Below, piece by piece: positions 1 through 64,000 of a stretch of DNA of 64,000 bases. The notes under the pieces are model-generated. The model worked only from the letters and a program-made list of their open reading frames with translations. It was not told the origin of the DNA and searched no databases. How positions within the stretch are numbered: position 1 is the first letter of the stretch; each line of letters starts with the position of its first letter. The position numbers and the translations under genes are program-made. The stretch lies in the NCBI GenBank assembly GCA_977862235.1, contig OZ374562.1, forward strand, positions 434,001-498,000, given 5' to 3'. Origin of the DNA: Dudresnaya verticillata. Taxonomy: Eukaryota.

Positions 1-7
1 CTTTTGG

Positions 8-994
8 TTGCCGCGAGCCTCTAGCACTCATGCAACTGGAGTGTCGGGAGGAAGTTGTAACAGTGGTTCTTCAAGTCGAGGCCGCACGCCAAATGGTCGT
101 GATCGGATGCGGGTGAAGTACTTGCTTAACCACGATGATAGAAAGAGCGGAACATCATCAGTGTCAAGCGGGTCAAGGGGCAGTCATGGGAGGTCGCGAC
201 GTTCAAGGCGACGCGGAGGCGAGAGCTGGCATGCGCAAGAAGCAGTATCAGGGCGCACCTCGAACGAGGAGGCGACGAGGCATCCAGGGGAGGAGTCCCT
301 TCAGTTGACTCACGACGCTTTGCCACGTGATTCGCATGAGGCGTCGCCACGCAGATCGCACGATGTAGCAGGCACGCGTTCGGGCGACAATGGGGGCCGG
401 GAGGGCGGTGAGGGGTCACGAAAGTATGAGCAGGCTGTGTTGGCGCGATACGGAGAGGTGTTGACAAGGGCAAGCGCGAGCCGCGACGTGCAGATGATGG
501 CGTTGTTCAGCAGAGCAGAGGCTCCGCGGGTTGCCAGGACTGCGGGTGTTGCTGGAACGAGCAACAGTGGGCTGGCGGCGACGCCGAAAAGTATCATGGT
601 TCGGTCAGGGTCGTCGCCGGGATTACACGGGCGGGGCGGGCTGCACGTGAAGGGTGGAGGCGCGGCGGCGGTGGGCAAGGGGCGTCGGAGCAAGGGTGGG
701 GGCGGGGGCGGGGAGGCGAAGGCGCGGCGGTTCATGTGCGGGCAGTGCGGGTTTGCGTTCGGAATGCGGTCGAACCTGAAGCGACACGTGATGACGGTGC
801 ACGAAGACCGGCGCAAGTTCAAGTGCGAGATGTGCGGGGCGGCGTTCGGGCTGAAGCAGAACCTGTCGACACACGTGCGAGTGAAGCACGAGAAGCGGCG
901 GCCGTTTGAGTGCGATGTGTGCTCGATGAGCTTCGGGTACAAGCAGGTGCTCCAAAACCACCGGCGAAACATCCATGGGCTTCCGGACAGGTGA
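8..994 (+). CDS. C2H2 zinc-finger transcription factor (3 C-terminal fingers); true start may lie upstream of the window or at ATG 107
   Basis: CGQC..H..H, CEMC..H..H and CDVC..H..H fingers with HEDRRKF/HEKRRPF linkers; low-complexity N-terminus. Confidence 0.9.
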   Translation: MPRASSTHATGVSGGSCNSGSSSRGRTPNGRDRMRVKYLLNHDDRKSGTSSVSSGSRGSHGRSRRSRRRGGESWHAQEAVSGRTSNEEATRHPGEESLQLTHDALPRDSHEASPRRSHDVAGTRSGDNGGREGGEGSRKYEQAVLARYGEVLTRASASRDVQMMALFSRAEAPRVARTAGVAGTSNSGLAATPKSIMVRSGSSPGLHGRGGLHVKGGGAAAVGKGRRSKGGGGGGEAKARRFMCGQCGFAFGMRSNLKRHVMTVHEDRRKFKCEMCGAAFGLKQNLSTHVRVKHEKRRPFECDVCSMSFGYKQVLQNHRRNIHGLPDR

Positions 995-1916
995 TGGAGC
1001 GCGATTGAGCGGTGCCACTCGCGACATGTGCTCCGAGTGCTCACGGCGGGTGCGCCGCTCGGGGCTGTAATGCGGAGTGGGCGGAGTGGCTCCGGGGGGG
1101 AATCGCCTTCTGCTTTTTTGGGTTACTTTTTGGAGGCGGCGCGATGTGGAACTGAACAGGAAGGAACATGGCGCGTAAAAATGTTGTAAAGATGCAGCCG
1201 AAAGCGCGACACGTGCCACTCGTTGGCTGTCAGTCGGCCAGTCGGTGCGCCCAGCCCCATCGGACCGGGCCGCCCGGGCCCGCATTGCCGCGGACAGGCT
1301 GTCCGGCGGAGGTAAGGCGCACGCGCGCCTGCGCGGTGTAATGCGATCAGTTTGAGAGCGCTCTACGAACGTTGATTGCTCGAGACGCACCCCGCTCTGT
1401 AATGCGGTGCCGAAGCTGTACGCAAGGCGGTACGACTGCGCGCCCCGACCGGGCCACAGTGGGCGCGATCAAACTTCGATCAAGCGCCGCCATACACTCG
1501 CGCCGCGCTGGATTGACCGCGCCCCACGCCCCCCTTTTCGGGCGCACGCCTCCCCTCCCTGCGCATCCGCGTCGACACTACTATCTCTCCCCCTCACCCA
1601 CCCACACCCCAACACAAACACCCGCCCACCACCCCTCCCGCCCCCGCCGACCCCCGCCGCCCCCACCCGCCACCGCTTCGCCCTTTTCTTCCCCCCCCCA
1701 TCCATCCATCTATCCATTCATCCATCCGAAACCTCCCGTCTCCCGTCTCCCGTCTCCCGTCTCCGCTCCTCCCTACTACCGCTCACTCCTCCTCCCTTCC
1801 GCTCGGTCCACGCTCCCCCCTTCTCCTTTCCGTCCGCGAGTCCCTTCCCCCCTCCACCCCCGCCGGCCCCGCCCGCCGCCGCCCACCCGCCCCACCCCGC
1901 CTCCACTCCCCGCCCA

Positions 1917-3881
1917 ATGTGGCGCAAGCTGCGCTCGCGCGGCCGCGCCCGTCGCGCCACGAAGGCCGCCTCTGCGTCCGCCCCGTCCACTCCGCTGCCG
2001 CCGCCTGCTGCATCCCGCTCGGCCGACGCCCCCTCCCGCCAAGATCCCCCGTCCGACATCCCGCACCGCTCCGGCAACCCCAGCTCGGCCCCCGCTACCT
2101 CCGATTCCTCAAACCCCCACATAACCCGCTCCCCATCTCTGCCGCACTCTGCCCCGCCGCCCCCCGATCTACATTCGGTCCGCGCACGCACCGACATGGG
2201 CACCCGCGCTGACACCTCCGTCCCGCCGCCGCCGCAGGCCCTCACCGCCGCCGCCGCCGCCGCACACCACCAACTCCACCATCTGCACCACGCCCACCAC
2301 TCGCCCCAGTCCTCCCAACAACCCGTCCACGTCCCGGCCATTCACCCGTCTCCGGATACCCCCACCCCGGCTGTCGTCGCCCCCATACCCGTCCCGGTTC
2401 CCGTCGCTCAACCCGTTCCCACCGCCGCCCAACCCGTCATCGCAACCCACCCTACCCCAACCGGCGCCTCGGGCCTCCCGCATGAGCCAAATCGTAACCG
2501 ACGTCTCTCGCTCGACGGTGACTTGCCGCCGTCTGCCATCCGTCCGGACGACGATGACGCCATGCGTGATGAAGCAATCAGCGAGGGCTTGTTCGACGTC
2601 TTTCCGGATGCATTCCGCCCGAGCGTTATTGATGTGTCGGCCTGTTCCAAGGCTGGATGGGAGCCAGTCCGAGGCCATCTGGCCTCGGTCCCACCCATGC
2701 ATACCGTCGAAGTTCGTAAGGAGAACCAAGACGCCTTTTGTGCCTTTGCTCCGTTCCGCGCGGATCCCACAGTACCGCTTCAAATGTCAAATCCAGCAGA
2801 GCAAAAGAGCGACCTGCAGATATTTCTTGGTGTCTTCGATGGCCACGGCGCACAGGGTCGGCCCATTGCCCAGTACGCGAGAGACTATATTTCGAAAGTC
2901 ACTAGAGAGGCCTCTGTCAAGCTGCACCCCGAGAGGGTTGTGACGGCGACGCGTCCCCATCCTCAAGGAAAGGACAGGGGTTCTCCGGCCCTATCTATTC
3001 CCCCCGAGCTCCATCGTGCCAGACTAGACACTCTAAAGTCGGCCTTTTCACGTGCAGAACGCGCGTTGACAGAGTCTGATTCCGGCATTGACCATGTCTT
3101 CAGTGGTACAACAGCCGTGGTCGCATGGATGTTCGGACGCGACCTTTATACGGCGTGGACAGGAGACTCTCGTTGCGTCATTGGCCGCGCCTTGACTCCA
3201 GAAAACGGGCGTATGCGTTTCCGTGCGGTGGATCTGAGTCACGACCAGAAGCCTGTTCGATCAGATGAGAAGCGTCGCGTCAAGAATGCCGGTGGTCGTA
3301 TTGCCCGATGGCAACGTAATATGGGACCATTGCGTGTATGGCTCCCCAGAGACTGGACTCCTGGTTTGGCAATGACACGCAGCATCGGTGACACCGTTTT
3401 GAGTGAATACGGGGTGAGTCCGGTCCCTGAAGTTACCTTCACTTCTGTCGGTCCGTCAGATTCATTTATTGTCCTAGCAAGTGATGGTGTTTGGGAATTC
3501 ATGACAAGTCAAGAGGTTGTAGACTTCATTGGGCGCATGCGAAGAGAAGGACGTAGCGCAAGTGATGCCAGTGAAGCTCTTGTACGAGAGGCCGTTAGAA
3601 GATGGCGGAGAAATGAGGTTGTTGTGGATGATACCACAGCTGTTGTAATGTGGATGACGTGGGGTGATATGGAAGGTAGCACAGAAGAGTTGACGGCCGA
3701 AACTGCTTCTGATGCGGGCAAAACCAAAAGCGAGGCGTTGTTAGGAAAACCCCGAAAGGTGTTTTCGAAAACCCGAGCAAAGGTGTCACTCAAGTCTTCA
3801 TCGCATGGCGTTCACCTCGTCGCAGATAACGGCCAGTTGTCAGACTTCGTCTGTAAGAACGATCAGTTTCAAGGTATTTGA
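1917..3881 (+). CDS. PP2C/PPM-family protein Ser/Thr phosphatase with Pro/His-rich N-terminal extension
   Basis: Motifs ENQDA, GVFDGHG, SGTTA, GDSR, LSHDQKP, GLAMTRSIGD, VLASDGVWE, DDTTAVV; first ATG at 1917 (MWRKLRS). Confidence 0.95.
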   Translation: MWRKLRSRGRARRATKAASASAPSTPLPPPAASRSADAPSRQDPPSDIPHRSGNPSSAPATSDSSNPHITRSPSLPHSAPPPPDLHSVRARTDMGTRADTSVPPPPQALTAAAAAAHHQLHHLHHAHHSPQSSQQPVHVPAIHPSPDTPTPAVVAPIPVPVPVAQPVPTAAQPVIATHPTPTGASGLPHEPNRNRRLSLDGDLPPSAIRPDDDDAMRDEAISEGLFDVFPDAFRPSVIDVSACSKAGWEPVRGHLASVPPMHTVEVRKENQDAFCAFAPFRADPTVPLQMSNPAEQKSDLQIFLGVFDGHGAQGRPIAQYARDYISKVTREASVKLHPERVVTATRPHPQGKDRGSPALSIPPELHRARLDTLKSAFSRAERALTESDSGIDHVFSGTTAVVAWMFGRDLYTAWTGDSRCVIGRALTPENGRMRFRAVDLSHDQKPVRSDEKRRVKNAGGRIARWQRNMGPLRVWLPRDWTPGLAMTRSIGDTVLSEYGVSPVPEVTFTSVGPSDSFIVLASDGVWEFMTSQEVVDFIGRMRREGRSASDASEALVREAVRRWRRNEVVVDDTTAVVMWMTWGDMEGSTEELTAETASDAGKTKSEALLGKPRKVFSKTRAKVSLKSSSHGVHLVADNGQLSDFVCKNDQFQGI

Positions 3882-4521
3882 TCGCCCGATGTACTCGTTC
3901 TTATTGTTATTTCGAAAGTACAGTGCCGTGTCATCCTCTCTGAACACAAAGTTCAATGGGAAGTCGATCGTGGGCTATGGGTCTGGGAGGTTCATGACCT
4001 CACTTATGTGCTTCCTGTATACGTAAAGAACGCCTGCAACCACAAGTTAAGCATTCCGGGTGAGGTCTTGCAGATTCCCCGTTGAATGCCATTTGATTCG
4101 TCTTGTGACGCTAAGGCGCTAAAGAACTGTGGATTCGGATCCAGAATAACGCGCTCTGAGCGAACACCTACTCAAGCTCTAAATATACCCTTCAGGGCAC
4201 TCTCGATTCGATTGTACGTGTACCGTATGGAGTACATAGTCGACTCTGCCGTTCATCAGTTCCTGTGTCAGGATGTAAATTTTTTGTGTTTTTTTTATGT
4301 AAAGCTCAGTACGGAACAGACTCAACTAACAACACCAAAAATCCCCTGCAGATCATGCTTCGTCGTGCGAAGAGGTCTTTCGCTCTCTGCTAGTTGCCCG
4401 TTCTCTGCTCCTGGATACCCTTTTCGAAAAGTGAGCTAGCCTCTCCAGGACCGCTCTTTACACCCTTTGCTGGAGCCCATCCGACCCAAAGCGAAAAAAA
4501 GAGCAACATATCCGTCCGACG

Positions 4522-4767
4522 ATGACGACGCCGGACAACTCTTCGCAAGGGATCTCAAGGCCCGCTGACGCCGCGCCTTTGTGCGTCTCTCATTCATTAC
4601 AAGGTCCTGGAAATGACAACCCCATCTGGAGTCAATCCAAGTCTGTACCAATGGATACTGGTTTGAACGGTGTTTTGGACGCCGTAGACGAGCTGCAGAC
4701 AGAAGCATCCCGGCTTCTAACCGAACTGCTTGAAGGAAACGGAGACGGATCTACTGGCCAGCAATGA
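4522..4767 (+). CDS. Small acidic helical protein, possibly GON7-like
   Basis: 81-aa ATG ORF with amphipathic helix GLNGVLDAVDELQTEASRLLTELLEG; no firm motif. Confidence 0.3.
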   Translation: MTTPDNSSQGISRPADAAPLCVSHSLQGPGNDNPIWSQSKSVPMDTGLNGVLDAVDELQTEASRLLTELLEGNGDGSTGQQ

Positions 4768-4853
4768 TAAGGGGGATGATACGACGATTTTCGGCTTGCG
4801 GCGGTCACAAGACCGTGGCCTCTCTTCCGAACTTCCGTAGGATGCAATCGCTT

Positions 4854-6122
4854 TCACTCTTGGATGTGACGCTTGCGGGGGTCAACCAGATCCTTCATGT
4901 CTGGCGTTGACTTTTGTTCGAACAGCTCCTCCACTCTCGCCAAGCTTATCTGCATGCGTTCACTTTCCGGGTTCTCCTCGACATTTTCATACTCATAGAC
5001 TGGTGGAGGAAACCAGAACGGTGCCAATGCAACATTGATGTGCAATTTCATATCTCCGGAAGCTTGACGCTTGAGTATGTTTCGCCCGGATGGGTACGTT
5101 TCAGTTGCAAGCATTTTCACCGATTCGCTGGCTTTGACATTCTTGAAAAAGCGCATGGCATCAATAAGCGTCCCGTCCTCCAAGAAACGATACGCCACTA
5201 TCAAGTCTGTCCCATTTGGAAAGGGGTCATGAAACGGATCCAGCTTCGCTACTCTCAACTTCTCAACACTTGCATACGCTTCTTTAACCTTTGAGACAGA
5301 ATCGTTGACTCCGACAACACAAGTTAGATGCACCAAGCGGAATTCAGTTCGAAGCTTATGCACTATATGGGGCAACCATTCGACGTTGCGTTGACAGGAC
5401 ACATCGATTATGTGCACTGCATTCGTAACCTTGATCGCTCGGTAGATGCCCTTACACACAAGATGAAATGGTTGAGAGCAGCCCATCCATGCCCCCTTGC
5501 GACGAGCCTGAAAGATAGAATCTGTTTCGAGTTCCGATGCGGCTTTTTCGTCTTCTTTCTTCGGCGCAGCATGGATTGCCTCGGCAACCCAGTGCAACGG
5601 AAGCGCAGAGAGAACGCCCCGTGCAAGGGAACCAGTCCAGGACGAACCCGGCGCCGGTGCTTCCGACATTGGCAAATCATCAGTTTCATTTCCACCCGTA
5701 GCATTTCGGAGCGATGGAAGCGGAATTGGTCCCTCTGGGATTCTCTCCAGTGCCTGGGCAACACCCGATGGATTTGGGTTAGAAGCAACAGGCAGTTTTC
5801 CTCTTTCCGGAAGCGCAGAGTCTCCGTCTGCGCCCAAACTTCCTCTGGTGGCATCACCAGCAACAGCGAACCAGTTTTGCGGTTTGGAGACATAGGATGT
5901 ATCGCGCGTTGAACTCTTCGAATGAAGCGTGGGATGCGGTACGAAGCCAAAATTTCGTGACAGATGTGCAGGCGTAAAGGCAATGAACGGCCGAATGCAC
6001 TGGTGAATAAAGACTATGGACGAGGCAGCGAAGAGAGCAATTGAAAAGCAAACTTGTCTGGACCGTGTGGATGCCGGAAGTGGGGACTTCCTTGTCTTTC
6101 TCTTCTTACGGTGGTGACCCAT
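4854..6122 (-). CDS. Type II membrane protein with degenerate class I SAM-methyltransferase-like domain
   Basis: Basic N-tail plus a TM helix (VCFSIALFAASSIVFI); C-terminal IIDVSC, DLIVAYRFL and INVALAPFWFPPP resemble algal methyltransferase-like proteins. Confidence 0.7.
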   Translation of the reverse strand: MGHHRKKRKTRKSPLPASTRSRQVCFSIALFAASSIVFIHQCIRPFIAFTPAHLSRNFGFVPHPTLHSKSSTRDTSYVSKPQNWFAVAGDATRGSLGADGDSALPERGKLPVASNPNPSGVAQALERIPEGPIPLPSLRNATGGNETDDLPMSEAPAPGSSWTGSLARGVLSALPLHWVAEAIHAAPKKEDEKAASELETDSIFQARRKGAWMGCSQPFHLVCKGIYRAIKVTNAVHIIDVSCQRNVEWLPHIVHKLRTEFRLVHLTCVVGVNDSVSKVKEAYASVEKLRVAKLDPFHDPFPNGTDLIVAYRFLEDGTLIDAMRFFKNVKASESVKMLATETYPSGRNILKRQASGDMKLHINVALAPFWFPPPVYEYENVEENPESERMQISLARVEELFEQKSTPDMKDLVDPRKRHIQE

Positions 6123-7118
6123 GTCGGAAAGTTATGGCGAACACCACCTCGTTGGGGATGCATACCCAGGTTTGAAATTTCCTTGAACACAGCGTAGTCA
6201 TCGCTCTGCACATTTCAGAAGCTGCTTGAAAAGCGCAAGAGGCGAAAAGTGAACAGAGCCAGACAAGTGCAAGTCAGCCTTCCCGCTTCGAGGATGTATT
6301 GAGGAGGAGAGGGTAATGCTATTCATCGTAGGTAGGAGGAGGAGAAAGGCACTAAATTTAGATGTGCTTTCGGATAGCGGAAAAGGGCGACGGCCTTATT
6401 TTGTGCGGGTCCACTTCTGTAATGCGCAATGAGGAGGAGCCCTTCGGACCCGTCGGCTCTCTCTCTCTCTCCCTCTTTCTCTCGCTGAGCACATTGGACC
6501 GCGGTGATCATACCTGTCATCAGCCCTCCAGCTATGCACAGTAAATGTCGTCCTGTGCAACCATTCAAGAGACTGCTAAAATGCCTGCGCAGAAGCCAAA
6601 CATGCAAAACCTAACGCTACACTACACTACCTTTGCCGCAGCTTTTGCAAATGCGCCGCCAACTTGATGCTGAGAGTGAGTGCCCGCTGGCAGTCTAAAT
6701 GTAAACCATTCTTCTCTGAGAGCGAGATTTTACGAAGTTCCTGTTTGCGGAGGTGAGCTGAGGGATATGGTGCTGAATCTGGGGGTTGTTAGAGAGAGAA
6801 CCTCTCAGTGAGGAAGCAATCTCGACCATGAATGATACACGTGCAGCATCTTTGTGTGGGTTATCACTGTCTTGCTCTACGTGCTTTGCCAACTTTTGAG
6901 TTACAGTACTGTTTTGTATTCACGAAAGCAGTGGCTCCCAGACACTCTCGCACGAGCAACGCAGAATGTCTTCGAGCCCGACCAGCGTTCCACGTCACAT
7001 GCTCACTCAAGGGAATCTTCGCAACCCGCCCGCTTTGACCTCGCCGGAAGTGCAACCTCTCAAGACCAATCAATGCTTATATAGTTAGTTGCAGTCATCT
7101 CGAGGAGACCGAGCTACA

Positions 7119-8201
7119 CTACGGACTGCTACGCCCATCCCCTAGCACTGTCTCTCCGTTGCTGTTATCGATGGCCCCAATAATCTTCAACGCTGCGTCA
7201 TTCATACGACTCATCCGGAGCGGCATTCGAAATACCCTCAGTACATTTCCGACTCGCAAGATACCTTTCCGACTACGCATGTTATTCTCGCGGGTTCGCT
7301 TCTTGGCTTCAAACACCAGGTCCTCCGCTGGTATTCGACAGGGGTGCGGCTGAGGTGGCATTGACTCCATTGCGTCATTTGCCATCACCAGGGCCAAGTC
7401 GTTGGCATCAGGGCCTAAACGCCCATATGCAAATACATCCATGACAAACTCGCTGTCAGCCTTCCCAGTCTTGACATCTCGAAGTACACAAAATCCAGCT
7501 CTTCTTCCGTCCGCATCCGTGAGAGCAAGATACGAACCCACCTCTTTCTTGCACAGATACCTCAGCGAGCACATCAGGCTTCCAGCTAGAGCCCCAATAT
7601 AACCACCGTGACCCACCACAAATACTTCCACGCGTAGCGCCACATCTGAGCCGTCGTCCATACCAGAGCTTAGAAGACTTCCTCCAGCGTCCTTTGCAAA
7701 TGCTCCACCCCTAGACCTATAGACCGTATCCCAAGACCCGTCTCCCCGCCGTCTGCTTATAACCACATAACAATCGGGCACTCTTGGTACTCGAGGGGAG
7801 TTCAGAACACCACGAGATGCTATGCGAAACTTCGCACGAATTGTCGCCAACTCTGGCTCATGAGATGCCGTGTAGACATTGATCGAGACAGACCGCATCT
7901 TGAGAGTAACAGGGTGTCCAACTCGATTCGCATGTCGAAGCTCATCGCCAGATAAAACCACAGACTCACGAGCAAGACCATCAATAGCAAGCACAAGTTG
8001 TGTCTCAAGAAAACCGCGGGGTACTACTATTGGGGTAGCAAACGTTGCTGGGCTTCGTAACTCTTCTGTTCCTGGGAGCTTAACCCCGTCAACCACGGCC
8101 ACCACAGCATAGCGACGGGTGAAGCGGCGTTGTTGACCAGCACGTAGAGAAAAGGTTAGTCCCAAAGCGTGCACATCCGTGGAGGCTGGGAGTTCTGCCA
8201 T
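7119..8201 (-). CDS. Copine/C2-domain-like protein
   Basis: 360-aa ORF from ATG 8201; PDCYVVISRRRGDGSWDTVYRS and LRVEVF..GSLMCSL resemble the copine C2B domain. Confidence 0.6.
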   Translation of the reverse strand: MAELPASTDVHALGLTFSLRAGQQRRFTRRYAVVAVVDGVKLPGTEELRSPATFATPIVVPRGFLETQLVLAIDGLARESVVLSGDELRHANRVGHPVTLKMRSVSINVYTASHEPELATIRAKFRIASRGVLNSPRVPRVPDCYVVISRRRGDGSWDTVYRSRGGAFAKDAGGSLLSSGMDDGSDVALRVEVFVVGHGGYIGALAGSLMCSLRYLCKKEVGSYLALTDADGRRAGFCVLRDVKTGKADSEFVMDVFAYGRLGPDANDLALVMANDAMESMPPQPHPCRIPAEDLVFEAKKRTRENNMRSRKGILRVGNVLRVFRMPLRMSRMNDAALKIIGAIDNSNGETVLGDGRSSP

Positions 8202-9203
8202 TGTGAACTGGCGCTGGAAAAGCTGAGATGGTTCCAAACCAAGATGACAGGTTAGGAATTGGGGCACGTTGAGGGTTTGGCTTCAGGGGCCGAACAACGG
8301 TTTCGGTAGTTAAGGCCGGCTTTACAGAGATGGAGGCATTGCAGAGTGGGAAGGAAAACAAAACATATCGACTCGAGTACAAGCGATATGTCGAAGCTTA
8401 GTTCTGCTGACCACTGCGCAATGCCTGCCTGCAAGTCCGAGCCCATGGAACGTTGGGCTTGTTCCAAAACACGAAAGGCATGGAACTGCGAACAAGCCGA
8501 ACAACAATGGGCATCAACGAATATTATACCAGTTCTTGGGAAGGACAAGGATTGGCCAACATCTGTGCGCGACCAGCAGCCAATCACGTGTCCATCCATA
8601 ATATCCAATACTTACAGTACTAGTTAAACTATCTGTAGATAGTGCAACTAGATAGTGATAGTGCAGAGAGATAGTGTAGTTCGACAGTGAGGCTGTCGAT
8701 ATGGACTGCCCGTGGGCAGCCGCATTGTCAGTTCGCCTTAATACCCGCGACGGGGCGTTGTGGCTCGTCCTACCGTAGCGTGCAGAGTTGGGAGCGAAGT
8801 ACAGTAGTCGTGCCGCTCCGATAGCTCTGATTGGCTCAGAGAGGGGCAGAATGAGCCGCAAAGGGGCTGTAAGCTACACACCTGGTACACGTGTCACATG
8901 CCACGTGTGTAATGAGATGTGAGCGCCGCTTGCTGTAATGCACTGGCGCATTGCTGTACGCACCGCTGTTGTTCTCGTTGTACATAATCACTTGGTTTAC
9001 CTGTCCACGTGGACACACACAGGAACTGATCGCCTTCGCAGCGGCAGCGCAACCTATCGATGCTTTATCGATGTGAAAGCCCTGCATGCCGTGCCCTACG
9101 CTTCACCTCCGCGGCAGCGGCGGTCGTCTAGCAGCTCTTAGAGCATTTCTACCGCGCAGGTGTACTTCTAATGTAACGCAAGCCCCGCGTGTAGATTGCC
9201 TCG

Positions 9204-9500
9204 TGTAGCAGTATGGCACCGGCCAGGAACAGCAAAGAACAGAAAAAGACAGCTGTCCGATATCACACGGTAATGGGTGGTAGCTCGAAGGAGGTTTGGT
9301 AGAGACTTGAACGGAGGCGAGCCCTGTGTAGACTTCTAAGTCAAAGAGGAAAACAACACAACAAGAAGGCTGTCTTAGAAGATACTTCACTGAGTAGATG
9401 GTAGCTCGGTAAAGGGGTTTGGTAGAGACTTGATAGGCCTTAAAGCCCTAAGAACAGGGGAAAAGGGAAGGCGAACCCAGCCGTGTAGAGCAGTGTGTTA
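9204..9500 (-). repeat. Truncated LTR fragment, same family as solo LTR 26200-27785
   Basis: Begins TGTAGCAGTATGGC (vs TGTAGTAGAATGGC at 26200); shares GGTAGAGACTTG and GAAAAGGGAAGGCGAACCC. Confidence 0.65.
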
Positions 9501-9507
9501 TAGACAT

Positions 9508-10245
9508 TGTGAGCAAAACGACTCCGTGATCTACGTGAAAATAATCGAGAAATACGAATTTCGAAGTGACTCCGTGAATGCGCACGCCACGATGGCAAAC
9601 ATATTACAGTGCGCATACTGTGCGCGCGCCACGATAGCATTCGCATTACAGTGCGCACCCGATACGAAATCGCTGACACCTTCGTGACTTTCCAGTTGTT
9701 TATCGCGCGTAACGGCACCGGGGCCCACAAGACACGCGCACCTCCGTATGCATCGCTGGCGCACTTTTCAACCGCCACCATACGTGAGGAGACCGTTCGT
9801 TGGCACTGAGGCCGTTACGAATCATTCGAGTACGAAGCATCTCCCGCGTTGACGCGCATTCGTGCTCACGTAGTACTACTTAGCCAGTCGTCTGGCACAA
9901 CCTCCGAGGGTTTCCGGTAAGCGACTAGCGCCGGACTTCGGAGTCTTCGGTAAACGCCTGTTTCTTCGAGTTCGGTGTCTTCGTCTTCGTGACGGTGGAT
10001 ACGGTCGAGCCTCTCTTTCGATAGCCCCGCGCACCCGGAGTCATCCCCGGTTATCGATCGATCGAGTTCTCCCTTCCGCACACGAATACGTTGACACCGT
10101 GGTCCTTCGTGTTGGTCGCTCCGCTCTACCACGCTACCACCCCTTTTCGTTTCTCCGTTAGGCCACGAGGCCATTCGTTAGGCTCCGAGGCCATTCTTTA
10201 CAGTGCGAGACTTCCCCGCGTCACCGTGGACTTCGTTATACCACA
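9508..10245. repeat. Probable LTR without matching TSD
   Basis: TGTG...CCACA ends with imperfect terminal inverted similarity; interrupts the neighbouring LTR remnants on both sides; flanks GACAT/CTTGG do not match. Confidence 0.35.
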
Positions 10246-11026
10246 CTTGGCTGGCGCGCTACTCTACACACTGTACAGATACTCACTAAAAATAGAGAAT
10301 AAATACTACAAATACTCCGCTACGGTTGGTGCGTTACACTGCTGTACAGCAATGCGTACCAGCGTACAGCAATGCGCACAACATCCGACACGGTTACACG
10401 TTTCCAGATTGTAAGGAAGGACCTTTTGGGTCTCTTGTGAACTCAAAGAGTGCACTCAATGAGAAAGCCGCAGCGCGGGTGCCTGGTAGCGGTGGTAGAG
10501 CGGGAGGAACCCAGAGGGTAGACGAGGGCACGTAACCTGATTGGAAGCACGATACTGAAGGTAGTTCACTGGGCGGGCAGTTAACCGGGCACGGGTGACA
10601 AGTGTGCTGTGGTGCCGATAGCTTGGAGACGTAGTTGGGGCCGGAAGGTGCTTACCTTTACTGTTCAGTGACCGCTACGGGAGATACCCTTATATGGTAT
10701 TCCGACTGTCGGGCAGCACCCCTCATACTGGGCTATATACACGCCCCCTATCCTAAGCTATAATTTCTAAAATAAATAGGCAGATACTAAGCTACTGACC
10801 TGCAGGATGACACTTGGACCAATCATGGGCTACCAATCTTGTCCCTGCTGGCGCCCTATAGGTAACGCTATTTCTGCGCATACAGCGGGCAGAGGGCCCA
10901 CTTTGTGACTTCTGTAAGCCCTTCACTGTATTACACAGATCATCAGCGTGGCGTACTGCCACATCATCCGTTACGGTTGGCTCGCCGTCGGCGTGCCGCA
11001 TGCGCGCCACAGCTCACTTCACCACA
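10246..11026 (-). repeat. 3' LTR remnant of element B (interrupted by solo LTR 10410-10935)
   Basis: Ends CTCACTTCACCACA as at 42001-42014; ~90 bp near-identical to ~41785-41870; adjacent PPT. Confidence 0.8.
10410..10935. repeat. Solo LTR, 526 bp
   Basis: TGTAA...TTACA termini; 5-bp TSD CAGAT (10405-10409 / 10936-10940). Confidence 0.85.
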
Positions 11027-11165
11027 GACCCCCCTCCTTAAATGGCGCCACGTCCTCGGGCGCCGACCGTCACGGATCTCTATCGCTTCCCCACCCACGC
11101 ACACACACAACCGATACGGAAGTGTTCTCATCAGTCCCTTCCCTTTCTTGCGCGCTTCTCCCACC

Positions 11166-12776
11166 ATGTCAGGGGAGAAGACCAAGCGCTCACCGTCGCC
11201 CTTTCAACCGACACGGCGTTCCCGCGCGGCTTCCACGACTAGGGCGCAGGGCGCGCTAACCGTTACGGATGCTTCGACTCAAGCACCGGCTTCTTCCTCG
11301 GCGGCAGCGACGCGACCCGCAACGGGCGGTCGTACGAGCGTTGCCGTGACGGAACCTTCATCGGCTCCATCAGCGGGCCGAGGTTGGTCTGTCTATGATC
11401 CGAATCGGTTTGCTGCGAGCGCAGCCACAAGGACCGCGCTACCAGGGAGTGTAGCGACCCACCGTGACGGAGAGGCGCCAACCAAGGACCGCGATGATGC
11501 ATTCCGTCGTGATGGCGAGGAGCTCAGCTTGGCAGACCTACCGGCCATTCCGTTACGGGCACCATCGACACCGGTATCGACGCCGAGTCGTAGGATGGTG
11601 GCGAGTCCACATCCTTCATCAAGTACACCGAGACGGATGCGTGGGCCCCCGCAAATCAATCATCCTGCACCGGGGCCTTGGTGGCCGGTGGTTCATACCC
11701 GTGACGGAGAGGGCCCTGCCCCGAGTGGTTATTGGCCGGGGCACCACTTTGATCATCGCGCGAGGCGCCCGGCTAGAACCGATGCGGAGAGGGCAAAGAT
11801 TAAGCCCCCGATGACGGCGGACTACTTCATCGAGAAGTATCCAACCGTCTTGGAAGCAAGAAGGTATAAGGCCGTCATGGCGCAACCCTTCAAGGCGAAT
11901 CAACGCATTGGCGTTGTTCCGAATCGGAGAGAATTTGTATGGCAAAGCCGATGGGTGCATGGCTATTGTCAAGCGCGGACCTCTACCGTTTCGGATTTGT
12001 TGTGGTATCGCTGCCATGGGGAGGTAGGATATACCGCAAAGGTGAGTCACCTGTTGGCCAAAGGTTTCCGTCTCCGGGGTGCGCCGGTCGGAGTGCAATT
12101 CATTTGCTTCGACCGCCCCTATGACCAGTCGGTATATTGGTTCAGCTATGCCGATGGGTGGAAGGACGATGCCGCGACGGAACACCGTTTGCGAACTCGT
12201 TCCCGTCACGGAATGCAAGTTGGCTCGCCAATCCTGCATACTTGGAACACTAAGGAGTTCTTCCATCTTCCGTATCGGGTGCGTCGTGAACTGTACCTTA
12301 CAGCTCCGTCATGGTGGGATCGTTATGAGGTGACCCGTTGGTTGTCTGTCCCCACACCTTCTGTCGTGGCATACTTCTCGGCGGACCTACTCACCGAACG
12401 GGAGTGGAATCACAAACATCCGAACGGAGAGCGCCCCCCGAATCAAGATCAGCTCGATGTATTGTGGCGCATCTTCCGATCGGAATGGGCAATGCTAGTG
12501 CTCTTCTCGTGGCTCCAGGTGGCCTATTACGGAGTACGGAATAATACCAAGTTAGCCGACTGGCGATGCTTCCCACGGGATGAGGATGACCTGCCCGGAG
12601 GAGACTGTGGCCGTATTTTTCAACTTCCCGTAACGCTGATCGCCCTCATTCGCCAAGTCGGCGTAGCCGATTTGGTGACGGGGTCGTCGTATCCTCTGCA
12701 TCGGGTTGAGCGTCTTTTATCCGTACACGGAGAGCAGGATTGGCAACGCACTCCGGGCTTCTTGGGGTATAGTTGG
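11166..12776 (+). pseudogene. Element B antisense accessory ORF, part 1 (537 codons)
   Basis: ATG 11166 (MSGEKTK); open until the element A insertion; rejoins 25930 in frame after removing A and one TSD copy. Confidence 0.8.
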
Positions 12777-13614
12777 TGTGGCATAGCTGTAAGACCAGCT
12801 GTGCCACGCACGCGCAGCTGTAAGACCAGCTGCGCCACGTGTGCACTGCTGTGCGCACGCTGTCAGCCGGTGGCGCCGAAGCCCCGCTGAACTGTAAGGG
12901 AGTGCGCAGTGGCGCCCACGTGTACACGCGTTCGCGTGTGACACTGAAACTCCCATGTAATTTCTACGTTTATTGTTTTGTGAGTGTACAGCACCCTCTA
13001 GTGTAAGCGGCGGTCGAACGCCCTGCTGTCCCGCGCGCTGTGCGCACGCACTCCGGCGCAGAGCCGTTGAGTGCGTGACACGCGCGCGCGCACTCCGGCG
13101 TCGAGCCGTTGAGTACGTGTGGACCGTTCCGCCTACGCGCGCCCCCGGGTTACCGTTACCCGTACGCGTCGACGCGTGTTGGGGCGCGCCGGCGCACCTC
13201 CCGGGTTGGTGCCGCCGCAGGCCCTGTAGTATATCTAGTAGTCGCCCCTCTGGGCTGCAGTAAACCAAGGCAAGCCAGCCTACGCCAGGCTTGCCCTTTC
13301 TGCTTTGGGTTTCTTTCCCAGTCCTTCGCCCTACGGCTTCCCTCTTTCCCTAGCCGTCTAGGCTTTCCTTTTCCTTTCCCTACCGTCGGCTTCGTGCCTC
13401 CCCACGACGGGGACGCAGGGATCCGGCCGCTGCCGCCCGCGTACGGTACGCCCCGTGCGCGCTCAGGCTTCGACGCCGTTGATCCGCGACCGTCGACGGC
13501 GCGCGCGGCCGACACCACCGCTCTACCACCACAGCTACCACCCTTCGACGGGTCTTGGCGCGACTGATCGACCAGCGCAGCTAGACGTCAGTTCGACCTG
13601 ACGTCTATGCCACA
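12777..13614 (+). repeat. 5' LTR of element A
   Basis: Direct repeat of 25087-25924. Confidence 0.97.
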
Positions 13615-13615
13615 C

Positions 13616-13631
13616 TGGTCTCCCGACCTAG
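13616..13631 (+). promoter_or_regulatory. Primer-binding site TGGTCTCCCGACCTAG (probably tRNA-Tyr)
   Basis: 1 nt after the LTR; the first 10 nt are complementary to a ...CGGGAGACCA tRNA 3' end as in yeast tRNA-Tyr. Confidence 0.75.
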
Positions 13632-13682
13632 AAGTCGCAGAAGACCCTATCACCTCTCGCGTCGACGCGATCGAGGCCAAGA

Positions 13683-16097
13683 ATGCCGCCGCTACCTACT
13701 TCGGCCGCTGCCGGTCCGGCAGACGCCGCGGCAGGTGAAGTTGGCGGTCGACGCACTTCCTTGCTGAGTAACGTCGGCGTCTCAGGAGCTCCCCTAGAGG
13801 AACCGCGCATCGAGCGCAGGGCGGCTATAGCCAAGGCCCTAGGAGGGACAGCGGTCTCTGCGACCGACCTCCAGCTACTCTACGAGGAGACGATGGACTC
13901 CTTTTCGGAAGTGTACGACACCTTCATGGCCTCAGTCGCAGACGCACGGGCACAAGGTCAACGTGACCTGGAGTCGCTTCGACGCGGAACTCTCGCCTCC
14001 GTCGAGGAAGGATTAACCCGAACTCAAGGGCTCCTCGACGAGCTACGCCAACGCGTTGAGTTGATTGAGCACGCACCGGCGCGGTATGACCGACGGGCGC
14101 CTAGCCCGTCGCCGGGGCGGAGCCGTCCTCCGCGATCGCCGTATCAAGCGGATCCGGTTCGCGAACTGGCCAAAGCCCTCCTCGCTGAGCGTCGTGCTCA
14201 GCGAAACCCTTTTTCTCCACCGGCCTCTCCGCCTAGGAGTGGGCAAGGGTCCCCTCGCCCTACAAGAGATGACGACCCTTCTACGGGGTCGACCCCAAGC
14301 TACTACGACGCGCCCTCGACGGGCGCGGAGTTGGAGGGGCGTCTAGCCCCTCACCACACGAAGGTCCCGTGTCGGCCTACTGGCACTGGGGGCCATTGAT
14401 GCCGGGCGTCGAGCCGCCGAGCACCTTGGTCCCCGAATTCGCGAAGGCGATCGACTACCGCTCCTATCGTCTAGACGACATAAGGCAGCGGGACAATCAG
14501 CAGCAAGTCTGCAATGGCAACACCGCCAAGATTGTCAGCCGGATGAAGGCTCTCATGCCGCGGCTAGATCGCTACGACGGCAAGGAGCCCATCCGCTTTC
14601 TTGGCGTGCTTAGACAGCTACGCCAAGCCTTCAACGGCGTCGGCCTGTCGGAAGGCGCAGCGGCGCGAGTGGTGTCCTGGTTCCTAGACGGAACGGCATC
14701 CCAGGTGTATTCGAGTCACCTTTTCTCGGGGGTCCGGACGACTAGTCGCGGCACCCCCCCGTGCTGGGCCTCGGTGGTCAATACCCTCGTCGAGAGGTTC
14801 GTCACCGACGACGTGATCGCCGACGCGCACGACCGACTGACCACCGCCCGGCAGTGGGACGCCGAGTCAGAACTCGAGTTCGCCTCTCGTCTAGAGGGCT
14901 ACGCCGATGACTGTGCCGGCGTCTACTCCGACGAGAACCTGACGCACCAGTTCTTGCGTGGTCTGCTTCCGACCACCCGACCCGCAGTAGCGGAGAAGGT
15001 AAGGCAGATGCCGATGGTCGAGCAGACCAACTTCAGTACCGTTCGTCGGATCGCCCACAGTCACAACCTACCGCGCCCGCATGGCCAAGGCGTCGACGCC
15101 GGCCATCGTTTCGGGGCGCGGTAGGGGAAGCAGTTCGCCAAGCGGCCGCACGCTGCTTATCGAGGCGCCACACACACCCGATAGGGAAGCGGCCTTCGAC
15201 GGCACGATGTTGGTGGCGCCCGATGACGATGGTTTCGAACCCGTCATGGTCGTGCCCGCGCTGTCGACAGCCGGGGCGGCGCAAGCCGAGGAGACCCTCG
15301 ACATCTCAGGACGCATCGACGCTGTCCTGCCGAGGAGGATCCCTCCGCTCACACCGGCGCAAGAGGCCATGGCCCGCGCTGTCACCCCTGATCGACAGGG
15401 GTGGTACATCTGCTGGTTCTGCCGAGAACTTGGGCACATCATGTACTCGTGCCCATTCCTGACTAAGGAACAGCAGTTGTACTGCGCGTATGCGAACTGC
15501 AGCCATAGACTGGAGACGCAGCCGCACGCGCGCAACAACTTGCAGCAGCTCATCGACGAGCGCATGCCGGCAGGCGCCAAGGCAAGTTACCCCGCAAGAC
15601 GCTTCGACGCGCAGCGGGGTGGGGCCCGACGCTTCGACGATAGGGGTCCCCCGCAGCGCTTCGACGCGCAAAGGTATCGCGGGGAGCCGCGACAGTACCG
15701 CGGGGATCGTCGAGATCCGCGCCGCGAATACCGAAGGGCAGACGTCCCGCGGTTCCTCACTCGCGACAAGCGGGTCGGGTTTGACGACCAAGCCGGTCGC
15801 CAACCTCGGGCGTCGACACCCTCGAGGCCCGACCCGCAGCGCGAACTGCTTCGGGCAGTGATGACCGTGCAGGAGCACACCGGTCTAGCAGCCGACGAGT
15901 GGCTCCCGCGAGCGCTCGACGCGCAGAGCAAGGGCGAGTCCGCCAGGGGGCAGGTCGAGCAGCCCCCGCTCCTTTTTGACACGCCGCCGCGATCGACGCG
16001 AGGCGCCGGCCCGGCCCCTAGCCAGCCAATGGGATCCGAGGAAGATAGCTCGGATTCCGAAAATAATTTTGACCGGGTCGAACCGGAAAAAGAGTAA
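13683..16097 (+). pseudogene. gag: gag of element A, split by two frameshifts (13683-14399, 14369-15124, 15081-16097)
   Basis: DYRSYRL...YDGKEPI capsid-like region shared with B gag; CCHC knuckle CWFCRELGHIMYSC. Confidence 0.85.
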
Positions 16098-16111
16098 AGG
16101 CGGCGCCGTTC

Positions 16112-19100
16112 GTGCGGTCGCGCGCACCGTCTCTCTCTACCCCAGACCCACCATCCTCCGCCAAGCCGTCGGCGGTAGGCAGGACTTCGAGTCCCAACCA
16201 ACGAAAGACCCCCTCGCCAAGCAGCGCTGAGGGGCCGCTTTGCGACGAGCCGTCGAAAGCCACGCGCTCCAGGCCACCTTGGCCCCCGCGGCGTCGACGC
16301 AAGGGACAGGCACGACGCCGAGCGCATAGGGGTCCGTCGACGGATCCCGAGGCACCCTTCGCTCCACGCGAAGGTGCCATGGCTCTCTGCGTCGACGCGG
16401 AGCCGGCCACTACCCCCGACGGGTATGTGTGCCTCTTCTCCTCGGAGATATACCGCGTGTCTGGGTCGCTAGGCGCTGACCCAGGGGTAATGATACCCCA
16501 CACCATTGCGGTGGACACCGGCTCCGGGTACAACCTCATCGCGAAGCGGGCGCTGCCGCCCGGATGGGATCAGCACGCGGCGGCGATGGAGTCGACTCCT
16601 CGCCTCGCCGGGGCTGATAAGACCCCACTGAGCCTATCAGGGGTGGCGCACCTCTCGATGAGGTTGGGGAACACGACGTTCCGCGTGCCATTCATAGTGG
16701 CAGACACCTTGGCCGTCGAAGCCCTGGTGGGAACGCAGTTCCTCAATGCGCACGTGCGAGGCATCGACGTCGAGTCGAAACGCCTATCGCTCCGACGTGG
16801 GGGCTCGGTGCCCCTCCTCAAGCGCAGTAGGCCTGCCGAGGACCGCAAGCCGTCATCGAAGCCGAAGAACCCGTCGACGGGTTTGTCGAGGAAGCACCAG
16901 AGGGAGCTCCTCGACTGGGATCACGACACCCACACCATCCGCCTCTCTAGGCAGATGGTGCTCCCAGCCTATTCCCAAAGGCTCGTCTCCGTGACTTCAG
17001 GAGCCAGTGGGCTGATCCACACCGAACCCAAACCCTCGTTGCAGTTCCGCCACGGCGTGAGACTTACCAACGGGGTGCACGACGTCGAGTGGATGCGACC
17101 TTTCGGGGTCATCGTCGGGAACTTCACCGACAAGCCTCGGACCCTGCCTAAGGGTACCGTTGTCGGCTACGCGGTTAGGAACCCGGTGGCACTGATAACT
17201 CCAGACCGCAAAGTCGCGGAGGAGTTTGGGCGGGTGATGAACATCACCACCCTACCACCACGGGGGCAGAGGCCCCCGGTCAATCAGGGTGCCGTGGAAC
17301 CATCCACCTCGCCGTCGACGGCGAAGAGCACCGACGCCCAGCCGCTGCAGGGCGCAGCTACCGCCGCAGCGAAGGCCAACCCGTCCGTCGAGGACTGGGA
17401 GGCGCAGGTCAACCTCTCGTCTATCGAAGACGAGGTGACCCGCACGGAGGTCCTCTCCATGCTCAGGAAGCATCAGTCCATGTGGGACGGGAGGCTGGGC
17501 ACTATTGCCGCCACCCGACACCACATCGACGTGGAACGGGGCACTCGCCCCATCCGCTCCATGCCCTACCGACAGGGCCCTGCCATGCGCAAGCTGGTGC
17601 AGGACGAGGTGGATAACATGCTTCGTGCAGGGGTTATCGAACCCGCCACCTCGGAATGGGCATCGCCAGTCGTCCTGGCGCCCAAGAAGGACGGCACACT
17701 TAGGTTTTGCGTGGACTATCGACGTCTCAACACGAAAACACTAAGTGATGCGTACCCTCTACCGAGGATGGACGACTGCATCGACAGTCTAGGCGACGCA
17801 GCCGTCTTCTCGACGTTGGACTGCAACGCGGAGTACTGGCAAATCCCTGTCGCAGAGGCTGACAGGGATAAGACCACGTTCACTTCGTTCTTAGGGACGT
17901 TTCGCTACTTGCGAATGCCCTTCGGGCTGAAGAACGCCCCCGCGACTTTCCAGCGCGCACTAGACATCATCCTCAGCGGATTCCGATGGCAGTGCTGCCT
18001 GATCTATCTAGACGATGTGATCATTTTCTCGCGGTCGATCGCGGAGCACGTTGGTCATTTAGACCAAGTGCTGACTCTGTTGCACAAGGGAGGAGTATCC
18101 CTGAAACTGAAGAAGTGCCACTTCTTTCAGTCACGCGTTGGCTATCTCGGCCACGTCATCGAACCGGGGAAGCTACGCATGGCGCAGACGAGCAGCGACG
18201 CTTTCCGCCATGCGCAGTTCCCGACCTCCCTGACTAAGGTGAGGTCGTTCCTCGGCGCGTGCAATGTCTATCGCCGCTTCCTGCGCAACTTCGCGAAGAT
18301 CGCGCGTCCTCTGACGAACATGACCCGCAAAGACGCGGATGTGGATTTCGACAATCCAAGCGCCGACGCGCTCGAGGCATATGAGACGCTCCGAGCGAAG
18401 CTCATATCGCCCCCTATCCTACGGCTCCCCAAGACGGGTAGACCCTACGTCCTCGATACGGACGCATCGGCTTATCAGCTCGGATGCGCCCTACTGCAGG
18501 AGCAGGAGGACGGCCAGCTACACCCAGTCGGGTACTGGTCCTACTCGCTCAACTCGGCGGAACGGAATTACTCCGCCACTGAGCGTGAGTGCTTCGCAGT
18601 GGTGTGGTCGATCACAACCCTGCGGCCATACATCGAAGGCACGCGATTCACGGTTCGAACCGATCACGATGCGCTTCGATGGCTGATGTCGCTGACCGAC
18701 TCTTCGGGTCGACTGACCCGGTGGCGCCTGCGGCTCGCGGAATTCGACTTCCAGATCGAGTACCGCCCCGGGCGGGTACACCAAGTCCCGGATGCCCTGT
18801 CCCGCTTGGTTCGACCCCAGCGGAAACAGGAGGAGGTTGACGACGACGTCCCTACCTTTGACCCCCCGGCGGTCGACCGCCCGCAAGGGGAGTCCTCGGC
18901 TGAGACGCCGGTGGCACGTCCGGGTACAGAACCCGCGGCTCCCGTCTTGGTAACCACACGCTCGCGGTCCAACGCATCTACGCGTTCGGCCCCAGCGCAG
19001 CCCGTTCCGAAGCCAGTCCGTGTAAGCATCACCGGCACCGCGCCCAAGACGGGCGCGGCAGATGAACCCCCGGACTTGGCCGACGAAGCGGCGTGGGACG

Positions 19101-20821
19101 ACACCGACGACGTCGACCTCTTCGATCTCCTCCGCGTCGACGCGGGCGACGAGCCATCGGACTTGACGTCCGTGGAGCCAGTGAAGCTCCCTTCACCTAT
19201 TTCCGTCGAGGAATTTGTGGACGCGCAGCGGCACGACTCCTTCTGCCAGACCGTACTGGCCAGGCAGTCCCGTCGACGGGATAGCCATTTTTACGAGGAC
19301 GGGGATGGGCTTCTATGCCGCCATCATCCGGTCATAGCTTCGCTAGACCAGATAGTGGTGCCCGAGTCGTTACAGCCTCGGCTGCTCACGCTCGCGCACC
19401 ACTCCCTCCTCGCGGGCCACCCAGGGCAGAACAAGATGTTCTATTCCCTGCGTGAGACCTACTACTGGCCGCATATGGCGGCCAGCATCGCCATGACAGT
19501 AAGAAACTGCAGGCACTGTGCCCGTAACCGCATTCGACTGCGCAGACACCTTCATAGACTGAAGCTGTTCCCGGCCACCAGGCCGCTGGAATCCGTTGCT
19601 ATCGACATACTGGGCCCCTTGCCCAAGACCAAGTCTGGTCGCAAATTCCTCGTCATCATGACGGACCGCTTTACCAAGCTAACGCAAGTCGCGCCTCTGC
19701 GCACCATTACGGCTTACAACGTCGCAGTTGTCTTCTGTGAACAGTGGGTCTTCCACTACGGGCCGCCTAGGTCCTTGCTTTCCGATAACGGAAAGCAGTT
19801 CACATCGAAGTTCTTCCAAGCCGTCTGCCGGTATTTGGGTTTGAACAACGTGTTCACCTCCGCGTATCACCCCCAGTCGACTGGGCAGGCTGAACGCTAC
19901 AACCGGACCGTCATGGCCATGTTGAGGAACTACGTCAACGATCACCAAAACGATTGGGATCGCTACGCCTCTGCGTTGACGTATTCCTACAACTGTCACG
20001 TGCACCGCTCGACGCGGACGACTCCATTCAGCTTAGTGCTGTCACGGCCTCCGCCGGAATTTACTAAGTTTCACTCGGCGGTCGACCGCCCGAAACCTAG
20101 TGAGGATGTCCGAACGGACTTCCTCAAGCGGTTAGACACCGCTATGGGCCTGGCTTCTGCCGCCCTGGCCAAAACGCAGAGGCGTTACAAAAAGGACTTT
20201 GACCGACGGGTCCGGAAGGTCAACTCCCGCATCAAGGCCGGAGACTACGTCTTCATCGACGCAACTGACGGGGTGACGAAACCACCGAAGTTGCAGAGCC
20301 CGGCCATCGGGCCTTATCGCGTGCTGCTCAACGACGAGCGCACGTTGTTTATCGACAGAGACGGCCTGGTCGAACGCATCGCAGCGGACCGAGCCGTCTT
20401 CTGTCCCCCGCCTCTGCGGGAAGACACCGCGCGTCGAAGCGCGTACTTGCCCACAGCTAACGATCTCGCGTCCAAGGCCGTCGACGGCCCGCGGTTCGTG
20501 GTGGACAAGGTACTTGACTATGGCACGGCCGAAGACGGCACGATGCTCTTTCAGGTCAAGTGGACCGGCTACTCTAAGCCCACTTGGGAACCTCGATCCC
20601 ATTTGCCGGAGGAGATGATGAGCCAATACTTCCGCGCGAAGAAGCGTCGGAAGGACTCTGGGCTCGACGCCCCATCCCCTCCACTCGCCCCCTCGGCGGG
20701 GCGCCTCGTGCTTAAGGAGGGGGCCCCAGGCATTCTTTGCCTCAGGCATTCCTTGCCTGTTATTACCCTCATCCAGGCATCCTTTGCCTTTTTCCCAGCG
20801 ACGGGAACACGTGGGGCCTAA
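16112..20821 (+). CDS. pol: pol of element A: PR-RT-RNaseH-IN-chromodomain (in -1 frame relative to the gag end)
   Basis: VDTGSG protease; RFCVDYR, MPFGLKNAP, YLDD; DTDAS RNaseH; HHCC plus DDE integrase; GPY; VDKVLD..VKWTGY..TWEP chromodomain. Confidence 0.97.
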   Translation: MRSRAPSLSTPDPPSSAKPSAVGRTSSPNQRKTPSPSSAEGPLCDEPSKATRSRPPWPPRRRRKGQARRRAHRGPSTDPEAPFAPREGAMALCVDAEPATTPDGYVCLFSSEIYRVSGSLGADPGVMIPHTIAVDTGSGYNLIAKRALPPGWDQHAAAMESTPRLAGADKTPLSLSGVAHLSMRLGNTTFRVPFIVADTLAVEALVGTQFLNAHVRGIDVESKRLSLRRGGSVPLLKRSRPAEDRKPSSKPKNPSTGLSRKHQRELLDWDHDTHTIRLSRQMVLPAYSQRLVSVTSGASGLIHTEPKPSLQFRHGVRLTNGVHDVEWMRPFGVIVGNFTDKPRTLPKGTVVGYAVRNPVALITPDRKVAEEFGRVMNITTLPPRGQRPPVNQGAVEPSTSPSTAKSTDAQPLQGAATAAAKANPSVEDWEAQVNLSSIEDEVTRTEVLSMLRKHQSMWDGRLGTIAATRHHIDVERGTRPIRSMPYRQGPAMRKLVQDEVDNMLRAGVIEPATSEWASPVVLAPKKDGTLRFCVDYRRLNTKTLSDAYPLPRMDDCIDSLGDAAVFSTLDCNAEYWQIPVAEADRDKTTFTSFLGTFRYLRMPFGLKNAPATFQRALDIILSGFRWQCCLIYLDDVIIFSRSIAEHVGHLDQVLTLLHKGGVSLKLKKCHFFQSRVGYLGHVIEPGKLRMAQTSSDAFRHAQFPTSLTKVRSFLGACNVYRRFLRNFAKIARPLTNMTRKDADVDFDNPSADALEAYETLRAKLISPPILRLPKTGRPYVLDTDASAYQLGCALLQEQEDGQLHPVGYWSYSLNSAERNYSATERECFAVVWSITTLRPYIEGTRFTVRTDHDALRWLMSLTDSSGRLTRWRLRLAEFDFQIEYRPGRVHQVPDALSRLVRPQRKQEEVDDDVPTFDPPAVDRPQGESSAETPVARPGTEPAAPVLVTTRSRSNASTRSAPAQPVPKPVRVSITGTAPKTGAADEPPDLADEAAWDDTDDVDLFDLLRVDAGDEPSDLTSVEPVKLPSPISVEEFVDAQRHDSFCQTVLARQSRRRDSHFYEDGDGLLCRHHPVIASLDQIVVPESLQPRLLTLAHHSLLAGHPGQNKMFYSLRETYYWPHMAASIAMTVRNCRHCARNRIRLRRHLHRLKLFPATRPLESVAIDILGPLPKTKSGRKFLVIMTDRFTKLTQVAPLRTITAYNVAVVFCEQWVFHYGPPRSLLSDNGKQFTSKFFQAVCRYLGLNNVFTSAYHPQSTGQAERYNRTVMAMLRNYVNDHQNDWDRYASALTYSYNCHVHRSTRTTPFSLVLSRPPPEFTKFHSAVDRPKPSEDVRTDFLKRLDTAMGLASAALAKTQRRYKKDFDRRVRKVNSRIKAGDYVFIDATDGVTKPPKLQSPAIGPYRVLLNDERTLFIDRDGLVERIAADRAVFCPPPLREDTARRSAYLPTANDLASKAVDGPRFVVDKVLDYGTAEDGTMLFQVKWTGYSKPTWEPRSHLPEEMMSQYFRAKKRRKDSGLDAPSPPLAPSAGRLVLKEGAPGILCLRHSLPVITLIQASFAFFPATGTRGA

Positions 20822-21960
20822 GCCCCACGGTAAGGGCATGAATTGCGGCTGCCTAAGCCGGCGGCCCAAGCCGAAAGCACCCTGCGCCAATGGCAGAGGC
20901 CAAGGAGCAGGCGTGCTCTGCGAACTGCGCATCGCAGGGACGCTGGGCACGACGCCCCTCGCTACTACCGGCTCGACGCCCGGCAGTAGCGACGTCCCGC
21001 TACGCGGAAGACAACCCGCACCGTCGGGGGTTGTCTGACCAACGCCGACGCGAAGCCGCGCACAGATGGCGGAGGGAAGGCGTCGACGCCCCCTTCACCA
21101 ACGCCGCGCCGCGGTCGCGCGTAATATTCGGCCAACAACCACCGCCCTGGCTCCTAGCCGGGCGGGGTGCCAACGCACACAGATCCCACGTCGAGGTGGG
21201 GCGCCAGAGCCAAGAAGGCCGGCGTCCTTCGAGTTGCACCGCTGCGCTTCGACGAGCGAGCGGCACAACCACCGCGACGGTGGGAAGGCCGGGGGCACCG
21301 CGGCAGACGACCGGCCCCTGCCAAATACAGGCGCGCGCTTACCCATATTTGGGACGCGTGCGCCCCACAAGCGCAGAGGCGCAGATTTGTGTTCAGGCTA
21401 CAGTGTCTACTATAGCCAAAACACAAATAATTGGGAACGCCCAATGGGGTTCGACACCCCCGGGCCTCTGCCCACTCATCCAGGGGCATCGACGCCCCTG
21501 GCCTGGGTTGGCTGCACAAGCCGCCGCCACGCTCGTGGCTACTCCCGGCGGAGGGGACCCCGTCGACGCGGTCACCTCCGGCGCAAAGCCGCGACGCCAC
21601 TAGGGGCACCCGCTCCGCGCTGACGCTCCGCGTCGACGCGGTGTTGCGCGCGCTGGCAGCCCCCTGTGTGGCGTCGACGCCAGCACTGCGGACCGCCACC
21701 CGCTTCGACGTGGGTCAGGCACAATAGCACCCATGAGGAGGTGGGGCGTCGAAGCCCCACCACCTGCTACAGCGAGCATAGCTCGCACGCAGCCGCGCGG
21801 TCGAAGGCGCAGCTGTTGAAAACGCGTCGACGCGGACCGAAGTCTTCGCCCACCCCTTGCCCTTTTATGAACCAGACACGCAGCGGCGGTCTAAAAACTA
21901 GCGAGGCGATCGACCGCCTCGAACTAGGATGCTTCTACAGCATAAGCCACTACGGCATAA

Positions 21961-24754
21961 CTACTGGGCGGCCTCGCCCCCAGAACCCACGCCGGGAAAG
22001 GCGGGCGCAGAGCCCGCTGCCCCCGGCGCCGCGGGCACGTAGCCCTCAACCACCATTGTGATTGCCGCTGGCGCTGGTGGAAGACCCCCGGCGGGAAGCG
22101 GAGGCGCCGAGCCTCCGTACGCCACTGCGCCCCCACCTATGGGAGCTGCAGGGCGGTAAGGGCCCATCGACGGGCCCCTCACTTGCGGAAGAACCGCTTG
22201 CTGTGGCACGACGCCTGCAGCACTGGGCGGCGCGCCTGCGCCGCCCTGAGCGCCTGGGTACATCAGTTGCCCGGCGCCTTGCCAAGGGGCAGCCGGGCCA
22301 GAAGGGCCCGGAGCGTACGACTGCATCGGCTGCATCGACGCATACCCCGTCGGGGGCGGCTGGTACTCCTCGCGAAGCCTCTTGCGCGCCGGCGCATAAG
22401 ACATGCGCTGGACTTCCCCGCGGAGCCTCTGCACCTCGCGGGCAAAGCCGTCCCGCTCGTCGCGGTATCGAACCGCGACGGCATTGGAGGCGTTGACGTC
22501 CTCCTGCAGCGCCACTGCGCTCGATGCCAGGGCCTGCAGGAGCGTGCGTGTCGACACGCCTTGCCCGACGCGCGCCAAGGAGGCCGCGCTGCGTACAGTC
22601 GGATCGGCCCAGACTGCCGCACTCACCGCCTCGTCCAGTGGGTCGACCACTGGAGGAGGTGGGACATAAGCCACCGCCGGCGACCCAGACGGTTCCGGCG
22701 GGGGCTGGTACACCTCAACGGCAGCGGCCGGAGGGGCGCGGGCCGTCGACGGCCCCGCAGCAGCCGGTCCGCCGACTGCCGCAGGGGCGGCTGGCGCACG
22801 ACGCGCAGACGCCCTTGCGGGCGGCGGGATGTATGACTCGGTCTCCGCCGCCATGACGGCCGCGGCTGACCCAGGGTTAGCACCCACGCCACGACGGCGA
22901 CGACCGGCGCGCTCAGTGCGGGCCATGTCGGCCACCGAGGCGAACCCGGAGCGCTCGACGCGCTCCCGCCGGTCACGTGCGCCACGATTGCGCTGGATCT
23001 TATAGAGGCCCCCTATCTCTGGCAAGAAGCCACACACGAACGCGTCGACGCGTGAAGAGAAGTGACGCCTCCGCGTGTGCTTCTCCGTTGCCGCAGCCAC
23101 TCGGCGGACTACGCCGAGTAGCTCGCCGAACCCAAAAGACGTGCCATCCGAAGGACGGAGCAAGTCTGGGAAACACGGCCTCTCGCTTGACCAGCCGGTC
23201 GCGAGGAAATTAATCAGACGGTCGTCGAAGACCCAGCCTGTCCCCTTCGCGAGGAGCTCGCTACAGTAGCGGCGGCCCACCTCGAAGGCGTATTCATCTG
23301 AGCGCCTAGCCAGGAGCTCACGACGAGCAGCTACGCGACCGACTGTCGCGTAGTGGAAATACCGGTCTACGGTTATCCACGGGATAGTGAATCCCGATGG
23401 CGTCTCCCGGTGGGAGTACCACTCCGCTGATGGGAACCCGGCCGCGTCGAGCGCCGGGTGCAACTTGCACCCCTTTGACGGGCGTCCTTCGCCCGGGGCC
23501 TTGCACACGTCCCAGTCCCGCTCCCCGAAGCACACCCCAAAGAGGCGGCGCGCAGAGTCGGCATCGGCCAGACGGTGCGCGAGGTCCACGGGCTCGTCGA
23601 CGGGCACCGTGCGCATCTCTGGGATGGTGGCAGGCAGGGGCGGGGCCCACTCATCGGCGGGTGTCAGGAAGAGGGCATCGGCTGCCCTGTCCACCCGCCG
23701 AAGCTCCTCAAGGGACGTAAGAAACGTCGCCGGGTAACCCTAACGGCGTGAGCCAGACTATGGCGTCCGCCGGGAGGAAAGCGGCATAGGCTGCCGCCCC
23801 TCCGTCCACGCTCGCGTGGGCCACCCTCAGGAGCCGCCGGACGCCTGCCCGAGGCTCCTGCAGCCCGCGCCACTGATCCAGCGGGATTTGGTGGCGCGGC
23901 GCCCCCCAGGCGAAGACCGTCTCTTTCGGGGGCGCGTGCTGTCCAGGGGGCGCCTGGCCCATGAGGGGCGGTCCGACTGAGACCGACACCCCAACAAGAG
24001 GCACGACGGGCGCAGCGGTGGACTCACCCACGCCCGCGGCCTCCCCCTCTGCGTTGGCAGAGGCCACGGGAGACGGCGTCGGGACCGTCGACGGCCCCAA
24101 GCCACTAGAATCGCGCGGCACAAAGGGTGCCGCCGCTGCGGGGACTTTCCCCGACCCTGATGGCGTGGGTGACCTCGACCGACTCAGGTCGAGCACCCTC
24201 GCCACCATCGGCACCGCGGAGCGCGAAGGGTGCTCCGCGGGTGCCCCTCCTCGCGTCGACGCGGGTTGATTGCTGTGAGCCGTAGGCCCTGCGCGAGGCG
24301 GGCCAGTCGGCTGAAAGAACCGAGCCGCCGCTACTGGGCGCGGGGCGGCAGAGGCCGCCCCACTCGGGTCCTTCACTCTCTTGCCCTGCGCCGCAGCAAG
24401 GGCCACCGCCTCTGACCAGACGTCAGCGGCGGGCGTTGGGGTGGGGTTGGCGTCGACGCCACCCGCCCCGGCGGACGAAGCCGGCGCAGCAGCCCCGGCC
24501 TTGCCCAGCGCACCCGTCGATGGGGGCGCTTCTTCTGGCGCAACCGTCGAAGGTTGCGCCTCTTCTGTAGCGACCGTCGAAGGTCGCTCTGCGGTTGGCG
24601 CGGCCGTCGAAGGCCGCGTCTCTCCGCCAGCCGGCGCCCTTGGCACCGGCTCGGCAGGCCCACCCCCTACGACTGCCTCAGCCGAGGAGGTGGGCTTGGT
24701 AACCGGCGCCCCCTCGGCGGGGGCGCCGTCCGCGATCGGTTCGCGTGACTCCAT
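21961..24754 (-). CDS. Element A antisense accessory ORF (~930 aa; one frameshift near 23710-23740 joins 23708-24754 and 21961-23694)
   Basis: Two long abutting ORFs antisense to pol, between pol and the 3' LTR; Ala/Pro-rich ends, aromatic core and coiled coil. Confidence 0.7.
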
Positions 24755-25074
24755 CGCCGCGTCGACGCTGGCGATGGGGGAGGAAGTTGAGAGGGTCGAA
24801 AGCTTGGCGCGTATGGCACTGGTCGACAGGCAGCTGTACGCGTGGGGCAGGGAGTGTTGGCGGTCGTGGTGAGCGATGACCAGACCACCCACCCCTCGGA
24901 GCCGCAGAGGCGGCTCCCTAAATAGCCCGTCGCGGCTCAGCGCGGGCACACCCGACGTGGCATCGACGCCCGTCACCGACGGACGCCCGGGAGCCCGCTT
25001 GCCAATCCCGGGCGCCGTCTTGGCCACCCCACAGCGTGCGCGTTGTAACGGTCGCAACCGAGGCGTTCGCGCTT

Positions 25075-25083
25075 GAGGGGGGG
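25075..25083 (+). promoter_or_regulatory. Polypurine tract of element A
   Basis: GAGGGGGGG 3 nt before the 3' LTR. Confidence 0.8.
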
Positions 25084-25086
25084 TTG

Positions 25087-25924
25087 TGTGGCATAGCTGT
25101 AAGACCAGCTGTGCCACGCACGCGCAGCTGTAAGACCAGCTGCGCCACGTGTGCACTGCTGTGCGCACGCTGTCAGCCGGTGGCGCCGAAGCCCCGCTGA
25201 ACTGTAAGGGAGTGCGCAGTGGCGCCCACGTGTACACGCGTTCGCGTGTGACACTGAAACTCCCATGTAATTTCTACGTTTATTGTTTTGTGAGTGTACA
25301 GCACCCTCTAGTGTAAGCGGCGGTCGAACGCCCTGCTGTCCCGCGCGCTGTGCGCACGCACTCCGGCGCAGAGCCGTTGAGTGCGTGACACGCGCGCGCG
25401 CACTCCGGCGTCGAGCCGTTGAGTACGTGTGGACCGTTCCGCCTACGCGCGCCCCCGGGTTACCGTTACCCGTACGCGTCGACGCGTGTTGGGGCGCGCC
25501 GGCGCACCTCCCGGGTTGGTGCCGCCGCAGGCCCTGTAGTATATCTAGTAGTCGCCCCTCTGGGCTTCAGTAAACCAAGGCAAGCCAGCCTACGCCAGGC
25601 TTGCCCTTTCTGCTTTGGGTTTCTTTCCCAGTCCTTCGCCCTACGGCTTCCCTCTTTCCCTAGCCGTCTAGGCTTTCCTTTTCCTTTCCCTACCGTCGGC
25701 TTCGTGCCTCCCCACGACGGGGACGCAGGGATCCGGCCGCTGCCGCCCGCGTACGGTACGCCCCGTGCGCGCTCAGGCTTCGACGCCGTTGATCCGCGAC
25801 CGTCGACGGCGCGCGCGGCCGACACCACCGCTCTACCACCACAGCTACCACCCTTCGACGGGTCTTGGCGCGACTGATCGACCAGCGCAGCTAGACGTCA
25901 GTTCGACCTGACGTCTATGCCACA
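25087..25924 (+). repeat. 3' LTR of element A
   Basis: Direct repeat of 12777-13614, followed by TSD GTTGG. Confidence 0.97.
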
Positions 25925-25929
25925 GTTGG

Positions 25930-26199
25930 GATGAGGACCGTGTCCTATCGGTGCCCCCGCTTAAGCCCGGAGTGGGTGAGCCACATTTCCTTCATCGAGA
26001 AGATCGGCGTCCGGAATGGTTGGCCTTAGAGGTGCAGGCCTATCGTGGTTATGCGCCTCGCCAAACACCAAGGGATGCGTACCGTGACGGTTTGGACGGG
26101 GCCGAAGATTGGGGGAGTTGTCAGGAGACAGCGGGGCGTTCGCGTGCAATCGACCCGCGCGATTCCGTTACGGTGAGGCAGCAAGAAGCTGGCCCCTTC
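25930..26199 (+). pseudogene. Element B antisense ORF, part 2 (90 codons)
   Basis: Reads ...GYSW|DEDRVLSVPPLKPG...EAGPF| in frame with parts 1 and 3. Confidence 0.75.
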
Positions 26200-27785
26200 T
26201 GTAGTAGAATGGCCCTCGGCCAGGTAGTCGGCGATAAAACGGCGCGAGAGCTGTCCTGGGGACAAACAATCACGGTGGGCGGTAGCTCAAAGGAAAAGGG
26301 AAAAAGGGGTGTGGTAGAGACTTGTAATGGGTGTAATACCCAGGAACAAAGAAAAGGGAAGGCGAACCCTACAGCGTAGAGCAATCGTCGTACACGATAG
26401 GGCTTGTAGACGCCCAAGGCAAGGGAACAACGGTGGCACCGTAGGAAGACCAGAAAATGGGTACAGCCCAAAGTACACACCGCTGCCGGTTTACTGCGGG
26501 GCCCCTGCTACTCAGGGGCCCAATAAATACGGCGGGAAGCCGGAAATGCTACCCACTCTAAGTTAGAGTTATAATACTGACAGTTGCCTAATACTGTACA
26601 CTAAGGGTGGATTATGTAGTGCCAGGTGGGGGTCCCCCATTTTCGCTTTCAAGCGGGTTGATATGCAGCGTCTACCGACGGACGACCGCCAACGGCGCGC
26701 TCAACCCGCCCGCGGCGCAAACACGTCACCGAAGCATGCCGCTGGCCACTTGGACCAGAACGGCTCGCTTGGCGTGCAGACCGCACGCCTGAACCCGGGA
26801 CACTGTACGGCGCCACGCGTACGCGCATGGCGCAGTGGCGGGAACGTTCGCTGTAAGCATGGCCCGAATCCGGATCCAATCGGGATCCCACATCGGGATC
26901 AGACATCGGGATTAAGAGGTGTCAGGCACGCGCCTGTAAGCCTGGCGCATCCGCATGGCTGGCCCGAATCCGGACTGGATCGGGATTGGTGCGGATCGAG
27001 ATCGCACGCGCCATGGGGTGCATGCGGCTGTAAGGAAGTAATCCACCTGTAGGTGTAAGGACTCGAGCGGGGAAGCTACACGTGATCTGTCAGGAGCGCG
27101 GCTGCATGACGGACGGATCTGTCAGACGCGCCTCGGGACAACACGTGTCCCGAGTTCCCGCGTGGCGCGTAGACACGCGTCGCCGCCGCTAGGTAATTCT
27201 ATACTTAGTTGATCCGTCTCAGACGTCACAGTAAACCCCGGCAAGCCGGCCTTGGTCCAAGCTTCCCCGTTCAGCACGCGCGGACCCTACCGCTGCCTAC
27301 TACTAAGCGTCTACCTCCCGTGCTTCCACGTCTCTACCCGTCTTTGACGTGTTCCCTTTTTGTTCCCTTTTGTTCTTCCTTTCCGCCTCGGGCGTTTACA
27401 GTCCGCCCAAGGCGAGTCAACTGCTCTACCACAAGTCGCCCAAGGCGAGGCTACTCACCGCCACGGGCGTCGCTACCCACCGAGCCCCGAACTGCTCGGC
27501 GGTGTTCCGTCTAGGACGTTTGCACTACAGATTACAATCCAATGATAGGAATAAGTGGTAGTACCACTACGAGGTACCGGCGCGCTGCTGTCTGGCGCGC
27601 AATGCCAAAAATAGGTACAGGCGCGCTGGTTGTCTGGCGCGCAGTGCCAGAAATATGGGTGACCATGATTAATCAACCAATGGGACTCGGCCATCTCAAC
27701 CATCGCACCCTCGGGCGCCTCACGCCTTACAGGCGTCGCCTGTACACGTGTTTGCTTACAGCGCTCGGGCGCTCATTGTTCCACA
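26200..27785 (-). repeat. Solo LTR (~666 bp net) containing a nested solo LTR
   Basis: TGT...ACA termini; TSD CCTTC (26195-26199 / 27786-27790); removing it restores the reading frame; orientation inferred. Confidence 0.85.
26615..27529 (+). repeat. Solo LTR, 915 bp (family of 43830-44718 and 45386-46368)
   Basis: TGTAGTGC...GCACTACA termini; TSD GATTA. Confidence 0.9.
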
Positions 27786-27790
27786 CCTTC

Positions 27791-28783
27791 TTGGAAGAAC
27801 AGGAGGAGGTCATGCCCCTCGCATCAATGGCAGCGGATATCGAGAAGACAGCCGCTCCAATCCTTCCGGTGGCCGCTACACCCACGTCGCGCAATGTAGA
27901 TCGTGAGACTACTATTCCCGTATCGGATAAGGCACCAACGCCCATAGGCGCGGTTGTGCCTACTATGGCGGTGCCCAAGCCTGCGGCACCATCCGAGAAG
28001 GGGGCCTCAAAGGAGCAGACCGTTTCGGAAGTGGCGCCGGGTACTGTGCCGGCGGCACTGTCTACTGCGACGCAAATTCCTGCAGCCGCCGAACCGCCCC
28101 AGCCAAGTGCTCCGCTGTTGGCGCCCACTCCCATACCAGCGGTGAGTGAGGCTCCGATCACAGTATCGGAAGTGGCTGCAAAGCGCCCAAGTGTCGGGGC
28201 AGCTGGTGACAAGCCTTCGGTCCCCGCGTCAGGTCCTGAACCGTTACGGAAAAGCGATATCGCCTCGCTAGAGAAGGACACGAATCCACCGCTGCGGAAG
28301 GAAGTACCTTCACCCGAGTCGGGACCATCCGTATTGGTGGTTTCCTCAACGGAGCACTCAATCGAAGCCGGGGTTAGGGATAAGCCGTCGATCTACCCGA
28401 AGGTAGAGTTTCAAGAAGATGAGGATCCCCCCGTTACGGTTCCGGCTCACTTAGCCGCTACGGAAAGTGGGTTACAGGTGCTACGGGGCATTTGCCGTAC
28501 GCAGCGCTTCCCATTGCCGGGATCCGTTCAGGAAGCGCTAACCTTAGCGGAGGGGCTGATGGAAAAGGTGATTCATCTCCGCGGAGTGGTACATCGTCAG
28601 CGTCGGCGTATGGATAATGCAATCCGCATCTTAGGAGACAAGAAGCAACGCGCATTCCAACCGGATCCGACTGGAGAACCCGGGTTACGAACGGGTCAGG
28701 GGGTAACGAGGAAGATACAGTTGCCCCTGCTCCGAAGCGGCGTCGCCGTAACTCTTAGAGTTACAGTTCGACGATCTCCTTAA
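27791..28783 (+). pseudogene. Element B antisense ORF, part 3 (330 codons plus stop)
   Basis: |LEEQEEVMPLAS... Pro/Ala-rich, then helical VQEALTLAEGLMEKVIHLRGVVHRQRRR; stops 75 nt from the pol/chromodomain stop. Confidence 0.75.
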
Positions 28784-28858
28784 CGGTTTCAATTATGCCT
28801 CGACCTTAGCTTGCGATAAACATTGTGTGTTCTCACACACCAGCACTCCAACTGTCCG

Positions 28859-31800
28859 TTACGGCGAGTGACGTGTTGGATTAGCACGTCGCCGTGGCTT
28901 GCCCTTACCGGAGGTCTTTTTCTTTTGCTTCCAATACCGGTAGATGAAATTCTGCGGCAACTCCTCCGCGGGCTCAAAAGTGTCCTGATCCGGAGGGTAA
29001 CCATACCAGCGGACTTTATAGGTCATCCTAGTAGGTTCGTCGGGGTGACCGACAATCTTGTCGATCACATATTCCGTATCGGCTTGTAGAGGTTCCGCTC
29101 CGGAGGGTGTAATGCCCGCTGACGGCGTAGGCGTTACTGCCGTACCTTCTGGATGTGGCACTACTTCTCCTTAAACGGTTGATGGCCCGACAGGCGGCAC
29201 TGTTAAGGGCGCCGGCTGAACCGCAACTCCGATCGGAACTTTCGTGATGCGATCGATGCTTACTGGGATCAATACCCCTTCCTTGCGGAATGTAACCACA
29301 TTTTCCGTTGCGGATTCCACTTCATAAGGCCCCGTGGCTCGCGGAAGAAGTTGCTTCATTTCCTGAGCCACCTCGCCCACATTACCCGGTTTGCCTTCCA
29401 ATCGGTCCCGCTCACGGCGTTCGGCAGGCCGCAAGTTATGGGGCGGCCGGTCGACATAGACTTGATCTCCGCTACGGATTATGGGCCTAGAGCGCACCTT
29501 ACGGTCAAAACGTGCCTTGGCTTTTTGCTGAGCCACTGTCTGCTTAGTGCGCGCTGTCTGGAGCGCATACCGTAAACGGCTCATGGTGCTCCGCTTCTGT
29601 AACACCGGGGTCATACGCCCTTCCGTAACGGTTTCTTGATGCTCGGCAGGAGCCCCTCGTACAACAATGTCCGATGGGTGGCGTGTCAGCACCAAATCAA
29701 ATGGCGTTGTTTCCGTAATACGGTGTACCTGCATGTTGTACGCATACGTCAACGGCTGCAGGTACAAATCCCAATCGGAGTGATGATCCTCAACGTAATG
29801 TCGCAAACGCTGGGCGATTGTCTTATTAAATCGCTCAGCTTGCCCATTTGTTTGCGGATGGTAGGCAGCGGTTAATAGGTGCCTGAATCCGAGTAAGGAA
29901 CACACCGCGTCAAAGAACTTAGCAGTAAACTGCGGTCCGTTATCGGATAGGACAAATTGGGGTGCGCCATACGCATAAACCCAAAAGTCCAGAAAGGCGT
30001 TAGCCACCACAACGGCTGTTGTTGTCCGTAACGGAATACAGCGCGTCAGCGTAGAGAACCGATCGGTTATTACCAGAACGTAGACATAACCCCGTTTTGT
30101 CTTCGGAAGTGGCCCGAGAATGTCGATAGCGACAAACTCCAAAGGTCCGCTAGCGGGGAAAAGTTTCATAAACCTTTGATTCCGAAAGCGGGTTCCCTTT
30201 GTCTTCACGCAGGAGCGACATGTCTGAACGGATTCAAATACATCGTTGGCCATATGAGGCCAATAATAATCCTGTCGGAGTGTATAATACATCTTATTTC
30301 CGCCTGGGTGGCCCGACATCAGGGTGTAGTGGGATAAATACAATACCCGTCCACGGAGTTTGCTTGGCATCACCTTCTGTAGAGCGCCATCCAATTGGGA
30401 CTTGCGTACCAAGAATCCGTTACGGTCATAGTCAAACTGTGATCCAGGGGAGCCTACCGTATCGGCTTTGAGACGACAGAAAGGGTCTCTGGCTTGGGCT
30501 TCGAGGAACTCCTCCCTGGTAATTGTCTCATCCTTAACGTCGGATTCTTGGATTACAGTAAACCGTGACGGTGTTGCGTCGGGCTTGTCAGGGGAGGCAG
30601 ATGCACTCCCACTGGCGAGCTCCACGGCGCATATTACGTTATTTTCCGTAGCGGTTTCTCGTGATGTAGCCCAATCGGTTAAATAAACTCCATGCTCATA
30701 TAATCCGTCGACGGTATTTTCGGCGACAAAGCAGGGTATCTCTTCATCCAAAGGTCTATTGTCACCGCCATCCGTTCGGAGTCGCGACATCCCATCGGCG
30801 AGTTGATGCTTAATTCCAGGACGGTATTGCACCTCAAATTGAAATTCCGATAGGCGGAGCCTCCACCTGGCTAGGCGGCCAGATGAATCTGCGAGGTTCA
30901 GGATCCACCGCAGGGCATCATGATCCGTTCGGAGAATAAACTTGTCACCATAAACGTAGGGTTGGAGTGTTAACATGCTCCAGACCACGGCTAAGCATTC
31001 CTTTTCGGTTGTCGTATAGTATTTCTCCGCATCGGTGAGGCTTCGGCTCCAATATCCAATAGGGAGGTGATCGGCATTCTGTTGTTCCTGCAGAAGGACA
31101 CAGCCGACTTGGTGGTCACATGCGTCAGTGTCCAACGTATATCTATATCCGTGACGGGGTAGAGCCAATATAGGTGGAGAGATAAGGCGTCTCTTCAGTT
31201 CCTCGAAGGCTTCACATTCCGTATCGGATAATATTCCAAACTCAAAGGGTGAGCCCTTGCCGGTTTTCTCATTTAGCGGAGCTGAAATCCGAGCGAAGTT
31301 GGGTACAAAGCGACGATACACGTTGCACATTCCCAAGAAGGATCGCAATTCCGTTTGGTTAGTCGGCGGCTTCGCGACCTTAACGGATTGGATATTTCGA
31401 TTATCCACTTCTAATTTTCCGGGACGGATAACATGCCCCAGGTATTGTACAGACGCGTTGAAGAAGTCACACTTTGACAATTTCAACGTTACCCCAGCGG
31501 ATCGTAAAAGCGTAAGGACTTCCTTCAGGTGGTGGAAATGTTCCGTAACGGTTTTTGAGTAGACCATTACATCGTCTAGGTAGACGAGGGCAAATTGCCA
31601 TTTAACCGTAGAAAGGATTATATCCACTGCCCGTTGGAAGGTTGCCGGTGCATTTTTCAATCCGAATGGCATTCTCCGAAAACGGTATAAGCCAAAATGG
31701 CTAGTGAAGGTAGTTTTGTCCCTTTCCTCTTCCGGAATCTCGACTTGCCAATATCCACTATTGCAATCCAGGGTGGTCAATACAGTAGCTTCCCCAAGGG

Positions 31801-33135
31801 AATCTATGCACTCATCCATCCTAGGCAAGGGATATGAGTCCCTAACCGTTACGGAATTGAGCCTTCTATAGTCAACACAGAACCGCATGGTGCCGTCCTT
31901 TTTTAGAACGAAAACCACGGGGCTGGCCCACTCCGATGAGGCCGGTTCAATTACCTTAGCGGAAAGCATGCGATCGATTTCTGTCTTTTCGAGATCTCGC
32001 TGCTTATGTCCGGCACGGTATGGGGCTTGATATACTGGCTTAGCTCCGGGAGTTAACTCGATGCGGTGCTTGGCAGCTGTAATGTTGCCAAGATCGCCAC
32101 TCCACATCGACTTATATTCCTCGAGTAGGGTTAAAATCCGTTTGTGGAGCGATGCTTCTTCTGTGCCGATCTGGACTTGATCCTTCCAGTCGGTAGTATT
32201 TGTATTTTCGGTTACGGGTTTGCTTACTTCCTTGTCGTGAGGGGAGATGCTGCTGGCCTTTTCGGAGGTAGGGTTAGAATTAAATGATTGAATAATTCCT
32301 CCCCCTCCTTAAATGGAGGTATACCGTCAACGGTAAAAATAGCAGATGGGGCAGCAGTAGCGAGGCCCACGACAGTAGATTTGGGCAACCGTACCGGCTT
32401 GTTAGAAAACTTAGAGACCCAGATCCGAAACGGTTTGTTTGGTACAACATCCATAATACCATTAGCCATTAATGTAAGGTGCTTAAAAGCCGGCTTTGGA
32501 TGATTTTGTAGAAAGCATAACCCACCCGTGGGGGTATTAACCGTTACGGTGGTTTGAGTCACAGGGGGAATAAGGGTAGATTTTGCTAAACGAAGTTTCT
32601 GAGAAACCGTAGCGTTAGAGAGAGGTGAGGGCTGTAGGGTTGCAGTGGTTCCCGTCTTCGGAATTTTGGCTTGACCAACAAGGGATACCGGTGGGTAATG
32701 ATGAAAAACAACTTTCCGTAACGGAGGGAGTATTGCCTTCACGTAGCGGTCGATGAAGGTAGTTCCCAAAATACAGGGAGCCGCCAAGTTCGCGACCACT
32801 AGAAAATGGACGCGAGCACGGAGCTCTCCGATACGGACGAAAAGTTGGATCTGACCAAGAGGGCGTATAGCGCGATTAGACGCATCCCGTAATGGAGGAC
32901 TGGATGCTGGGCGTATGAGTGGGAGCCATTGGCGCGGAAGGCGCCTGGCACTAATGAGATTGGGCCCAGCGCCAGAGTCCAAGACGGAGATTAAAGGAAG
33001 CATCACGCTATCTGTCCGTCCCACGGTAATTTGCATCTTGTAATTTTGATGTTGCATAAAGAAGATAGTATCATTGGTCTGATAAGCCAATGGGAGTTCC
33101 GTAACGGTATCTCGCCGATCCCCTGGCGGGTCCAC
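28859..33135 (-). pseudogene. pol: pol of element B: PR (32224-33135), RT-RH-IN (29171-32107), chromodomain (28859-29161)
   Basis: VLDSGAG; LDCNSGYWQ, YLDD, DTDAC, integrase core, GPY; YVIDKIV..YKVRWYGY..TFEP; one frameshift and one in-frame stop. Confidence 0.95.
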
Positions 33136-33349
33136 ACTCGCGAGAGGTGGAACGCCGTGAGGCGGGGATGGCGGCGCCCTAACGCATCCCCCTTGAGTTT
33201 TCCGAATTCAAGGTTGCACCAGTCGGATCCGCCTCCATGGGCTCGCGCAATTCTGCGAGTTCCACTCCGTCATGGTCCTCCACCGATAGTATCGGGGCAT
33301 TCCGTTGCGGAGGGGGCTTTTGCGGTCTGCCCCTATTCCCTTGCGGATT

Positions 33350-35659
33350 CTAACTGGTTCCTACTACGAACCTGCGACCTACAGGGTAGTGCTTCTGGAA
33401 GTTGCGCTCGCGCTCTTCCATAAGCCTAACCCGATCGGAGTCATGTATCCAGGGGCAAACAACGCGCTCTGGCGAAAGGCAGATGCGACAGTTACCACTT
33501 CCGTAAAGGCGTCGGACCCGAGGATTCGACTCATCCCGTAGCGGAGGTGCTGGTTGCTGCTGTCCTCGCCCATCGTGGGCATTATTTCCGTAACGGTGAC
33601 TCAGCTGCTGTTGGGGGCCAGGAGCCGGGCGAGATCCACCATAGGGGGGACCTTGCGCGCGTAGCATCCTGGGCGGAGTAGGGTGGACGCTTTGCGGGGG
33701 CGAGGAGTACGGGGTAGAAAAGGTAACCCCCGTGCTCGTTCCCGTAGCGGCACCGTGACCTCCCTCGACGGCTAGCACTTTATTATCCGTAGCGGAAAGA
33801 TTCCCTTGCGACTCATAGTTTACATCCGATACGGAATCCAGCGACAACACCTTAGACGGGCGCGCTTTAGTGCGCCCATCAAAGACGTGAGCCGGAACGG
33901 TTTGACGTCGAACTGCCCGATGGGACTAACCCAGGCCAGTCGCATAGCGAGTGATGGCCTGATAATCCAACTGGCAATGCGCCGCTAGACAATTTCTCAT
34001 CTGTTGACGAGTACCCGGTAGGAGTCCTTCAACGAACAGTGACTTCAATGCCCGATCGGAAAATACTGTACCGCAACGGAGAGCCTTGGCCCAGAGCTGG
34101 TTCGAGAACTGCTCTTCCGTCATGGCGGATGTTTGCCTGAAGTTACTGACATCCGTATAGGCTTCAGCAATCACTTCATCCGTAGCGTAGGTTCTCAATA
34201 AAAAGTTCACCACCTCGGAATATGTGCGGAACATCTCAGCCTGCTCCACGTCAACCGCCATGGTACCTCCAGCAAGCCTAGCCTGTAGAAGGGCTTCGGC
34301 CTGTCCTTTAAGGAAAAACTGGAAGCACCAGACGGTAACCCCTTCGGCGATGCCGTTGATGTTACAACCGTCACGGAGCTTGGCGAGAAATCCCAAGGCG
34401 GTAATAGGGTCCGTCCCATCGAATGTATGGGACGACATCTGGACGTCGAGTTTCTTCCGTATACGGCTCATGTTTTGTGAGAACTTAGAGCCGTATGTTT
34501 TACTCCTCTTATCCAATCGGTAGGTGCGGTAGTCTAGCGCCTTGACAAATTTGTCATGTAGCGGCCGGATTACCTTCACCTTTCCGGATTTGGCACCGTG
34601 TTTTCTGGCCCGGTGCCTATTCTCTCTATCCGTTACGGAAGAACTCTCTGAGTCTGAATCCGTAGAGGTAGAGGAGTCATGCCTTTTTTCGCGTTTCCGC
34701 GATCTTCTGTTTCTCCTCTTGCGGCGGCGGTGTTGGCTATCCTCTGAGCTGCTCTCATTGGATTCCATACCGGATTGGTGGCGTCGTCGCTGGGTGTGGT
34801 CGCCCATGTGCGACCGACGGGGAGGGTCAGAGCGGGAGTGTCGGGCATCTCGTTTATGCCGACCTCGACCGGTCCTCCAACTCGGATGGGGTGAGCTGGA
34901 CGCATCGCTGAGATGGTCGCTGCCTCCACCTGATCGAACCGGAACGGTATAGCGCTCTTGCTGATAACGCCCTGGCGTAGGCACATCTACGCGTCCAGGC
35001 GAATACCGTAACGGTGGCTGGGTGTGTGTTGGTCCCGTAGGGGCGTGTTGATGTTGAGAATCCGTTACGGGAGCCGGTGGCAGTGGCCCAGAGGGTACTG
35101 TGCCCGGCGGCAATCCCATAACGGGGGGTTGTTGCGGCTGCTGCGTTCTTCCCTCGACCGGGAAGTCATTCCGTAACGGTGGTTGCTCAGTGAAAGCTTC
35201 CGTAGCGGGAGGCCTTGCCATGCCGGGAGCAATCTGGCTCTCGAGCTCGGCGGCCACCTTTTCCTGTAGGATCAAAGCTTGCACTATCCGAGGAAGGTGC
35301 TGCTCCAGATAGGAATTAACCAAAGACGGAACAGTTTCCGAGAGGGATATCTCCACCTCTTTTACCATTCCAGGTTGTACTTCCAATCGGAGATGCTCTA
35401 ACACCCTAGGAAGGACCTCCGACAGGACCCAGTGGACCCGATGGGATTCCGGCTTGGGTTGCGGAACTGCCTTCGTGGAGGCGTCTGATCCGACACGGGA
35501 ACGGGGAGCTTTACCAGCAGCACCCTTTAGGATGTCTTCTGGGTTCTCCACTCCGGAACGGATTTCACCTCCTTCACTGCGCAGACTGCGCGCAGCGGGG
35601 GTAGTGTCACCCGCTTTAGGTTCCGTAACGGGACGGTCTGCGTGTTCTTCGTTCTGCAT
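33350..35659 (-). pseudogene. gag: gag of element B (disrupted)
   Basis: LDYRTYRL, FDGTDPI, FLLRTYATDEVI capsid-like region; degenerate knuckle CRICLSPERVVC. Confidence 0.85.
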
Positions 35660-35786
35660 GATGCCTTAACATAACACAACGGTTGTTCTTGCTTGTCTAT
35701 CCAATATTCCGTAACGGGTTGTCGGTACAGCCGAATTCCTACCGTAGCGGATTTCGACGGCTGTTTCTTCCAACCGTGACGGTGTT

Positions 35787-35802
35787 CTAGGTCGGGAGAC
35801 CA
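35787..35802 (-). promoter_or_regulatory. PBS of element B (identical to the PBS of A)
   Basis: Reverse complement reads TGGTCTCCCGACCTAG, 5 nt from the LTR. Confidence 0.8.
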
Positions 35803-35833
35803 AAAGATGTGGTGTAGTGAAAACCCACGAACT

Positions 35834-38800
35834 CTTTGAGATTAGCGAGACCCCAGGAGGAACCCTGATGGGCGTGAAGGAGATAGCGGTAAAACTGTTT
35901 GGCGATGTCCAGGAGCTGGTTATGTACTGTGTTATCTTGTTGTTTACTTGTGCAAGTCTTGAAGGGACTTATATGCACTTTTGAGTTCAGGGAAACCTGC
36001 CTAAACTGAACTCCCCCTGTCCTGCGCGCCACGAAAGTGGCAGGAGGCGCGCCAGGAACATCATAAGCGTTCCATAGCCACTCTACGCTACTCAACGTAA
36101 AGTACTATCTATAGAACCGCTTGATTTCACTAGTCCAGGAGACCTTTACGAGATCTCCTGACAGACAATTCATTCCTCAGGTGCTGCCAACGTGAATTCA
36201 GGAATCACTTCCTGGTCCTTCCTGGAAGCTGTCATTATGTCTTCATCAAAATCCAGATGCAAAAATTACATCTCTTGAATTTCTCCTGTCATCCACATCA
36301 ATTCCTGACAACTCCTGTTGTAGCTGTGCCACTCCTGACACGTACCATGAATTACTATGCGCGACCACCGTACATACACTATACCATCAACACCCCCTCT
36401 TGCGGTGTGAGCCTTACTTCGCCTTGACGACATCCTGCAGACGCAATACTCCCATGCCTGTTCTATGCTTCTCGAACAGAACTCTTTGAAGAGGCTTCGT
36501 CAGTATATCTGCTCCCATCTGCTCTGTTGGACAGTACAGGAGGTTGATGATACCCTCCTGTACGTTGTTTTTGACGAAGTTTCTGCGGATGGAAACATGC
36601 TTGGCATGTCGAACACCTTCTGTTCCCCAAACCAAAGCTCCCTGATTGTCTCCTAAAATAGTCGTGTTGGCTTCCGGACGACTTTCCAGCTCGCTCAGAA
36701 GCTTCCGCAGCCACACGACCAACTTCACACCTTCGCTCATCGCGCAATACTCAGCCTCAGTAGTTGACAGGGCGACACCGCCTTGTTTCACCGTGCGCCA
36801 TGCTACTGCAGCACTACCCAGCAGCATCAGGATCCCTGAAGTCGACTTCCTGTCGACTCTGTCCCCATCCCAGTCAGCGTCACAAAACGCCTTCAGCACA
36901 CACTCCTGGTCGGTCAGGAGCCTGAGGGAGTACTCTGCAGTTCCTCTAAGATACCTCAGGATCCTCTTGAGTCCGATCCAGTGTACTTGTCTAGGACTTG
37001 CAGCAAACCGGCAAAGTATGCCCACTGCTGCACTGATGTCCGGCCTTGTTCTTGTAGCAATGAAAAACAGACATCCCAGGACTTCCTGATAAATCTTGAC
37101 GTCTGATGGAGGACCAAATCCGAAAATTCTCGCAGCGCTCCCTCTGCCATAGGGGTCTGCACCGGTTTGCAAGTTTCCATCCCAAACCTGTTCAGGACTT
37201 GTAGAACATAGTGTGTTTGGGACAGCCAAGCCCCCTCTTCATCCCTGATGAACAAAACCCCCAAGAAGGAGCGCAACGAACCCAGATCCTTAACATCCAG
37301 GTGTTTCCCCAACTCCTTCTTGGTCTTGAATACTGCTTCCAGATCACCCATCAGGATAACATCATCGACATACAGAAGGATCCAAACCTTCCTTTGTCGA
37401 TACACACAGCTGTCAGATATCAAGCTGTCGAAGCCTAGTATTTCCATTATGGATTCCCACTTGTCATGCCACAAACGTGGTGCCTGCTTGAGTCCGTAAA
37501 GCCCTCGACGAAGCTTCAGGACCTTTCCTGGCTCACAAAGAGTGAGCCCCGTGGGCGATTTGATGTATACCTCTCCATCAATCTCTCCGTGAAGAAAAGC
37601 GGTGCGAACATCCATCTGTTGAACGCAATACCCCCTCTGCACCACCACCGCAAGGCAGGTGCGAACCGTCGCGAAGTCGACGACTGGAGCAAATGTCTGA
37701 TCAACGTTTCCTTGCAAAAATCCGCGGACGACCATCCGGGCCTTGTACCTGATGACCTTTCCTGACTCGCCCTTCTTGCGAAGAAATATGAATCTAGTAG
37801 ATAACGGACGAACTCCCTCAGGTTGCCGCACTACTTCCCAGGTTCCATGCTTCCTGAGTGACTCCAGCTCAGAATCAATGGCCTCTTTCCAATGTTGGGC
37901 GTGGCTGCTCCTAAGGGCTTCCTGTACTGATGACGGTTCCTGTTGCGACGCCTCGGTCATCACTAGAGCCCTTGCTACCGATCCAGAGTAGTAAGAAGGT
38001 GCCCTACGCTCACGTTGAGGATAACGACGAGCCTCTGTCTCATTCCGAGGGTAGTGTGTAACCATCTCCTGATGGCCTTCTACGTCTCCTGTTTCCCCTT
38101 CTTCTCCTTGAGCATCTCCTTGATCATCATCAGCAACATCATCTTCTTGAACAGCATCATCCAAGTCTCCTGCATCATCCAGATCTCCTGTATCATCAAC
38201 AAAATCTTGAACAGCATCTGAGTCTTCTTGAGCATCAGAACGCTTTCCTGAATGCCCTTCCTGAACCCCATCAGGAGTTGTAAGACCTTTCTCTTCCTGC
38301 ACAGCCGGCTCATCTTCTTCTTCAGCCAGCAGCGGTGCAGGACCAATACTGACAAAGTCTTTCCTGCTAGGAAACTGACTTTCATCCACTGTGACATCTC
38401 TAGATACCACAGCTATGCTCTTAGACGGTAACCAGAGCTTGTACTGACTATTCTCCAGACATCCAACTATGATGCCAAGTTCCGACTTGGCATCCATCTT
38501 CTTCCGATACTCCTTCGGAATGTGGTACCAACCAAAACACCCAAAGACCTTTAGAAATTTTGCGTCAGGCTTCTTCCCCGTGATCATCTCGTACGATGTC
38601 TTCTTACTATCCTTGGGACAGAAGAACATGTTCCTGATCTTTGCGGCATGGACCACAGCTTCAGCCCAGAACCTCCTGGGCAACGACGCGTGCTCTAGCA
38701 TCGTCCTGGCGCACTCCATGATAGTGCGGTTGGCTCTCTCTGCCATCCCATTCTGATTAGGAGACTTAGTAGGAGCCATACTCTGCTCGATCCCTTGCTC

Positions 38801-41363
38801 TGCGAGATACGATTTCATACCAACGTACTCACCACCACCATCACTATGTAGCCTCTTGATCTTGCAGTCGAACTTCCTCTCCAACCAGGCTTGGTATATC
38901 TTGAAGTTCTGAAGAACCGAGCTCTTCTTCGCGATAGGTACCACAACAAGGTACCCACTGTACTCGTCAATGAAAGTGACGAAATACCTGGCTCCTCCAA
39001 AAGAGCGAACAGACATCGGACCACAAACGTCCGAATGAACTACAGCGCACCTCTCTTGAGTCCTGTTTTTGTTCATGCGCAACTTCTGCCTTGTCTGTTT
39101 TCCCTTCATGCAACTCTCGCATTAATTGGTGCCACTCCTGGGCAACCCGAAGCTGATCCCCGTCACAGCTCCTGTCTTGAGCAGTCTCTTGACGCTCTCG
39201 AGGTTGGCATGCCCTAGTCGTTCGTGCCACAACCTCAAACCGGAATCTTCCAGCTCACTGTGCCTCCCTCGAGACACTGCAGCACGTCCTGAGTGCTGCC
39301 CGGGGTGTACAGGAGTTGCCTTAACCTTGTACACTCCATGATTCACCTTCCCCAGAAAGTGAATGACTTCTGAATGCACTCCTACACACTTCGTACGTCC
39401 AATCTTGATGTCATACCCTTCTTCACACAGTTTCGAGCATGAGAGAAGGTTGGTGTGCAGCTCCGGGATATATAGTACCCCAGGAATAACTAGAATGCGT
39501 TCATCGTCCTGCTCCTGTCCAACGAAGGTCTGCAGGACCAGTGTTCCGCGATGCTTTGCGAACACTTTCTCGCCGTCTCCCAACATGATAGCCCTTGGCG
39601 CGATCTCCTGACAATCGCGAAGCCACTCCTGGCTCCATACCATGTGGTCCGAAGCTCCTGAATCCAACAAAAATGTGGTAGGGCTCCTGGTCATGGGCTT
39701 TTCCATGACTGCGGCGTAGTCTGAGTCACAATCGTAGTGACTACAGTAGACTTGGTATTCCACGTCCTCCTGGTATACAGGACAGTCCTCGTAAACATGT
39801 CCCTTTGACAAGCAAGAGAAACAGGTCTCGTCCTGTTCGCACATCGGCTCGAGTCCAGGTTCCTGACAGCAGTCCACAGCGGTCAACAGCTGCGCCCTCT
39901 GGGCGTTCCCACCATCCCCGGATTCGTTCTTCTTCTTGTCCTTGTACCTCTCTTGACAGTCCTTGATCAAGTGGCCAACCTTGTCACAGTAAAAGCATTT
40001 CCGCTTCTCCTGGTTCTTCTTGTTACCCTTCTTCCCGCGACCTGCTCGATGCCCACCGCCACTTGCAGTAAGAGCTTGGCCTTTCTCATTGGCCTTGGGA
40101 GCCTTCGTCCCTTTCCTGAGCAATTGGTCCTCATACTCCTGAAGGAGGGTTGACGTAGCTGTCTCCCAGTCCAGGACCTCCTGGCGCGACTGTAGCGATG
40201 CCAGGACGTGTCCAAAAGGCGAGATATTCTTGTCTCCGAAGGAGGCCAAGAGCATAGCCACTTGCATGTCATCCGCGATGGTACTCTCCATCGCAGCTAG
40301 TCGGTTGAATATCTCCTCGAAGGAATCAACGTAGTCCTGCATGGATTCCCCTGAATAATTCATCCGGGCCAACTTGGTCTGCAGCTGGACCCTGGTAGCC
40401 GTGTTCGATACGGCGTACCGGTCCTTCAGATGCTGCCACATACGGTATGGGTTCTCCTTCACGCTCAAACAGAGCCTCAGCGGTCGATCTCCTAGCCCTT
40501 GTATCACAACAGCGCGAGCCGTCGTAACCTTCTTCCTGATATCATCACTTGACACCTCATCCTGGTCCAGGACGTCTGACGTCACAACATCAAGAACGTC
40601 CTTGGCTTCAAGCGCAGCGTCCGTGCGCGCACAACAGAGATGAAAGTCTTCTCCAGGTTTACCGTAGAACTTGTAAACCTTTTTGCTGTCCTCCATGACC
40701 TAGCACAGTAGTAATGGCAAAGCCTTGACAACTTTCGAAAATCATAACCGAACAGGAAGATAGTGCAATACGATCAGCAAAGAGCGAGGGCTGGGCCCAT
40801 AACCCTTTGAGATTAGCGAGACCCCAGGAGGAACCCTGATGGGCGTGAAGGAGATAGCGGTAAAACTGTTTGGCGATGTCCAGGAGCTGGTTATGTACTG
40901 TGTTATCTTGTTGTTTACTTGTGCAAGTCTTGAAGGGACTTATATGCACTTTTGAGTTCAGGGAAACCTGCCTAAACTGAACTCCCCCTGTCCTGCGCGC
41001 CACGAAAGTGGCAGGAGGCGCGCCAGGAACATCATAAGCGTTCCATAGCCACTCTACGCTACTCAACGTAAAGTACTATCTATAGAACCGCTTGATTTCA
41101 CTAGTCCAGGAGACCTTTACGAGATCTCCTGACAGACAATTCATTCCTCAGGTGCTGCCAACGTGAATTCAGGAATCACTTCCTGGTCCTTCCTGGAAGC
41201 TGTCATTATGTCTTCATCAAAATCCAGATGCAAAAATTACATCTCTTGAATTTCTCCTGTCATCCACATCAATTCCTGACAACTCCTGTTGTAGCTGTGC
41301 CACTCCTGACACGTACCATGAATTACTATGCGCGACCACCGTACATACACTATACCATCAACA
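35834..41363 (-). mobile_element. Full-length Ty1/Copia LTR retrotransposon (5.5 kb)
   Basis: 559-bp LTRs 35834-36392 and 40805-41363, apparently identical; TSD GAACT; PBS GGTTATGGGCCCAG (40791-40804); PPT 36393-36403. Confidence 0.96.
36414..40696 (-). pseudogene. Copia gag-pol with two frameshifts (39122-40696 gag-PR; 36956-39109 IN-RT; 36414-37229 RT end-RH)
   Basis: CCHC knuckles, LDSGAS, WHERLGH, HSDVCGP, SDGGGEY, LYGLKQAP, YVDD, TRPDI, STTEAEY, ADILTK. Confidence 0.93.
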
Positions 41364-42014
41364 GAACTCCGAGACGGACAGCTGGCCTGACTTTCCTTAA
41401 CGGACGAGAGAAACACTACCTCCACGGGGTGGTAGAGCAGTTCGCACCGTAACGGGAGAACAGCTAGCGGCTAATCGAGACGGATATTGGGAAGCAACAG
41501 ACAAGGGGGTGGTACAAGTGCCGGGACGGACTCCGTAACGGTGGTGATGGTAGACCGCAACTGTGGTAGACCGCAACGGGCTCGGCGCGGGGAAAACCGT
41601 AAAGGATTGGGCTAAGGTTGCTTACACGTTTACCTTAGGAGCTGCTGCGGTGCCGCCCTGATATACAAGTCAGGGTGGCACCGAGCGGTCCGGTCCGTGG
41701 GGGCCAGACCCTAGTGGTCTGGTCCTATGGTGGAATCGGCCCTGCTGGTCCCAATCTCCGACACGGACATGCGCAGCATTCTCATTGGCTGGCGCGCTAC
41801 TCTACACACTGTACAGATACTCACTAAAAATAAAGAATAAATACTACAAATACTCCGCTGCGGTTGGTGCGCTCCACTTCTGCACAACAATGTAAGCCAT
41901 CACACAACAATGCACCCAAGGCCGAGACGGATACACGTGCACAAATCCCACAACGGTTCAGGCCACACTATATGCATTTCCACCGTTTCGGATGCCCAAT
42001 CTCACTTCACCACA

Positions 42015-44718
42015 GTACCGTTACCGCTGTACCTTGGGCGGCGTTTTGGTTCGTCAATAGAAGGTCGAGATCGGAGCGGAGCCCTTGTAGGGCAACGTCC
42101 CGGTCTTCTTCCAACGTCTGTAGATGACTAAAAGTTCCTCTGACACTGTCGTCCAGCATCTCGGCAAACCTAGCGAGCTTGGCATCGCCTTCCAGGACGC
42201 ACACCTGTCGGATCCGTTCGCGTGGTATCGTTAAGTTACTCACGTGGACGACCGAGGGTGACGCCGTTGGCGGTTGTTGGTTTTCGGGGGTTGACCGGTT
42301 GGCCGTCCCCCCAGCGCTTCGGCTTCGAGAATTCGGCTTAGCCGGTAAACATCCGGCACTGCCGTGGGGTGTGGGGCAACATGCCCCAGGTGTTGATGGG
42401 TCGTCAGCGACATTGCGCTCCGCGGAGCGCCCCTTTTCGTCGTTGATGGGGATGGTTGGTTGGTTGTCCAGAAGTTCCGGTTGTTCCTAGACGATGTCGG
42501 CATGTCTTCCGCCTACGGCGCGCTGTTGATCGGCTTGCACTGTGTCAGCCGAGTTAACATACGAGCGGGACGTGCGCAGGGCCGGTCCCTCGGGAACTGA
42601 GGTGCGGACGACAACAGGGATCCGCGTCGGCGGGGGAGGTAACTCTCCCTCGTTGTGCGAGGCGTGGGAGCCTGCGTGACCGTGGCCCGGGAGAGGCGTC
42701 GGGAAGGCCGACGCGATCTCCGGGCTCACGAGGCACCCCAATCGTGTTTTCATTGGCCGGTGCGATCGCTCCGACGCGGAAATACTTCCTGGCGTCGATG
42801 ACAGTCGTCTTGAACTTGGGCCGCTCACTTTTGGTGGTCTAGAGGCCATGATACAATCGTAAATCTACTTGAACGTCGTGGACGATTAGTTTGGCATAGA
42901 CGTCAGCTCGAACTGACGTGTAGCGCGGCTGGGCTCGTCGTCGCACCCAGCCCTGTCGAAGGGTGGTAACGGTAGATGGTAGAGCGGTGGTGTCGGCCGC
43001 GCGCGCCGTCGACGGTTGCGGATCTACGGCGTCGAAGCCTGAGCGCACACGGGGCGGACCGTAAGCGGGCGGCAGCGGCCGGATCCCTGCGTCCCCGTCG
43101 TAGGAAGGCACGAAACCGACAGTAGGGAAAGGAAAAGGAAAGCCTAGGCGTCTAGGGAAAGAGAGAAGCCGTAGGGCGAAAGACTGGGAAAGGAACCCAA
43201 AGCAGAAAGGGGCAAGCCTGGCGTAGGCTGGCTTGCCTTCGTTTTCTCAAGCCCAGAGGGGCGACTACTAAATAGATTTCAGGGCCTACGGCGGCACCAA
43301 CGTGGGAAGTGCGCCGGCGCGCCCCGACACGCGTCGACGTGTACTGGTAACGGTAAACCGGGGGCGCGCACGGGCGAAACGGTCCACACGTACTCAACGG
43401 CTCGACACCGGAGTCCGCGCGCGCGTGTCATGCACCCAACGGCTCTCCGCCGGAGTGCGTGCGCACGGCGCGTGGGACAGCAAGGCGTTCGACCGCCGCT
43501 TACACTGGGCGGTATATTACGCTACACACAAAAATAAACGTAGAAATTGCACGAGAGTGTCACTGTCACACGCGTACGCGTAGGTGCCACAGCGCACTGA
43601 CTTACAGCGCCAGCGGGGCTTCGGCGCCACCGGCTGACAGCGTGCGCACAGAGCGGCTGGTATTACAGCCGCGTTCGCGCCGCAGCTGGTCTTATAGCTG
43701 CGCATGCATGGCACTGCTGGTCTTACAGCAATGCCACAAGTAGCGACAACGTCAGACGACGGGTTGTCGGACGTTGCACGACGGTAGAACCCGTTGTAGC
43801 GTAGAACCACTCTAGGTCTGGAGACCAGATGTGGTGCAAACCGACTAGAGATGAGGAGCACCTCCGGGTAGTGCGATCCCGGTGAGTAGCACGCTGGTAG
43901 CGAGGGTGTGGTAGAGCGAAGGAAACGCGCCGAGGGCGGACTATAAACGCCCTGGGCGGTAAAGGTAGAAACAAAGAAACAAAGAGAAAGGGAGAAAGAG
44001 AAAGAGAGAGACAGACGTGTCTGGGACGTAGGTTGACGCGGAAGCGCGTGCGGAGCTGCGTAGTTGCCGTCGTTGGTAACGAGATGTACGCACTAGCGAA
44101 GGGGCTTCAGGTCCGGGGCCGGCTTGCTGGGATATACTCAACGTCCTAGACGGGTTACCTAATATACTATCGCTATGATGTGGGCGGCGGCGTGGCGTGG
44201 CGCCCGGGAACTCGGGACGCGTGTCAGGCCACCGCGCGTCGGACACGTCGTCGTAGTCATGCAGCCGCGTACCCGCGGGTAAGGAGTAGCTTACAGGCGT
44301 GCGCGCGCATAACGAGTAGCTTACAGGCGGGCCCCGCGTATCGGTAGAGGTGCTCCGGATTCGGATCCCGATCCCTGCCAGCATTGCTGGCGTGTGGTCA
44401 TTACAGGCGCACGCCTTACATTTCAACGGATCCAGATGGGTAATCCCGATGTCCGATCCAGATTCAATCCGGATCTGGGCCATAGTTGCAGATGTGCGCC
44501 TTACACCTCCTGGATCCCGATGGGTGATCCGGATGCGTGCCGCGCCGGGCGTACAGTGCGTGCGCCGCCATGCCCATGCACGATTGCGGCGCCCGTACGC
44601 CGTTGGGCCGACCGTCCGTGACGTTTTCGCGCGCGCCAACAGCGGTTGGGACTGCTCGTCGGTCGACGTCTTATTACACGCTGAGAGCGAAAAAGGGGCT
44701 CGACCCGCTTGCACCACA
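42015..44718 (-). mobile_element. 5' portion of Gypsy element C (LTR 43830-44718, PBS 43812-43827, decayed gag start from 42849), truncated by B
   Basis: TGTGGTGCAA...TTGCACCACA LTR; PBS TGGTCTCCAGACCTAG 2 nt from the LTR. Confidence 0.75.
42890..43738 (-). repeat. Solo LTR related to the element A LTR
   Basis: Colinear diverged reverse complement of 12777-13614; imperfect TSD ATTAG/AGTAG. Confidence 0.9.
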
Positions 44719-45385
44719 CTTTTGTGGTCACCCGGTAACAAATCCTGAAGCATTGTAGTTCCTACTGCAACTTGTGTGCCACATCTTGCTCCCGATCCCA
44801 AACAATCTCAACACTAGGGTAGATATTCTCCACAAACGACTCCGTCCGTTTCTTGAAGAAGACTGCGAGCACTACGGCACAGCGCGTGTTCGCAGGGCCA
44901 GGTTATGTGAACGAAGGAAGTGCTGTCATCTGCCAACACTACAATACTCGACGCATATGTAAAGCGCAACTTAGAGCATGTGGATACATCGCCTAGATTT
45001 CTCTTTTAGCCTCCAGTCTGTCTCCGTCGATTGCCGTTCCCTGACAGCAAGAATTATTCATATTGGACAGACAAAACGAACTGTCGTATCGACGGTGGGG
45101 TTCACCGCCGCCTTTCGCGGATCAAGTGGCATTTTCGCGTGAGGTGTAGAGCTACTTCGGATCTACGACCGGGTCGGCATCACAGCTTATATTGGAAGGG
45201 AATACCGTGACTCCCCTGCAAGGGGACAGCCAGACTGTAAGACACGCGCATCGCTGCCGCCCTGGTTCGATGTGGCGCGCCACGTATGCGCAGACTATCA
45301 GCGACTTTCAGCCTCCCTTCTATTTGAGGCAATTTTAGTAACTCTTCTTTTATGGTGACTCCCTTTGCCAAGTGGCACTCCTTGC

Positions 45386-46368
45386 TGTGGTGCAAATTAT
45401 CCCACGCCACTGGCGCTCTGTACCATCCTAGACGGATAGCTCCCGTCTTTGACGTTTCTACCGCCTTTGGCGACTGAGATCGAGCTCGAGGCGCGAACCC
45501 GCTCGTGAGCCCTGTTTCCGCCGATGGCGCTAGTCATTCGACTTTGTCGGGCAACTTGGTCAAGAACCAGACCTCCCGCTCACAGCGGATAGTGACGGCA
45601 ATGTCGGGTTGAGAGAACGCGTGAGGTGTAGTTACTGGGTCACGCTGCCGCACCCCGTGGCATACTTGCACACGTCGCACGTGTCACAGGGCAGCGGAGG
45701 ACAATGGGACCAAGAGTATAAGCGCGGTGCGTGAACACGTGTAGGTGTAAGCATTAGCGCGGCGCGCGCGGTGGCGTGGGCAAAGGTGTCAGGCGCGCGG
45801 CTGCATTCCGAGGGCGCTTGTCAGACGCACGACGGAACGACACGTGTCCTGAGTTCCCGCGCGCCGCAGCGCCACCGCCGTCGCCCACGCAGCAGTAGTA
45901 ATACTTAGGTAACCCGTCTAGGACGTCACAGTAAACCCCGGCAAGCCGGTCTGCCTTCACACTTCGCCCCTTCGCTCGTTAGCGTCACTGCCGCCACCGA
46001 CGTTGGCTACGCGTTGCGACGATCGCGCTTCCGCGTCAATGTCCGTCTTTGACGTGTATCCCCTTTTGTTTTCCCCCTTTATGGCCTTGGTAGCCGAATG
46101 CCCCTTCCCGCTAGTGTGTACGTCGCCACCGCTTCCATTAGGCAAAGCGTCGGTACCCCCGTCCGTCCACGTGCAACACCGTCGTTGACGTGTTTCCATT
46201 TCCGTCTTGTTTCGCTTCTTTGGTTTCGACCTACCTACCGCCCAGGGCGTTTACAGTCCGCCTTGTGGCGTTGTCCATGCTCTACCACCCCTACCGTCTC
46301 TGACGTGCTACCCGCCGGGTCTCGAACTGCCCGGGCGTGCTTTTCCGTCCTAGACGTTTTGCACCACA
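45386..46368 (+). repeat. Solo LTR, 983 bp
   Basis: TGTGGTGCAAA...TTTGCACCACA termini; TSD CTTGC; 3' half similar to 26615-27529. Confidence 0.9.
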
Positions 46369-48239
46369 CTTGCCTCTCTAGCCTATTTGGGGCGTGTCCG
46401 ACCTCGTACGGTATATCAGGGTCGAGACGTGAACCTGCCCATTAAACGAGCCAAGCTTGGGCCTTACGGAACGTACCCTCCTACCTTTACGACTTCGTCT
46501 TCAAGCTGGTCTTCAGTGCGTTCGGAACCGTTCTTCACCCTACAAAATCCAATTTTCCTTCGTCTTTGGGTACTCTCTTTGTATTGACTCCCAGTTGGTT
46601 ATAGTCCCACCCAGGGTCATCTCCGCGCGCTCTACCACTTCTGTCCTTGCTACCATGGGGTTAGGGGCAGCCCGAGGTGCACAGAAGTGCATACGCGAGA
46701 GAAGAGTGTCACCACAGGGCGAACGCAAGTGAGAGCGTGATGAATTTTGTGTTGTTGCAAAGAGTCAAGGATGAACGGTCACGGAAAGAGGGGACATTTC
46801 CGCTCATGTCTAGAAGGAAGGGTGACACACAAATTCTACCCTGTGAACTCTTCAATGGTTGCACTGTCACCCCCAACACAATCCACATTTTCCCAGTCAC
46901 CTACCGAACACTCTAACTATGCAAGTTGGCACCCCCCAAACGCAGAATTGCCCTTTCAGTGACAGCCTCTGAAGTTCGAAAAGGCCGCAACGATGGTTCA
47001 GAAATGCTTGTGTCTAGAAGTTGGTTATCTCTAGACTCCGTACTTGTACGGCCATAACTCCTTCATCCCCGTTGTGGCAAGCGGTAACAAGCTTACGAGT
47101 GGCTAAAGGAGGACAAAAAATCAGTGTCTGTTAGAGGGTTCAATCGGGTTAAACAGCAAATGTTTGTAGCGGAAGGGTTCGGATTCTGCAGGATTCAAAC
47201 GGGACGGTGCGGCTAGGATCTCAGTATACCTTGGCCTAAATAAACTTCGTTATTGCAGTATTAGGGATTTTCCCTCTTACTCAGTGACGGAACTAGTCTG
47301 GCACCCCGCTTCTAGCGTAATCTTATAGGAGGATGAAACTGACGACGGTGATCGTTAGGGGCACCCCGTTCTTGTTATGTTAGTCGTTGCTGTGGAAGGG
47401 TTGTCACGTCTACGCAGGGGCTACTGTAACAAGGGCAAAACCGTTTTTGCTGTTCTGGTTGTGGATGTAGAAGGGTCGTCACGTCTACGAAGCGGCTAGT
47501 ATGGCAAGGGTACAACCATCCGAACCTTGAATCCGCTGTTAGAGTAGGAAGAGTTCTTCTTTCTACAGAATGATGGGATCAGGTGGGGAAAATTTTGTAT
47601 TTAGATCATAGTCTTGCTGCCCAAAATAAATTTAAACCAAAACATGACACATGTCCACGTTTGCGAGTTGCCGATGAGTAGCCTTCGGGTGGATTCATGC
47701 TTCAAGTAGTGGAGGATGTGTGGTTTTGGTTAAGGTGGACACTTGTGAAAACTGTACTAACAGTGGTCTGAGTGGGGAGGAGAGGAGTGAAAACAGTGTT
47801 GGGAAAGACGACGCGACGGGTACCACATCTCCGCGCCTTTCTCTAGGGAATTTGTTTAGTGCGGTGGACACCGACGGCCTGGGAGTGCGCCAAAAGCAAC
47901 CCGGGTAACAAGCTGGCCTATTTAGGTAGCACACAGCTTGAGAGCAGCCTGAGCCTTCTCATACAAGCGTGCGGTCTTTCTTCTTAAGACTTGAAATCAA
48001 GAAGCGGAGCATGTCCGGGGTGAGTCATGTTCCGGGCAATTTCACCTGATAAAACTTCACTATCAAAGAAGACTGCCCAGCCTATAAAAGGGAAGAAGGA
48101 GGACACCCTTGGCGTATTAGGGGCAAATTGAGGGACTCATAGTGCTGGGATTTCGGGTGAGTCGGCCACGGTCAAGAGGACGCTGATTTCAGGAGCTGGT
48201 CGAGACAAACCTCTATATCCCGGAGGAAGATGATAGAAA

Positions 48240-49340
48240 TGACATCTTAAAAAATTGCTGATATCTCGTATCCTCTCAAGTCTATGGAGGATGATGAGGG
48301 AGGGGCCAAGAGAAAGAAAAAGAGGGTGACTAGGAGGGAGGCCTCAAGTTCAAGCGGAGAAAGTAAGGGGAATCGTCCGGCAAGGATGAGAAACTCGATA
48401 AGTTAGTAAACGCTATGGAAGGGCTTGTGGGATCTATCAATGTTATCCAGGAACGATTGAAAAAGGTGGAGGACGGATCAGGGAACAAGACTGCGAAACT
48501 GGGGGATTTGCTCCGGGATGGGAGTCATGGTCGGATTTACGCGCGTAACAAACGTCATCCGCCTAAAAGTGACTGAGATGCGGGCAGCGACAGCGAGGCG
48601 GAGGACGTCCCGGAACCAAGCCGGAGTCGCAGTAAGAGCCGAAGTCAGCGGAAGGCGAAAAGGAAGTTTGGGAAACAGAAGAAGCGTAGCTCTCGTACGT
48701 GGATGGCAGTGACTCGGAATTCACACATCGGTACGCCGACTCTAGTTCTTCTGATGATGGCTCTAGTGAGGACGATTTCTGGGAAGAATTCGAGGAACTG
48801 CCTTTCAAAACTCCGACATTGACAGTTAAGAAAGGGGAGGGCGACCCGATGCTCCGTAGGGCTTTGGAGAACTACCCGACGGTCAGTGCCTTCGTGCATT
48901 CTCTGAGGCTTATCCAAAAGAGATGCCGCAAGGAGGGGTTGATGTTGGCGAGAATCATCGATTTCAACATCGGAGAACTTGGAATCCGTACTGTGAAGAA
49001 GTTAGGTTAGACAGAAATCACGATTCGAAGGTTGGTGGCTATCATCTATGGTGTTCAGCACAACGACTGGACGGTCGCGAGTCAGATTGAAGAGGGCGAT
49101 TTGGACCTTCTCAGCGCTAAGCAGCGGCGCCGAATACTGCAGAATGCCAAGTTGGCGAAGCAATTCGCTATCCAAACATGGTAAAACCCCCCGACAAGAA
49201 GAAGTTTCGAATGGCTGGGCATGGCCCCAGGGCCATACTTTCGTGTTAACTAGCCAGAGAACTAACGTGAGGGTTGGGTTTGGGGGGAACGTCCACTGCG
49301 GGAAGGGGGTCGTGCCAAGAGGCCCTTCCCCGAGTTGGCC
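48240..49340 (+). pseudogene. Decayed ORF, possibly a DIRS/Ngaro-type gag-like remnant
   Basis: VSAFVHS..RKEGLMLARIID..*TEITIRRLVAIIYG..DWTVASQIEE helical pattern with stops; resemblance from memory only. Confidence 0.3.
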
Positions 49341-49351
49341 ACCCAAGCGAC

Positions 49352-49668
49352 TGTTGAGCTAATTGTAGCTAGTAGAAGTACCAAAAGAGAAGTTTGTCAA
49401 GAATGGGTATTTGCGGTGAACAAGCGAAGCGGAGCGAATGTGGGTGAAGCAGCAAATATCCCTTGCTTGTTTTACTTTTTCCCGCCCATTTGATAATAGG
49501 GACTCTTGTCGTTTGTTTGATGATTTGTTTTGTTTTTGTTCACGCAGCGACGCATCCGAGAAAGTGATATAAGCCTCGTCGGATGGTCGACTGCAGTACA
49601 TGAAATCAAGCGACTTCTATTCTCAAACTCTGAACTTTTCAGCTTCAACCTCTCCATATTCCTTTTCA
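49352..49668 (+). repeat. Short solo LTR (317 bp) related to the 55811/61613 Copia LTR family
   Basis: TGTTGAG...CCTTTTCA termini; last ~200 bp homologous to 62450-62645; CGAC on both flanks. Confidence 0.7.
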
Positions 49669-50373
49669 CGACGGTTGTGAGAAGAAATTTTCTGACGGAA
49701 CGGTGGGGACTCTTGATTTAAATGTTTTGGACTGTCAGAAGGCCTTCGTTGGTTGGGGAACTCTTGAGTCCCATGTTTTGAAACTTTATCTGTAAGAAGG
49801 CTGGTAATTTACCGATTCTTGACAAGACGCTGATTGCAACTTCCATTGCTATCGGCTTAATGTTCAGACGTTGAAAATGGGAACGGAGCTTTAAGAAAAA
49901 GGAAATATTTTGAAACATAATTGCTACTTGAAGTTAATCTCGAGACGTTTATTGAGGTACCGTCTACTGTAAGCATCTTTAACTATTTTCATTTTACAAA
50001 ACTTATCTCCGCTTGGATCTGAATCAAGAAATCAGTCCTTAGAAAGGCTATTAATTGATGTTCACGGGTTTTCAAGGAACTGCAGAACGTCAGGAATAGT
50101 GTATTAAAAATATGTGTAAAAAATATGTGTAAGTAATAAGTTCTCTCTGCTATCATTTTCCCGTAAACATGTGAGCGGTTCTCATGATGTGTAATACAAT
50201 ACTCTTGCATTTGCAGTAGAATAATTGAAAACGCATGATGTTATCTGAATCAAAAAGCCTGAATGCGCCAGACCATTCAGACGCCGTTCGAAGGAGATAC
50301 TAGTTGGTACCACAAGAGAAAATACATGGTTGGTTCCCACTGTTTTCAGATATTTTATCTATTGTAAAGCCAT

Positions 50374-51733
50374 TTACCAGTACTCGAATCCTTCTAATTT
50401 CTCGTCGTGTCGGTCTCGCACGCCGAAATCTTCATATTTTTCCTGACGCGCCACATCTCTGTGCGTAGCCTCGTGATCTACGCGCCAGCTATTCCAGCTC
50501 TGCCTGACATTGTCTCTTAGTATCACGTTGTATTGATACAGCCGCAAGTCTGATCCCTGATATCCGAATGGGTTTTCAACTTCAACAGCGAGCATTTCTA
50601 GAGACATTAAAGAGTAGGCAATAACCCAGAAGACAGGGATCGTCGAATATCCCATCTGCTCGACCAGTGCCAGGGGAAGCGTAGTCAGATAAATCACCAG
50701 CAGTAGCCTCATGTGCGCAACATAGGAAAATCCCATTGGATTCGTGCCAATCCTTTCCGCCTCACAATAAGGCTTGTACAAATTTCCTACGCTTCTGTAT
50801 AATGCCCCCTTCTGCGCCAGAGGAACTTCGGAGCAGTATTCGGTGATCATCTGGCTCAAGGAGTCCAAAATGAACAGTGGCATTGAAGCTGCTCCTTGTA
50901 TTGTTTTCAAGTCTTCGTCGCATAGTATTGAACGGGTTTGAGAAGTATCTGCAATAAGTTAAAAGGATTTGGTATATGTTCTGTCAGAAACTCGTGAACG
51001 AAACGCATAAGGAATACTTTTGCTGAAGTAGTTGTGGCTCACTAACCAAAGTCTCTCTCTCTTCGAAGTTCGGATGTGAGAGCAAACGGAAACGAAACAA
51101 TGTGGGCTACTATTCGAGCTCTTCGATTTCGGGGGATAGAAGCCCGTGGAATCGAGTGCAGAAGAACGTGAACGAAATTCAAGATGTTGGACTTGACTTC
51201 GTAGTATGCAGCCTGTCCTCGAACGTAGTGTTGGTAGCTCGTTTTTGTTCTGAACGCCATTATTAGAAACAGAATAAATCCCATGTACTGATGTGGTTGA
51301 CTTCCTATCGCAATTCTCGAGCACCATGCCCGACATGTCCGAGTCTGGTCTGCACCTAATTCGGCGAGACTAGATATTAGCACTAGAGCGGTGCCAATGC
51401 AGTAAACGACGTAAAATGATCCACTGATATGAGGACGACCTCGTACCGCGAAGAGCGTCCGTCGCCAGTCAAAGGCTATATAGCACTTAACATCGTCAGT
51501 ACATACGATAGAATATTTTCAATCTTAAAACACAAATGTCAAAGTATGAACTTACGGTTGTACTCTATCTGAGCATTCCTTTTCAGACGAGTGCCTACTG
51601 GAGCGAGTGTTGGCCTACTAGAATCGACTTCATCAACTTCGATCGTAACAAATGATTGCTGTGAAGCTTCTGGAGCACTTGCCACAGAACCATAACTTGG
51701 CTGATCCACAATATCTTGTAGTTCTAAGGACAT
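50374..51733 (-). CDS. Bestrophin-family (UPF0187/YneE-like) anion channel, 393 aa; exons 51733-51556, 51475-51047, 50948-50374
   Basis: GFILFLIMAFRT..SYQHY, AERIGTNPMGFSY, EVENPFG..DL motifs; two GT-AG introns (80 and 98 nt) join in frame. Confidence 0.9.
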
Positions 51734-52863
51734 TTTCGGGATGCTTGAGCTCAGAACTGTCGGAGTTGTAAGAAGACCTTCTAATTCCTGGCTTTTCAGG
51801 GCAAAGACATTTGTAGAAATTGTTCTAAAGCCTCGGCGCAGGCAGAACTGTAACGTGACGTCATATTAAATGTTTCAGCAAACTGAACCTCACTTCCAAT
51901 TGTGACTGCATGAGGGCCCAATTCATTTCGAATAAATCCATAAAACCGATTTTCACGCTTTTTGTTATTCAGCAGTTCAGAAAACATAAACTTAGGTCCT
52001 TAATGGTTCCAGTTCAGGGGTATAGGAGACCTTATGGCAACGGACGTAACTTCACAGCGCAATATTGAAAATTTTATTGCGATCTTCTCAAGACTTGCTT
52101 CGATGGTTATAATGGTGGGCTAGAAGCTGCCACAAGGCCTTTATCCGCTCAGCGACAGCGGTTCCGCGACCTTCAGAGAAAAGACCTTGCAGAATTAGCT
52201 CTTCTCGTTTTATGTCTTATGTATTTCTATCTGGAACCCTTTTATGGCGATTGTGAAATTTTATTGCACAAAACCGCAATGGGAATGAGATTTTTATCTG
52301 GCTGGAAAATAACTGTCAACTATATTGGCCACAACGATTGTGTGCGAAATAGTACTGATCTTTGAAACCATTTCCGTACTTAAGGGAACTGCATATTTTC
52401 AAGGTTCTATGTTGCTAACAGGGTGTATGAGATACAGGAAGCATAGTTGAAATATATTTACTATGCGGTTATTCAAAATATACCGTAGCCAACATAATTA
52501 CTATGTAGGACGTCATGAAACCTTTATTCATATATTCTTCACTAAATATGTTTCTCTGCGATACGTAATGGATGTTTAGTTTACAAAGATGATATTATAT
52601 GTCGGATGCGAGTATTTATCCCATACAAAGGTGAAAAGCAATGGTATGTACTGAAATTGGAGTCCTTCGGCCTCGGGAGAGTGAAGCCCATACATGTATG
52701 ATCGAGTACAAAAGAACGTCCGAAAAGTATAAGAAACTAAATTTAATTTCGCGGTATGCGTCCGGACGTCTTATATAGTCTGGTAGCGTTCTTTTGTTCC
52801 AGACAAAAATATTAACGGCAGACGAAATCTCATATCAAGATGGACTCACTTCCTAAAATGGGG

Positions 52864-52943
52864 CGTGGTCTGCACCTAATTAAGCAGGACTGAAGAGCCA
52901 GACTAGAGCGATGCTGAAGCCATAAACCATGTAGAAACCTATC
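52864..52943 (-). pseudogene. Fragment of a bestrophin paralog (exon 2)
   Basis: GFYMVYGFSIALVWLFSPA*LGADH aligns with SFYVVYCIGTALVLISSLAELGADQ; in-frame stop. Confidence 0.7.
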
Positions 52944-53785
52944 CATTACCGTTCAAGGGGCAGTGCAAGGGCCAATAGAACATGCTGCGTGTTCGGTACT
53001 GCGCAGCGTTTAACAAATAAGGTTATTCCCCATGATTTCCCGCACCCTGCTGCGGGACCTCGGGTCGTTTTCATGCAAAAACCGTAGAAGCTTATGCTCT
53101 GGTTTGAAGCCCCGTCGCTTCATAGTTACGAGCGTAACAGTTCAATGGTAATAGCAAACAAATCGACAAAAAGGCACTATACGCAACAGCCTGAGAGAGC
53201 ATGAGCAGGAGGGCGTACTAAGGGAGCAGGAACAAGGCACAGCAGACTCGCATGCATGCATGCATGGCAGGTGGGGAAGTCGCTGTGCCGCTTACGGCGT
53301 TGTTCGAGCTATCTGCAGAGCGAGAAGGAGCTCCCAGAGTTTCCGTGTCGCACCGTGCGGCAATTGGTGAGATTGCGTTGGAATCTTCCCCAGTGCCGGC
53401 GCTGTGCACCCGGCCCGTTCATGCCTTCTGCGTAGGATCACTTCAAGAAAATTCTGCGTAGAAGAAAGAGCTCTCACTGTTGTGTTCGAGGGGCCCAAGG
53501 TACATCCCATGGCAGATCCGGTGGTGCAAACCGGATCCGATTCCCTTCCAGAAATGACATCTTACATGCCAGGTCGGTCTGACATCGTGGCGTGTACTGT
53601 CACCTCCGCCTCAGGCGAAGAAAAATAGTTTTTTCACATGTTCGAATTGTTAGTGCTCTTATCATTATACAAGTTTCTCAAATGACATGCAATACCTTCC
53701 AGGTCGTTGGCTCCAGTCTAAGCACCCGGAGCAAGTATCTACTATTTTCTCCTGGCTAACAAGGACGATACATGAAAGATAAATG

Positions 53786-55810
53786 TGTTGTGAAACGCCC
53801 GCGTGAACCGATTCCCTTGCGCGTGTCGTACGATCGACGCGCGGCTACCAAAGAGAGCTAGACAAAGACCCACAGTTAGCAAAGTAGAGTCAGGGAGTAA
53901 AAGATTTTAGCAAAGTAGAGAAGGGCCGGACCAGACCGCAACGGCATAACAACGGACCTTGGTCGTTAACGTTGTAGTACTTCTCAATAATTCGGCGTGC
54001 CCTCCGACGTCGCGACTCAGTCTGCGCTTTAACCGCGAGCTGCCGCAGCGAGGCTCAACAGGACTCGTGTCTGACTGGAGGACACAATTACAGTAGCGTC
54101 GGCGACGACGGCGGCCGTCACGGCACGGCCACAGCAGGGCACAGTACTATATCAACACTCCCTCCTTGTGTCCGCCGGCGGCTTGCGGACCCTTCGAGTA
54201 CGCATACTCTTCCAAAGTGCTTGTCGCGCCCGCGCCCTTTCGCAGCTCGTTTCGCACCGTCACGCGCCCACCACCTGCTGTTATCTGCCTGCGCGCGCGC
54301 GTGAGTAACCGAAAAGCGCGTGCGCGCCCGTTGTACTTGCAACTATGACTGGTGGCTCAACCGCCGGTGCTTGCGCCGGTGGGGACCCGTTTCACTATCC
54401 TACAGCCCACCCCTTCAAGGGACCGAGAAAAAGCGCACGCGCGATGACGGAAGCTCAAACGCCCACCCGTCCATTGGCGGAAAAAGCCGCGCCGGTATGC
54501 GTTGAAATCTCCTCGAACGGTCGCGCCCTTTCAGACGCCAAGTGCGACAATGTCTGGAGGAGAAGAGTGCTTATCCAAACCCCTGGTCCACACTGGAAAA
54601 TCGACGCGATTCTCCATGGAGATGGGAAATCATCACACGGGCAGTAGTACCGGACTTCAAACATGATGGGTGGCGTGGAGTCGTACTGGGTCATTGATCC
54701 GTTCTTTCTCAAGGTTGATAAGAGAGGTGAACGGGATATTGCATACAGCATCAAGCCAGTGACGTGCAAACCAAACTCCAGTCCACCGACCTGCCTTGTG
54801 GTTGCGCCAAGGAACAGGCGTTACCAAAACAATGTTGGGGGCCACCGCCTGGTGCTTGGGTCGGTGATGAAACCTTTTCGGAGGTATCCCGGCGTAACGG
54901 TACTCTGGGGAGGCCCAGGAGCTCGTAAGAATAATCCCGCAGTTGAGCCATTTCTGCTTCGCGACTTCTATGGCATATATGCAGGAAGTGCCGACTTCGA
55001 CAATGTTCCGGCTTCAATCATCAATGGCATCTTCTTGCTACGAGGAGGAGAGGCTGCGGACCGTGCATGCAACCACTTGATAGATTGTACTCAACACTTC
55101 GTCAAGCTCGGTCAGGCCGGTCCCGTCGTGCGAAGCATGGGTCTGAAAATCGTGCTGCGCAAACCGAAAGCCATCTTGAGGGAAATGAAAGGGCTCTCAG
55201 CGGAGAAGTCCTTCGATCTTCTTGGGTGTTTCAAAACAGGGTTTCTGGATGGTTCAAATCGTGTGTGACCTTGGTACCCGCGTCGACCACTGCATCTTGC
55301 TCGACTCTTCTGCAGGTGTTGTCTACGACTCAGCGGAGTACTGGACCATCAAGCTTGATCCAAAAACTCTATTAATGTGCGGCGGTCATCATACAAAGGA
55401 CACGATAGTAAAGGAGATACTGGAGATTTCGGTCTCTCAATAAAACTTGATAAAGCTCAGGTTATTTGCACTTCGTATGATCCAATGCTCAGGAGTGACA
55501 TCGAGGTGCCCAGAAGTGACTACATCTCGAAGCATTGCTTGAGAAATTGGCTTGGCTAGTCCGTCCGCAACATTGTGGCTACTTCGGACAAAGCCAATAT
55601 CGGAGATAAACCCGTCTCGGAAACCCTCCCGCGCAGCTGCAATATCAAGCATGGTCCTCTTTTCGGACGTCCTTCACCCTTCTAGATGACGTCAAATAAA
55701 CTCTTTTTATCCGTTCGGAGCTGTTCAGGTACTTGCTTGTTAGTCAACACGGATAGTTCTTGAGATAGCGGGGTCGCTACATCAAACATATCACTGAAGG
55801 CGATCATTCC
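53786..55810 (-). mobile_element. 3' remnant of a Copia element (RNaseH 55437-55810; possible 204-bp LTR 53786-53989)
   Basis: IAFSDMFD, TDxKSLFDVI, LDIAAARE, VRSSHNVADGLAK = Copia RNaseH C-terminus; LTR call weak (TGTTGTGAA...TTCTCAATA). Confidence 0.6.
54345..55443 (+). pseudogene. Unknown ORF convergent with the Copia RNaseH (one stop at 54645, one frameshift near 55230)
   Basis: 54345-54647 and 54663-55268 are in the same frame; 55222-55443 continues; its stop overlaps the RNaseH stop. Confidence 0.5.
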
Positions 55811-56802
55811 TGTTGAGGACATGGTCGCTGGCGCCTCACGTCACGGGTCAGGTACCCCAGATGGTACCCTGGCACGCTTTCACCAAACCTTCCGGAGACG
55901 ACAGCCCTTTTTCCGGGCTTCCAAAATCACGGCGCATTTAGGCCTTTTGCAAAAGCAACGTGAAACGGGCTTCTGATTGGTTGTTACAAACCGCCTCCAT
56001 GGTCTATATGGCTTACAAGTGTTGTGCTGGAATTGGCGGTTATAACAGGAACGGCCAAGTGGAACGATCTGATTGGACCACATGGATGCACGTGGTATGG
56101 CATGGAATGGTACTGGTATGACGCGCACTGTACTCCACAAGTACACATGAACGTGCCATGCAATGTGCTGATGGCGTCTGAGTTGGTACTGCAGGGACTT
56201 GCGCTACGTGGAGCCTGGCTTGTGATATCAGCAGATGCAGTTGTCGTGCGGCCGACACGTCGGTTTACAGTTGCCACGTAGCTGTCGTGCGGCCGACACG
56301 TTGGTTTACAGCTGCCACGTAGGCAAGTCTGGGTGATTACGTGGTCAATGATCCAAGTTGGATATTCATGGACGGACTTGAGCTGGTAAGTGCGGCCACG
56401 TGGTGTGCAGCGTTGTCCGACAGCAGCCATGCGGGGACACTCGATACTTTCACGTTCCCGCCCAAAGTTGGAGTACATATGGATGGCAGGAAATGCGGTC
56501 GCAAGAGGGATTGCTGATGTCAGCAGTTAGCAACACTGGTGTGCAAGTTCCCGCCCATTTTGGTGGCGGATGTGAGTGTGCTGAGAGTATGATTTGGTAG
56601 ATTTAATTGCTTTACTTTTTCCCGCCCATTTGATGATAGGGATTTTGGGCGTTTCTTTAATGATTTGTTTTGTTTGTGTTCACGCAGCAACTCATCCGAA
56701 AAGCTGATATAAGCCATGTCGGATGGTCGACTGCAGTAAACGAAGTCAAGCGACTTCCATTTCTCATCTTGTTCAACTCCAACCTCTCCATATTCCTTTT
56801 CA
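55811..56802 (+). repeat. Copia LTR (992 bp), solo
   Basis: TGTTGAGG...CCTTTTCA; near-identical to 61613-62645 minus one 41-bp unit; ATTCC on both flanks. Confidence 0.92.
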
Positions 56803-57099
56803 ATTCCATGCCATACCACGTGCATCCATGTGGTCCAATCAGATCGTTCCACTTGGCCGTTCCTGTTATAACCGCCAATTCCAGCGCAACACTTGTAAGC
56901 CAAATAGACCATGAAGGCCGTTTGGAACAACCAATTAGAAGCCCGTTTCACGTTGCTTTTGCAAAGGCCTAAATGCGCCGTGATTTTGGAAGCCCGGAAA
57001 AAGGGCTGTCGTCTCCGGAAGGTTTGGTGACAGCGTACCAGGGTGCCATCTGGGGTGCCTGACCCGTGACGTGAGGCGCCAGCGACCATGTTCTCAACA
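56803..57099 (-). repeat. Inverted 5' fragment of the same LTR family
   Basis: Reverse complement of the first ~297 bp of the LTR, ending ...TTCTCAACA. Confidence 0.88.
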
Positions 57100-57119
57100 C
57101 CAGTGTGTGCGCTATCGAG

Positions 57120-57860
57120 ATACAACTATAAAGCCGTCGCGTCCGCTGGGACCTCTGTTCAACATTTGACTCAAATAATTTCAGTACTGGACACGGCGCA
57201 GGCCCGAATCTCATCAGAGATGACGTGCTCTGCTTGGAAGACAGGAAGAAGGTTTCATCGACCCAGTCGACCGTCAAACTCACCTCGGCATCAAGCCACC
57301 GCTTACCATCATTAGGGATGATCTCCATGGTCGTCAGGATTGAAACCTACACGGTCAGTCAACCATTCGTCGTGGTTACGGCGCTAGCCGTCGATATGAT
57401 TCTAGGGTGCATTTATATCGATAGTCACTTCGAACAACTTCGAGTGCGCAAACAACACGCAGTCCTACGTGATGGTTCGGTACATCCCTTTCTACGTTGG
57501 CGATGCGGAATCGAGAGAGCTACAATCTCTGGCGAAACCATGGAGGTCTCTCCACCAAGTAGCTCACGACTCGTAAGAGTCGCACAAACAACTAATTTAC
57601 AGCCCGGTTCTGGAACCTGAGTCGCGGTATCCTGCACCGCTAAAGAGACACACTGCCTGTATTCATTCCAACATCTCTACGACTGTGAGCAAATGATCAT
57701 GACAAATGGAATCGGCGAGATACAAGAGAACGTTCTTTTTCGTGTTAAGATTGCTAACTTCTCTCCCAGGGTGCAACGGTAGATCAAGGACCAACTAATT
57801 GGTCGAGCAGTTCCAGCTCCCGCGTCCAAGCCGGTCTACTCGATTTCCATCGCCGATGTC
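57120..57860 (+). pseudogene. Gypsy aspartic protease region fragment
   Basis: ISVLDT(G)AGPNLI with frameshift; FVVVTALAVDMILG; similar to the PR regions of A and B. Confidence 0.7.
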
Positions 57861-57966
57861 CGCGCCAATACGGGCCCGCCGCCACAGGACTCGAGTCCTG
57901 AGGCAGAGACATCGTTCGATGTAGGGGGCAGGGCTAGCAAATATACTTCCTCGGCTCCCCTGGACC

Positions 57967-60251
57967 ATGGAAACCACCTCTGCGATCAAGATCGACAAGC
58001 TGCGGGATGACAACTTCCACACTTGGAAGACCTGCATTCAGCTTGTTCTGTCCCTGAAGGAGGTTGACGGCTACATTTCGGACCACCATCCTGAACGTTC
58101 CTCGGACGAGTATAAGGCATGGCGCAAGGGCGACCTCAAGGCAAAGGCTTTAATCGGACTAACTCTTTCTGGCGCACACCTGGAGCAAGTGCAGCATGCC
58201 GATTCCGCCAAGGAGATGTGGTCTCTCATCTTTGACATTTACGAGAAACATACCCTTCTCAACAAGCTCGCTGCCCGACGCCGTTTATACACAGCAAGAA
58301 TGAATGAGAACAAAAAGGTGCTGCCCTTCGCCGCTCGCATTCGCCAACTGGATGCCACTCTCAAGTCAATGTCAGTCAGTATTGAGGACCCCGAAATGGC
58401 CATGGCACTACTGAATGGCCTTCCGGACCGGTTTGACAGCCTTATTTCGGCTTTGGATGCCGTGCATACCGATGACAAACTCTTCATATTCGAGTTTGTG
58501 CAGAGTCTGTGCTTGCAGTAAGAACAGAGGCATGCTGATCGGGATAAGGAAGCTCTCAAGACTTCTGAGACTGCTGCCCTATTAGCCAGCAACAGTTCCA
58601 AATCGAGCAAGCGTCCCTCGGCGGAGATCTGCGTACACTGCGGGAAACATCGGGACAGCTCCCGTTGCTACACTAAATACCCCCATCTGGCTCCCGTTGG
58701 TCACCCGGCTCGTGCATGCCTGGGCAACGACGCTAACAAGAACAAAGCGTTTATTGCCAACAACTCTCCGGCCCCCTGTAAGATAAGGCCCATGAGTATG
58801 TCTGCCTTTGGAACTCCCCTGTCGTGAACAGTATCGCCTCGCACTCCCCCGGTATCTCTCTGGTGACCTCCCGAAACTGGATTATTGACTCTGGTTGCAC
58901 TTCGCACGTCACCTTTGACCGCTTCAGCTTCGCCACTTACCACCAACTTACCACCCCCTCCACTTTGGACCTTGGTGCAAACGGTAACACTCCCATTGTT
59001 GGTCGTGGTGATTTCATGCTGAAGCTGTGCGTCAACGGCAATTCGGCCAATTGCATTATTCGCAACGTGTTACACGTTCCTGCTATACGCTACCAGCTGC
59101 TCTCCGTTTCCGCCATGGCCAAACTGGGAGTAGAAACGGTCTTCATAGACTCTGGTGTTACAATCCACCGTCGCTCCCCTTTAGCCACCGTTGCTTTCGG
59201 CACACTCAGCAAACGACTCTACACCCTTGAGGTTGACCTGGAATCCCCAAACAGGACACCTACGTTATCCCAAAGTGCCTTTGTTGCTTCCCTTAACCTT
59301 TGGCATCAGCGACTCGCACATGTGAGCATGTCCGGCATCAGTTCTACGGTCACTCGCGGGGTGGTGAAGGGTATAAAATTCGCCAACAAACAACATTCTG
59401 GCGAGTGCATTGGGTGTGTCCTGGGCAAGTCGCATCGTGCAGCTATTCCGAAAGTGCGCGAGAGCCGCTCTACGCGGCTTCTGCAACTGGTACATTCGGA
59501 TGTCCTTGGTCCTTTTGAAGTTCGGTCGTTAGGGGGCGCAAGGTATTTTGTGTCCTTCATCGATGACTTCTCCAAATGGACCGTCGAATTTACGATGCGA
59601 CGGAAGTCCGAGGTACTAGAATGCTTTAAGAAGTTTAAAGCCCTGGCCGAGAACCATACAAATCGCGTTGTGCAGAAACTTCACGTACATGAGTTTCATG
59701 GTGCCATGTTTGACGACACTGATCAACCCCTACGCCTCAAGGTCCTACGCTCCGATAATGGTGAAGAATACCTCTCTGTTGACTTTAAGAATGTTTTGGT
59801 AGACCACGGAATCCAGCATCAACTCACGGTCGCATATACGCCCCAACAAAATGGGGTGGCAGAGCGAATGAATCGCACCCTCCTCGACTTAGTGCGATCC
59901 ATGCTGCACCATAAATCGCTTCCCAAACACTTCTGGGGTGAAGCTCTGGCCACTGCTGTGTATGTGGGTAACCGTGTTACCTCCCGCGCACTGTCCCCAG
60001 ACGTTACTCCACACCATCTATGGCATGAAAAGGCTCCCAACGTCTCACAATTGCGCGTGTTCGGTGCCAAATGTTGGATTTTGGTTCCCAAAATTCGTGT
60101 CAAAAAGCTGGACGCTCGTTCTCGACCTGCGCTGATGATGGGATATTCGTCACAGAGTAAAGGTTACAAGTCGTGGGATACCGCTGCAAACAAGTTCGTT
60201 GTTTCAAGCGACGTTACTTTCAACGAGTTGGGCATCGTTCTTGTATCCCAA
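57967..60251 (+). pseudogene. Truncated Copia gag-PR-integrase
   Basis: KIDKLRDDNFHTWK gag; WIIDSGCTSH; WHQRLAH; HSDVLGP; SDNGEEY; PQQNGVAER; stops at 58521 and ~58780; cut off before RT. Confidence 0.9.
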
Positions 60252-60270
60252 TGATAAGGAATATGGGGAT

Positions 60271-61560
60271 TGAAAAGGAATATGGAGAGGTTGAAGTTGA
60301 ACAAGTTGAGAGTTTGAGAAATGGAAGTCGCTTGACTTCGTTTACTGCAGTCGACCATCCGACAAGGCTTATATCAGCTTTTCGGATGAGTCGCTGCGTG
60401 AACACAAACAAAACAAATCATTAAAGATACGCCCAAAATCCCTATCATCAAATGGGCGGGAAAAAGTAAAGCAATCAAATCTACCAAATCATGCTCTCAG
60501 CACACTGAAAAGGAATATGGAGAGGTTGAAGTTGAACAAGATGAGAAATGGAAGTCGCTTGACTTCGTTTACTGCAGTCGACCATCCGACAAGGCTTATA
60601 TCAGCTTTTCGGATGAGTTGCTGCGTGAAAACAAACAAAACAAATCATTAAAGAAACGCCCAAAATCCCTATCATCAAATGGGCGGGAAAAAGTAAAGCA
60701 ATTAAATCTACCAAATCATACTCTCAGCACACTCACATCCGCCACCAGAATGGGCGGGAACTTGCACACCAGTGTTGCTAACTGCTGACATCAGCAATCC
60801 CTCTTGCGACCGCATTTCCTGCCATCCATATGTACTCCAACTTTGGGCGGGAACGTGAAAGTATCGAGTGTCCCCGCATGGCTGCTGTCGGACAACACTG
60901 CACACCACGTGGCCGCACTTACGAGCTGAAGTCCGTCCATGAATATCCAACTTGGATTATTCACCACGTAATCACCCAGATTTGCCTACGTGGCAGCTGT
61001 AAACCAACGTATCGGCCGCACGACAGCTACGTGATAACTGTAAACCAACGTGTCGGCCGCACGACAGCTACGTGCCAACTGTAAACCAACGTGTCGGCCG
61101 CACAACAACTGCATCTGCTGATATCACAAGTCAGGCTGCACGTAGCGCAAGTCCCTGCAGTACCAACTCGGACGCCATCAGCACATTGCATGGCACGTTC
61201 ATGTGTACTTGTGGAGTACAGTGCGAGTCATACCAACACCATTCCATGCCATACCACGTGCATCCATGTGGTCCAATCAGATCGTTCCACTTGGCCGTTC
61301 CTGTTATAACCGCCAATTCCAGCACAACACTTGTAAGCCATATAGACCATGGAGGCGGTTTGTAACAACCAATCAGAAGCCCGTTTCACGTTGCTTTTGC
61401 AAAAGGCCTAAATGCGCCGTGATTTTGGAAGCCCGGAAAAAGGGCTGTCGTCTCCGGAAGGTTTGGTGACAGCGTGCCAGGGTGCCATCTGGGGTGCCTG
61501 ACCCGTGACGTGAGGCGCCAGCGACCATGTCCTCAACACACACTCACATCCGCCACCAGG
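60271..61560 (-). repeat. Partial LTR (60271-60505 plus 61544-61560) hosting a nested LTR of its own family
   Basis: Starts TGAAAAGGAATATGG (reverse complement of the LTR end) and resumes after TSD CACAC. Confidence 0.8.
60506..61538 (-). repeat. Solo Copia LTR, 1033 bp
   Basis: Full reverse complement of 61613-62645; TSD CACAC. Confidence 0.93.
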
Positions 61561-61612
61561 AGTGCACAGCCTACTTGGTATTCGCAAGCGTCGGTGTCGA
61601 CCGAGAGATTAC

Positions 61613-64000
61613 TGTTGAGGACATGGTCGCTGGCACCTCACGTCACGGGTCAGGGACCCCAGATGGCACCCTGGCACGCTGTCACCAAACCTTCCGGAGA
61701 CGATAGCCCTTTTTCCGGGCTTCCAAAATCACGGCGCATTTAGGCCTTTTGCAAAAGCAACGTGAAACGGGCTTCTGATTGGTTGTTACAAACCGCCTCC
61801 ATGGTCTATATGGCTTACAAGTGTTGTGCTGGAATTGGCGGTTATAACAGGAACGGCCAAGTGGAACGATCTGATTGGACCACATGGATGCACGTGGTAT
61901 GGCATGGAATGGTGTTGGTATGACTCGCACTGTACTCCACAAGTACACATGAACCTGCCATGCAATGTGCTGATGGCGTCCGAGTTGGTACTGCAGGGAC
62001 TTGCGCTACGTGGAGCCTGACTTGTGATATCAGCAGATGCAGTTGTCGTGCGGCCGACACGTTGGTTTACAGTTGCCACGTAGCTGTCGTGCGCCCGACA
62101 CGTTGGTTTACAGTTATCACGTAGCTGTCGTGCGGCCGACACGTTGGTTTACAGCTGCCACGTAGGCAAATCTGGGTGATTACGTGGTCAATGATCCAAG
62201 TTGGATATTCATGGACGGACTTGAGCTGGTAAGTGCGGCCACGTGGTGTGCAGTGTTGTCCGACAGCAGCCATGCGGGGACACTCGATACTTTCACGTTC
62301 CCGCCCAAAGTTGGAGTACATATGGATGGCAGGAAATGCGGTCGCAAGAGGGATTGCTGATGTCAGCAGTTAGCAACACTGGTGTGCAAGTTCCCGCCCA
62401 TTCTGGTGGCGGATGTGAGTGTGCTGAGAGCATGATTTGGTAGATTTAATTGCTTTACTTTTTCCCGCCCATTTGATGATAGGGATTTTGGGCGTTTCTT
62501 TAATGATTTGTTTTGTTTGTGTTCACGCAGCAACTCATCCGAAAAGCTGATATAAGCCATGTCGGATGATCGACTGCAGTAAACGAAGTCAAGCGACTTC
62601 CATTTCTCATCTTGTTCAACTCCAACCTCTCCATATTCCTTTTCAGGTTATGGGCCCAGAAGGTCGACCTACGCAGACTTCATCGCTTCGCTGCAACCTT
62701 CTTCCTTTTTCTTTTCATTCTTGATACTGTCCGGTCCCGTCCTGGCCTGTCCTGTCTGCTTGTGTCCTGTCCTGTCGGCTTGTGTCCTGTCCTGTCTGCT
62801 TGTTGTCTGTTGAAAGTGGTCCCTATCCCACTGTGTCGGCTTGTTTCTCTGATTTTGTGAGAGAGTTCTCGAGGCTCTCGTCCGCTGTTGTCTTGGTCCG
62901 TGAGCTTGCTGAGAGGTTGAGTGTTGTGCGTGGTGACTCTCGTTAAGTCAGGACCTCGTTGGCCTAGGGGAGCAGCCTCCAGTAAGATCCAGAACCTTGA
63001 CACGGTTGGGCCTAGTTCCGTTCCTGCAAGAGACTGGACCTGTTCGTGTGGTGAACACTCGTTTTGAGTTAGTACCCATAAGGTGGACGTCTCGTAAGGA
63101 TTGCATACTTCGTGTCTGTGTGCGCACGACACGAAAGGGCTGCTGAAAGACGCATTTCACCCGGAGAATCATATCCGGGGGCCAGGAGTCCGACTCCTAG
63201 GGGTGACTAGGTAGAACCTGGTGCCAGAACATCCCGCGTCAAAAAGACGTTCAACTATCAAGAATCAACTTTTCAACTTCAAGTTTCAACTTTTCTTCTT
63301 CAGTCCAGGTGATCCCATCATCACCTGAGAGTTCATTACTCCAAGCGTGGGAGCTACTTGGCAAAGTGTGCTCCGCTTGTGACTGTATTATATTACCGAC
63401 GTGTTCGACACATTTCTCAGTTTCGTCGTCACGTCTTCGTTGTGTGAGCTGCACTGCTCTGCTTAACACGACTATTACCCTCTGGGCATCGACACTGTTG
63501 CACTAACAGCACTGCCCCAAGTTCACCAAGTTTTCTAAAACTATTCAAGTTATCTCTTCTCACCATCAGTCCCAACAGCGATGACTGATGTTGTTTTAAC
63601 TGATACCGAAGCCGAGATGGATACTTCGAGCGGGGTCAAGATACCCCGTTTCCACGGCAGGAGAGGTGACGACTACAGTCTCTGGCGTCATCGCCTTCGT
63701 GCCGCATGCCGCATCAAAGGGGTTTGGAATGTTGTCCACACCTCAAACGACACACCGAGCAGCTCACAGTCAACTGGAGAGGCCTCAGCGGATACTTCCA
63801 TTCTTCACGCCAGAACCTTGGCCAAACGTGAGAAGGCTTGCGGGATCATTATCTCCGCACTTGGTGATGCTCCGCTTCGTGTCGTTATGGAGGTTGATGA
63901 TGACCCCAAACGCATGCTGGAGCTATTGGACTCGCGCTATGCGTCCAGTCGAACCGTATCCCGTATCGCCGTACAGACAAAGCTATTCCGTATGACGTAC
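61613..64000 (+). mobile_element. 5' part of a Copia element: LTR 61613-62645, PBS 62646-62659, ~0.9 kb leader; runs off the window
   Basis: TG...CA LTR directly followed by GGTTATGGGCCCAG (copia-type internal tRNA-iMet PBS). Confidence 0.93.
63581..64000 (+). CDS. gag: Copia gag N-terminus (partial)
   Basis: MTDVVLTD...KIPRFHGRRGDDYSLWRHRL...GIIISALGDAPLRVV, similar to the gag at 40696 (KFYGKPGEDF...QGLGDRPLRL). Confidence 0.85.
   Translation, partial: MTDVVLTDTEAEMDTSSGVKIPRFHGRRGDDYSLWRHRLRAACRIKGVWNVVHTSNDTPSSSQSTGEASADTSILHARTLAKREKACGIIISALGDAPLRVVMEVDDDPKRMLELLDSRYASSRTVSRIAVQTKLFRMTY

What the first reader, a model, noticed from the sequence alone, without database searches (positions are those of the whole stretch)
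10246..42014. Candidate system: chromoviruses pairing an antisense accessory protein with a private palindromic DNA barcode
Seen: two related Gypsy elements (same PBS, same layout) each have (i) a ~930-960 aa antisense ORF between pol and the 3' LTR and (ii) a different CG-rich palindrome scattered densely from LTR to LTR (B: CCG-N3-CGG; A: CGTCGACG). The motif switches at the insertion junctions 12777 and 25924. Established: Arabidopsis VANDAL transposons encode VANC proteins that bind family-specific short motifs accumulated in the element to remove silencing; plant Retand/Grande elements have antisense ORFs of unknown function. Inference: the antisense proteins may be rapidly diverging sequence-specific factors that recognise their own family's motif (anti-silencing, transactivation or packaging). 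Alternatively, the motifs recruit host factors.
Basis: partly seen in the sequence, partly recalled or inferred. Interest (0 to 1): 0.88.

Follow-up and report, generated by a model that had tools for sequence, protein, structure and literature searches.

The report
Retrotransposon lineages with private DNA barcodes
Two related jumping genes in this genome (probably an alga) each carry dozens of copies of their own short symmetric DNA signature, even inside protein-coding genes, plus a backwards-encoded protein of no known family that likely reads the signature, which would let each family recognise and switch on its own copies.

Summary
Element B holds 56 of the window's 59 CCGWNWCGG sites (6 expected). 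Element A holds 26 of 29 CGTCGACG sites (1.7 expected). Both signatures stop at nested-insertion edges and exceed synonymous-codon shuffles inside pol. A's signature is not a fixed word: it is a (G/T/A)TCGAC core between variable but complementary 3-10 bp arms (52 sites). Among 80 related metagenome loci, three further lineages carry their own core-plus-arms class, confined to the element, strand-symmetric and without G.U excess (72 G.T, 72 A.C), which points to DNA rather than RNA. The antisense ORFs (B 957 aa, A 932 aa) belong to one unnamed family: B clearly, A remotely. It is found in 31 of 35 relatives, is under purifying selection, evolves several times faster than pol, and has no Pfam or fold match. 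The link between protein and signature is not shown: several ORF-bearing lineages have no clear signature, and no ORF-less control lineage was found. Best reading (0.42): VANC-like self-recognition by the antisense protein. Rivals: Gag/RT/IN signals, a host factor, templated mutation. Not a VANC or Retand member.

The parts
12777..25924 (+). Element A, Gypsy chromodomain retrotransposon, inserted in B's antisense ORF; 52 core-plus-arm sites counting one LTR
   Evidence: LTR pair, TSD GTTGG, PBS, PPT; Pfam; sites
12777..13614 (+). A 5' LTR (3' LTR 25087-25924, 1 mismatch in 838)
13616..13631 (+). A primer-binding site TGGTCTCCCGACCTAG, shared with B
13632..16097 (+). A gag region, in three overlapping frames in this copy; zinc knuckle weak
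16073..20821 (+). A pol (PR-RT-RH-IN-chromo), 17 hairpin-type sites
21961..24754 (-). A antisense ORF, 932 aa read with X at one frameshift; conserved core about 22900-23739
10247..42014 (-). Element B, Gypsy chromodomain retrotransposon with fixed CCG-(T)N(A)-CGG signature; carries five nested insertions
41364..42014 (-). B 5' LTR (continues 35808-35833 beyond the Copia); 9 motifs in 651 bp; PBS at 35802
28880..35665 (-). B gag, pol and chromodomain, with stops and frame changes in this copy
11166..12776 (+). B antisense ORF, first piece (537 aa) with the conserved core 11778-12776
25930..26199 (+). B antisense ORF, second piece
27791..28783 (+). B antisense ORF, third piece (low-complexity arm, coiled-coil-like helix)
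10247..11026 (-). B 3' LTR, truncated at 10247, interrupted by solo LTR Y
10410..10935 (.). Solo LTR Y, TSD CAGAT
26200..27785 (.). Solo LTR X, TSD CCTTC, free of B's motif
26615..27529 (+). Solo LTR D nested in X, TSD GATTA; third palindrome GTC-N3-GAC
35834..41363 (-). Copia element in B's 5' LTR, TSD GAACT; no antisense ORF and no signature (internal negative control)
42892..43738 (-). A-family solo LTR, 86% identical, keeps A's signature
42015..46368 (.). Remnants of a third family with a near-identical PBS (LTRs about 43830-44717 and 45386-46368) carrying GTC-N3-GAC

Best explanation
Elements A and B, and three lineages of relatives, are each saturated with a private dyad-symmetric DNA signature that is likely kept by selection and likely read on the integrated DNA by the element's own antisense protein, which would let a family recognise and activate or shield its own copies. 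Shown: the signature (fixed 9-bp palindrome in B; fixed 4-6 bp core between variable complementary arms in A and relatives), its confinement to the element, its excess inside pol, its strand symmetry, and a conserved fast-evolving antisense protein family. Inferred: a dimeric reader binds the dyad, extruding a short hairpin or cruciform in the variable-arm type; dense sites spread it over the whole copy; its long low-complexity arms then recruit or exclude chromatin factors, as VANC is reported to do; reader and signature drift together. Binding, expression and any effect on silencing are untested.
For: Signature inside pol beyond synonymous shuffles: B 15 vs 1.8, A 17 vs 1.1, 0 of 1000 shuffles. 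Arm covariation at 37 GTCGAC sites: 32/31/29/23 complementary vs 18.9/16.6/14.2/9.9, p at most 1e-4; none at 17 sites outside A or at 11 other palindromic hexamers. Diagonal pattern in pol: each of four core classes is significant only in its own lineage, 20 sequences tested. Sites stop at element edges in 7 relatives: 155 in 71.5 kb inside, 3 in 40.7 kb outside. Compensatory arm changes at 4 of 13 shared sites in clade C2. Four-fold sites in arms differ about half as often as outside in 3 of 3 clades. The core word itself is in excess in 4 of 4 C2 pol genes, p at most 0.008. DNA-level: 237 perfect, 72 G.T, 72 A.C; no significant strand difference in 7 tests; equal folding excess on both strands. 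Protein: 31 of 35 loci with at least 2.5 kb downstream hit the family; B core matches a profile built without B at E 1.9e-9; A core scores 32 against at most 21 for 100 shuffles and 52 control pieces; dN/dS about 0.2-0.5 against 0.05-0.13 for pol in the six more divergent pairs; pol 93% identical where the core is 69-75%. A third family in this window has a third palindrome.
Against: Lineages C3b, C4a, C4b and C7b have the ORF but no hairpin excess, and only C4b gives a weak (about 2-fold) cross-validated fixed word. L012 has dense hairpins with no loop preference. C1 and A show a general hairpin excess at all spacers, not only at the private core. The core has net charge -12 to +9. Signature style does not follow protein similarity: B (fixed word) is closer to the family-1 proteins of variable-arm lineages than A is. 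No compensatory sites in C1 (0 of 6) or C7c (0 of 7); the pairwise test was inconclusive. Pol and antisense trees are linked, so co-variation cannot single out the antisense protein. Relatives are not independent, and core classes were chosen on the same loci. Variable arms are unusual for a reader of B-form DNA (own knowledge).
Confidence: 0.42

Rival explanations
1. The signature is read in the particle by Gag/NC, RT or IN. It would act as dispersed packaging, genome-dimer (kissing or palindrome pairing) or cDNA-handling signals that keep each family's machinery on its own genome. The antisense protein does something else.
For: Variable stem with conserved loop, dispersed through coding sequence, is the design of dispersed packaging signals (PMC6281560, passages). 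41 of 52 A sites fold as the dyad hairpin in sense RNA. Loop sets closed under reverse complement are what loop-loop pairing would need (inference). Gag and Pol are present in every lineage.
Against: No G.U excess (72 vs 72), no strand bias, equal folding on both strands. B's 3-bp arms cannot form a stable hairpin, and B shows no folding excess. Lineages without signature also have Gag and Pol.
Confidence: 0.2
2. The variable-arm repeats are a mutational scar: template switching during reverse transcription or replication perfects quasi-palindromes, with loop preference set by each lineage's RT. They have no reader, and B's fixed word is a separate matter.
For: It predicts exactly Watson-Crick-only, strand-symmetric arms, compensatory changes and about halved divergence at arm sites. 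General hairpin excess in A, C1 and L012. Template-switch perfection of quasi-palindromes is known (PMC3820800, abstract).
Against: It does not create core words, yet the core is in excess in 4 of 4 C2 pol genes and in A pol. No 5'/3' arm polarity (114:95, 129:119, 56:53) and few multi-base one-arm changes. It cannot give B's fixed 9-mer (85 vs 8) or the GTC-N3-GAC family.
Confidence: 0.2
3. The signatures recruit different host DNA-binding or structure-binding factors (activators, insulators, silencing antagonists), each lineage having captured one.
For: B's word behaves like a dimeric transcription-factor site: invariant CCG/CGG, one tolerated inner mismatch, A/T flanks, both orientations 52:60. 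ORF-bearing lineages without signature fit a reader that is not the ORF.
Against: At least six different signatures across related lineages (three in this window) would need as many host factors. Host flanks lack the sites. It leaves the conserved, fast-evolving ORF unexplained.
Confidence: 0.18

Closest known systems
VANDAL/VANC anti-silencing system (Arabidopsis MuDR transposons)
   Same: Element-encoded, fast-diverging accessory protein; family-private short motif at high density; low-complexity variable regions (PMC5735166, abstract and Results part 2). A coiled-coil-like helix also occurs in A and B (crude scan).
   Different: Host is an LTR retrotransposon. Motifs are dyad-symmetric, lie in both orientations and inside pol, and do not arise as tandem repeats; VANC motifs are non-coding, tandem and co-oriented. 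No DUF1985, DUF287 or plant-mobile-domain match. Binding untested.
Retand/Grande/RIRE2/Boty antisense additional ORFs
   Same: Long antisense ORF between pol and the 3' LTR, conserved across a lineage, proposed regulatory role (PMC11963269 abstract and Discussion; PMC7264820 parts 1-2).
   Different: [quoted passage not shown]
Dispersed packaging signals of ssRNA viruses (MS2, HBV)
   Same: Many short stem-loops with variable stems and a shared loop motif, within coding sequence (PMC6281560, passages).
   Different: Here the sites are strand-symmetric and lack G.U pairs; B's signature is not a hairpin.
Coding palindromes of Nematomorpha mitochondria; quasi-palindrome template switching
   Same: Perfect inverted repeats inside protein-coding genes (PMC6649704, PMC3820800; abstracts).
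   Different: Arms here are 3-10 bp, not up to 284 bp repeats, and surround a lineage-specific core.

Membership tests
Ty3/Gypsy chromodomain retrotransposon | RT-RH-IN order with a C-terminal chromodomain | tested here: met
   A: (Chromo 28.1 bits, cut-off 25.1). B: Chromo E 2.7e-10 after an in-frame stop
Ty3/Gypsy chromodomain retrotransposon | LTRs, PBS, PPT, 5-bp TSD | tested here: met
   Complete for A; B has PBS, PPT and both LTR starts, but its left end is truncated so no TSD
Named plant chromovirus clades (CRM, Tekay, Reina, Galadriel, Tcn1) | Placement in the RT tree with reference members | not tested
   The tree held only unnamed relatives and one outgroup
VANC/VANDAL | DUF1985/DUF287 (MAIN-like) domains | tested here: not met
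   No such Pfam hit for 13 aligned cores at E 0.1 or for A and B cores at E 1
VANC/VANDAL | Encoded by a MuDR DNA transposon | tested here: not met
   LTR retrotransposon
VANC/VANDAL | Family-private short motif at high density in the element | tested here: met
VANC/VANDAL | Motifs non-coding, tandem-repeated, same orientation | tested here: not met
   In pol, dispersed (spacing CV 0.86-0.95), both orientations
VANC/VANDAL | VANC-like fold | tested here: inconclusive
   Models at pLDDT 55 and 50; best Z 3.0; no Foldseek hit at E 0.001
VANC/VANDAL | Protein binds the motif and removes silencing marks | not testable with these tools
   Needs EMSA, ChIP and methylome data
Retand-type antisense ORF | Conserved antisense ORF between pol and the 3' LTR | tested here: met
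Retand-type antisense ORF | TRP28/Transposase_28 domain | tested here: not met
Retand-type antisense ORF | Non-chromovirus lineage | tested here: not met
   Chromodomain in both elements
Dispersed RNA packaging signals | Variable stem, shared loop motif, dispersed in coding sequence | tested here: met
   A and clades C1, C2, C7c; not B
Dispersed RNA packaging signals | Specific to the packaged RNA strand (strand bias, G.U tolerated) | tested here: not met
Dispersed RNA packaging signals | Binding by capsid or NC protein | not testable with these tools
   Needs CLIP or assembly assays

The most novel reading that the evidence does not exclude
A whole Gypsy clade runs a self/non-self code written into its coding DNA: dozens of short extrudable hairpins or cruciforms whose loop is the family's barcode, read by an antisense protein of a new fold that changes specificity as lineages split. 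It would be the first retrotransposon anti-silencing or self-activation system and the first to read structure plus loop sequence.
Probability: 0.3. Interest if true: 0.93.

Novelty: new variant of a known kind. Interest (0 to 1): 0.8.

Why it matters
The function of antisense extra ORFs in LTR retrotransposons is an open question (PMC7264820, PMC11963269). Here two co-resident families give two proteins and two signatures, so a 2x2 binding test decides it.

Tried and rejected
No sequencing run was listed: expression, and whether the frameshifts are real, stay open. Direct BLASTP of the A and B antisense proteins found nothing; single-sequence searches found no homologue for B's core or for A's 592-aa part among 1.84 billion representatives. 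A profile search returned 6 unnamed proteins, all close to L063. Viral contigs gave no relatives. Pfam and PDB sequence searches were blank. Fold searches of two low-confidence models were blank, which is not evidence of a new fold. The protein atlas gave no answer. Homodimer prediction of the core: no verdict. No Rfam family or tRNA in the window. The host could not be named; 'alga, probably red' is inference from intron-free host genes and marine relatives. The pairwise compensation test was inconclusive because double transitions inflate it in control clades too. One regex test (B inner/outer) was miscoded and is not used. Rejected: GC or codon-usage artefact; tandem-repeat origin; a CpG-specific explanation (cores without CpG); B's ORF being two genes. 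Earlier findings: none by place or sequence; two unrelated prokaryotic notes. No supplementary files were read; they could hold unreported motif observations.
Full report
1. Anatomy. The stretch is a nest of LTR elements. Element A (12777-25924, plus strand) has 838-bp LTRs with one mismatch, TSD GTTGG, a PBS at 13616 and a pol with RT, RH, IN and chromodomain. It sits inside element B (minus strand, 42014 to 10247), which has the same PBS at 35802 and a chromodomain after an in-frame stop. B also carries a Copia (35834-41363, TSD GAACT), solo LTR X (26200-27785, TSD CCTTC) with solo LTR D inside it (26615-27529, TSD GATTA), and solo LTR Y in its 3' LTR (10410-10935, TSD CAGAT). B's left end is truncated and its LTRs are 81% alike over 228 aligned bases. 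Read with X at each break, B's antisense ORF is 957 aa and A's is 932 aa with one frameshift. The A and B pol cores are 48-54% identical.

2. The signatures are real. CCGWNWCGG occurs 59 times against 6.1 expected, 56 times in B. CGTCGACG occurs 29 times against 1.7, 26 times in A. CCG-N3-CGG is 85 against 8 in B and 0 in the nested Copia (that count still included X and Y as part of B). Both exceed synonymous-codon shuffles inside pol: B 15 vs 1.8, A 17 vs 1.1, 0 of 1000 shuffles. Spacing is close to random (CV 0.86-0.95) and tandem repeats do not explain it.

3. A's signature is a structure. Around the 37 GTCGAC sites the four flanking positions on each side are complementary far more often than shuffled partners give (32, 31, 29, 23 against 18.9, 16.6, 14.2, 9.9; p at most 1e-4). 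Positions 5 and 6 are not, nor are 17 GTCGAC sites outside A or 11 other palindromic hexamers in A. Accepted cores are GTCGAC, TTCGAC/GTCGAA and ATCGAC/GTCGAT, but hardly CTCGAC/GTCGAG; 38 sites with four perfect arm pairs use 25 different arms. There are 52 such sites in A, 0 in B, 1 in the Copia and 0 in 25.7 kb of flanks. B is different: invariant CCG/CGG, one tolerated inner mismatch, no arm covariation.

4. Relatives. One metagenome scan gave 80 loci of 519 found, at 47-56% pol identity; many are copies of the same family. None has a fixed word as strong as B's. Three lineages of the pol tree carry A-style sites with their own core: C2 xA(C/G)Tx (L058 has 51 sites in 10.2 kb), C1 C(W2-3)G, C7c CGNCG. 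Inside pol each class is significant only in its own lineage among 20 sequences: C2 4 of 4, C1 2 of 4, C7 2 of 3, A 1 of 1. The classes were chosen on these loci, so members of a lineage replicate but do not independently discover them. Sites stop at element edges: 155 in 71.5 kb inside, 3 in 40.7 kb outside, 7 loci, two with approximate edges. In C2, 4 of 13 shared sites have different perfect arms in different members; C1 0 of 6, C7c 0 of 7. Four-fold sites in arms differ 0.16-0.28 against 0.33-0.66 outside (pairs not independent). Lineages C3b, C4a, C4b and C7b show no hairpin excess; C4b has a weak fixed word.

5. DNA or RNA. Across A and 8 relatives there are 237 perfect four-pair arms, 72 with one G.T and 72 with one A.C. 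Loop words and their reverse complements close hairpins at similar rates (7 tests, p 0.07-1.0). Excess folding energy is equal on both strands (A -2.5/-2.6, L023 -5.9/-5.9 kcal per 60 nt; about 0 in L021 and L004). Selection on one RNA strand would be expected to admit G.U (own knowledge). The pattern fits recognition on duplex or extruded DNA, or a templated mutational process.

6. The antisense protein. 14 of 29 loci with at least 3 kb downstream have an antisense ORF of 500 aa or more, against 3 of 29 on the sense strand. 31 of 35 loci with at least 2.5 kb hit one of two profiles. B's core matches a profile built without B (probability 96%, E 1.9e-9). A's core matches the same conserved block weakly (score 32.2, probability 25%) but above 100 shuffles (maximum 21.4) and 52 control pieces (maximum 20.2); family 2 scores 29 on part of that block. 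The core is under purifying selection (dN/dS about 0.2-0.5, 0.66 in one decayed pair) and diverges several times faster than pol. The layout is a low-complexity arm, an aromatic-rich helical core of about 300 aa, and a low-complexity arm with a coiled-coil-like helix in A and B. No Pfam, PDB or fold match was found, with models at pLDDT 50-55. The core is not consistently basic.

7. Mechanism. I commit to self-recognition by the antisense protein (0.42). The determinant must differ between families in one genome (A, B and the GTC-N3-GAC family), the sites behave as DNA dyads, and the antisense protein is the fastest-changing conserved product. The steps from signature to binding to activation are inferred by analogy with VANC. 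The main weaknesses are ORF-bearing lineages without a signature, the lack of an ORF-less control, and linkage of all element genes. Rivals: signals for Gag, RT or IN (0.20); template-switch scars (0.20), which explain the Watson-Crick symmetry well but not the excess of core words or B's fixed 9-mer; host factors (0.18).

8. Comparison with the literature. VANC motifs are non-coding, tandem and co-oriented, and VANC has DUF1985/DUF287 (PMC5735166: abstract and Results part 2; PMC13547354: passages). Those features are not met, so this may work like VANC but is not a member. Retand-type antisense ORFs share the position but not the TRP28 domain or lineage (PMC11963269: abstract and Discussion; PMC7264820: parts 1-2 of 3). 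Dispersed packaging signals share the stem-loop design but not the strand symmetry (PMC6281560: passages). PMC3820800, PMC6649704 and 10.64898/2026.08.24.746577 were seen as abstracts only. Searches for this combination returned nothing relevant (listings only); the library lacks most subscription papers.

9. Verdict. Their pairing is a testable hypothesis. Novelty: new variant of a known kind, with a 0.3 chance of a categorically new structure-reading self-recognition system. Interest 0.8.

Noticed in passing
window 26615-27529, 43830-44717, 45386-46368, 42015-42890: A third LTR family with a near-identical PBS carries its own palindrome, (C)GTC-N3-GAC(G): 14 sites in about 3.5 kb against 0.1-0.8 per kb elsewhere. 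Same 3-nt spacer geometry as B. Some LTR sites are homologous positions.
   Followed up: partly
window 10247-11026 versus 41785-42014: B's LTRs are only 81% alike, yet its antisense ORF has no stop in 957 codons. B may be a chimera of two subfamilies rather than old.
   Followed up: partly
window 12800-13600, 14000-24900: A has a second hairpin class with 5-nt loops of the xxGAC/xxGGC type and 4-nt AGAG/CTCT loops.
   Followed up: partly
L012:1-3760: 64 hairpins with arms of 5 or more in 3.8 kb, mostly 3-4 nt loops, with no loop-sequence preference.
   Followed up: partly
window 11166-11800, 24400-24760, 27800-28500: The low-complexity arms of both antisense proteins are partly spelled by the DNA signature (PSTV/VDA in A; VTE/RDG/PLR in B), so they may serve as site reservoirs.
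   Followed up: no
window 13632-16097, 23710-23740, 29171, 36417-40699: Several frame breaks in A and in the Copia despite LTRs over 99.8% identical: assembly errors or defective copies moved in trans.
   Followed up: no
window 55806-62645: A second Copia family with about 1-kb LTRs in direct and inverted orientation, with 41-bp and 227-bp tandem units and PBS GGTTATGGGCCCAG.
   Followed up: no
window 35834-40800: The nested Copia is the only element with CpG depletion (o/e 0.69); A and B are at 1.13 and 1.05.
   Followed up: no
window 1356-8282, 50374-50958: Intron-free host genes: a PP2C phosphatase, two ORFs with no Pfam hit, and a bestrophin fragment.
   Followed up: no

Follow-up and report, generated by a model that had tools for sequence, protein, structure and literature searches.

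A palindrome written through the genes and ends of a Dudresnaya verticillata chromovirus: candidate docking sites for a dimeric protein

The sites that control a transposon are usually expected in its ends. In a 64,000-nucleotide stretch of Dudresnaya verticillata DNA (contig OZ374562.1, positions 434,001 to 498,000; hereafter the window, in whose own coordinates all positions are given), a retrotransposon that we call element B instead carries a short palindrome, CCG-N3-CGG, that bends the codon choice of its gag and pol genes. Its neighbours in the same genome do likewise with other palindromes. What are these sites, and what could be reading them?

Element B and its neighbours

Element B is a minus-strand chromovirus, split by the nested element A and a nested Copia. 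Its assignment to the Ty3/gypsy chromoviruses is based on RVT_1, RT_RNaseH, Integrase_H2C2 and rve domains (Pfam, 29171-32308, minus strand) and a chromodomain (PF00385, E=3.1e-10; 28859-29170, minus strand), with an in-frame stop between the chromodomain and pol. Its closest named relatives are from red algae. The pol region, encoding reverse transcriptase, RNase H and integrase, contains 15 motif sites. Six sites lie in the protease-region frame (32224-33207, minus strand), which gave a weak aspartyl-protease match, and 17 in the gag region (33350-35665, minus strand). The latter comprises a 579-aa frame at 33926-35665, whose single Pfam match was a weak one to Retrotrans_gag, and a segment at 33350-33925 that continues this frame past an in-frame stop. 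The sole repeat common to both ends of B is 155 bp long (10247-10401 on the left, 41785-41938 on the right, 86% identity), and the right end adjoins a different repeat. The right remnant belongs to a leader and terminal-repeat segment (41364-42000, minus strand) with 9 motif sites, at 9.5-14.3 per kb. The two remnants share two homologous site pairs, 10317/41855 and 10385/41922, in which the arms are kept and the centres differ.

Element A (12777-25924, plus strand) is itself a chromovirus and not part of B; its LTRs of 843 bp are 99.8% identical, and it is flanked by the target-site duplication GTTGG. The Copia (35830-41363, minus strand; LTRs of 563 bp, 99.8% identical) served as an internal control. 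The foreign repeat C, inside B at approximately 26400-27530, is poor in the B motif (1.8 per kb) and has further copies at about 43880-44491 (inverted) and 45787-46368. Motif sites were counted in the stretches derived from B (10247-12771, 25925-35829 and 41364-42100), which amount to 13,167 bp and represent a single copy of B.

Abundance of the motif and its place in coding sequence

In these segments CCG-N3-CGG occurs 87 times between 10317 and 41991, compared to 7.04+-2.57 in 300 dinucleotide-preserving shuffles (maximum 15, z=31.2), a ratio of about twelve to chance. Since the sites at 27383 and 27458 fall in repeat C and overlap its own motif, 85 are assigned to B proper; they are dispersed across all its parts at 4.4-18.3 per kb. 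A first-pass annotation of the window had listed 32 coordinates and estimated more than 60 copies in B: all 32 are among our matches, and the observation is confirmed. The cluster that it described between 10968 and 12270 is also there, with 18 sites rather than the 14 it gave. A weaker excess was seen with a spacer of four nucleotides (21 versus 6.9 expected, z=5.3). Spacers of 0-2 and 5-12 nucleotides yielded 2-12 sites in B, as expected from the shuffles, and the orientations CGG-Nk-CCG, CGG-Nk-CGG and CCG-Nk-CCG had no peak. The excess of three-nucleotide spacers that the annotation anticipated thus holds against other spacers, dinucleotide shuffles and codon shuffles alike. Neighbouring sites lie on average 146 bp apart (median 92.5, CV 1.08), and therefore do not form a periodic array; no tandem repeats were found beneath the B sites, and every flank is unique. 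Among 82 related sequences compared, B stands alone (z=28.4, the next best being 6.9 and 6.1). Within the window the motif is confined to B, and is at expectation in element A, the Copia and the flanks. The annotation had rightly called it sparse in A (14 sites, z=-0.3) and in the Copia (0 sites), but by treating A as merely motif-poor it missed that element's own palindrome.

The motif was then related to the places where the encoded protein permits it. In B it occupies 15 of 21 such places in pol (about 70%), 11 of 22 in gag and 18 of 26 in the antisense frame ORF-L, compared to 2 of 41 in A pol, 0 of 17 in the Copia and 2 of 30 in a host PP2C gene. Synonymous-codon shuffles of B pol gave 1.7+-1.1 sites against the 15 observed, with similar gaps in the other B frames, and in a comparison of 34 long pol frames, occupancy stayed at or below 0.47 for every other frame and spacer. 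B wholly avoids spacers of zero and one (0 of 24), and the number of places at which its protein could accommodate the motif is unremarkable (20 per 1000 aa, versus 10.6-28.8). The pol sites fall on residues that 14 homologues conserve; they are not inserted sequence. Site density in pol and gag is 4.8-6.3 per kb, and sites are found in all three frames, on both strands and, equally dense, in the non-coding ends. The use of all three frames and the conserved residues exclude codon bias, insertions and tandem repeats as the cause, and the failure of the codon shuffles, together with sites on both strands and in the non-coding ends, upholds the annotation's own argument against codon bias.

It is extremely improbable, in our judgement, that the palindrome is a functionless by-product, be it of codon or dipeptide usage, CpG context, low complexity or tandem duplication, or of palindrome-creating mutation in reverse transcription. 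B is indeed CpG-rich (1,051 CG in 13,167 bp), and template-switch "quasipalindrome correction", a type of mutation known to yield perfect palindromes, could account for the covarying flanks in element A described below. However, both kinds of shuffle fall far short of the observed count, the sites extend over three frames and non-coding parts with unique flanks and no tandem repeats, and B sites show no perfecting of their flanks. Neighbouring elements of the same genome carry different words, which excludes a mutation bias common to the host as the cause.

Symmetry of the sites and their possible reader

A position matrix of the 87 sites describes an 11-bp palindrome, T-CCG-TWA-CGG-A; the exact CCGTWACGG accounts for 24 of the 87 and CCGTNACGG for 34. 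Constraint is tight in the arms, where variants with a single mismatch number 0-17 each compared to the 87 exact matches. It is loose in the centre, whose commonest forms are TAA (12 of 85) and TTA (11 of 85). Preferences on the two sides are mirror images, T at -1 (45/87) corresponding to A at +9 (40/87), and T at +3 (51) to A at +5 (60). Covariation between the halves was not detected in B, either in the flanks (24/87 complementary pairs, versus a fraction of 0.35 expected from column composition) or at the inner positions (39/87 self-complementary centres, versus 0.46 expected). Mirrored half-sites that vary independently are the pattern that two protein subunits would give, unlike base pairing. 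The annotation's reading of a dimeric protein site is therefore consistent with the symmetry of the sequence, and such a protein would act on double-stranded DNA.

The annotation had also pointed to TAACGG as a Myb/MSA core, and a host factor of this type might drive or time B transcription from such sites. LTRs of retrotransposons often borrow host factor sites, and the two commonest centres both place TAACGG on one strand. Nevertheless, AACGG is present on either strand at just 35 of the 85 sites, and what stays invariant is a pair of arms, CCG and CGG, set a constant distance apart; a Myb core, being one-sided, neither needs nor explains this arrangement. Sites serving a promoter would be expected to concentrate in the LTR and leader, but in pol and gag the motif fills about 50-70% of the places that the protein allows. 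We thus consider a Myb/MSA role very improbable.

The motif could alternatively act in RNA or cDNA, as Gag packaging signals or as stickers pairing genomic RNAs of the same family, which would serve dimerisation, co-packaging or the clustering of RNA by family. A palindrome can pair with itself; for two canonical sites, 11-bp duplexes are predicted (-13.6 to -17.7 kcal/mol), and RNA self-recognition, which needs no co-evolving protein, would explain a private word per family. Dispersed packaging signals in coding RNA are described for parechovirus and HBV (excerpts of PMC5431903 and PMC6281560). A pairing signature is in fact found in element A. Its own palindrome, CGTCGACG, is present in 24-26 copies and reaches 8/13 occupancy in A pol; the sites are 14-bp perfect palindromes whose variable flanks covary, with complementarity at 22/24, 19/24 and 17/24 against 0.51, 0.39 and 0.26 expected. 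The covariation suggests that nucleic-acid pairing, or a process that perfects palindromes, is at work in A, and possibly that A and B differ in mechanism within one genome. In B, by contrast, flank and inner covariation are absent, the arms never swap to other complementary triplets, and only the 39 centres noted above are self-complementary. The predicted probability of arm pairing in B sense RNA is low (mean 0.095, median 0.025, versus a mean of 0.147 in flank-shuffled controls), with 2 of 44 sites above 0.5, which does not support presentation in stem-loops. Sense-strand C-to-T variants, compatible with wobble pairing, are not favoured over G-to-A (10+0+0 versus 8+2+2). An RNA or cDNA role for the B motif appears to us unlikely.

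The explanation that we tentatively favour, and that on the sequence evidence may quite possibly be correct, is that the B palindromes are sites on double-stranded DNA, private to the family, for a protein that acts as a symmetric dimer. The sites would dock a two-fold symmetric protein addressing B's family alone. Other elements have their own words: repeat C carries the dyads CGTC-N3-GACG and CGCC-N3-GGCG, L001, the closest B relative among those compared as DNA, carries ACG-N3-CGT (13 versus 2.0+-1.4), and L066 carries CCGASTCGG. Because A, C and L001 each bear a different dyad, we infer that selection on the element, rather than a general host mutation bias, maintains the sites. The reader would be a dimeric DNA-binding protein, encoded by the host or by B's own ORF-L. 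By analogy with VANC and VANDAL21, it might mark the family copies from end to end, for instance to counter silencing; alternatively, it might organise the family's chromatin or cDNA.

ORF-L runs antisense to pol. Its 5' part (10866-12776, plus strand) has a likely start Met at 11166 and holds 18 motif sites, and its 3' part, beyond the A insertion (25930-26379, plus strand), adds 149 codons to the stop; the halves were translated separately, and the codon phase agrees at the target-site duplication. A basic, disordered N-terminal part is followed by a conserved 308-aa domain at 11853-12776. ORF-L is a genuine protein, conserved (106 homologues) and basic (pI 9.4-10.9), and at least 20 of 80 related loci encode such a gene antisense to pol and downstream of it. 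The fold predicted for ORF-L (pLDDT 89) matches no solved structure. A second antisense frame, ORF-R (27515-28783, plus strand; 422 aa, 8 motif sites), is an open frame of low complexity, rich in P, A, S, T and V; a search for homologues returned none, and it may not be a gene. Neither ORF-L nor ORF-R had a Pfam match.

As a reader of the B motif, ORF-L is a weak candidate. Of the related loci, 22 have a gene resembling ORF-L, and in just one of them, L022, does a dispersed dyad pass p<1e-5, with a signal that is partly tandem; the dyad of another, L008, reaches z=6.1. Carrying ORF-L is thus no predictor of saturation. Moreover, element A is saturated with its palindrome yet has no ORF-L relative. 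No DNA-binding domain was found in the main frames of B with Pfam, and a regex search of all six frames found no Zn2Cys6, CCHC or C2H2 pattern.

It is tempting to speculate, although we find it rather doubtful, that each family of this red-alga-type lineage has a private palindromic barcode and a matching dimeric reader, possibly ORF-L in B. The barcodes would be CCG-TWA-CGG (B), CGTCGACG (A), CGTC-N3-GACG (C) and ACG-N3-CGT (L001), by which a family would recognise its own DNA, or nucleic acid, over its whole length, through genes and ends, in co-evolution like that of VANC and its targets. This would be self-addressing of the VANC kind, but in LTR retrotransposons and within coding sequence. 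If the B sites do dock a private protein, retrotransposon families would possess sequence-specific self-addressing, with a bearing on how they escape or attract silencing, on how families stay distinct, and on the targeting of a whole family by a short word. The motif and the conserved antisense protein with its orphan fold offer two starting points for experiments in red algae, whose transposon biology has hardly been explored.

Comparison with known systems

Tens of short motif copies, coding regions included, are also a feature of packaging signals in ssRNA viruses and HBV, where the motifs sit in the loops of RNA stem-loops (excerpts of PMC5431903, PMC6281560 and PMC7612645). The B sites differ in having no predicted hairpins and a two-fold symmetry of the DNA type.

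In plant Retand elements, antisense ORFs between pol and the 3'LTR encode a TRP28 domain, for which DNA binding is predicted (PMC11963269, in excerpt). B resembles them in its long region from pol to the 3' end (about 5 kb) with a conserved gene antisense to gag-pol, suspected in both cases to be regulatory. However, the Retand elements of that excerpt are non-chromoviruses of flowering plants, for which it does not describe element-wide motif saturation, and ORF-L has neither a TRP28 or other Pfam match nor a relative of solved fold.

The fungal Zn2Cys6 sites, such as CCG-N4-CGG for Leu3 and CCGCGG for Pdr3, consist of everted CGG half-sites bound by a coiled-coil homodimer (PMC10954478, in excerpt). 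Their grammar combines strict everted triplets with a spacer whose constant length determines specificity and whose sequence is less constrained. CCG-N3-CGG and the minor N4 class of B fit this grammar, although a spacing of three is not among the sites described in that excerpt. Zn2Cys6 sites are few per promoter, whereas B has 85 per element. A Zn2Cys6 protein was not found in B, either by Pfam in the main frames or by regex in six frames. We know of no Zn2Cys6 family in red algae.

VANC21, encoded by VANDAL21 of Arabidopsis, binds double-stranded DNA at YAGTATTAY and removes methylation (Hosaka et al. 2017, PMC5735166, here in excerpt). As in B, the motif is enriched in one family and rare elsewhere, density is what distinguishes the family, and the motifs of related families differ. 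According to the same excerpt, VANDAL21 is a DNA transposon with a non-palindromic motif in one-orientation arrays, often of tandem repeats; these motifs are mainly non-coding, and coding probes were unbound. B, on the other hand, is an LTR retrotransposon whose sites are palindromic, dispersed and non-tandem, and lie within gag and pol.

Organization of element B and frequency of its motif

Element B, a Ty3/gypsy chromovirus, lies on the minus strand, where a gag region (33350-35665) and a protease-region frame (32224-33207) are accompanied by pol at 29171-32308, encoding reverse transcriptase, RNase H and integrase, and by a chromodomain at 28859-29170. Two in-frame stops were found, one between two gag-region frames and the other between pol and the chromodomain. 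The ~5 kb from the chromodomain to the left end of B contain two plus-strand frames antisense to pol: ORF-L (10866-12776, continuing in phase at 25930-26379, past the insertion of element A) and ORF-R (27515-28783), for which a homologue search found none. Between these two frames lies a foreign repeat, C (~26400-27530). The sequence common to the two ends of B amounts to only 155 bp (10247-10401 versus 41785-41938, 86% identity). Two young elements are nested in B: the chromovirus A (12777-25924; LTRs of 843 bp, 99.8% identical; target-site duplication GTTGG) and a Copia element (35830-41363; LTRs of 563 bp, 99.8% identical). An A-family solo LTR was noted at 42875-43738. In the stretch 49463-62645, repeats in both direct and inverted orientation form a tangle about a fragment of a Copia-type integrase (58782-60254); their units measure ~200-560 bp and share 85-98% identity. 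The closest named relatives of B are red-algal, its pol being 58% identical to that of Chondrus crispus, and its best protein relative shows 63% identity. A metagenome scan returned 80 related loci with 40-55% identity, and no match emerged when viral contigs were scanned with the pol alignment. The analysis of B concerns one copy of the element, in a single window.

The first-pass annotation had described B as saturated with CCG-N3-CGG, and all of its 32 coordinates (32/32) are matches to this motif. B contains 87 sites in 13,167 bp, compared to 7.0±2.6 (maximum 15) in 300 dinucleotide shuffles (z=31), confirming the excess at a spacer of 3. Spacer 4 was also over-represented against such shuffles (21 versus 6.9 expected), while the remaining spacers within 0-12 and three other triplet orientations exhibited no excess over shuffles in B. 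The proposed scarcity of the motif in the nested elements was likewise borne out, with 14 sites in A (z=-0.3) and none in the Copia. The density is 4.4-18.3 per kb across all parts of B, peaking in the leader and the 5' part of ORF-L, and it falls to 1.8 per kb in the stretch with repeat C, which holds 2 of the 87 sites, both overlapping C's own motif. Distances between neighbouring sites look random (CV 1.08). No tandem repeats were found beneath the sites, which discards a tandem-repeat origin, and an Rfam search of the window gave 0 matches, hence none at B sites.

Motif sites within coding sequence

Codon bias had been doubted as a cause from the outset, and indeed pol of B retains 15 sites where synonymous-codon shuffling leaves 1.7±1.1. 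Composition and codon usage are thus both excluded as the cause, by dinucleotide and synonymous-codon shuffles respectively. We further asked how many permitted places, i.e. positions where the protein sequence would allow the motif, are filled. This was the case for 15/21 in pol, 11/22 in gag, 18/26 in ORF-L, 6/9 and 6/10 in two small frames, and 8/24 in ORF-R. The same measure gave 2/41 in A pol, 0/17 in the Copia and 2/30 in a PP2C phosphatase gene that served as control; this presumed host gene is an intron-free frame of 841 aa at 1356-3881 (+), with ~60-65% G+C. The coding sites of B occur in all three reading frames (3/3).

Occupancy was then compared among 34 long pol frames, namely 32 from metagenome relatives and those of A and B. 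In B pol it reached 0.71 at spacer 3 and 0.47 at spacer 4 (8/17), and the highest value for any other frame, at any spacer, was at most 0.47. For CCGCGG and CCG-N1-CGG, by contrast, B pol has 24 permitted places and fills 0/24, which looks as if it shuns the short spacings 0 and 1. The pol sites sit on residues conserved in 14 homologues, for example PYRAG, IRPG and IPLR, and this alignment with conserved residues rules out an origin as insertion footprints. Opportunities for the motif are no more numerous in the B protein than is usual (20 per 1000 aa, versus 10.6-28.8 in homologues), indicating that the signal resides in codon choice.

Site anatomy and palindromes of other elements

A position matrix built on the B sites gave an 11-bp palindrome, T-CCG-T-W-A-CGG-A. 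Its arms are strict, with 87 exact sites against 0-17 for any one single-mismatch arm variant, and its centre is soft, with TWA in 24/87 and TNA in 34/87 sites. The minor class with spacer 4 is commonly CCGT-NN-ACGG. Preferences are mirror images of each other (T at -1 and A at +9; T at +3 and A at +5), but the half-sites vary independently: the flank pair (-1/+9) is complementary in 24/87 sites, where column composition predicts a fraction of 0.35, and the inner pair (+3/+5) in 39/87, where it predicts 0.46. Mirror symmetry without covariation is expected if two identical protein subunits read half-sites on duplex DNA, and is not expected of base pairing. The anatomy of the B site, being two-fold symmetric, non-covarying, arm-strict and spacer-strict, therefore points to sites for a dimeric protein on double-stranded DNA as the most likely reading.

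The palindromic form would also suit a role at the RNA level, with the motif acting as packaging signals or in self-pairing of genomic RNAs. The missing covariation at B sites speaks against such a role, as does the predicted arm pairing in sense RNA, which averaged 0.095 compared to 0.147 in controls and exceeded 0.5 at 2/44 sites; nor is there a wobble bias on the sense strand of B. Covariation that would fit an RNA role was detected in element A. An unbiased dyad scan revealed that A has a palindrome of its own, CGTCGACG, its top 8-mer, present in 26 copies, or 24 if only one of the two LTRs is counted, where ~1.5 are expected. In A pol this word occupies 8/13 permitted places (codon shuffles give 1.0±0.9), and the sites sit in poorly conserved linkers. 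Unlike those of B, the flanks of A sites covary, the first three outer positions being complementary in 22/24, 19/24 and 17/24, so that the sites are 14-bp perfect palindromes with variable arms. A's pairing-type signature differs from that of B. Repeat C has its own palindromes, CGTC-N3-GACG and CGCC-N3-GGCG, ~3-6 of each per copy; its copies (~0.7-1.1 kb) are found inside B and, to the right of it, at 43880-44491 (inverted) and 45787-46368. Since co-resident elements carry different words, a host-wide mutation bias is ruled out, and we infer that the sites are maintained by selection acting on each element.

The shuffle comparison of CCG-Nk-CGG (k being the spacer length) covered 82 sequences, among which B had z=28.4, followed by the metagenome loci L066 (6.9) and L008 (6.1, at spacer 1). 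The motif of L066 (1-9400) is CCGASTCGG, with AST rather than TWA at its centre, and L008 has 29 copies of CCGWCGG versus ~11 expected. In L001 (1-2968), the closest B relative with DNA examined, ACG-N3-CGT occurs 13 times in 3 kb versus 2.0±1.4, with enrichment restricted to spacer 3; B has 0 copies of it. In L059 the dyads are GACC-N3-GGTC and CGTC-N3-GACG. Such dyads of metagenome relatives are weaker, and a spacer of 3 recurs among them. The notion of a family-specific k across all relatives was only weakly borne out: many GC-rich loci showed z of 2-4.6 at k=0, and L008, L028 and L038 showed 4.3-6.1 at k=1, and codon occupancy in these loci was unexceptional. The strong dyads of L067 (4457-5969), L022 (854-1401) and L009 (26-5187) were rejected as dispersed sites. 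They are tandem satellites with periods of ~57, 29 and 173 bp and a GC-rich dyad in every unit, and satellites in or beside related elements imitate motif saturation in simple counts. When sites with similar flanks were discarded, dyads persisted at p<1e-5 in 7/80 metagenome loci, all far weaker than in A and B. B is not alone in carrying dyads, but it is extreme.

Candidate readers and known systems

The conserved 308-aa domain of ORF-L (11853-12776, +) has 106 homologues at E<0.001 in a full HMMER scan, and a word-indexed search with it gave no matches. Among named organisms its closest relative comes from Gracilariopsis chorda, where this "hypothetical protein" is present in multiple copies. 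The domain is basic, and its fold was predicted with pLDDT 89 and pTM 0.90; coiled-coil tails were noticed in some homologues. Searches with the model gave best values of E 0.54 (Foldseek against the PDB), Z 3.5 (VIA-align wide) and E 0.34 (BFVD), Pfam and a PDB sequence profile search returned no hits, and the ESM Atlas no usable match; none of the sequence-family, PDB, Foldseek, VIA-align or BFVD comparisons thus identifies a relative. At least 20 of the 80 related loci have an ORF-L-type gene, antisense to pol and downstream of it; judged by its sequence, ORF-L represents a conserved accessory protein that these chromoviruses encode in antisense. As a reader of the B motif it is a weak candidate. 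Relatives bearing ORF-L are mostly unsaturated, and A is saturated without an ORF-L relative: compared with ORF-L by hhalign, its antisense frames scored probabilities of 0.1 and 0.05 and are unrelated. The Myb/MSA reading offered in the first-pass annotation did not hold up as a general explanation: it accounts for only 35/85 sites and leaves the second arm unexplained.

The open-access literature, searched in main text only, yielded no description of motif saturation in LTR retrotransposons. Motif strings retrieved only unrelated sequences, such as primers, and nothing on motifs was found in the literature on red-algal LTR retrotransposons or chromoviruses. Likenesses to known systems are partial. 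Plant Retand elements carry antisense TRP28 genes (PMC11963269), resembling the antisense ORF-L of B. Fungal zinc-cluster factors recognize CGG triplets separated, for example, by N4 (Leu3) or N0 (Pdr3) (PMC10954478), and B shares the everted CGG triplets, the fixed spacing and the loose spacer sequence of this grammar. Unlike zinc-cluster systems, B encodes no such domain, as judged by Pfam on the main frames and a six-frame pattern search. The nearest functional precedent is VANC21, a transposon-encoded protein that removes methylation and binds YAGTATTAY motifs, which reach high density in its own family alone (PMC5735166). B, in contrast, is a retrotransposon, and its motif is palindromic and lies inside genes.

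Follow-up and report, generated by a model that had tools for sequence, protein, structure and literature searches.

Antisense extra ORFs are known from plant retrotransposons of the Retand/Tat group, where the aORFs-3R of maize Grande (gene23), rice RIRE2 and Silene Retand are linked to the TRP28 domain (PF04195) (PMC11963269, excerpt; PMC7264820). Gene23 of Grande is a nuclear protein with its own promoter, but what such extra ORFs do for LTR retrotransposons in general has yet to be settled (PMC7264820). Among DNA transposons, the VANC proteins of the Arabidopsis VANDAL (Mutator-like) elements bind family-specific 8-9-mers (PMC5735166, excerpt).

We analysed a window of 64,000 nucleotides from the red alga Dudresnaya verticillata (contig OZ374562.1, positions 434,001 to 498,000; positions below are those of this whole stretch). 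It contains a Ty3/gypsy chromovirus, element B, with Pfam matches in the order PR-RT-RH-IN, a C-terminal chromodomain, TG..CA LTRs, a PBS and a PPT. An ORF antisense to its genes is split by two insertions, one of which is a second chromovirus, element A. The relevant features are as follows.

9204-10245: LTR-like stretch that cuts the B 3' LTR at 10246, without a matching TSD
10246-11026, minus strand: remnant of the B 3' LTR, interrupted by 10411-10935 and cut at 10246
10246-42014, no strand: lattice of 84 CCG-N3-CGG palindromes across the 10,959 nt that belong to B itself
10411-10935: LTR-like insert of 525 bp within the B 3' LTR, TSD CAGAT
11029-11039, minus strand: B polypurine tract
11166-12776, plus strand: antisense ORF piece 1 (aa 1-537), stop-free and in phase
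12777-25924, plus strand: element A, a young chromovirus inside the antisense ORF, TSD GTTGG
25273-23708 and 23739-21961, minus strand: element A's own antisense ORFs
25930-26199, plus strand: antisense ORF piece 2 (aa 538-627), 90 codons, stop-free, with the last residues of the core and the start of the linker
26200-27785, no strand: solo-LTR-like insert in the antisense ORF, TG..CA, TSD CCTTC
27791-28783, plus strand: antisense ORF piece 3 (aa 628-957), with Pro/Ala linker, helical motif, coiled coil, KKQR and TAA
28859-29170, minus strand: chromodomain-bearing integrase tail (PF00385, E=3e-10), preceded in frame by a stop at 29173-71
29171-33207, minus strand: B pol, with PR (33207-32224) and RT-RH-IN (32308-29171) in different frames
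33350-35665, minus strand: B gag, interrupted by a stop at 33928-26
35787-35802, minus strand: B PBS, first 16 nt identical to the PBS of element A
35808-42014, minus strand: B 5' LTR, split by a copia element
35834-41363: young copia element in the B 5' LTR, TSD GAACT, LTRs identical at 559/559 positions

The two LTRs of element B are identical at 61/62 positions in the inner part of the 3' remnant, and at 137/164 and 47/86 farther out; truncation of the 3' LTR leaves no TSD pair for comparison. Element A is flanked by GTTGG at 12772-76 and 25925-29 and its LTRs are identical at 837/838 positions, while the solo-LTR-like insert is flanked by CCTTC at 26195-99 and 27786-90. A sequence-only reading of the window had proposed that removing both insertions restores a 957-aa antisense ORF, and in-silico splicing confirmed this: the three pieces (1611, 270 and 993 nt) each hold a whole number of codons (537+90+330), are in phase, and contain as their sole stop the final TAA. 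The other five frames of the same pieces contain 158 stops per 4,773 codons, so that 957 open codons would be expected by chance with a probability of about 1e-14.

The ORF ends tail-to-tail with the chromodomain frame, as had been noted, leaving a gap of 75 nt. Its start had been placed about 140 nt inside the 3' LTR/PPT; instead, the ATG lies outside the LTR, beyond the PPT within the internal part of the element and 139 nt from the inner edge of the 3' LTR (11026). Upstream, at 11042, a further ATG that is out of frame begins a 66-codon ORF overlapping the main antisense start, and an antisense transcript initiated in the LTR would thus meet that ATG first. A transcription start within the 139-nt internal spacer, of the kind reported for maize Grande gene23, is at least as likely as the 3' LTR promoter that the sequence-only reading had considered probable. 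The suggestion that this frame is better preserved than gag and pol of element B was not significant, with 3 lesions in ca. 2,219 gag-pol codons versus 0 in 957 (P(0)=0.27), and the antisense ORF itself took two insertions.

Piece 1 encodes a disordered N-terminus rich in Ser, Thr and Pro (ca. aa 1-190), followed by most of a conserved folded core (ca. aa 191-537, DNA 11736-12776). A profile built only from homologs matched piece 1 with E=1.3e-77, and this match runs up to the final codon ahead of element A. We then scored window 10-mers against the homolog alignment columns that follow this junction, and the first ten residues of piece 2 were top-scoring among 94,542, showing that the family motif resumes exactly there. 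In piece 3, a helical motif (28469-28552) shows weak homology (E=0.19) and precedes a short predicted coiled coil, the basic motif KKQR and the TAA.

Searches with the core retrieved 109 homologous clusters at E<=0.001, 107 of which were retained by a profile built without the window sequence. Among 30 clusters looked up, the only one with a name contained multi-copy 'hypothetical proteins' of Gracilariopsis chorda, with four sequences 91-97% identical under five locus tags; this pattern is repeat-like, and these proteins, annotated as belonging to the host, probably belong to transposons. The G. chorda entries are PXF39757.1, PXF42436.1, PXF44118.1, PXF45335.1 and PXF45952.1. The family is divergent (median core identity of 24% among 33 well-covered sequences), with 41 alignment columns conserved at 70% or more, in which Arg is the most frequent residue (9), and the core has a pI of 9.5. 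Eleven of 34 homolog tails carry the motif K[KR]x[KR] in their final 40 residues, the other 23 having no terminal basic motif; its density is 11 in 1,360 tail residues versus 5 in 8,883 residues. Word-indexed homolog searches returned 0 and 1 protein, and another, limited to proteins of 2035-5000 aa, returned none. No homolog locus was confirmed in the metagenome, viral and prokaryote-genome collections; a degenerate motif scan gave 43 loci, but their matches to the family did not exceed what chance would produce (top hit E=9e-4 across 38 residues), and all were rejected as family members. The antisense proteins of element A, compared as possible homologs, showed no relationship to that of B.

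The expectation that the protein has no recognisable domain was borne out, with no Pfam family matching any of the three ORF pieces. At the family level, the 96 aligned members shared no Pfam domain at E<=0.01, TRP28 (PF04195) included, the 11 members searched against NCBIfam and PHROGs gave no match, and neither did comparisons with phage proteins and PDB sequences. Modelling and structural searches of the core, as the sequence-only reading had suggested, produced a confident AF2 model (pLDDT 86.7, pTM 0.87) with an unmatched fold: Foldseek found nothing at E<=0.001 in PDB or among the viral folds of BFVD, and the best VIA hit had Z 3.7 (rmsd 3.7, 77 aligned). For a natural uninterrupted homolog, the model keeps the order of helices and adds a C-terminal helix of 56 residues, and VIA matched this homolog only to generic coiled coils (Z<=6.0). 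The core is predicted to be globular with an unmatched fold, which is no proof of a new one, and the C-terminus of the antisense protein to form a coiled coil. Pfam, Foldseek and VIA matched the core to none of the known DNA-binding folds or domains, and a MAIN/PMD-like fold had no Pfam match and was absent among the Foldseek and VIA matches listed, from libraries that may lack the VANC21 structure (9LNK). Given the 107 homolog clusters, the in-register junction and the confident predicted fold, the sequence evidence indicates that the antisense ORF is a genuine gene borne by element B, not env-like and without a known domain.

An env-like membrane protein would occupy the same place between pol and the 3' LTR, and in 9 of the 26 long homologs hydropathy reaches at least 1.8 over some stretch of 19 residues. 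Nevertheless, this reading is highly improbable: the ORF is antisense rather than sense, the maximum 19-residue hydropathy of the B protein is 1.56, with no transmembrane segment, as anticipated earlier, a single globular core matching no viral fold is predicted, and the tails are basic and NLS-like.

The best clue to the function of the antisense protein is a lattice of palindromes specific to the element. CCG-N3-CGG occurs 84 times in element B against 7.9 expected (log10 p -55) and ranks top among 576 gapped palindromes; it is specific to its spacer (other spacers 1-15). The exact form CCGTWACGG accounts for 24 of the 84 sites, the extended word is WCCGTWACGGW, and the palindrome is graded in the manner of a binding site. 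Sites are spaced by a mean of 151 nt between 27791 and 35833, and their spacing is more regular than chance would give (cv 0.72, p 0.03; largest gap p 0.01). Gag, pol and the antisense ORF all carry them, in each of the three codon phases; they alter the encoded amino acids and exceed synonymous-shuffle nulls in 7/7 B ORF pieces. They are dispersed and mostly coding, and none of the 16 tandem arrays in the window lies in B's own sequence. The main centre of the palindrome is balanced between strands (12/12), and flank complementarity does not exceed that of shuffled sequence; we consequently rejected an RNA-hairpin reading of the word. A peptide footprint of the word was absent from 28 long homologs.

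Element A, with 47-53% pol identity to element B, has a word of its own (CGTCGACG); CGTCGA(CG) occurs there at 75 sites. When the two pol sequences were aligned, 0/15 sites fell within 3 codons of each other, with no overlap beyond chance, and motif sites showed no significant preference for the more variable parts of pol (p 0.28 and 0.08). Neither word was enriched in the copia element, which has no extra ORF, or in three host ORFs; the correlation between word and ORF rests on three elements, A and B with an extra ORF and copia without.

These patterns bear on two further readings. A passenger host gene recently captured by this copy would fit the failure to recover genomic context for homologs in metagenome, viral and prokaryote-genome collections, but is improbable: the ORF carries B's word at the density of gag and pol (25 sites versus 3.9 under synonymous shuffle), indicating that it has long evolved within B, and G. 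chorda has several copies that are 91-97% identical. Palindromes can also pile up as by-products of biased mutation or repair, as HIP1 does in cyanobacteria. In the other reading, the core would be a sequence-specific DNA-modifying or repair-directing enzyme and the palindrome such a by-product rather than a selected docking lattice, with conserved His265, Asp277, Glu286, Tyr289, Glu339, Glu440 and Asp465 as potential catalytic residues, and sites that lie in all frames and change amino acids would suit a by-product. We consider this unlikely, because the sites are more evenly spaced than random, the word is confined to one element rather than genome-wide, and Pfam, Foldseek and VIA matched no enzyme fold or family; Atlas leads to ADP-ribosyltransferases (DarT/PARP/Arr, 0.78-0.80) were below the Atlas bar, gained no support from the fold search and were rejected.

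We favour, with slightly less than even confidence, a nuclear, oligomeric accessory protein that would bind the palindrome of its own family and keep its copies transcribed against host silencing. In this reading the ORF is a genuine accessory gene of a Ty3/gypsy chromovirus family, broken in this copy by two later insertions, and it would be transcribed from a promoter of its own close to the PPT/U3 boundary. The protein would read WCCGTWACGGW, spread about every 150 bp along the whole element, so that family copies may be marked as self and kept active despite host silencing. Dimeric binding of double-stranded DNA is suggested by the palindrome, the lack of strand bias and the lack of hairpin extension, and a nuclear location by the basic C-terminal motifs. 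Several results count against the proposal: the correlation draws on three elements, no known DNA-binding fold or domain matched the core, the sites do not form non-coding tandem repeats as VANC motifs do, 23 of 34 homolog tails have no terminal basic motif, and homologs show no peptide footprint of the word. The unrelated antisense proteins of A and B also count against it, because two different proteins would need the same role. This unrelatedness is compatible with a genuine accessory gene that serves the nucleus in some other way, for instance by importing or targeting the pre-integration complex, by tethering to chromatin or by interfering with small-RNA silencing, the lattice being read by Gag, integrase or a host factor; roles of this kind have been proposed for plant antisense aORFs (PMC7264820). 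We regard this as a real but lesser possibility: the wholly different, non-coinciding words of A and B, at their level of pol identity, are easier to reconcile with a family-specific reader that changes fast than with a conserved enzyme or a single host factor. More tentatively than the self-binding protein itself, each red-algal chromovirus family might encode an antisense protein of new fold that reads a family-specific palindrome tiled at nucleosome-scale spacing through its own genes, in a VANC-like self-recognition. No earlier LTR retrotransposon would then be known to have sequence-specific anti-silencing, and the proteins would form a novel class of retargetable DNA binders.

In all, more than 100 clusters make up a family that lacks annotation, whose confidently predicted fold is unmatched and for which WCCGTWACGGW is a precise candidate ligand; this reduces the question of antisense-ORF function to one binding assay. 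If the self-binding proposal were true, class I elements would have converged on VANC-type anti-silencing, and selection on DNA words would have been powerful enough to influence the codons of gag and pol.

Element B resembles Retand in its long antisense ORF between pol and the 3' LTR, in the length of this region (3,088 nt versus 2,933-6,566 nt; PMC11963269, excerpt), and in having no TM and a predicted coiled-coil tail, with a nuclear role proposed for the Retand ORFs (PMC11963269, excerpt; PMC7264820). Unlike the non-chromovirus Retand, it has a chromodomain (E=3e-10) and no tandem arrays in its own sequence, and its protein family, seen in a red alga rather than in plants, lacks TRP28 (0/96 members) or any shared Pfam domain. 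Among gypsy elements outside plants, Boty/brtn of Botrytis cinerea provides another extra antisense ORF (PMC7264820; 10.1101/2021.04.13.439636, excerpt), although the host kingdom differs and the likeness is one of ORF arrangement. HBZ of HTLV-1, like the protein proposed here, is a nuclear regulatory protein encoded antisense at the 3' end of a retroelement (PMC11963269, excerpt; PMC7264820), but its promoter is in the 3' LTR and B's antisense protein is unrelated to it. With VANC and VANDAL, element B shares an extra element-encoded protein with a coiled coil, predicted in the case of B, and a short family-specific word that has accumulated in the element and differs between related families (PMC5735166, excerpt; PMC13547354). 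However, VANDAL is a Mutator-like DNA transposon whereas B is an LTR retrotransposon, and VANC motifs form non-coding tandem repeats (PMC5735166, excerpt) whereas B's word is palindromic, dispersed and within coding sequence. Finally, word binding and demethylation belong to the VANC system, and the antisense protein of B is a candidate for such roles.

The window consists of nested LTR retrotransposons flanked by intron-poor host genes. Element B, a Ty3/gypsy chromovirus on the minus strand, carries an antisense ORF that is interrupted by two insertions, one of which is a younger chromovirus, element A.

Main features of the nested elements.
12777-25924: element A, between two GTTGG; its LTRs are identical at 837 of 838 nt
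26200-27785: TG..CA insert, between two CCTTC
42014-35808, minus strand: 5' LTR of B, split by a young copia element
minus strand, internal order of B: PBS, gag, PR, RT-RH-IN-chromodomain, pol-3' LTR region, PPT, 3' LTR remnant
3' LTR remnant of B: cut at 10246 and interrupted by a 525-bp LTR-like insert

The agreement between the LTRs of B falls outward, from 61/62 matching nucleotides in the inner part to just 137/164 and 47/86, and this copy may therefore be recombinant or old. The site of its insertion was a fragment of 159 codons whose end is coiled-coil-like (42007-42486, minus strand); this fragment had no match in a Pfam search and may be the tail of an extra ORF from a different element.

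The antisense ORF lies in the 3,088-nt pol-3' LTR region of B. Each of its three pieces (11166-12776, 25930-26199 and 27791-28783, plus strand) is made up of complete codons (537, 90 and 330), with no stop before the final TAA, as a sequence-only reading of this DNA had proposed. Given the stop rate in the other five frames (158/4,773), such an open frame would arise by chance with a probability of about 1e-14. The ORF was also correctly described as tail-to-tail with the chromodomain, since 75 nt separate its end from the stop of that frame. Conversely, its start is not inside the 3' LTR, as had been suggested, but at an ATG in the internal region, 139 nt past the LTR's inner edge; and the claim that its frame is better preserved than that of gag-pol is unsupported, because zero lesions in 957 codons, against three (two premature stops, one frame change) in about 2,219 codons of gag-pol, gives P=0.27. 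The reassembly of the ORF stood, while its interpretation did so only in part. At 11042, an ATG in another frame begins a 66-codon stretch that overlaps the main start, and this would make a plain LTR promoter less likely than leaky scanning or a transcript beginning within the internal spacer. The antisense ATG has a TATATA 430 nt upstream, at 10734 on the plus strand, within the LTR-like insert of the 3' LTR (10411-10935). The full antisense protein cannot be made from this copy of B.

Residues 165-537 served as query in a full HMMER scan, which retrieved 109 clusters at E<=0.001, 34 of them at 1e-10. A profile of 23 homologs, with the window sequence excluded, recovered all of these clusters save two repetitive hits, and its match to the window (E=1.3e-77) extends to the final codon ahead of element A. 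Only one of the 30 clusters looked up was named, comprising hypothetical proteins from Gracilariopsis chorda (four sequences, five locus tags, 91-97% identical); the other 29 were ENA, Logan or JGI records. Judged by these G. chorda proteins, the sole named homologs, the host is probably a florideophyte red alga. The join between pieces 1 and 2 was evaluated with the pieces kept unjoined, using the ten post-junction columns from 43 homologs: piece 2 begins with a 10-mer that scored 14.3 bits, the highest of 94,542 in the window, whereas reading on into the LTR of A scored -10.1. Piece 3 is less firmly tied to the family; a helical motif common to 8 of 34 homolog tails ranked it first among 1,336 ORFs, but with E=0.19, and a 13-tail matrix placed it within the top six of 58,156 28-mers. 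Uninterrupted homologs have around 550-1,160 residues and share a disordered N-terminus, a core of about 350 residues, a disordered linker and a helical tail. The antisense ORF of B is a gene.

AlphaFold2 predicted the window core with a pLDDT of 86.7 and a pTM of 0.87, and a natural homolog with its helices in the same order and an additional long one at the C-terminus. The absence of a recognised domain was confirmed: among 96 members no Pfam family fitted the core, the sole hits being coiled-coil families in one member each. Foldseek and VIA found no match for the predicted core; for the tail, the matches were limited to generic coiled coils. Arginine is the commonest residue at conserved columns (9/41). 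K[KR]x[KR] motifs are concentrated in the last 40 residues in 11 of 34 homolog tails, and in the protein of B a KKQR lies 46 residues before the C-terminus; we take these to be putative nuclear signals.

Element B is also covered by a lattice of dispersed short palindromes. CCG-N3-CGG occurs 84 times (7.9 expected) and heads the 576 gapped palindromes compared (log10 p -55), with other spacer lengths giving 1-15 sites; the exact form, CCGTWACGG, occurs 24 times in the 10,959 nt of B (0.2 expected), 12 on each strand. With up to one mismatch, B contains 73 sites, A has 3 and the right 22 kb has 4, with none in the copia element or the left host region; smaller enrichments, at a log10 p of about -6, are present in LTR-rich regions elsewhere. 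Sites in B occupy all three codon phases, as well as the LTR and UTR, with a mean spacing of 151 nt, somewhat evener than random; their flanks show no hairpin extension, and a tandem array search found none in B's own sequence. Every ORF piece of B exceeds synonymous-codon shuffles (0-3 of 500 reach the observed value), including the antisense ORF (25 sites, 3.9 in shuffles), so this ORF has been evolving inside B over the same time as gag and pol.

The word in element A is another one, CGTCGACG (24 occurrences, 1.4 expected; 75 CGTCGA sites), likewise spread across coding frames. Neither this word nor that of B was shown in the copia element or in three host ORFs. A second over-represented word of A, GCAGAGGC, occurs 13 times in 12777-25086 (0.9 expected) and is absent from B. 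An LTR 86% identical to that of A, in opposite orientation (42888-43738), keeps two CGTCGACG sites. The antisense ORFs of A are unrelated to that of B: about 3.1 kb of antisense coding sequence (21961-25273, minus strand) forms two overlapping frames, one of 348 aa when counted from its first Met and one of 592 aa from stop to stop. It has low-complexity sequence, a core rich in aromatic residues and a stretch of coiled-coil type but no Pfam match, and may be one frameshifted gene. In A, whose LTRs have a single difference in 838 nt, the gag region (13632-16097) is nonetheless distributed among three frames, which could reflect assembly errors, programmed shifts or mobilisation in trans of a non-autonomous copy.

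Elements A (13616-13631) and B (35787-35802) share the PBS TGGTCTCCCGACCTAG, presumably of other than the usual initiator-Met type; near 43810-43828 there is a site resembling it. The copia element (35834-41363) has identical LTRs, with apparent ends TG..AG instead of TG..CA, and a PBS beginning GGTTATGGGCCCAG, which we take to be of the Drosophila copia internal-tRNA type. At 55806-62645, repeats of about 1 kb, in direct and inverted copies (94%) with recurring TCCCGCCCA, surround copia fragments.

A dimeric binder of double-stranded DNA would leave a graded, strand-neutral palindrome. That two related elements carry different family-specific words, together with different extra ORFs, suggests that the reader is encoded by the element. 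The obvious candidate is the antisense protein, with its basic conserved core, coiled-coil tail and NLS-like end, although the link of this protein to the word, which we infer, is tentative. There is, in all, a new protein family at a known genomic position, with a candidate target that is concrete and testable. On the word, the protein would act in anti-silencing or trans-activation of family copies, the likeliest outcome by analogy with VANC, described as binding 8-9-nt family words and removing silent marks (PMC5735166), and because transposons are reported to be repressed by PRC2 in a red alga (10.1101/2022.10.24.513474). DNA methylation has been reported in Gracilariales (PMC9861306).

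Among the papers listed by literature searches, no title or abstract opening describes such an antisense ORF in red algae or such a lattice in an LTR element, and retrotransposon terms have zero occurrences in 10.64898/2026.08.24.746577. The antisense ORF of B would work like the aORFs described in Retand and Grande (PMC11963269; PMC7264820), but it is not a member of that group, its host being a chromovirus and its protein having no TRP28. Homology between VANC and MAIN is reported (PMC13547354), and we detected no PMD similarity in the antisense protein of B. Likewise, the system of B may work like VANC without belonging to it, as its host is a class I element and its word is dispersed in coding regions.

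Follow-up and report, generated by a model that had tools for sequence, protein, structure and literature searches.

The window (i.e., the whole 64,000-nucleotide stretch of DNA analysed) contains element A, a young LTR retrotransposon of the Ty3/gypsy type that has an extra antisense ORF, together with a related element, B, and a solo LTR (Table 1). The host lineage of A is likely a red alga. Pfam matches in A follow in the order gag, then RT-RNase H-integrase, and the integrase C terminus weakly resembles the chromodomain PF00385, which many homologs have, at E 5e-5 and 23.5 bits, under the 25.1 cut-off. The three-frame gag is broken either in this copy or in the assembly. An Rfam search of positions 12000-26500 gave 0 matches.

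Table 1. Positions of elements A and B, their parts, and the solo LTR within the window
Feature	Position	Strand	Remarks
Element B antisense ORF, interrupted by A	10866..12776	+	Member of a large protein family; has CCG-N3-CGG
Target-site duplication GTTGG	12772..12776 (left), 25925-25929 (right)	+	
Element A, Ty3/gypsy LTR retrotransposon carrying the hairpin units	12777..25924	+	148 TCGA sites, 42 of them in perfect 4-pair units
5' LTR of A	12777..13614	+	838 bp, TG...CA; one mismatch vs 3' LTR; 6 units
Likely primer-binding site	13616..13633	+	TGG start two bases past LTR; role judged from position
gag of A	13632..16097	+	Three overlapping frames 13632-14399, 14273-15124, 15003-16097; Retrotrans_gag lies in the middle piece
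Open pol of A	16073..20821	+	1582 aa between stops; encodes RT, RNase H, integrase, and a weak chromodomain
Perfect 14-bp palindromic unit within the integrase HPQxxGQ motif	19872..19885	.	
Non-coding spacer	20822..21960	.	Densest in units (8.8 units per kb)
Antisense ORF of A, downstream piece	21961..23739	-	592 aa between stops; matches nothing in Pfam
Antisense ORF of A, upstream piece	23708..25273	-	Low-complexity; frame differs from downstream piece
Polypurine tract	25075..25083	+	
3' LTR of A	25087..25924	+	
Element B gag-pol	29171..35665	-	52% identical to A over RT-integrase
Solo LTR	42888..43738	-	86% identical to A LTR; retains 2 perfect TCGA units and 2 CGTCGACG

The preliminary description had reported more than 20 exact copies of CGTCGACG in A, distributed over the LTRs, pol, the spacer, and the antisense ORF and scarce in B, with fewer than one expected from composition. 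Our counts bear this out: 26 exact copies occur in 12777-25924 and 29 in the whole window, the three outside A being one in B pol (30706) and two in the solo LTR. Nineteen of the 21 positions listed there are exact, two were off by one (24254, 24451), and five copies had been missed (21825, 23595, 24086, 25477, 25801). Leaving out the duplicate 3' LTR, 24 copies are observed against 0.45, 0.85, 1.4, and 5.9 expected under Markov models of orders 0 to 3, and 22 of these 24 lengthen to GCGTCGACGC or CCGTCGACGG, in keeping with the extension described earlier. The order-3 excess (P 2e-8) was obtained with a model trained on A itself, and self-trained models of orders 4 and 5 absorb much of it (12.4 and 16.1 expected). 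In A pol, 8 copies compare with 0.93 in synonymous shuffles, none of 500 shuffles reaching 8. A Markov or codon-usage origin of the word is ruled out by the order-3 model and these shuffles. Nor is the word equally enriched in host genes; the PP2C gene has 0 copies, and so does the copia ORF. The suggestion of little CpG decay also held where it was testable, i.e., between the LTR of A and the solo LTR, where C>T changes affected 14 of 210 CG and 18 of 327 non-CG positions (P 0.58). Nothing connects the word with restriction or methylation enzymes.

The part of the preliminary description that must be revised is the notion of a fixed SalI-type word, since the arms vary and co-vary, the pair beside TCGA may mismatch, and other loops occur. 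CGTCGACG is the most frequent version of a 14-bp unit, dispersed through A, in which four exactly complementary, sequence-variable pairs flank a [G/N]TCGA[C/N] loop; the RT-RNase H and integrase cores hold no exact CGTCGACG, though the wider unit is found there. All four arm pairs are present at 38 of 140 TCGA sites, compared with a permutation mean of 2.0 (0 of 5000 permutations reach 38), which is a 19-fold excess at this loop word. Arm co-variation reaches 7 bp from the centre and drops to chance from the next pair outward, whereas the pair adjoining TCGA forms at 5 of the 103 non-GTCGAC sites. The same arm test revealed no such arms around ten other palindromic 4-mers. Some loops are 5 nt long, and a second loop word, AGAG/CTCT, is present in balanced orientations (7 and 8, respectively). 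Among 132 six-base loops, 37 end in GAC (10.4-fold), 30 start with GTC (11.5-fold), and 16 do both, the controls giving 1 and 2. In A pol, we found 14 perfect TCGA units against 0.5 expected, and TCGA itself is enriched (57 vs 39.8).

Units occur in both orientations in the LTRs, RT, integrase, spacer, and antisense ORF of A, at densities of 3.3-8.8 units per kb across ten regions, none of which is unit-free. Their spacing is random (CV 0.94 vs 0.97), which rules out even spacing; only 24547/24577/24607 resemble a short repeat, and a tandem-repeat origin was likewise rejected. At 19872-19885, the integrase HPQxxGQ position is Thr in A and Asn in 113 of 113 matching homologs. Rare amino acids are not in excess within units (45/924 vs 250/3688), so hairpins do not drive amino-acid changes in general.

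Element B carries a fixed word, CCG-N3-CGG, in 85 copies (15 vs 1.7 in pol and 11 vs 1.7 in gag). We counted 53 CCG-N3-CGG and 0 of three co-varied forms in B, and no arm co-variation was found across the 85 sites; being fixed and lacking co-varied forms, the B word requires a sequence reader. Among related elements, perfect mini-hairpins with other loops were found in 55 of 88 close relatives and in 0 of 61 distant Ty3 loci, and related families differ in loop length and loop word. The TCGA unit occurs at 3.1 per kb in A and at no more than 0.67 in the other 150 regions. A FastTree tree of the relatives was used for grouping only; its hairpin-poor subclade contained no fixed spaced word above background. 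Viral contigs yielded 0 and 2 loci.

Comparison within subfamilies showed that, in independent pairs, four-fold arm sites changed 31 times in c17 (65.4 expected) and 17 times in c27 (31.0 expected). At pairs silent on both sides, 0 compensations were found in either subfamily, and loop inversion was rejected as the source of the two orientations, with 0 cases among 9,899 jointly perfect aligned hairpins. Silent-site arm conservation without compensations or loop inversions thus points to selection on the arms in these two subfamilies. In the independent-pair test, a hairpin-poor control gave a ratio of 0.71 (P 0.17), no weaker than those of c01 (0.81) and c89 (0.77). Selection is not evident for A itself, for which 15 of 187 arm sites and 74 of 641 other sites changed between its LTR and the solo LTR.

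Many long loci of the clade carry an antisense ORF from one fast-diverging protein family, which is represented by 766 sequences in our set. The B piece matches the family profile at E 5e-27. A Foldseek comparison of the family model built on this piece (pLDDT 78.7) with PDB and BFVD gave nothing at E<=0.001 (best VIA Z 3.2), a negative that does not establish a new fold. No Pfam match was obtained for the family either, PF04195 included. The downstream antisense piece of A appears to bear a weak likeness to this family: it scores E 0.003 against the seed profile, 2.1 bits against a larger profile from which it was left out (five of 300 shuffles score higher), and an hhalign probability of 22%. 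It has no homolog at E<=0.001 among 7,990 candidates, its best Atlas match (0.75) is a lead only, and its single-sequence model is poor (pLDDT 42). Members of the family are also present in the hairpin-poor subclade (L004, L021, L028, L057), and the family's presence therefore does not predict a hairpin tag.

Of the readings considered, we find it likeliest, though tentatively, that the units are a family identity tag recognised on DNA by a candidate element-encoded protein. Each unit would fold into a mini-hairpin on either strand, either in single-stranded cDNA or as a protein-held mini-cruciform in the integrated copy, and the part recognised would be the loop ending in GAC. A CGTCGACG-type palindrome could then be the top word because GTCGAC presents a GAC-ending loop on both strands. 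More speculatively, the reader might be the antisense protein, Gag, or integrase, and it might give its own family's copies an advantage where many Ty3 families share a nucleus, for instance by preventing their silencing or through sorting of the family's cDNA, with tag and reader diverging together. Arm co-variation, strand symmetry, family specificity, and silent-site conservation in relatives argue for a self-tag, as do the Watson-Crick-only enrichment of A pol windows, the fixed word of B, the ordinary residue content of the units, the antisense ORF of many long loci in the clade, and the precedent of VANC proteins (the first and last described below). Against it stand the antisense piece of A, which does not rise above shuffles on the family profile, the occurrence of the antisense family in the hairpin-poor subclade, the lack of evident selection in A itself, the control ratio, no weaker than those of c01 and c89, the weak loop strand symmetry of c17 and c27 (r 0.10 and 0.39), the random spacing of the units, the compensations in c15, and the sense-strand folding of three relatives (both described below). 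In addition, four-pair stems are too short for unaided extrusion from duplex DNA. Whether red-algal Ty3 elements in general bear a per-family hairpin barcode of loop length and word, present on either DNA strand and read by a fast-evolving protein with a fold absent from PDB, is more doubtful.

Dispersed packaging signals are known from single-stranded RNA viruses and hepatitis B virus, in which many short stem-loops with variable stems share a loop word and lie in coding sequence. The units of A might similarly be RNA stem-loops on the genomic transcript, giving Gag many scattered binding sites by which a family would package the RNA that belongs to it. Local RNA folds are predicted to form the stems (mean pair probability 0.67), A pol windows fold 3.6 kcal/mol lower than synonymous shuffles, and in L017, L030, and L089 folding is somewhat stronger for the sense strand. 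However, the viral signals act on one RNA strand, whereas A uses both loop orientations about equally, and the folding excess of A pol on the antisense strand equals that on the sense strand. G-U pairing is slightly favoured in the pooled set, where G-T windows exceed expectation 1.10-fold (z 2.6), but not in A: five-pair windows of A pol are enriched when all pairs are Watson-Crick (99 vs 37), and not with one G-T (37 vs 35) or one A-C (50 vs 48), and at TCGA sites G-T is not favoured over A-C (6 vs 7). We regard RNA packaging as unlikely. It is slightly less likely still that the hairpins have no element-encoded reader and instead protect RNA or cDNA, while single-stranded, against a nuclease, deaminase, or silencing pathway of the host, or lower mutation in stems, family differences being a matter of history. 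Slower arm change without compensation would also be expected if paired bases were protected, loops and stems vary widely in length in several relatives, where hardly any loop is preferred, and distant Ty3 ORFs have a weak perfect-stem excess (1.28-fold); yet a roughly two-fold protection does not yield the 19-fold excess tied to one loop word, nor does it account for the fixed word of B or for the different words of A and B in one genome.

An improbable alternative is that the family's reverse transcriptase, when it switches template or folds back, creates short inverted repeats at words that it prefers, leaving a functionless mutational signature. Such copying would produce perfect stems of the kind seen, free of G-T and of strand bias; the long-stem group c15 shows 68 compensations among 81 double changes, and at 19872-19885 a conserved integrase residue has changed from Asn to Thr, which makes the palindrome there perfect. 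The doubly silent pairs of c17 and c27, the 9,899 aligned hairpins, and the residue content of the units all speak against copying, which also leaves the mostly unpaired position beside TCGA and the enrichment of the loop word itself unaccounted for. Finally, the words could be binding or methylation sites of a host factor, such as a transcription factor or a DNA methyltransferase acting at TCGA/CpG, and the words of A, B, and a third LTR family all contain symmetric CpGs. We consider this very improbable: a host dimer reading duplex DNA does not make the arms co-vary through all four types of pair, CpG-biased decay was not found, and the units continue through RT and integrase.

The proposed tag bears on family self-recognition among the dozens of related retrotransposon families in a genome. 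Known family tags, i.e., VANC motifs and Sirevirus RM boxes, are fixed words in non-coding DNA, whereas the putative tag proposed here would be a geometry plus a loop word that spans RT and integrase codons, differs between neighbours, and is kept at silent sites in relatives. Its three candidate readers include the large antisense family, which is confidently modelled and lacks a structural counterpart in PDB and BFVD. The literature searched yielded no hairpin code of LTR elements that is shared across a lineage and symmetric between strands, and such a code would hold interest even if its cause were protection or mutation.

Sirevirus RM boxes are repeated motifs of plant Ty1/copia elements, accompanied by LTR palindromes, whose function is unproven (PMC2829016, PMC4728375); one that is listed is CGGTCGACCG, and a cis-regulatory role has been proposed (PMC2829016), which would suit a host factor. 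Like the units of A, they are high-copy, family-specific, dyad-symmetric, CpG-rich words with hairpin potential in an LTR retrotransposon. They are near-fixed, however, and cluster in LTRs and ahead of the env-like gene, whereas the arms of A vary and co-vary and its units, in a Ty3/gypsy lineage, extend over RT, RNase H, and integrase. VANC proteins have been proven to bind family-specific motifs of their own VANDAL DNA transposons (PMC5735166). These systems share with A and B the many-copy family words, the extra element-encoded protein, and the coexistence in a genome of related families whose words differ, but VANC motifs are non-palindromic, non-coding, and spread as tandem repeats, while the words of A are dispersed singly, largely coding, and structure-dependent. 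No homology between the antisense family and VANC was found, nor any Pfam, PDB, or fold match. Retand/Grande-type Ty3/gypsy elements have an antisense ORF of unassigned function between pol and the 3' LTR (PMC11963269) and resemble A in gag-pol, a long 3' internal region, and the antisense ORF. They are non-chromoviruses with TRP28 (PF04195), whereas A combines an antisense ORF lacking a PF04195 match with a weak integrase chromodomain.

The palindromic 8-mer CGTCGACG occurs in 29 exact copies in the window, and 26 of them lie within 12777-25924, i.e., in the Ty3/gypsy LTR retrotransposon termed element A. A preliminary description had listed 21 positions, of which 19 are exact and two are shifted by one, and its claimed excess over composition was borne out. 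With Markov backgrounds trained on A itself and the duplicate 3' LTR left out, 24 copies were seen versus 0.45, 0.85, 1.4, and 5.9 expected under orders 0, 1, 2, and 3, respectively (order 3, P = 2e-8). Orders 4 and 5 expect 12.4 and 16.1 copies, these models being fed by the motif itself. In A's pol, synonymous shuffling yields 0.93 copies versus 8 observed, a number reached in none of 500 shuffles. The excess persists at third order, and host genes do not match it: the neighboring PP2C gene (only species-named homolog, Pyropia, 53%) has no copy, nor does the copia ORF. The Pyropia homolog of PP2C, together with the Gracilariopsis chorda members of the clade's antisense protein family, suggests a red-algal host. 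The pattern is real, but it is broader than the 8-mer originally described.

Our data show that the sequences flanking TCGA in A are variable yet mutually complementary. Watson-Crick pairing at pairs 2, 3, 4, and 5 beyond TCGA was found at 90, 79, 89, and 67 of 140 sites (permutation means 57, 42, 50, and 40), and all four pairs were complementary at 38 sites (mean 2.0; 0 of 5,000 permutations), while pairs 1 (42 versus 49) and 6 (42 versus 36) are at chance level. The unit therefore spans 14 bp: a six-base loop enclosed by four base pairs of variable sequence. No comparable arm pairing was seen at ten other palindromic 4-mers. We also found five-base loops TCGAC/GTCGA (7 and 7) and a four-base loop, AGAG/CTCT (7 and 8). 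The six-base loops total 132; GAC stands at the end of 37 and GTC at the start of 30, with 16 having both (reversed controls, 1 and 2), so that one loop end is favored on either strand. Since GTCGAC offers this end on both strands, the palindrome heads A's word list.

As had been claimed for the 8-mer, the units spread through A's parts: all ten regions hold 3.3-8.8 per kb (RT-RNase H, 4.7; integrase, 6.7) at random spacing. They end at A's borders: A holds 42, the related solo LTR 2, and the remaining 50 kb 1. A's stems show no preference for G-T over A-C: five-pair windows in pol were perfect in 99 cases (37 expected), with one G-T in 37 (35) and one A-C in 50 (48), and where just three of the four arm pairs at a TCGA site were complementary, the mismatched one was G-T in 6, A-C in 7, and other in 20. 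A has a polypurine tract and is inserted within the antisense ORF of the related element B (52% identity over RT-integrase).

Features of the window, with positions where assigned
Feature	Position	Strand	Remarks
A LTRs			838 bp each, one mismatch between them
A target duplication			GTTGG
A PBS-like site	13616-13633		sequence apparently common to A and B
B primer-binding sequence	~35790-35807	-	see A
A gag			split over three frames
A pol			open, 1582 codons; RT, RNase H, integrase, weak chromodomain
A antisense ORFs, two	21961-25273 (filled)	antisense	
B	10400-12776, 25925-26800, 27520-35829, 41364-42887		85 CCG-N3-CGG, loop mostly TNA-like; folds far below shuffles on both strands
B antisense protein	11820-12773 (P0224-P0373)	+	unnamed family
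Copia element	35830-41363		young, lies within B; its 563-bp repeats share 99.8% identity; lacks A's and B's words
Third, LTR-like family	26800-27520, 43830-46400		CG[T/C]C-N3-G[A/G]CG units; four-pair stems with three-base loop 3.9x
Repeats	55800-62650		~1-kb direct and inverted, tangled around copia pol fragment; include 1,034-bp inverted repeat with 74-bp gap
ORFs	4857-6131, 7122-8282	-	425 and 387 aa; no Pfam match

Of 160 related loci fetched, 149 offered 2 kb or more of analyzed sequence; these were scored for hairpin excess, defined as z >= 5 for perfect four-pair inverted repeats at any loop length of 3-8. This excess was found in 55 of 88 loci with RT identity of at least 47% and in none of the 61 below. 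Grouping on the RT tree matches loop length and loop word: three bases in the L001 group, four in the L017, L027, and L089 groups, six with central CG in L084, and a broad range, combined with long stems, for L015 and L083-L088; one subclade, the L004 group, is hairpin-poor. The TCGA unit is specific to A (3.1 per kb; next highest of 151 regions, 0.67). In the 19 of 91 ORFs with z >= 5, perfect stems are enriched 2.76x (inflated by that selection), three pairs plus G-T 1.10x, and three plus A-C 1.05x; the excess is weak (1.28x) in distant Ty3 ORFs. B lies at the opposite extreme, with 53 CCG-N3-CGG in 8.3 kb and no GCG-CGC, ACG-CGT, or TCG-CGA version there, and its 85 words show no arm co-variation. 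L031, distant from B on the tree, likewise has CCG-N3-CGG (20 versus 4.7). A's closest relatives, L083-L094, sit on contigs in bacterial genome bins and are likely mis-binned algal DNA.

Using non-overlapping pairs and base matching, we found that arms evolve about half as fast as other four-fold silent sites in two groups (31 changed versus 65.4, P = 9e-8; 17 versus 31.0, P = 2e-3). Only these stand clear, since two further groups had ratios of 0.81 and 0.77 and a hairpin-poor control had 0.71 (9 versus 12.7, P = 0.17). At doubly silent pairs, one-sided changes numbered 26 versus 69 and 11 versus 50, with zero compensations (non-independent all-pairs counts), a result not expected from repeated re-copying. 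In the long-stem group, 68 of 81 double changes were compensations (likewise non-independent all-pairs counts). Among aligned hairpins, 9,899 were jointly perfect, 1,043 of these with loops differing in at least two places, and no loop inversion was seen. Rare residues are not in excess within units (45/924 versus 250/3688); at one striking site, the perfect 14-mer 19872-19885, A has Thr where all 113 matching homologs (120 examined) have Asn. In the sole comparison available for A, its LTR against the solo LTR, 15 of 187 arm positions and 74 of 641 others changed, without CpG bias, in line with the little CpG decay proposed earlier.

In the literature searched, which took in few subscription papers, we found no report of such a hairpin pattern, which we regard as a variant of family-specific transposon motifs. 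Sirevirus RM boxes are likewise family-specific, high-copy, and dyad-symmetric; however, they are near-fixed and limited to the LTRs and env linker (PMC2829016, PMC4728375), whereas A's arms vary and its units also occur in RT and integrase. VANC proteins are described as binding family motifs within non-coding tandem repeats (PMC5735166).

As for mechanism, we tentatively propose that the units would act as a family tag that is recognized on DNA. Pairing that is perfect and shows no G-T preference, along with the both-strand loop preference, is as expected for DNA of either strand, and the different words of two related elements sharing one genome favor a family tag. A role as RNA packaging signals, for which the dispersed signals of viruses offer a comparison, appears rather unlikely, even though the stems form in predicted local RNA folds, the sense strand folds better in three relatives (L017, L030, and L089), and loop strand symmetry is weak in two groups. 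Protection of paired bases is unlikely and template-switch mutation still more so; each explains part of the pattern, yet neither accounts for the loop word of A or the fixed word of B. That the units are host-factor sites is highly improbable, as arm co-variation would go unexplained.

Gag, integrase, and the antisense protein are candidate readers of such a DNA-level tag. An antisense ORF follows pol in many long loci of the clade, and these ORFs form one family, without a sequence match in Pfam or PDB. B's ORF belongs to it (E = 5e-27), and the model of B's protein is confident and helical (pLDDT 78.7, pTM 0.81), with no structural match found. A's ORF aligns to the family's W-E-P-G-Y pattern but scores no better than shuffled decoys (hhalign, 22%), and the family occurs in the hairpin-poor subclade too, so that the antisense protein counts as no more than a candidate. 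Retand elements share this antisense layout, although their protein carries TRP28 (PMC11963269). The family comprises 766 representatives at E <= 0.001, including members in Gracilariopsis chorda (one cluster).

Follow-up and report, generated by a model that had tools for sequence, protein, structure and literature searches.

Element A, a Ty3/gypsy retrotransposon, carries an antisense ORF that is a real extra gene, situated downstream of pol and before the 3' LTR. This ORF runs on the minus strand from an ATG at 24754 to a stop at 21961, and its approximately 930 codons form two stop-free pieces of 338 and 591 codons. It represents a new gene family in a known slot, antisense and between pol and the 3' LTR. 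Our overall reading is that it is a genuine gene, probably a distant homologue of the antisense gene of element B, into which A has inserted, and that its product is likely a coiled-coil protein of the nucleus, which would bind the DNA of its own element and regulate it. We hold this combined reading tentatively, at slightly less than an even chance.

Antisense genes of two nested retrotransposons

The window, meaning the whole 64-kb stretch of DNA that was analyzed, is eukaryotic in character, with intron-poor genes at 1–9 kb followed by nested LTR retrotransposons. Element A is young, lies on the plus strand and is inserted inside the antisense ORF of the minus-strand element B. LTRs, a primer-binding site (PBS), a polypurine tract, a target-site duplication (TSD), the order RT–RNase H–integrase and a chromodomain after the integrase identify A as a Ty3/gypsy chromovirus; the chromodomain matched Chromo at E = 5e-5, just under the Pfam cut-off. 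The protease region is presumed, from its position, to lie in the upstream part of A pol. Since A gag is spread over three frames though the LTRs differ at a single base, the indels in A may be assembly errors; the same state of the gene (13632–16097) could also reflect recent damage or a non-autonomous lineage. The coordinates are listed in Table 1.

Table 1 Features of elements A and B in the window.
Feature	Position	Strand	Remarks
A 5' LTR	12777..13614	+	838 bp; one mismatch vs 3' LTR
A primer-binding site	13616..13633	+	18 nt identical to PBS of B
A gag	13632..16097	+	three overlapping frames
A pol	16073..20821	+	1582-codon frame; RT, RNase H, integrase, chromodomain
A polypurine tract	25075..25083	+	
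A 3' LTR	25087..25924	+	838 bp; TSD GTTGG at 12772-12776 and 25925-25929
A ORF upstream piece	23741..24754	-	338 codons from ATG; disordered region and roughly 70 initial core residues
A ORF downstream piece	21961..23739	-	591 codons; most of the aromatic core, Pro/Ala linker, coiled coil, basic motif, low-complexity tail
A ORF frame overlap with single frameshift	23708..23739	-	cuts the core domain; L085 alignment runs across
A core domain	22984..23944	-	about 320 aa; end-to-end alignment with L085
A predicted coiled coil, then NLS-like basic motif (RKRLR)	22372..22530	-	weak coiled-coil family match, E 0.095
A dispersed palindromes	12777..25086	.	GTCGAC x37, CGTCGACG x24, GCGTCGACGC x14
B extent	10990..42013	.	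own segments 10.7 kb, inserts excluded
B own segments	10990-12776, 25930-26199, 27791-35829, 41369-42013		
B antisense ORF segment 1	11166..12776	+	537 codons; disordered N-terminus and most of core
B antisense ORF segment 2	25930..26199	+	90 codons
B antisense ORF segment 3	27791..28783	+	330 codons; Pro/Ala linker, helical C-terminus
B gag and pol	29171..35665	-	gag 33926-35665; pol 29171-33207
Solo LTR within B ORF	26200..27785	.	TSD CCTTC; contains second solo LTR 26615-27529, TSD GATTA

The antisense ORF of A has the properties of the eORF-3'R class, being downstream of pol, in reverse orientation and longer than the size criterion of at least 250 codons given for extra ORFs in PMC6317226. 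It was the sole stop-free frame of six in each of three stretches tested, covering both pieces. A high GC content (67–73% in this DNA), the frameshift and the lack of any homologue in large protein libraries would fit a chance open frame in GC-rich DNA. Such an origin is nevertheless very improbable: the longest stop-free run in base shuffles (n = 300) was 337 codons, its frame was the best fit of six to the codon usage of pol, and the aligned relatives described below are under purifying selection.

The antisense ORF of B is likewise real: it runs for 537 + 90 + 330 = 957 codons without a stop, interrupted once by A (TSD GTTGG) and once by a solo LTR (TSD CCTTC). As the palindromic word CCG-N3-CGG is present in all B segments, the ORF at 11–12.7 kb is independently tied to B pol. 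The original prediction that the two ORFs share position, orientation, size and architecture was borne out by their layout and by composition windows, in which both have a disordered end, an aromatic core, a Pro/Ala linker and a coiled coil.

Several other features of the window were recorded. A chromodomain of B (28905–29173) is in frame after pol, behind a single stop codon. The LTR remnants of B (10247–10401 and 41785–41938) are fragmentary and only 86% alike, yet its antisense ORF has stayed without a stop. A young Ty1/copia element, whose 563-bp LTRs are 99.8% alike, is inserted in the 5' LTR of B at 35830–41363. A solo LTR of the A family (86%) and two LTRs akin to the solo LTR at 26615–27529 occupy 42888–43738, 43813–44718, and 45736–46368, and a copia fragment (58782–60254) is surrounded, at 55806–62646, by a cluster of repeats of approximately 1 kb, both direct and inverted, that contain 41-bp subrepeats. 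The host genes at 2–994, 1356–3881, 4854–6131, and 7119–8282 comprise an ORF recognised by eye as a C2H2-type zinc finger, a gene for a PP2C phosphatase, and two ORFs that gave no Pfam match.

Probable kinship of the A and B cores

In pol, A and B are close relatives, with 106/159 (67%), 77/124 (62%), and 128/233 (55%) identical positions in RT, RNase H, and integrase, respectively, which agrees with the earlier statement that pol is much better conserved than the antisense ORFs. The original prediction had further presented the A ORF as a distant homologue of the B ORF, quoting three colinear peptide matches. All six peptides are present and colinear, with BLOSUM62 scores of 31, 7, and 2 for the three blocks, but these matches do not rise above chance. 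The best BLASTP match between A and B had E = 1.1, Smith-Waterman alignment of the cores under six settings gave shuffle p values of 0.30–0.95, and the global alignment had Z = −1.3. Because A scores against B no better than shuffled sequences do, the quoted matches are not evidence of homology. Blocks 1 and 3 are consistent with how the family alignments described below place these residues, including a four-way MAFFT alignment, in which block 2 (RRYCSELLA/RIFRSEWAM) seems approximately 10 residues out of register. Another A–B register from Smith-Waterman (p about 0.35) was rejected, as it conflicts with the B family alignment. Single-sequence AlphaFold models of A and B (pLDDT 39 and 36) were unusable for the structural check.

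A scan with an RT–RNase H alignment yielded 17 loci, most of which were retrotransposon contigs present as contaminants inside bacterial genome bins. Seven chromovirus loci extended beyond pol, and a long antisense ORF was found there in three of them: L007 (1007 aa), L010 (853 aa), and L008 (cut at 475 aa). The other four had no antisense ORF of at least 200 aa, on contigs that stop 0.6–2.1 kb after pol. In the RT–RNase H tree, A groups with L001–L003 (97/94), a single clade unites L007–L010 (100/100), and B sits on a long branch of unresolved position. The B-type family of antisense ORFs consists of L007, L008/P0005, L010, and L023, at 26–53% identity, L008 and P0005 being near-identical. 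Its members have a disordered N-terminus, a Trp-rich core of approximately 370 aa, a coiled coil, and a basic tail.

The B core was compared with this family in several ways. Comparison with two members by hhalign gave E = 5.4e-5 over 238 columns, and global alignments with family members gave Z values of 3.6–7.1. Against the four-member HMM, B had P = 1.5e-7, was matched by 0/300 shuffles, and ranked above every unrelated frame among 274 decoys. The five-way core alignment contains 30 invariant columns, including W..R..H, E.R.R, VP.P.V, EW, and LL..H. On these sequence comparisons, the B core clearly belongs to a new family of chromovirus antisense ORFs. The suggestion of a new protein family was thus upheld, as B joins the antisense ORFs of related chromoviruses, and Pfam, NCBIfam, and PDB sequence searches gave no match for any core of either type.

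A itself gave no signal against the B-type family. The family HMMs gave −2.8 bits or nothing, with 216/1000 shuffles as good; hhalign E values were 0.29–0.65 and not above shuffles; and Z against the five B-type cores was 0.1–0.3. With a seven-member HMM built without A, A ranked 48–101 of 319 and was unreported in one of six settings. The best local alignment puts the first quoted block of A on the same family block as the first block of B.

Relatives of A were found in the bacterial bin G001, which has approximately 450 contigs; the analysis covered 160 of them completely or almost completely, and the last 60 gave no further member. L085 (746 aa) and L086 (1015 aa) were seen by eye to resemble A among six long ORFs, which had been chosen by length and composition from 1013 frames on the first 100 contigs, and L187 and L188 are closely related to L085. 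The alignment of A with L085 spans the entire core and crosses the frameshift; it has 85 identities in 289 aligned positions, a score matched by 0/200 full shuffles, 7/200 window shuffles, and 0/351 natural decoys. The pairwise alignments of A, L085, and L086 share a consistent register at 30 positions, as did 0/317 decoys and 2/400 shuffles. The profile of L085 and L086 matched A with E = 0.09 (34/1000 shuffles as good). In local alignment to A, L085 (score 97) ranked 2 and L086 ranked 190 of 259; the top score of 102 belonged to an unrelated Coq4 protein, a match that was rejected as chance. The L085 core differs from L187/L188 with dN 0.12 and dS 1.5–2.3, and dN/dS in the A-type core is about 0.05–0.08, which shows constraint among close copies and not positive selection. 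The original prediction took the divergence of the two ORFs as what an arms-race or specificity protein would show; the element-specific palindromic words described below would be consistent with such a putative role. L085 and L086 overlap no pol contig in the set, so that their retrotransposon origin is inferred; their GC content (0.61–0.63) and hairpin excess (2.6–2.9 fold) match the A clade.

L085 and L086 also connect A to the B-type family. Against the five B-type cores, their summed global Z was 3.9 with BLOSUM45, reached by 0/300 full and 0/300 window shuffles, and 2.8 with BLOSUM62, reached by 0/300 full and 2/300 window shuffles. Homology of A and B finds support through these intermediates but not directly. 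Profile–profile comparison of the A-type and B-type groups, which had been called for to settle the matter, gave E values of 0.04–0.5, short of significance: 0.038–0.046 at best, 0.08–0.14 with four members, and 0.46–0.5 once A was included. The C-terminal modules have no similarity beyond composition.

We consider that the A and B cores probably descend from one ancestral antisense gene and have diverged much faster than pol, given a chain of two moderate links (Z about 3–4) and a strong positional prior. The less probable reading is that the two genes were captured separately and have their slot and a generic layout in common, with A-type and B-type cores forming two families. It is consistent with the absence of direct A–B similarity and with the profile–profile values between the groups. 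It also has a precedent in plants, where Ty3/gypsy extra ORFs fall into 314 groups; PMC6317226 reads this diversity as independent captures or fast evolution, and its reading as independent acquisitions keeps the two-family explanation alive here. Against separate captures, L085 and L086 beat all 300 full shuffles in comparison with the B-type cores, the optimal alignments set the Pro..Tyr-Phe block of A on the VP.P.V.Y block of the family, and A and B are close kin in pol and PBS.

Further searches covered known folds and additional sources. PDB chains gave nothing below E 0.08 with the A-type or B-type profile, and homologue searches with the A and B cores in large protein libraries found no relative; three repeat proteins from the A core search were dropped as spurious. 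A viral contig collection queried with integrase, RT–RNase H, and the family gave nothing, and 201 genomes of the family to which G001 belongs provided no new retrotransposon source. Foldseek with the low-confidence A and B models and VIA-align with the B model (best Z 4.9) returned nothing usable. The nearest ESM Atlas clusters were NADAR-like for A (0.77–0.78) and PARP-like for B (0.83–0.85), both sub-threshold. These leads, together with the invariant His, Glu, and Arg residues of the B-type core, would suit an enzymatic role for the core, such as ADP-ribosylation or DNA modification. We regard this as improbable: both Atlas scores are within the range reached by shuffled proteins and indicate different families, none of the cores matched Pfam, NCBIfam, or PDB, and no methyltransferase motif was present in the first segment of B, with one loose F.G.G in the A tail.

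Many eukaryotic transposon contigs are present in the bacterial G001 bin (L001–L011, L023, L025–L031, L085, L086, and L105), among them gypsy elements and a Plavaka transposase, and some occur in G002–G004. L049:221–2662 encodes an 814-aa ORF with a disordered N-terminus, a coiled coil, and an uncharacterised helical domain, for which there was no confident Pfam match.

Palindromic words and hairpins

A family-specific short motif at high density was seen in A, B, L007, L008, and L010. In A, GTCGAC occurs 37 times against 6.7–10 expected, and GCGTCGACGC 14 times against 0.16 expected. The own segments of B contain CCG-N3-CGG 81 times, a 10-fold excess over the 7.8 expected, and CCGTNACGG 33 times. 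A third word, CTC-N6-GAG, marks L007, L008, and L010 (25, 25, and 20 copies; 2.7–4.5 expected), all of which have the antisense gene. L009 has 12 copies; this word is weak there, yet no antisense ORF of 200 aa was found in the 2.1 kb after pol. The A and B words have the half-site CGT..ACG in common, the centre being 2 nt long in A and 1 nt in B. No such word was found in the copia insert, host genes, distant retroelements, or bacterial contigs.

The words also lie inside coding sequence in A, B, and the relatives. They exceeded synonymous-codon shuffles in the pol of A (8 vs 0.9), B (15 vs 1.8), L007 (12 vs 1.4), and L008 (15 vs 1.7) and in the gag of B (11 vs 1.6). The excess spans reading frames; CTC-N6-GAG leans to frame 0, and its excess is marginal in L009 and L010.

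The words of A and B differ in character. The flanks of GTCGAC in A are complementary out to 14 bp (32, 31, 29, and 23 of 37 copies vs 19, 17, 14, and 10 expected). The arms thus co-vary while their letters vary, which is hairpin-like and points to structure and not to base reading; short hairpins in A are 2.2-fold over expectation. The B word has neither a strand bias (22 vs 17, p = 0.52) nor an extension, which is what would be expected of a double-stranded site; hairpins are not in excess in B (58 vs 51).

Among the relatives, L001–L005, the closest to A, and L085 and L086 have no dominant word, and most have only generic hairpins. Short perfect hairpins (arm of at least 5, loop 3–7) are 2–4 fold over expectation, also in pol, in L001–L003, L005, L009, L010, L014, L025, L085, and L086. 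The excess is only 1.4 in L004; it is 1.9–3.4 in L006, L009, L010, and L014.

A possible self-recognition system

A literature search turned up no publication describing this ORF family or these words; descriptions of red algal elements that carry such ORFs may exist in subscription papers, Repbase-type records, and supplements, which lay outside its scope. Among the closest known counterparts is the plant eORF-3'R (Retand TRP28/Transposase_28), described in PMC11963269 and PMC6317226 as a long ORF on the strand opposite gag-pol, after pol and before the 3' LTR. It likewise often has coiled-coil regions and is described there as functionally uncharacterised; PMC11963269 proposes that the Retand antisense proteins are DNA-binding regulators. 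Unlike those described for Retand TRP28, the present elements, probably from a red alga, bear chromodomains, and their palindromic words are dispersed and not in tandem arrays. Pfam scans of A, B, and their relatives gave no match to Transposase_28 (PF04195), PF10536, or other Pfam domains.

Another parallel is VANC of the VANDAL transposons (PMC5735166 and PMC13547354), an accessory protein whose core is conserved and which also has variable regions and a coiled coil. The motifs that VANC proteins bind occur at high density in the transposon to which each belongs (PMC5735166), and a coiled-coil multimer of VANC has been predicted (PMC13547354). As here, the short motif is dense in its own element and differs between families. 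VANDALs are DNA transposons, and their motifs are reported as non-palindromic, in the same orientation, and located in non-coding tandem repeats; unlike them, the present words are palindromic, dispersed, and inside coding sequence. Neither Pfam nor PDB sequence searches linked our proteins to VANC or the plant mobile domain (no Pfam match; no PDB match below E 0.08 with either profile). The DAM- and DNMT-carrying LTR retrotransposons (bioRxiv 10.64898/2026.05.21.726589) are also algal, some of them chromovirus-like, and are described as carrying an extra gene aimed at host epigenetics. Unlike in those elements, no methyltransferase domain was detected in the antisense ORFs reported here.

Our best guess, by analogy with VANC, is that the antisense protein may work in the nucleus as an oligomer and regulate the element that encodes it, which we regard as possible but on the unlikely side. 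Basic motifs follow the coiled coil in 6/7 proteins (A, B, L085, L007, L010, and L023; absent in L086). In the proposed mechanism, transcription of the gene would proceed from the element's 3' end, and the protein would oligomerise through its coiled coil and enter the nucleus by the basic motif. The aromatic core of approximately 320–370 aa would recognise the palindromic word (B) or the hairpin (A) repeated along the element. The protein would thereby specifically activate its own family or shield it from silencing, and changes in protein and word would go hand in hand. That the whole chain holds, from 3'-end transcription through oligomerisation, nuclear entry, and core–word recognition to activation or anti-silencing, seems to us somewhat unlikely. 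No DNA-binding fold was identified in the antisense proteins, and the main weakness is that hairpins occur in the A clade without a shared word. More doubtful still is the broadest version, a self-recognition system new for retrotransposons, in which an antisense protein of new fold would bind a family-specific palindrome (CGTCGACG in A, CCG-N3-CGG in B, and CTC-N6-GAG in the relatives) that recurs dozens of times within the element's own genes, and co-evolve with it, as an independent parallel of plant VANC.

A serious possibility, though short of even, is that the genes are homologous and the palindromes have nothing to do with them. The palindromes would then be RNA or single-stranded DNA hairpins serving Gag, integrase, or a host factor, or a fold-back by-product of reverse transcription, and the protein might be, for example, a chromatin or particle scaffold. 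The 2–4 fold hairpin excess in most A-clade pol contigs and that of L006, L009, L010, and L014, the co-varying arms in A, and the A-type relatives without a dominant word are consistent with this explanation. It accounts poorly for B, which lacks a hairpin excess but has a fixed, strand-symmetric word at 10-fold excess, and for the third word in L007, L008, and L010, all carriers of the antisense gene.

The antisense extra genes of Ty3/gypsy elements are a long-standing class of unknown function, and this locus provides a new family with intact natural members. The candidate target of the protein, each element's own palindromic word, makes the function of an antisense ORF testable. If the proposed recognition is true, a retrotransposon would be recoding its own protein-coding DNA so as to accommodate the sites that its regulator needs, and the family would constitute a natural series of sequence-specific DNA-binding proteins.
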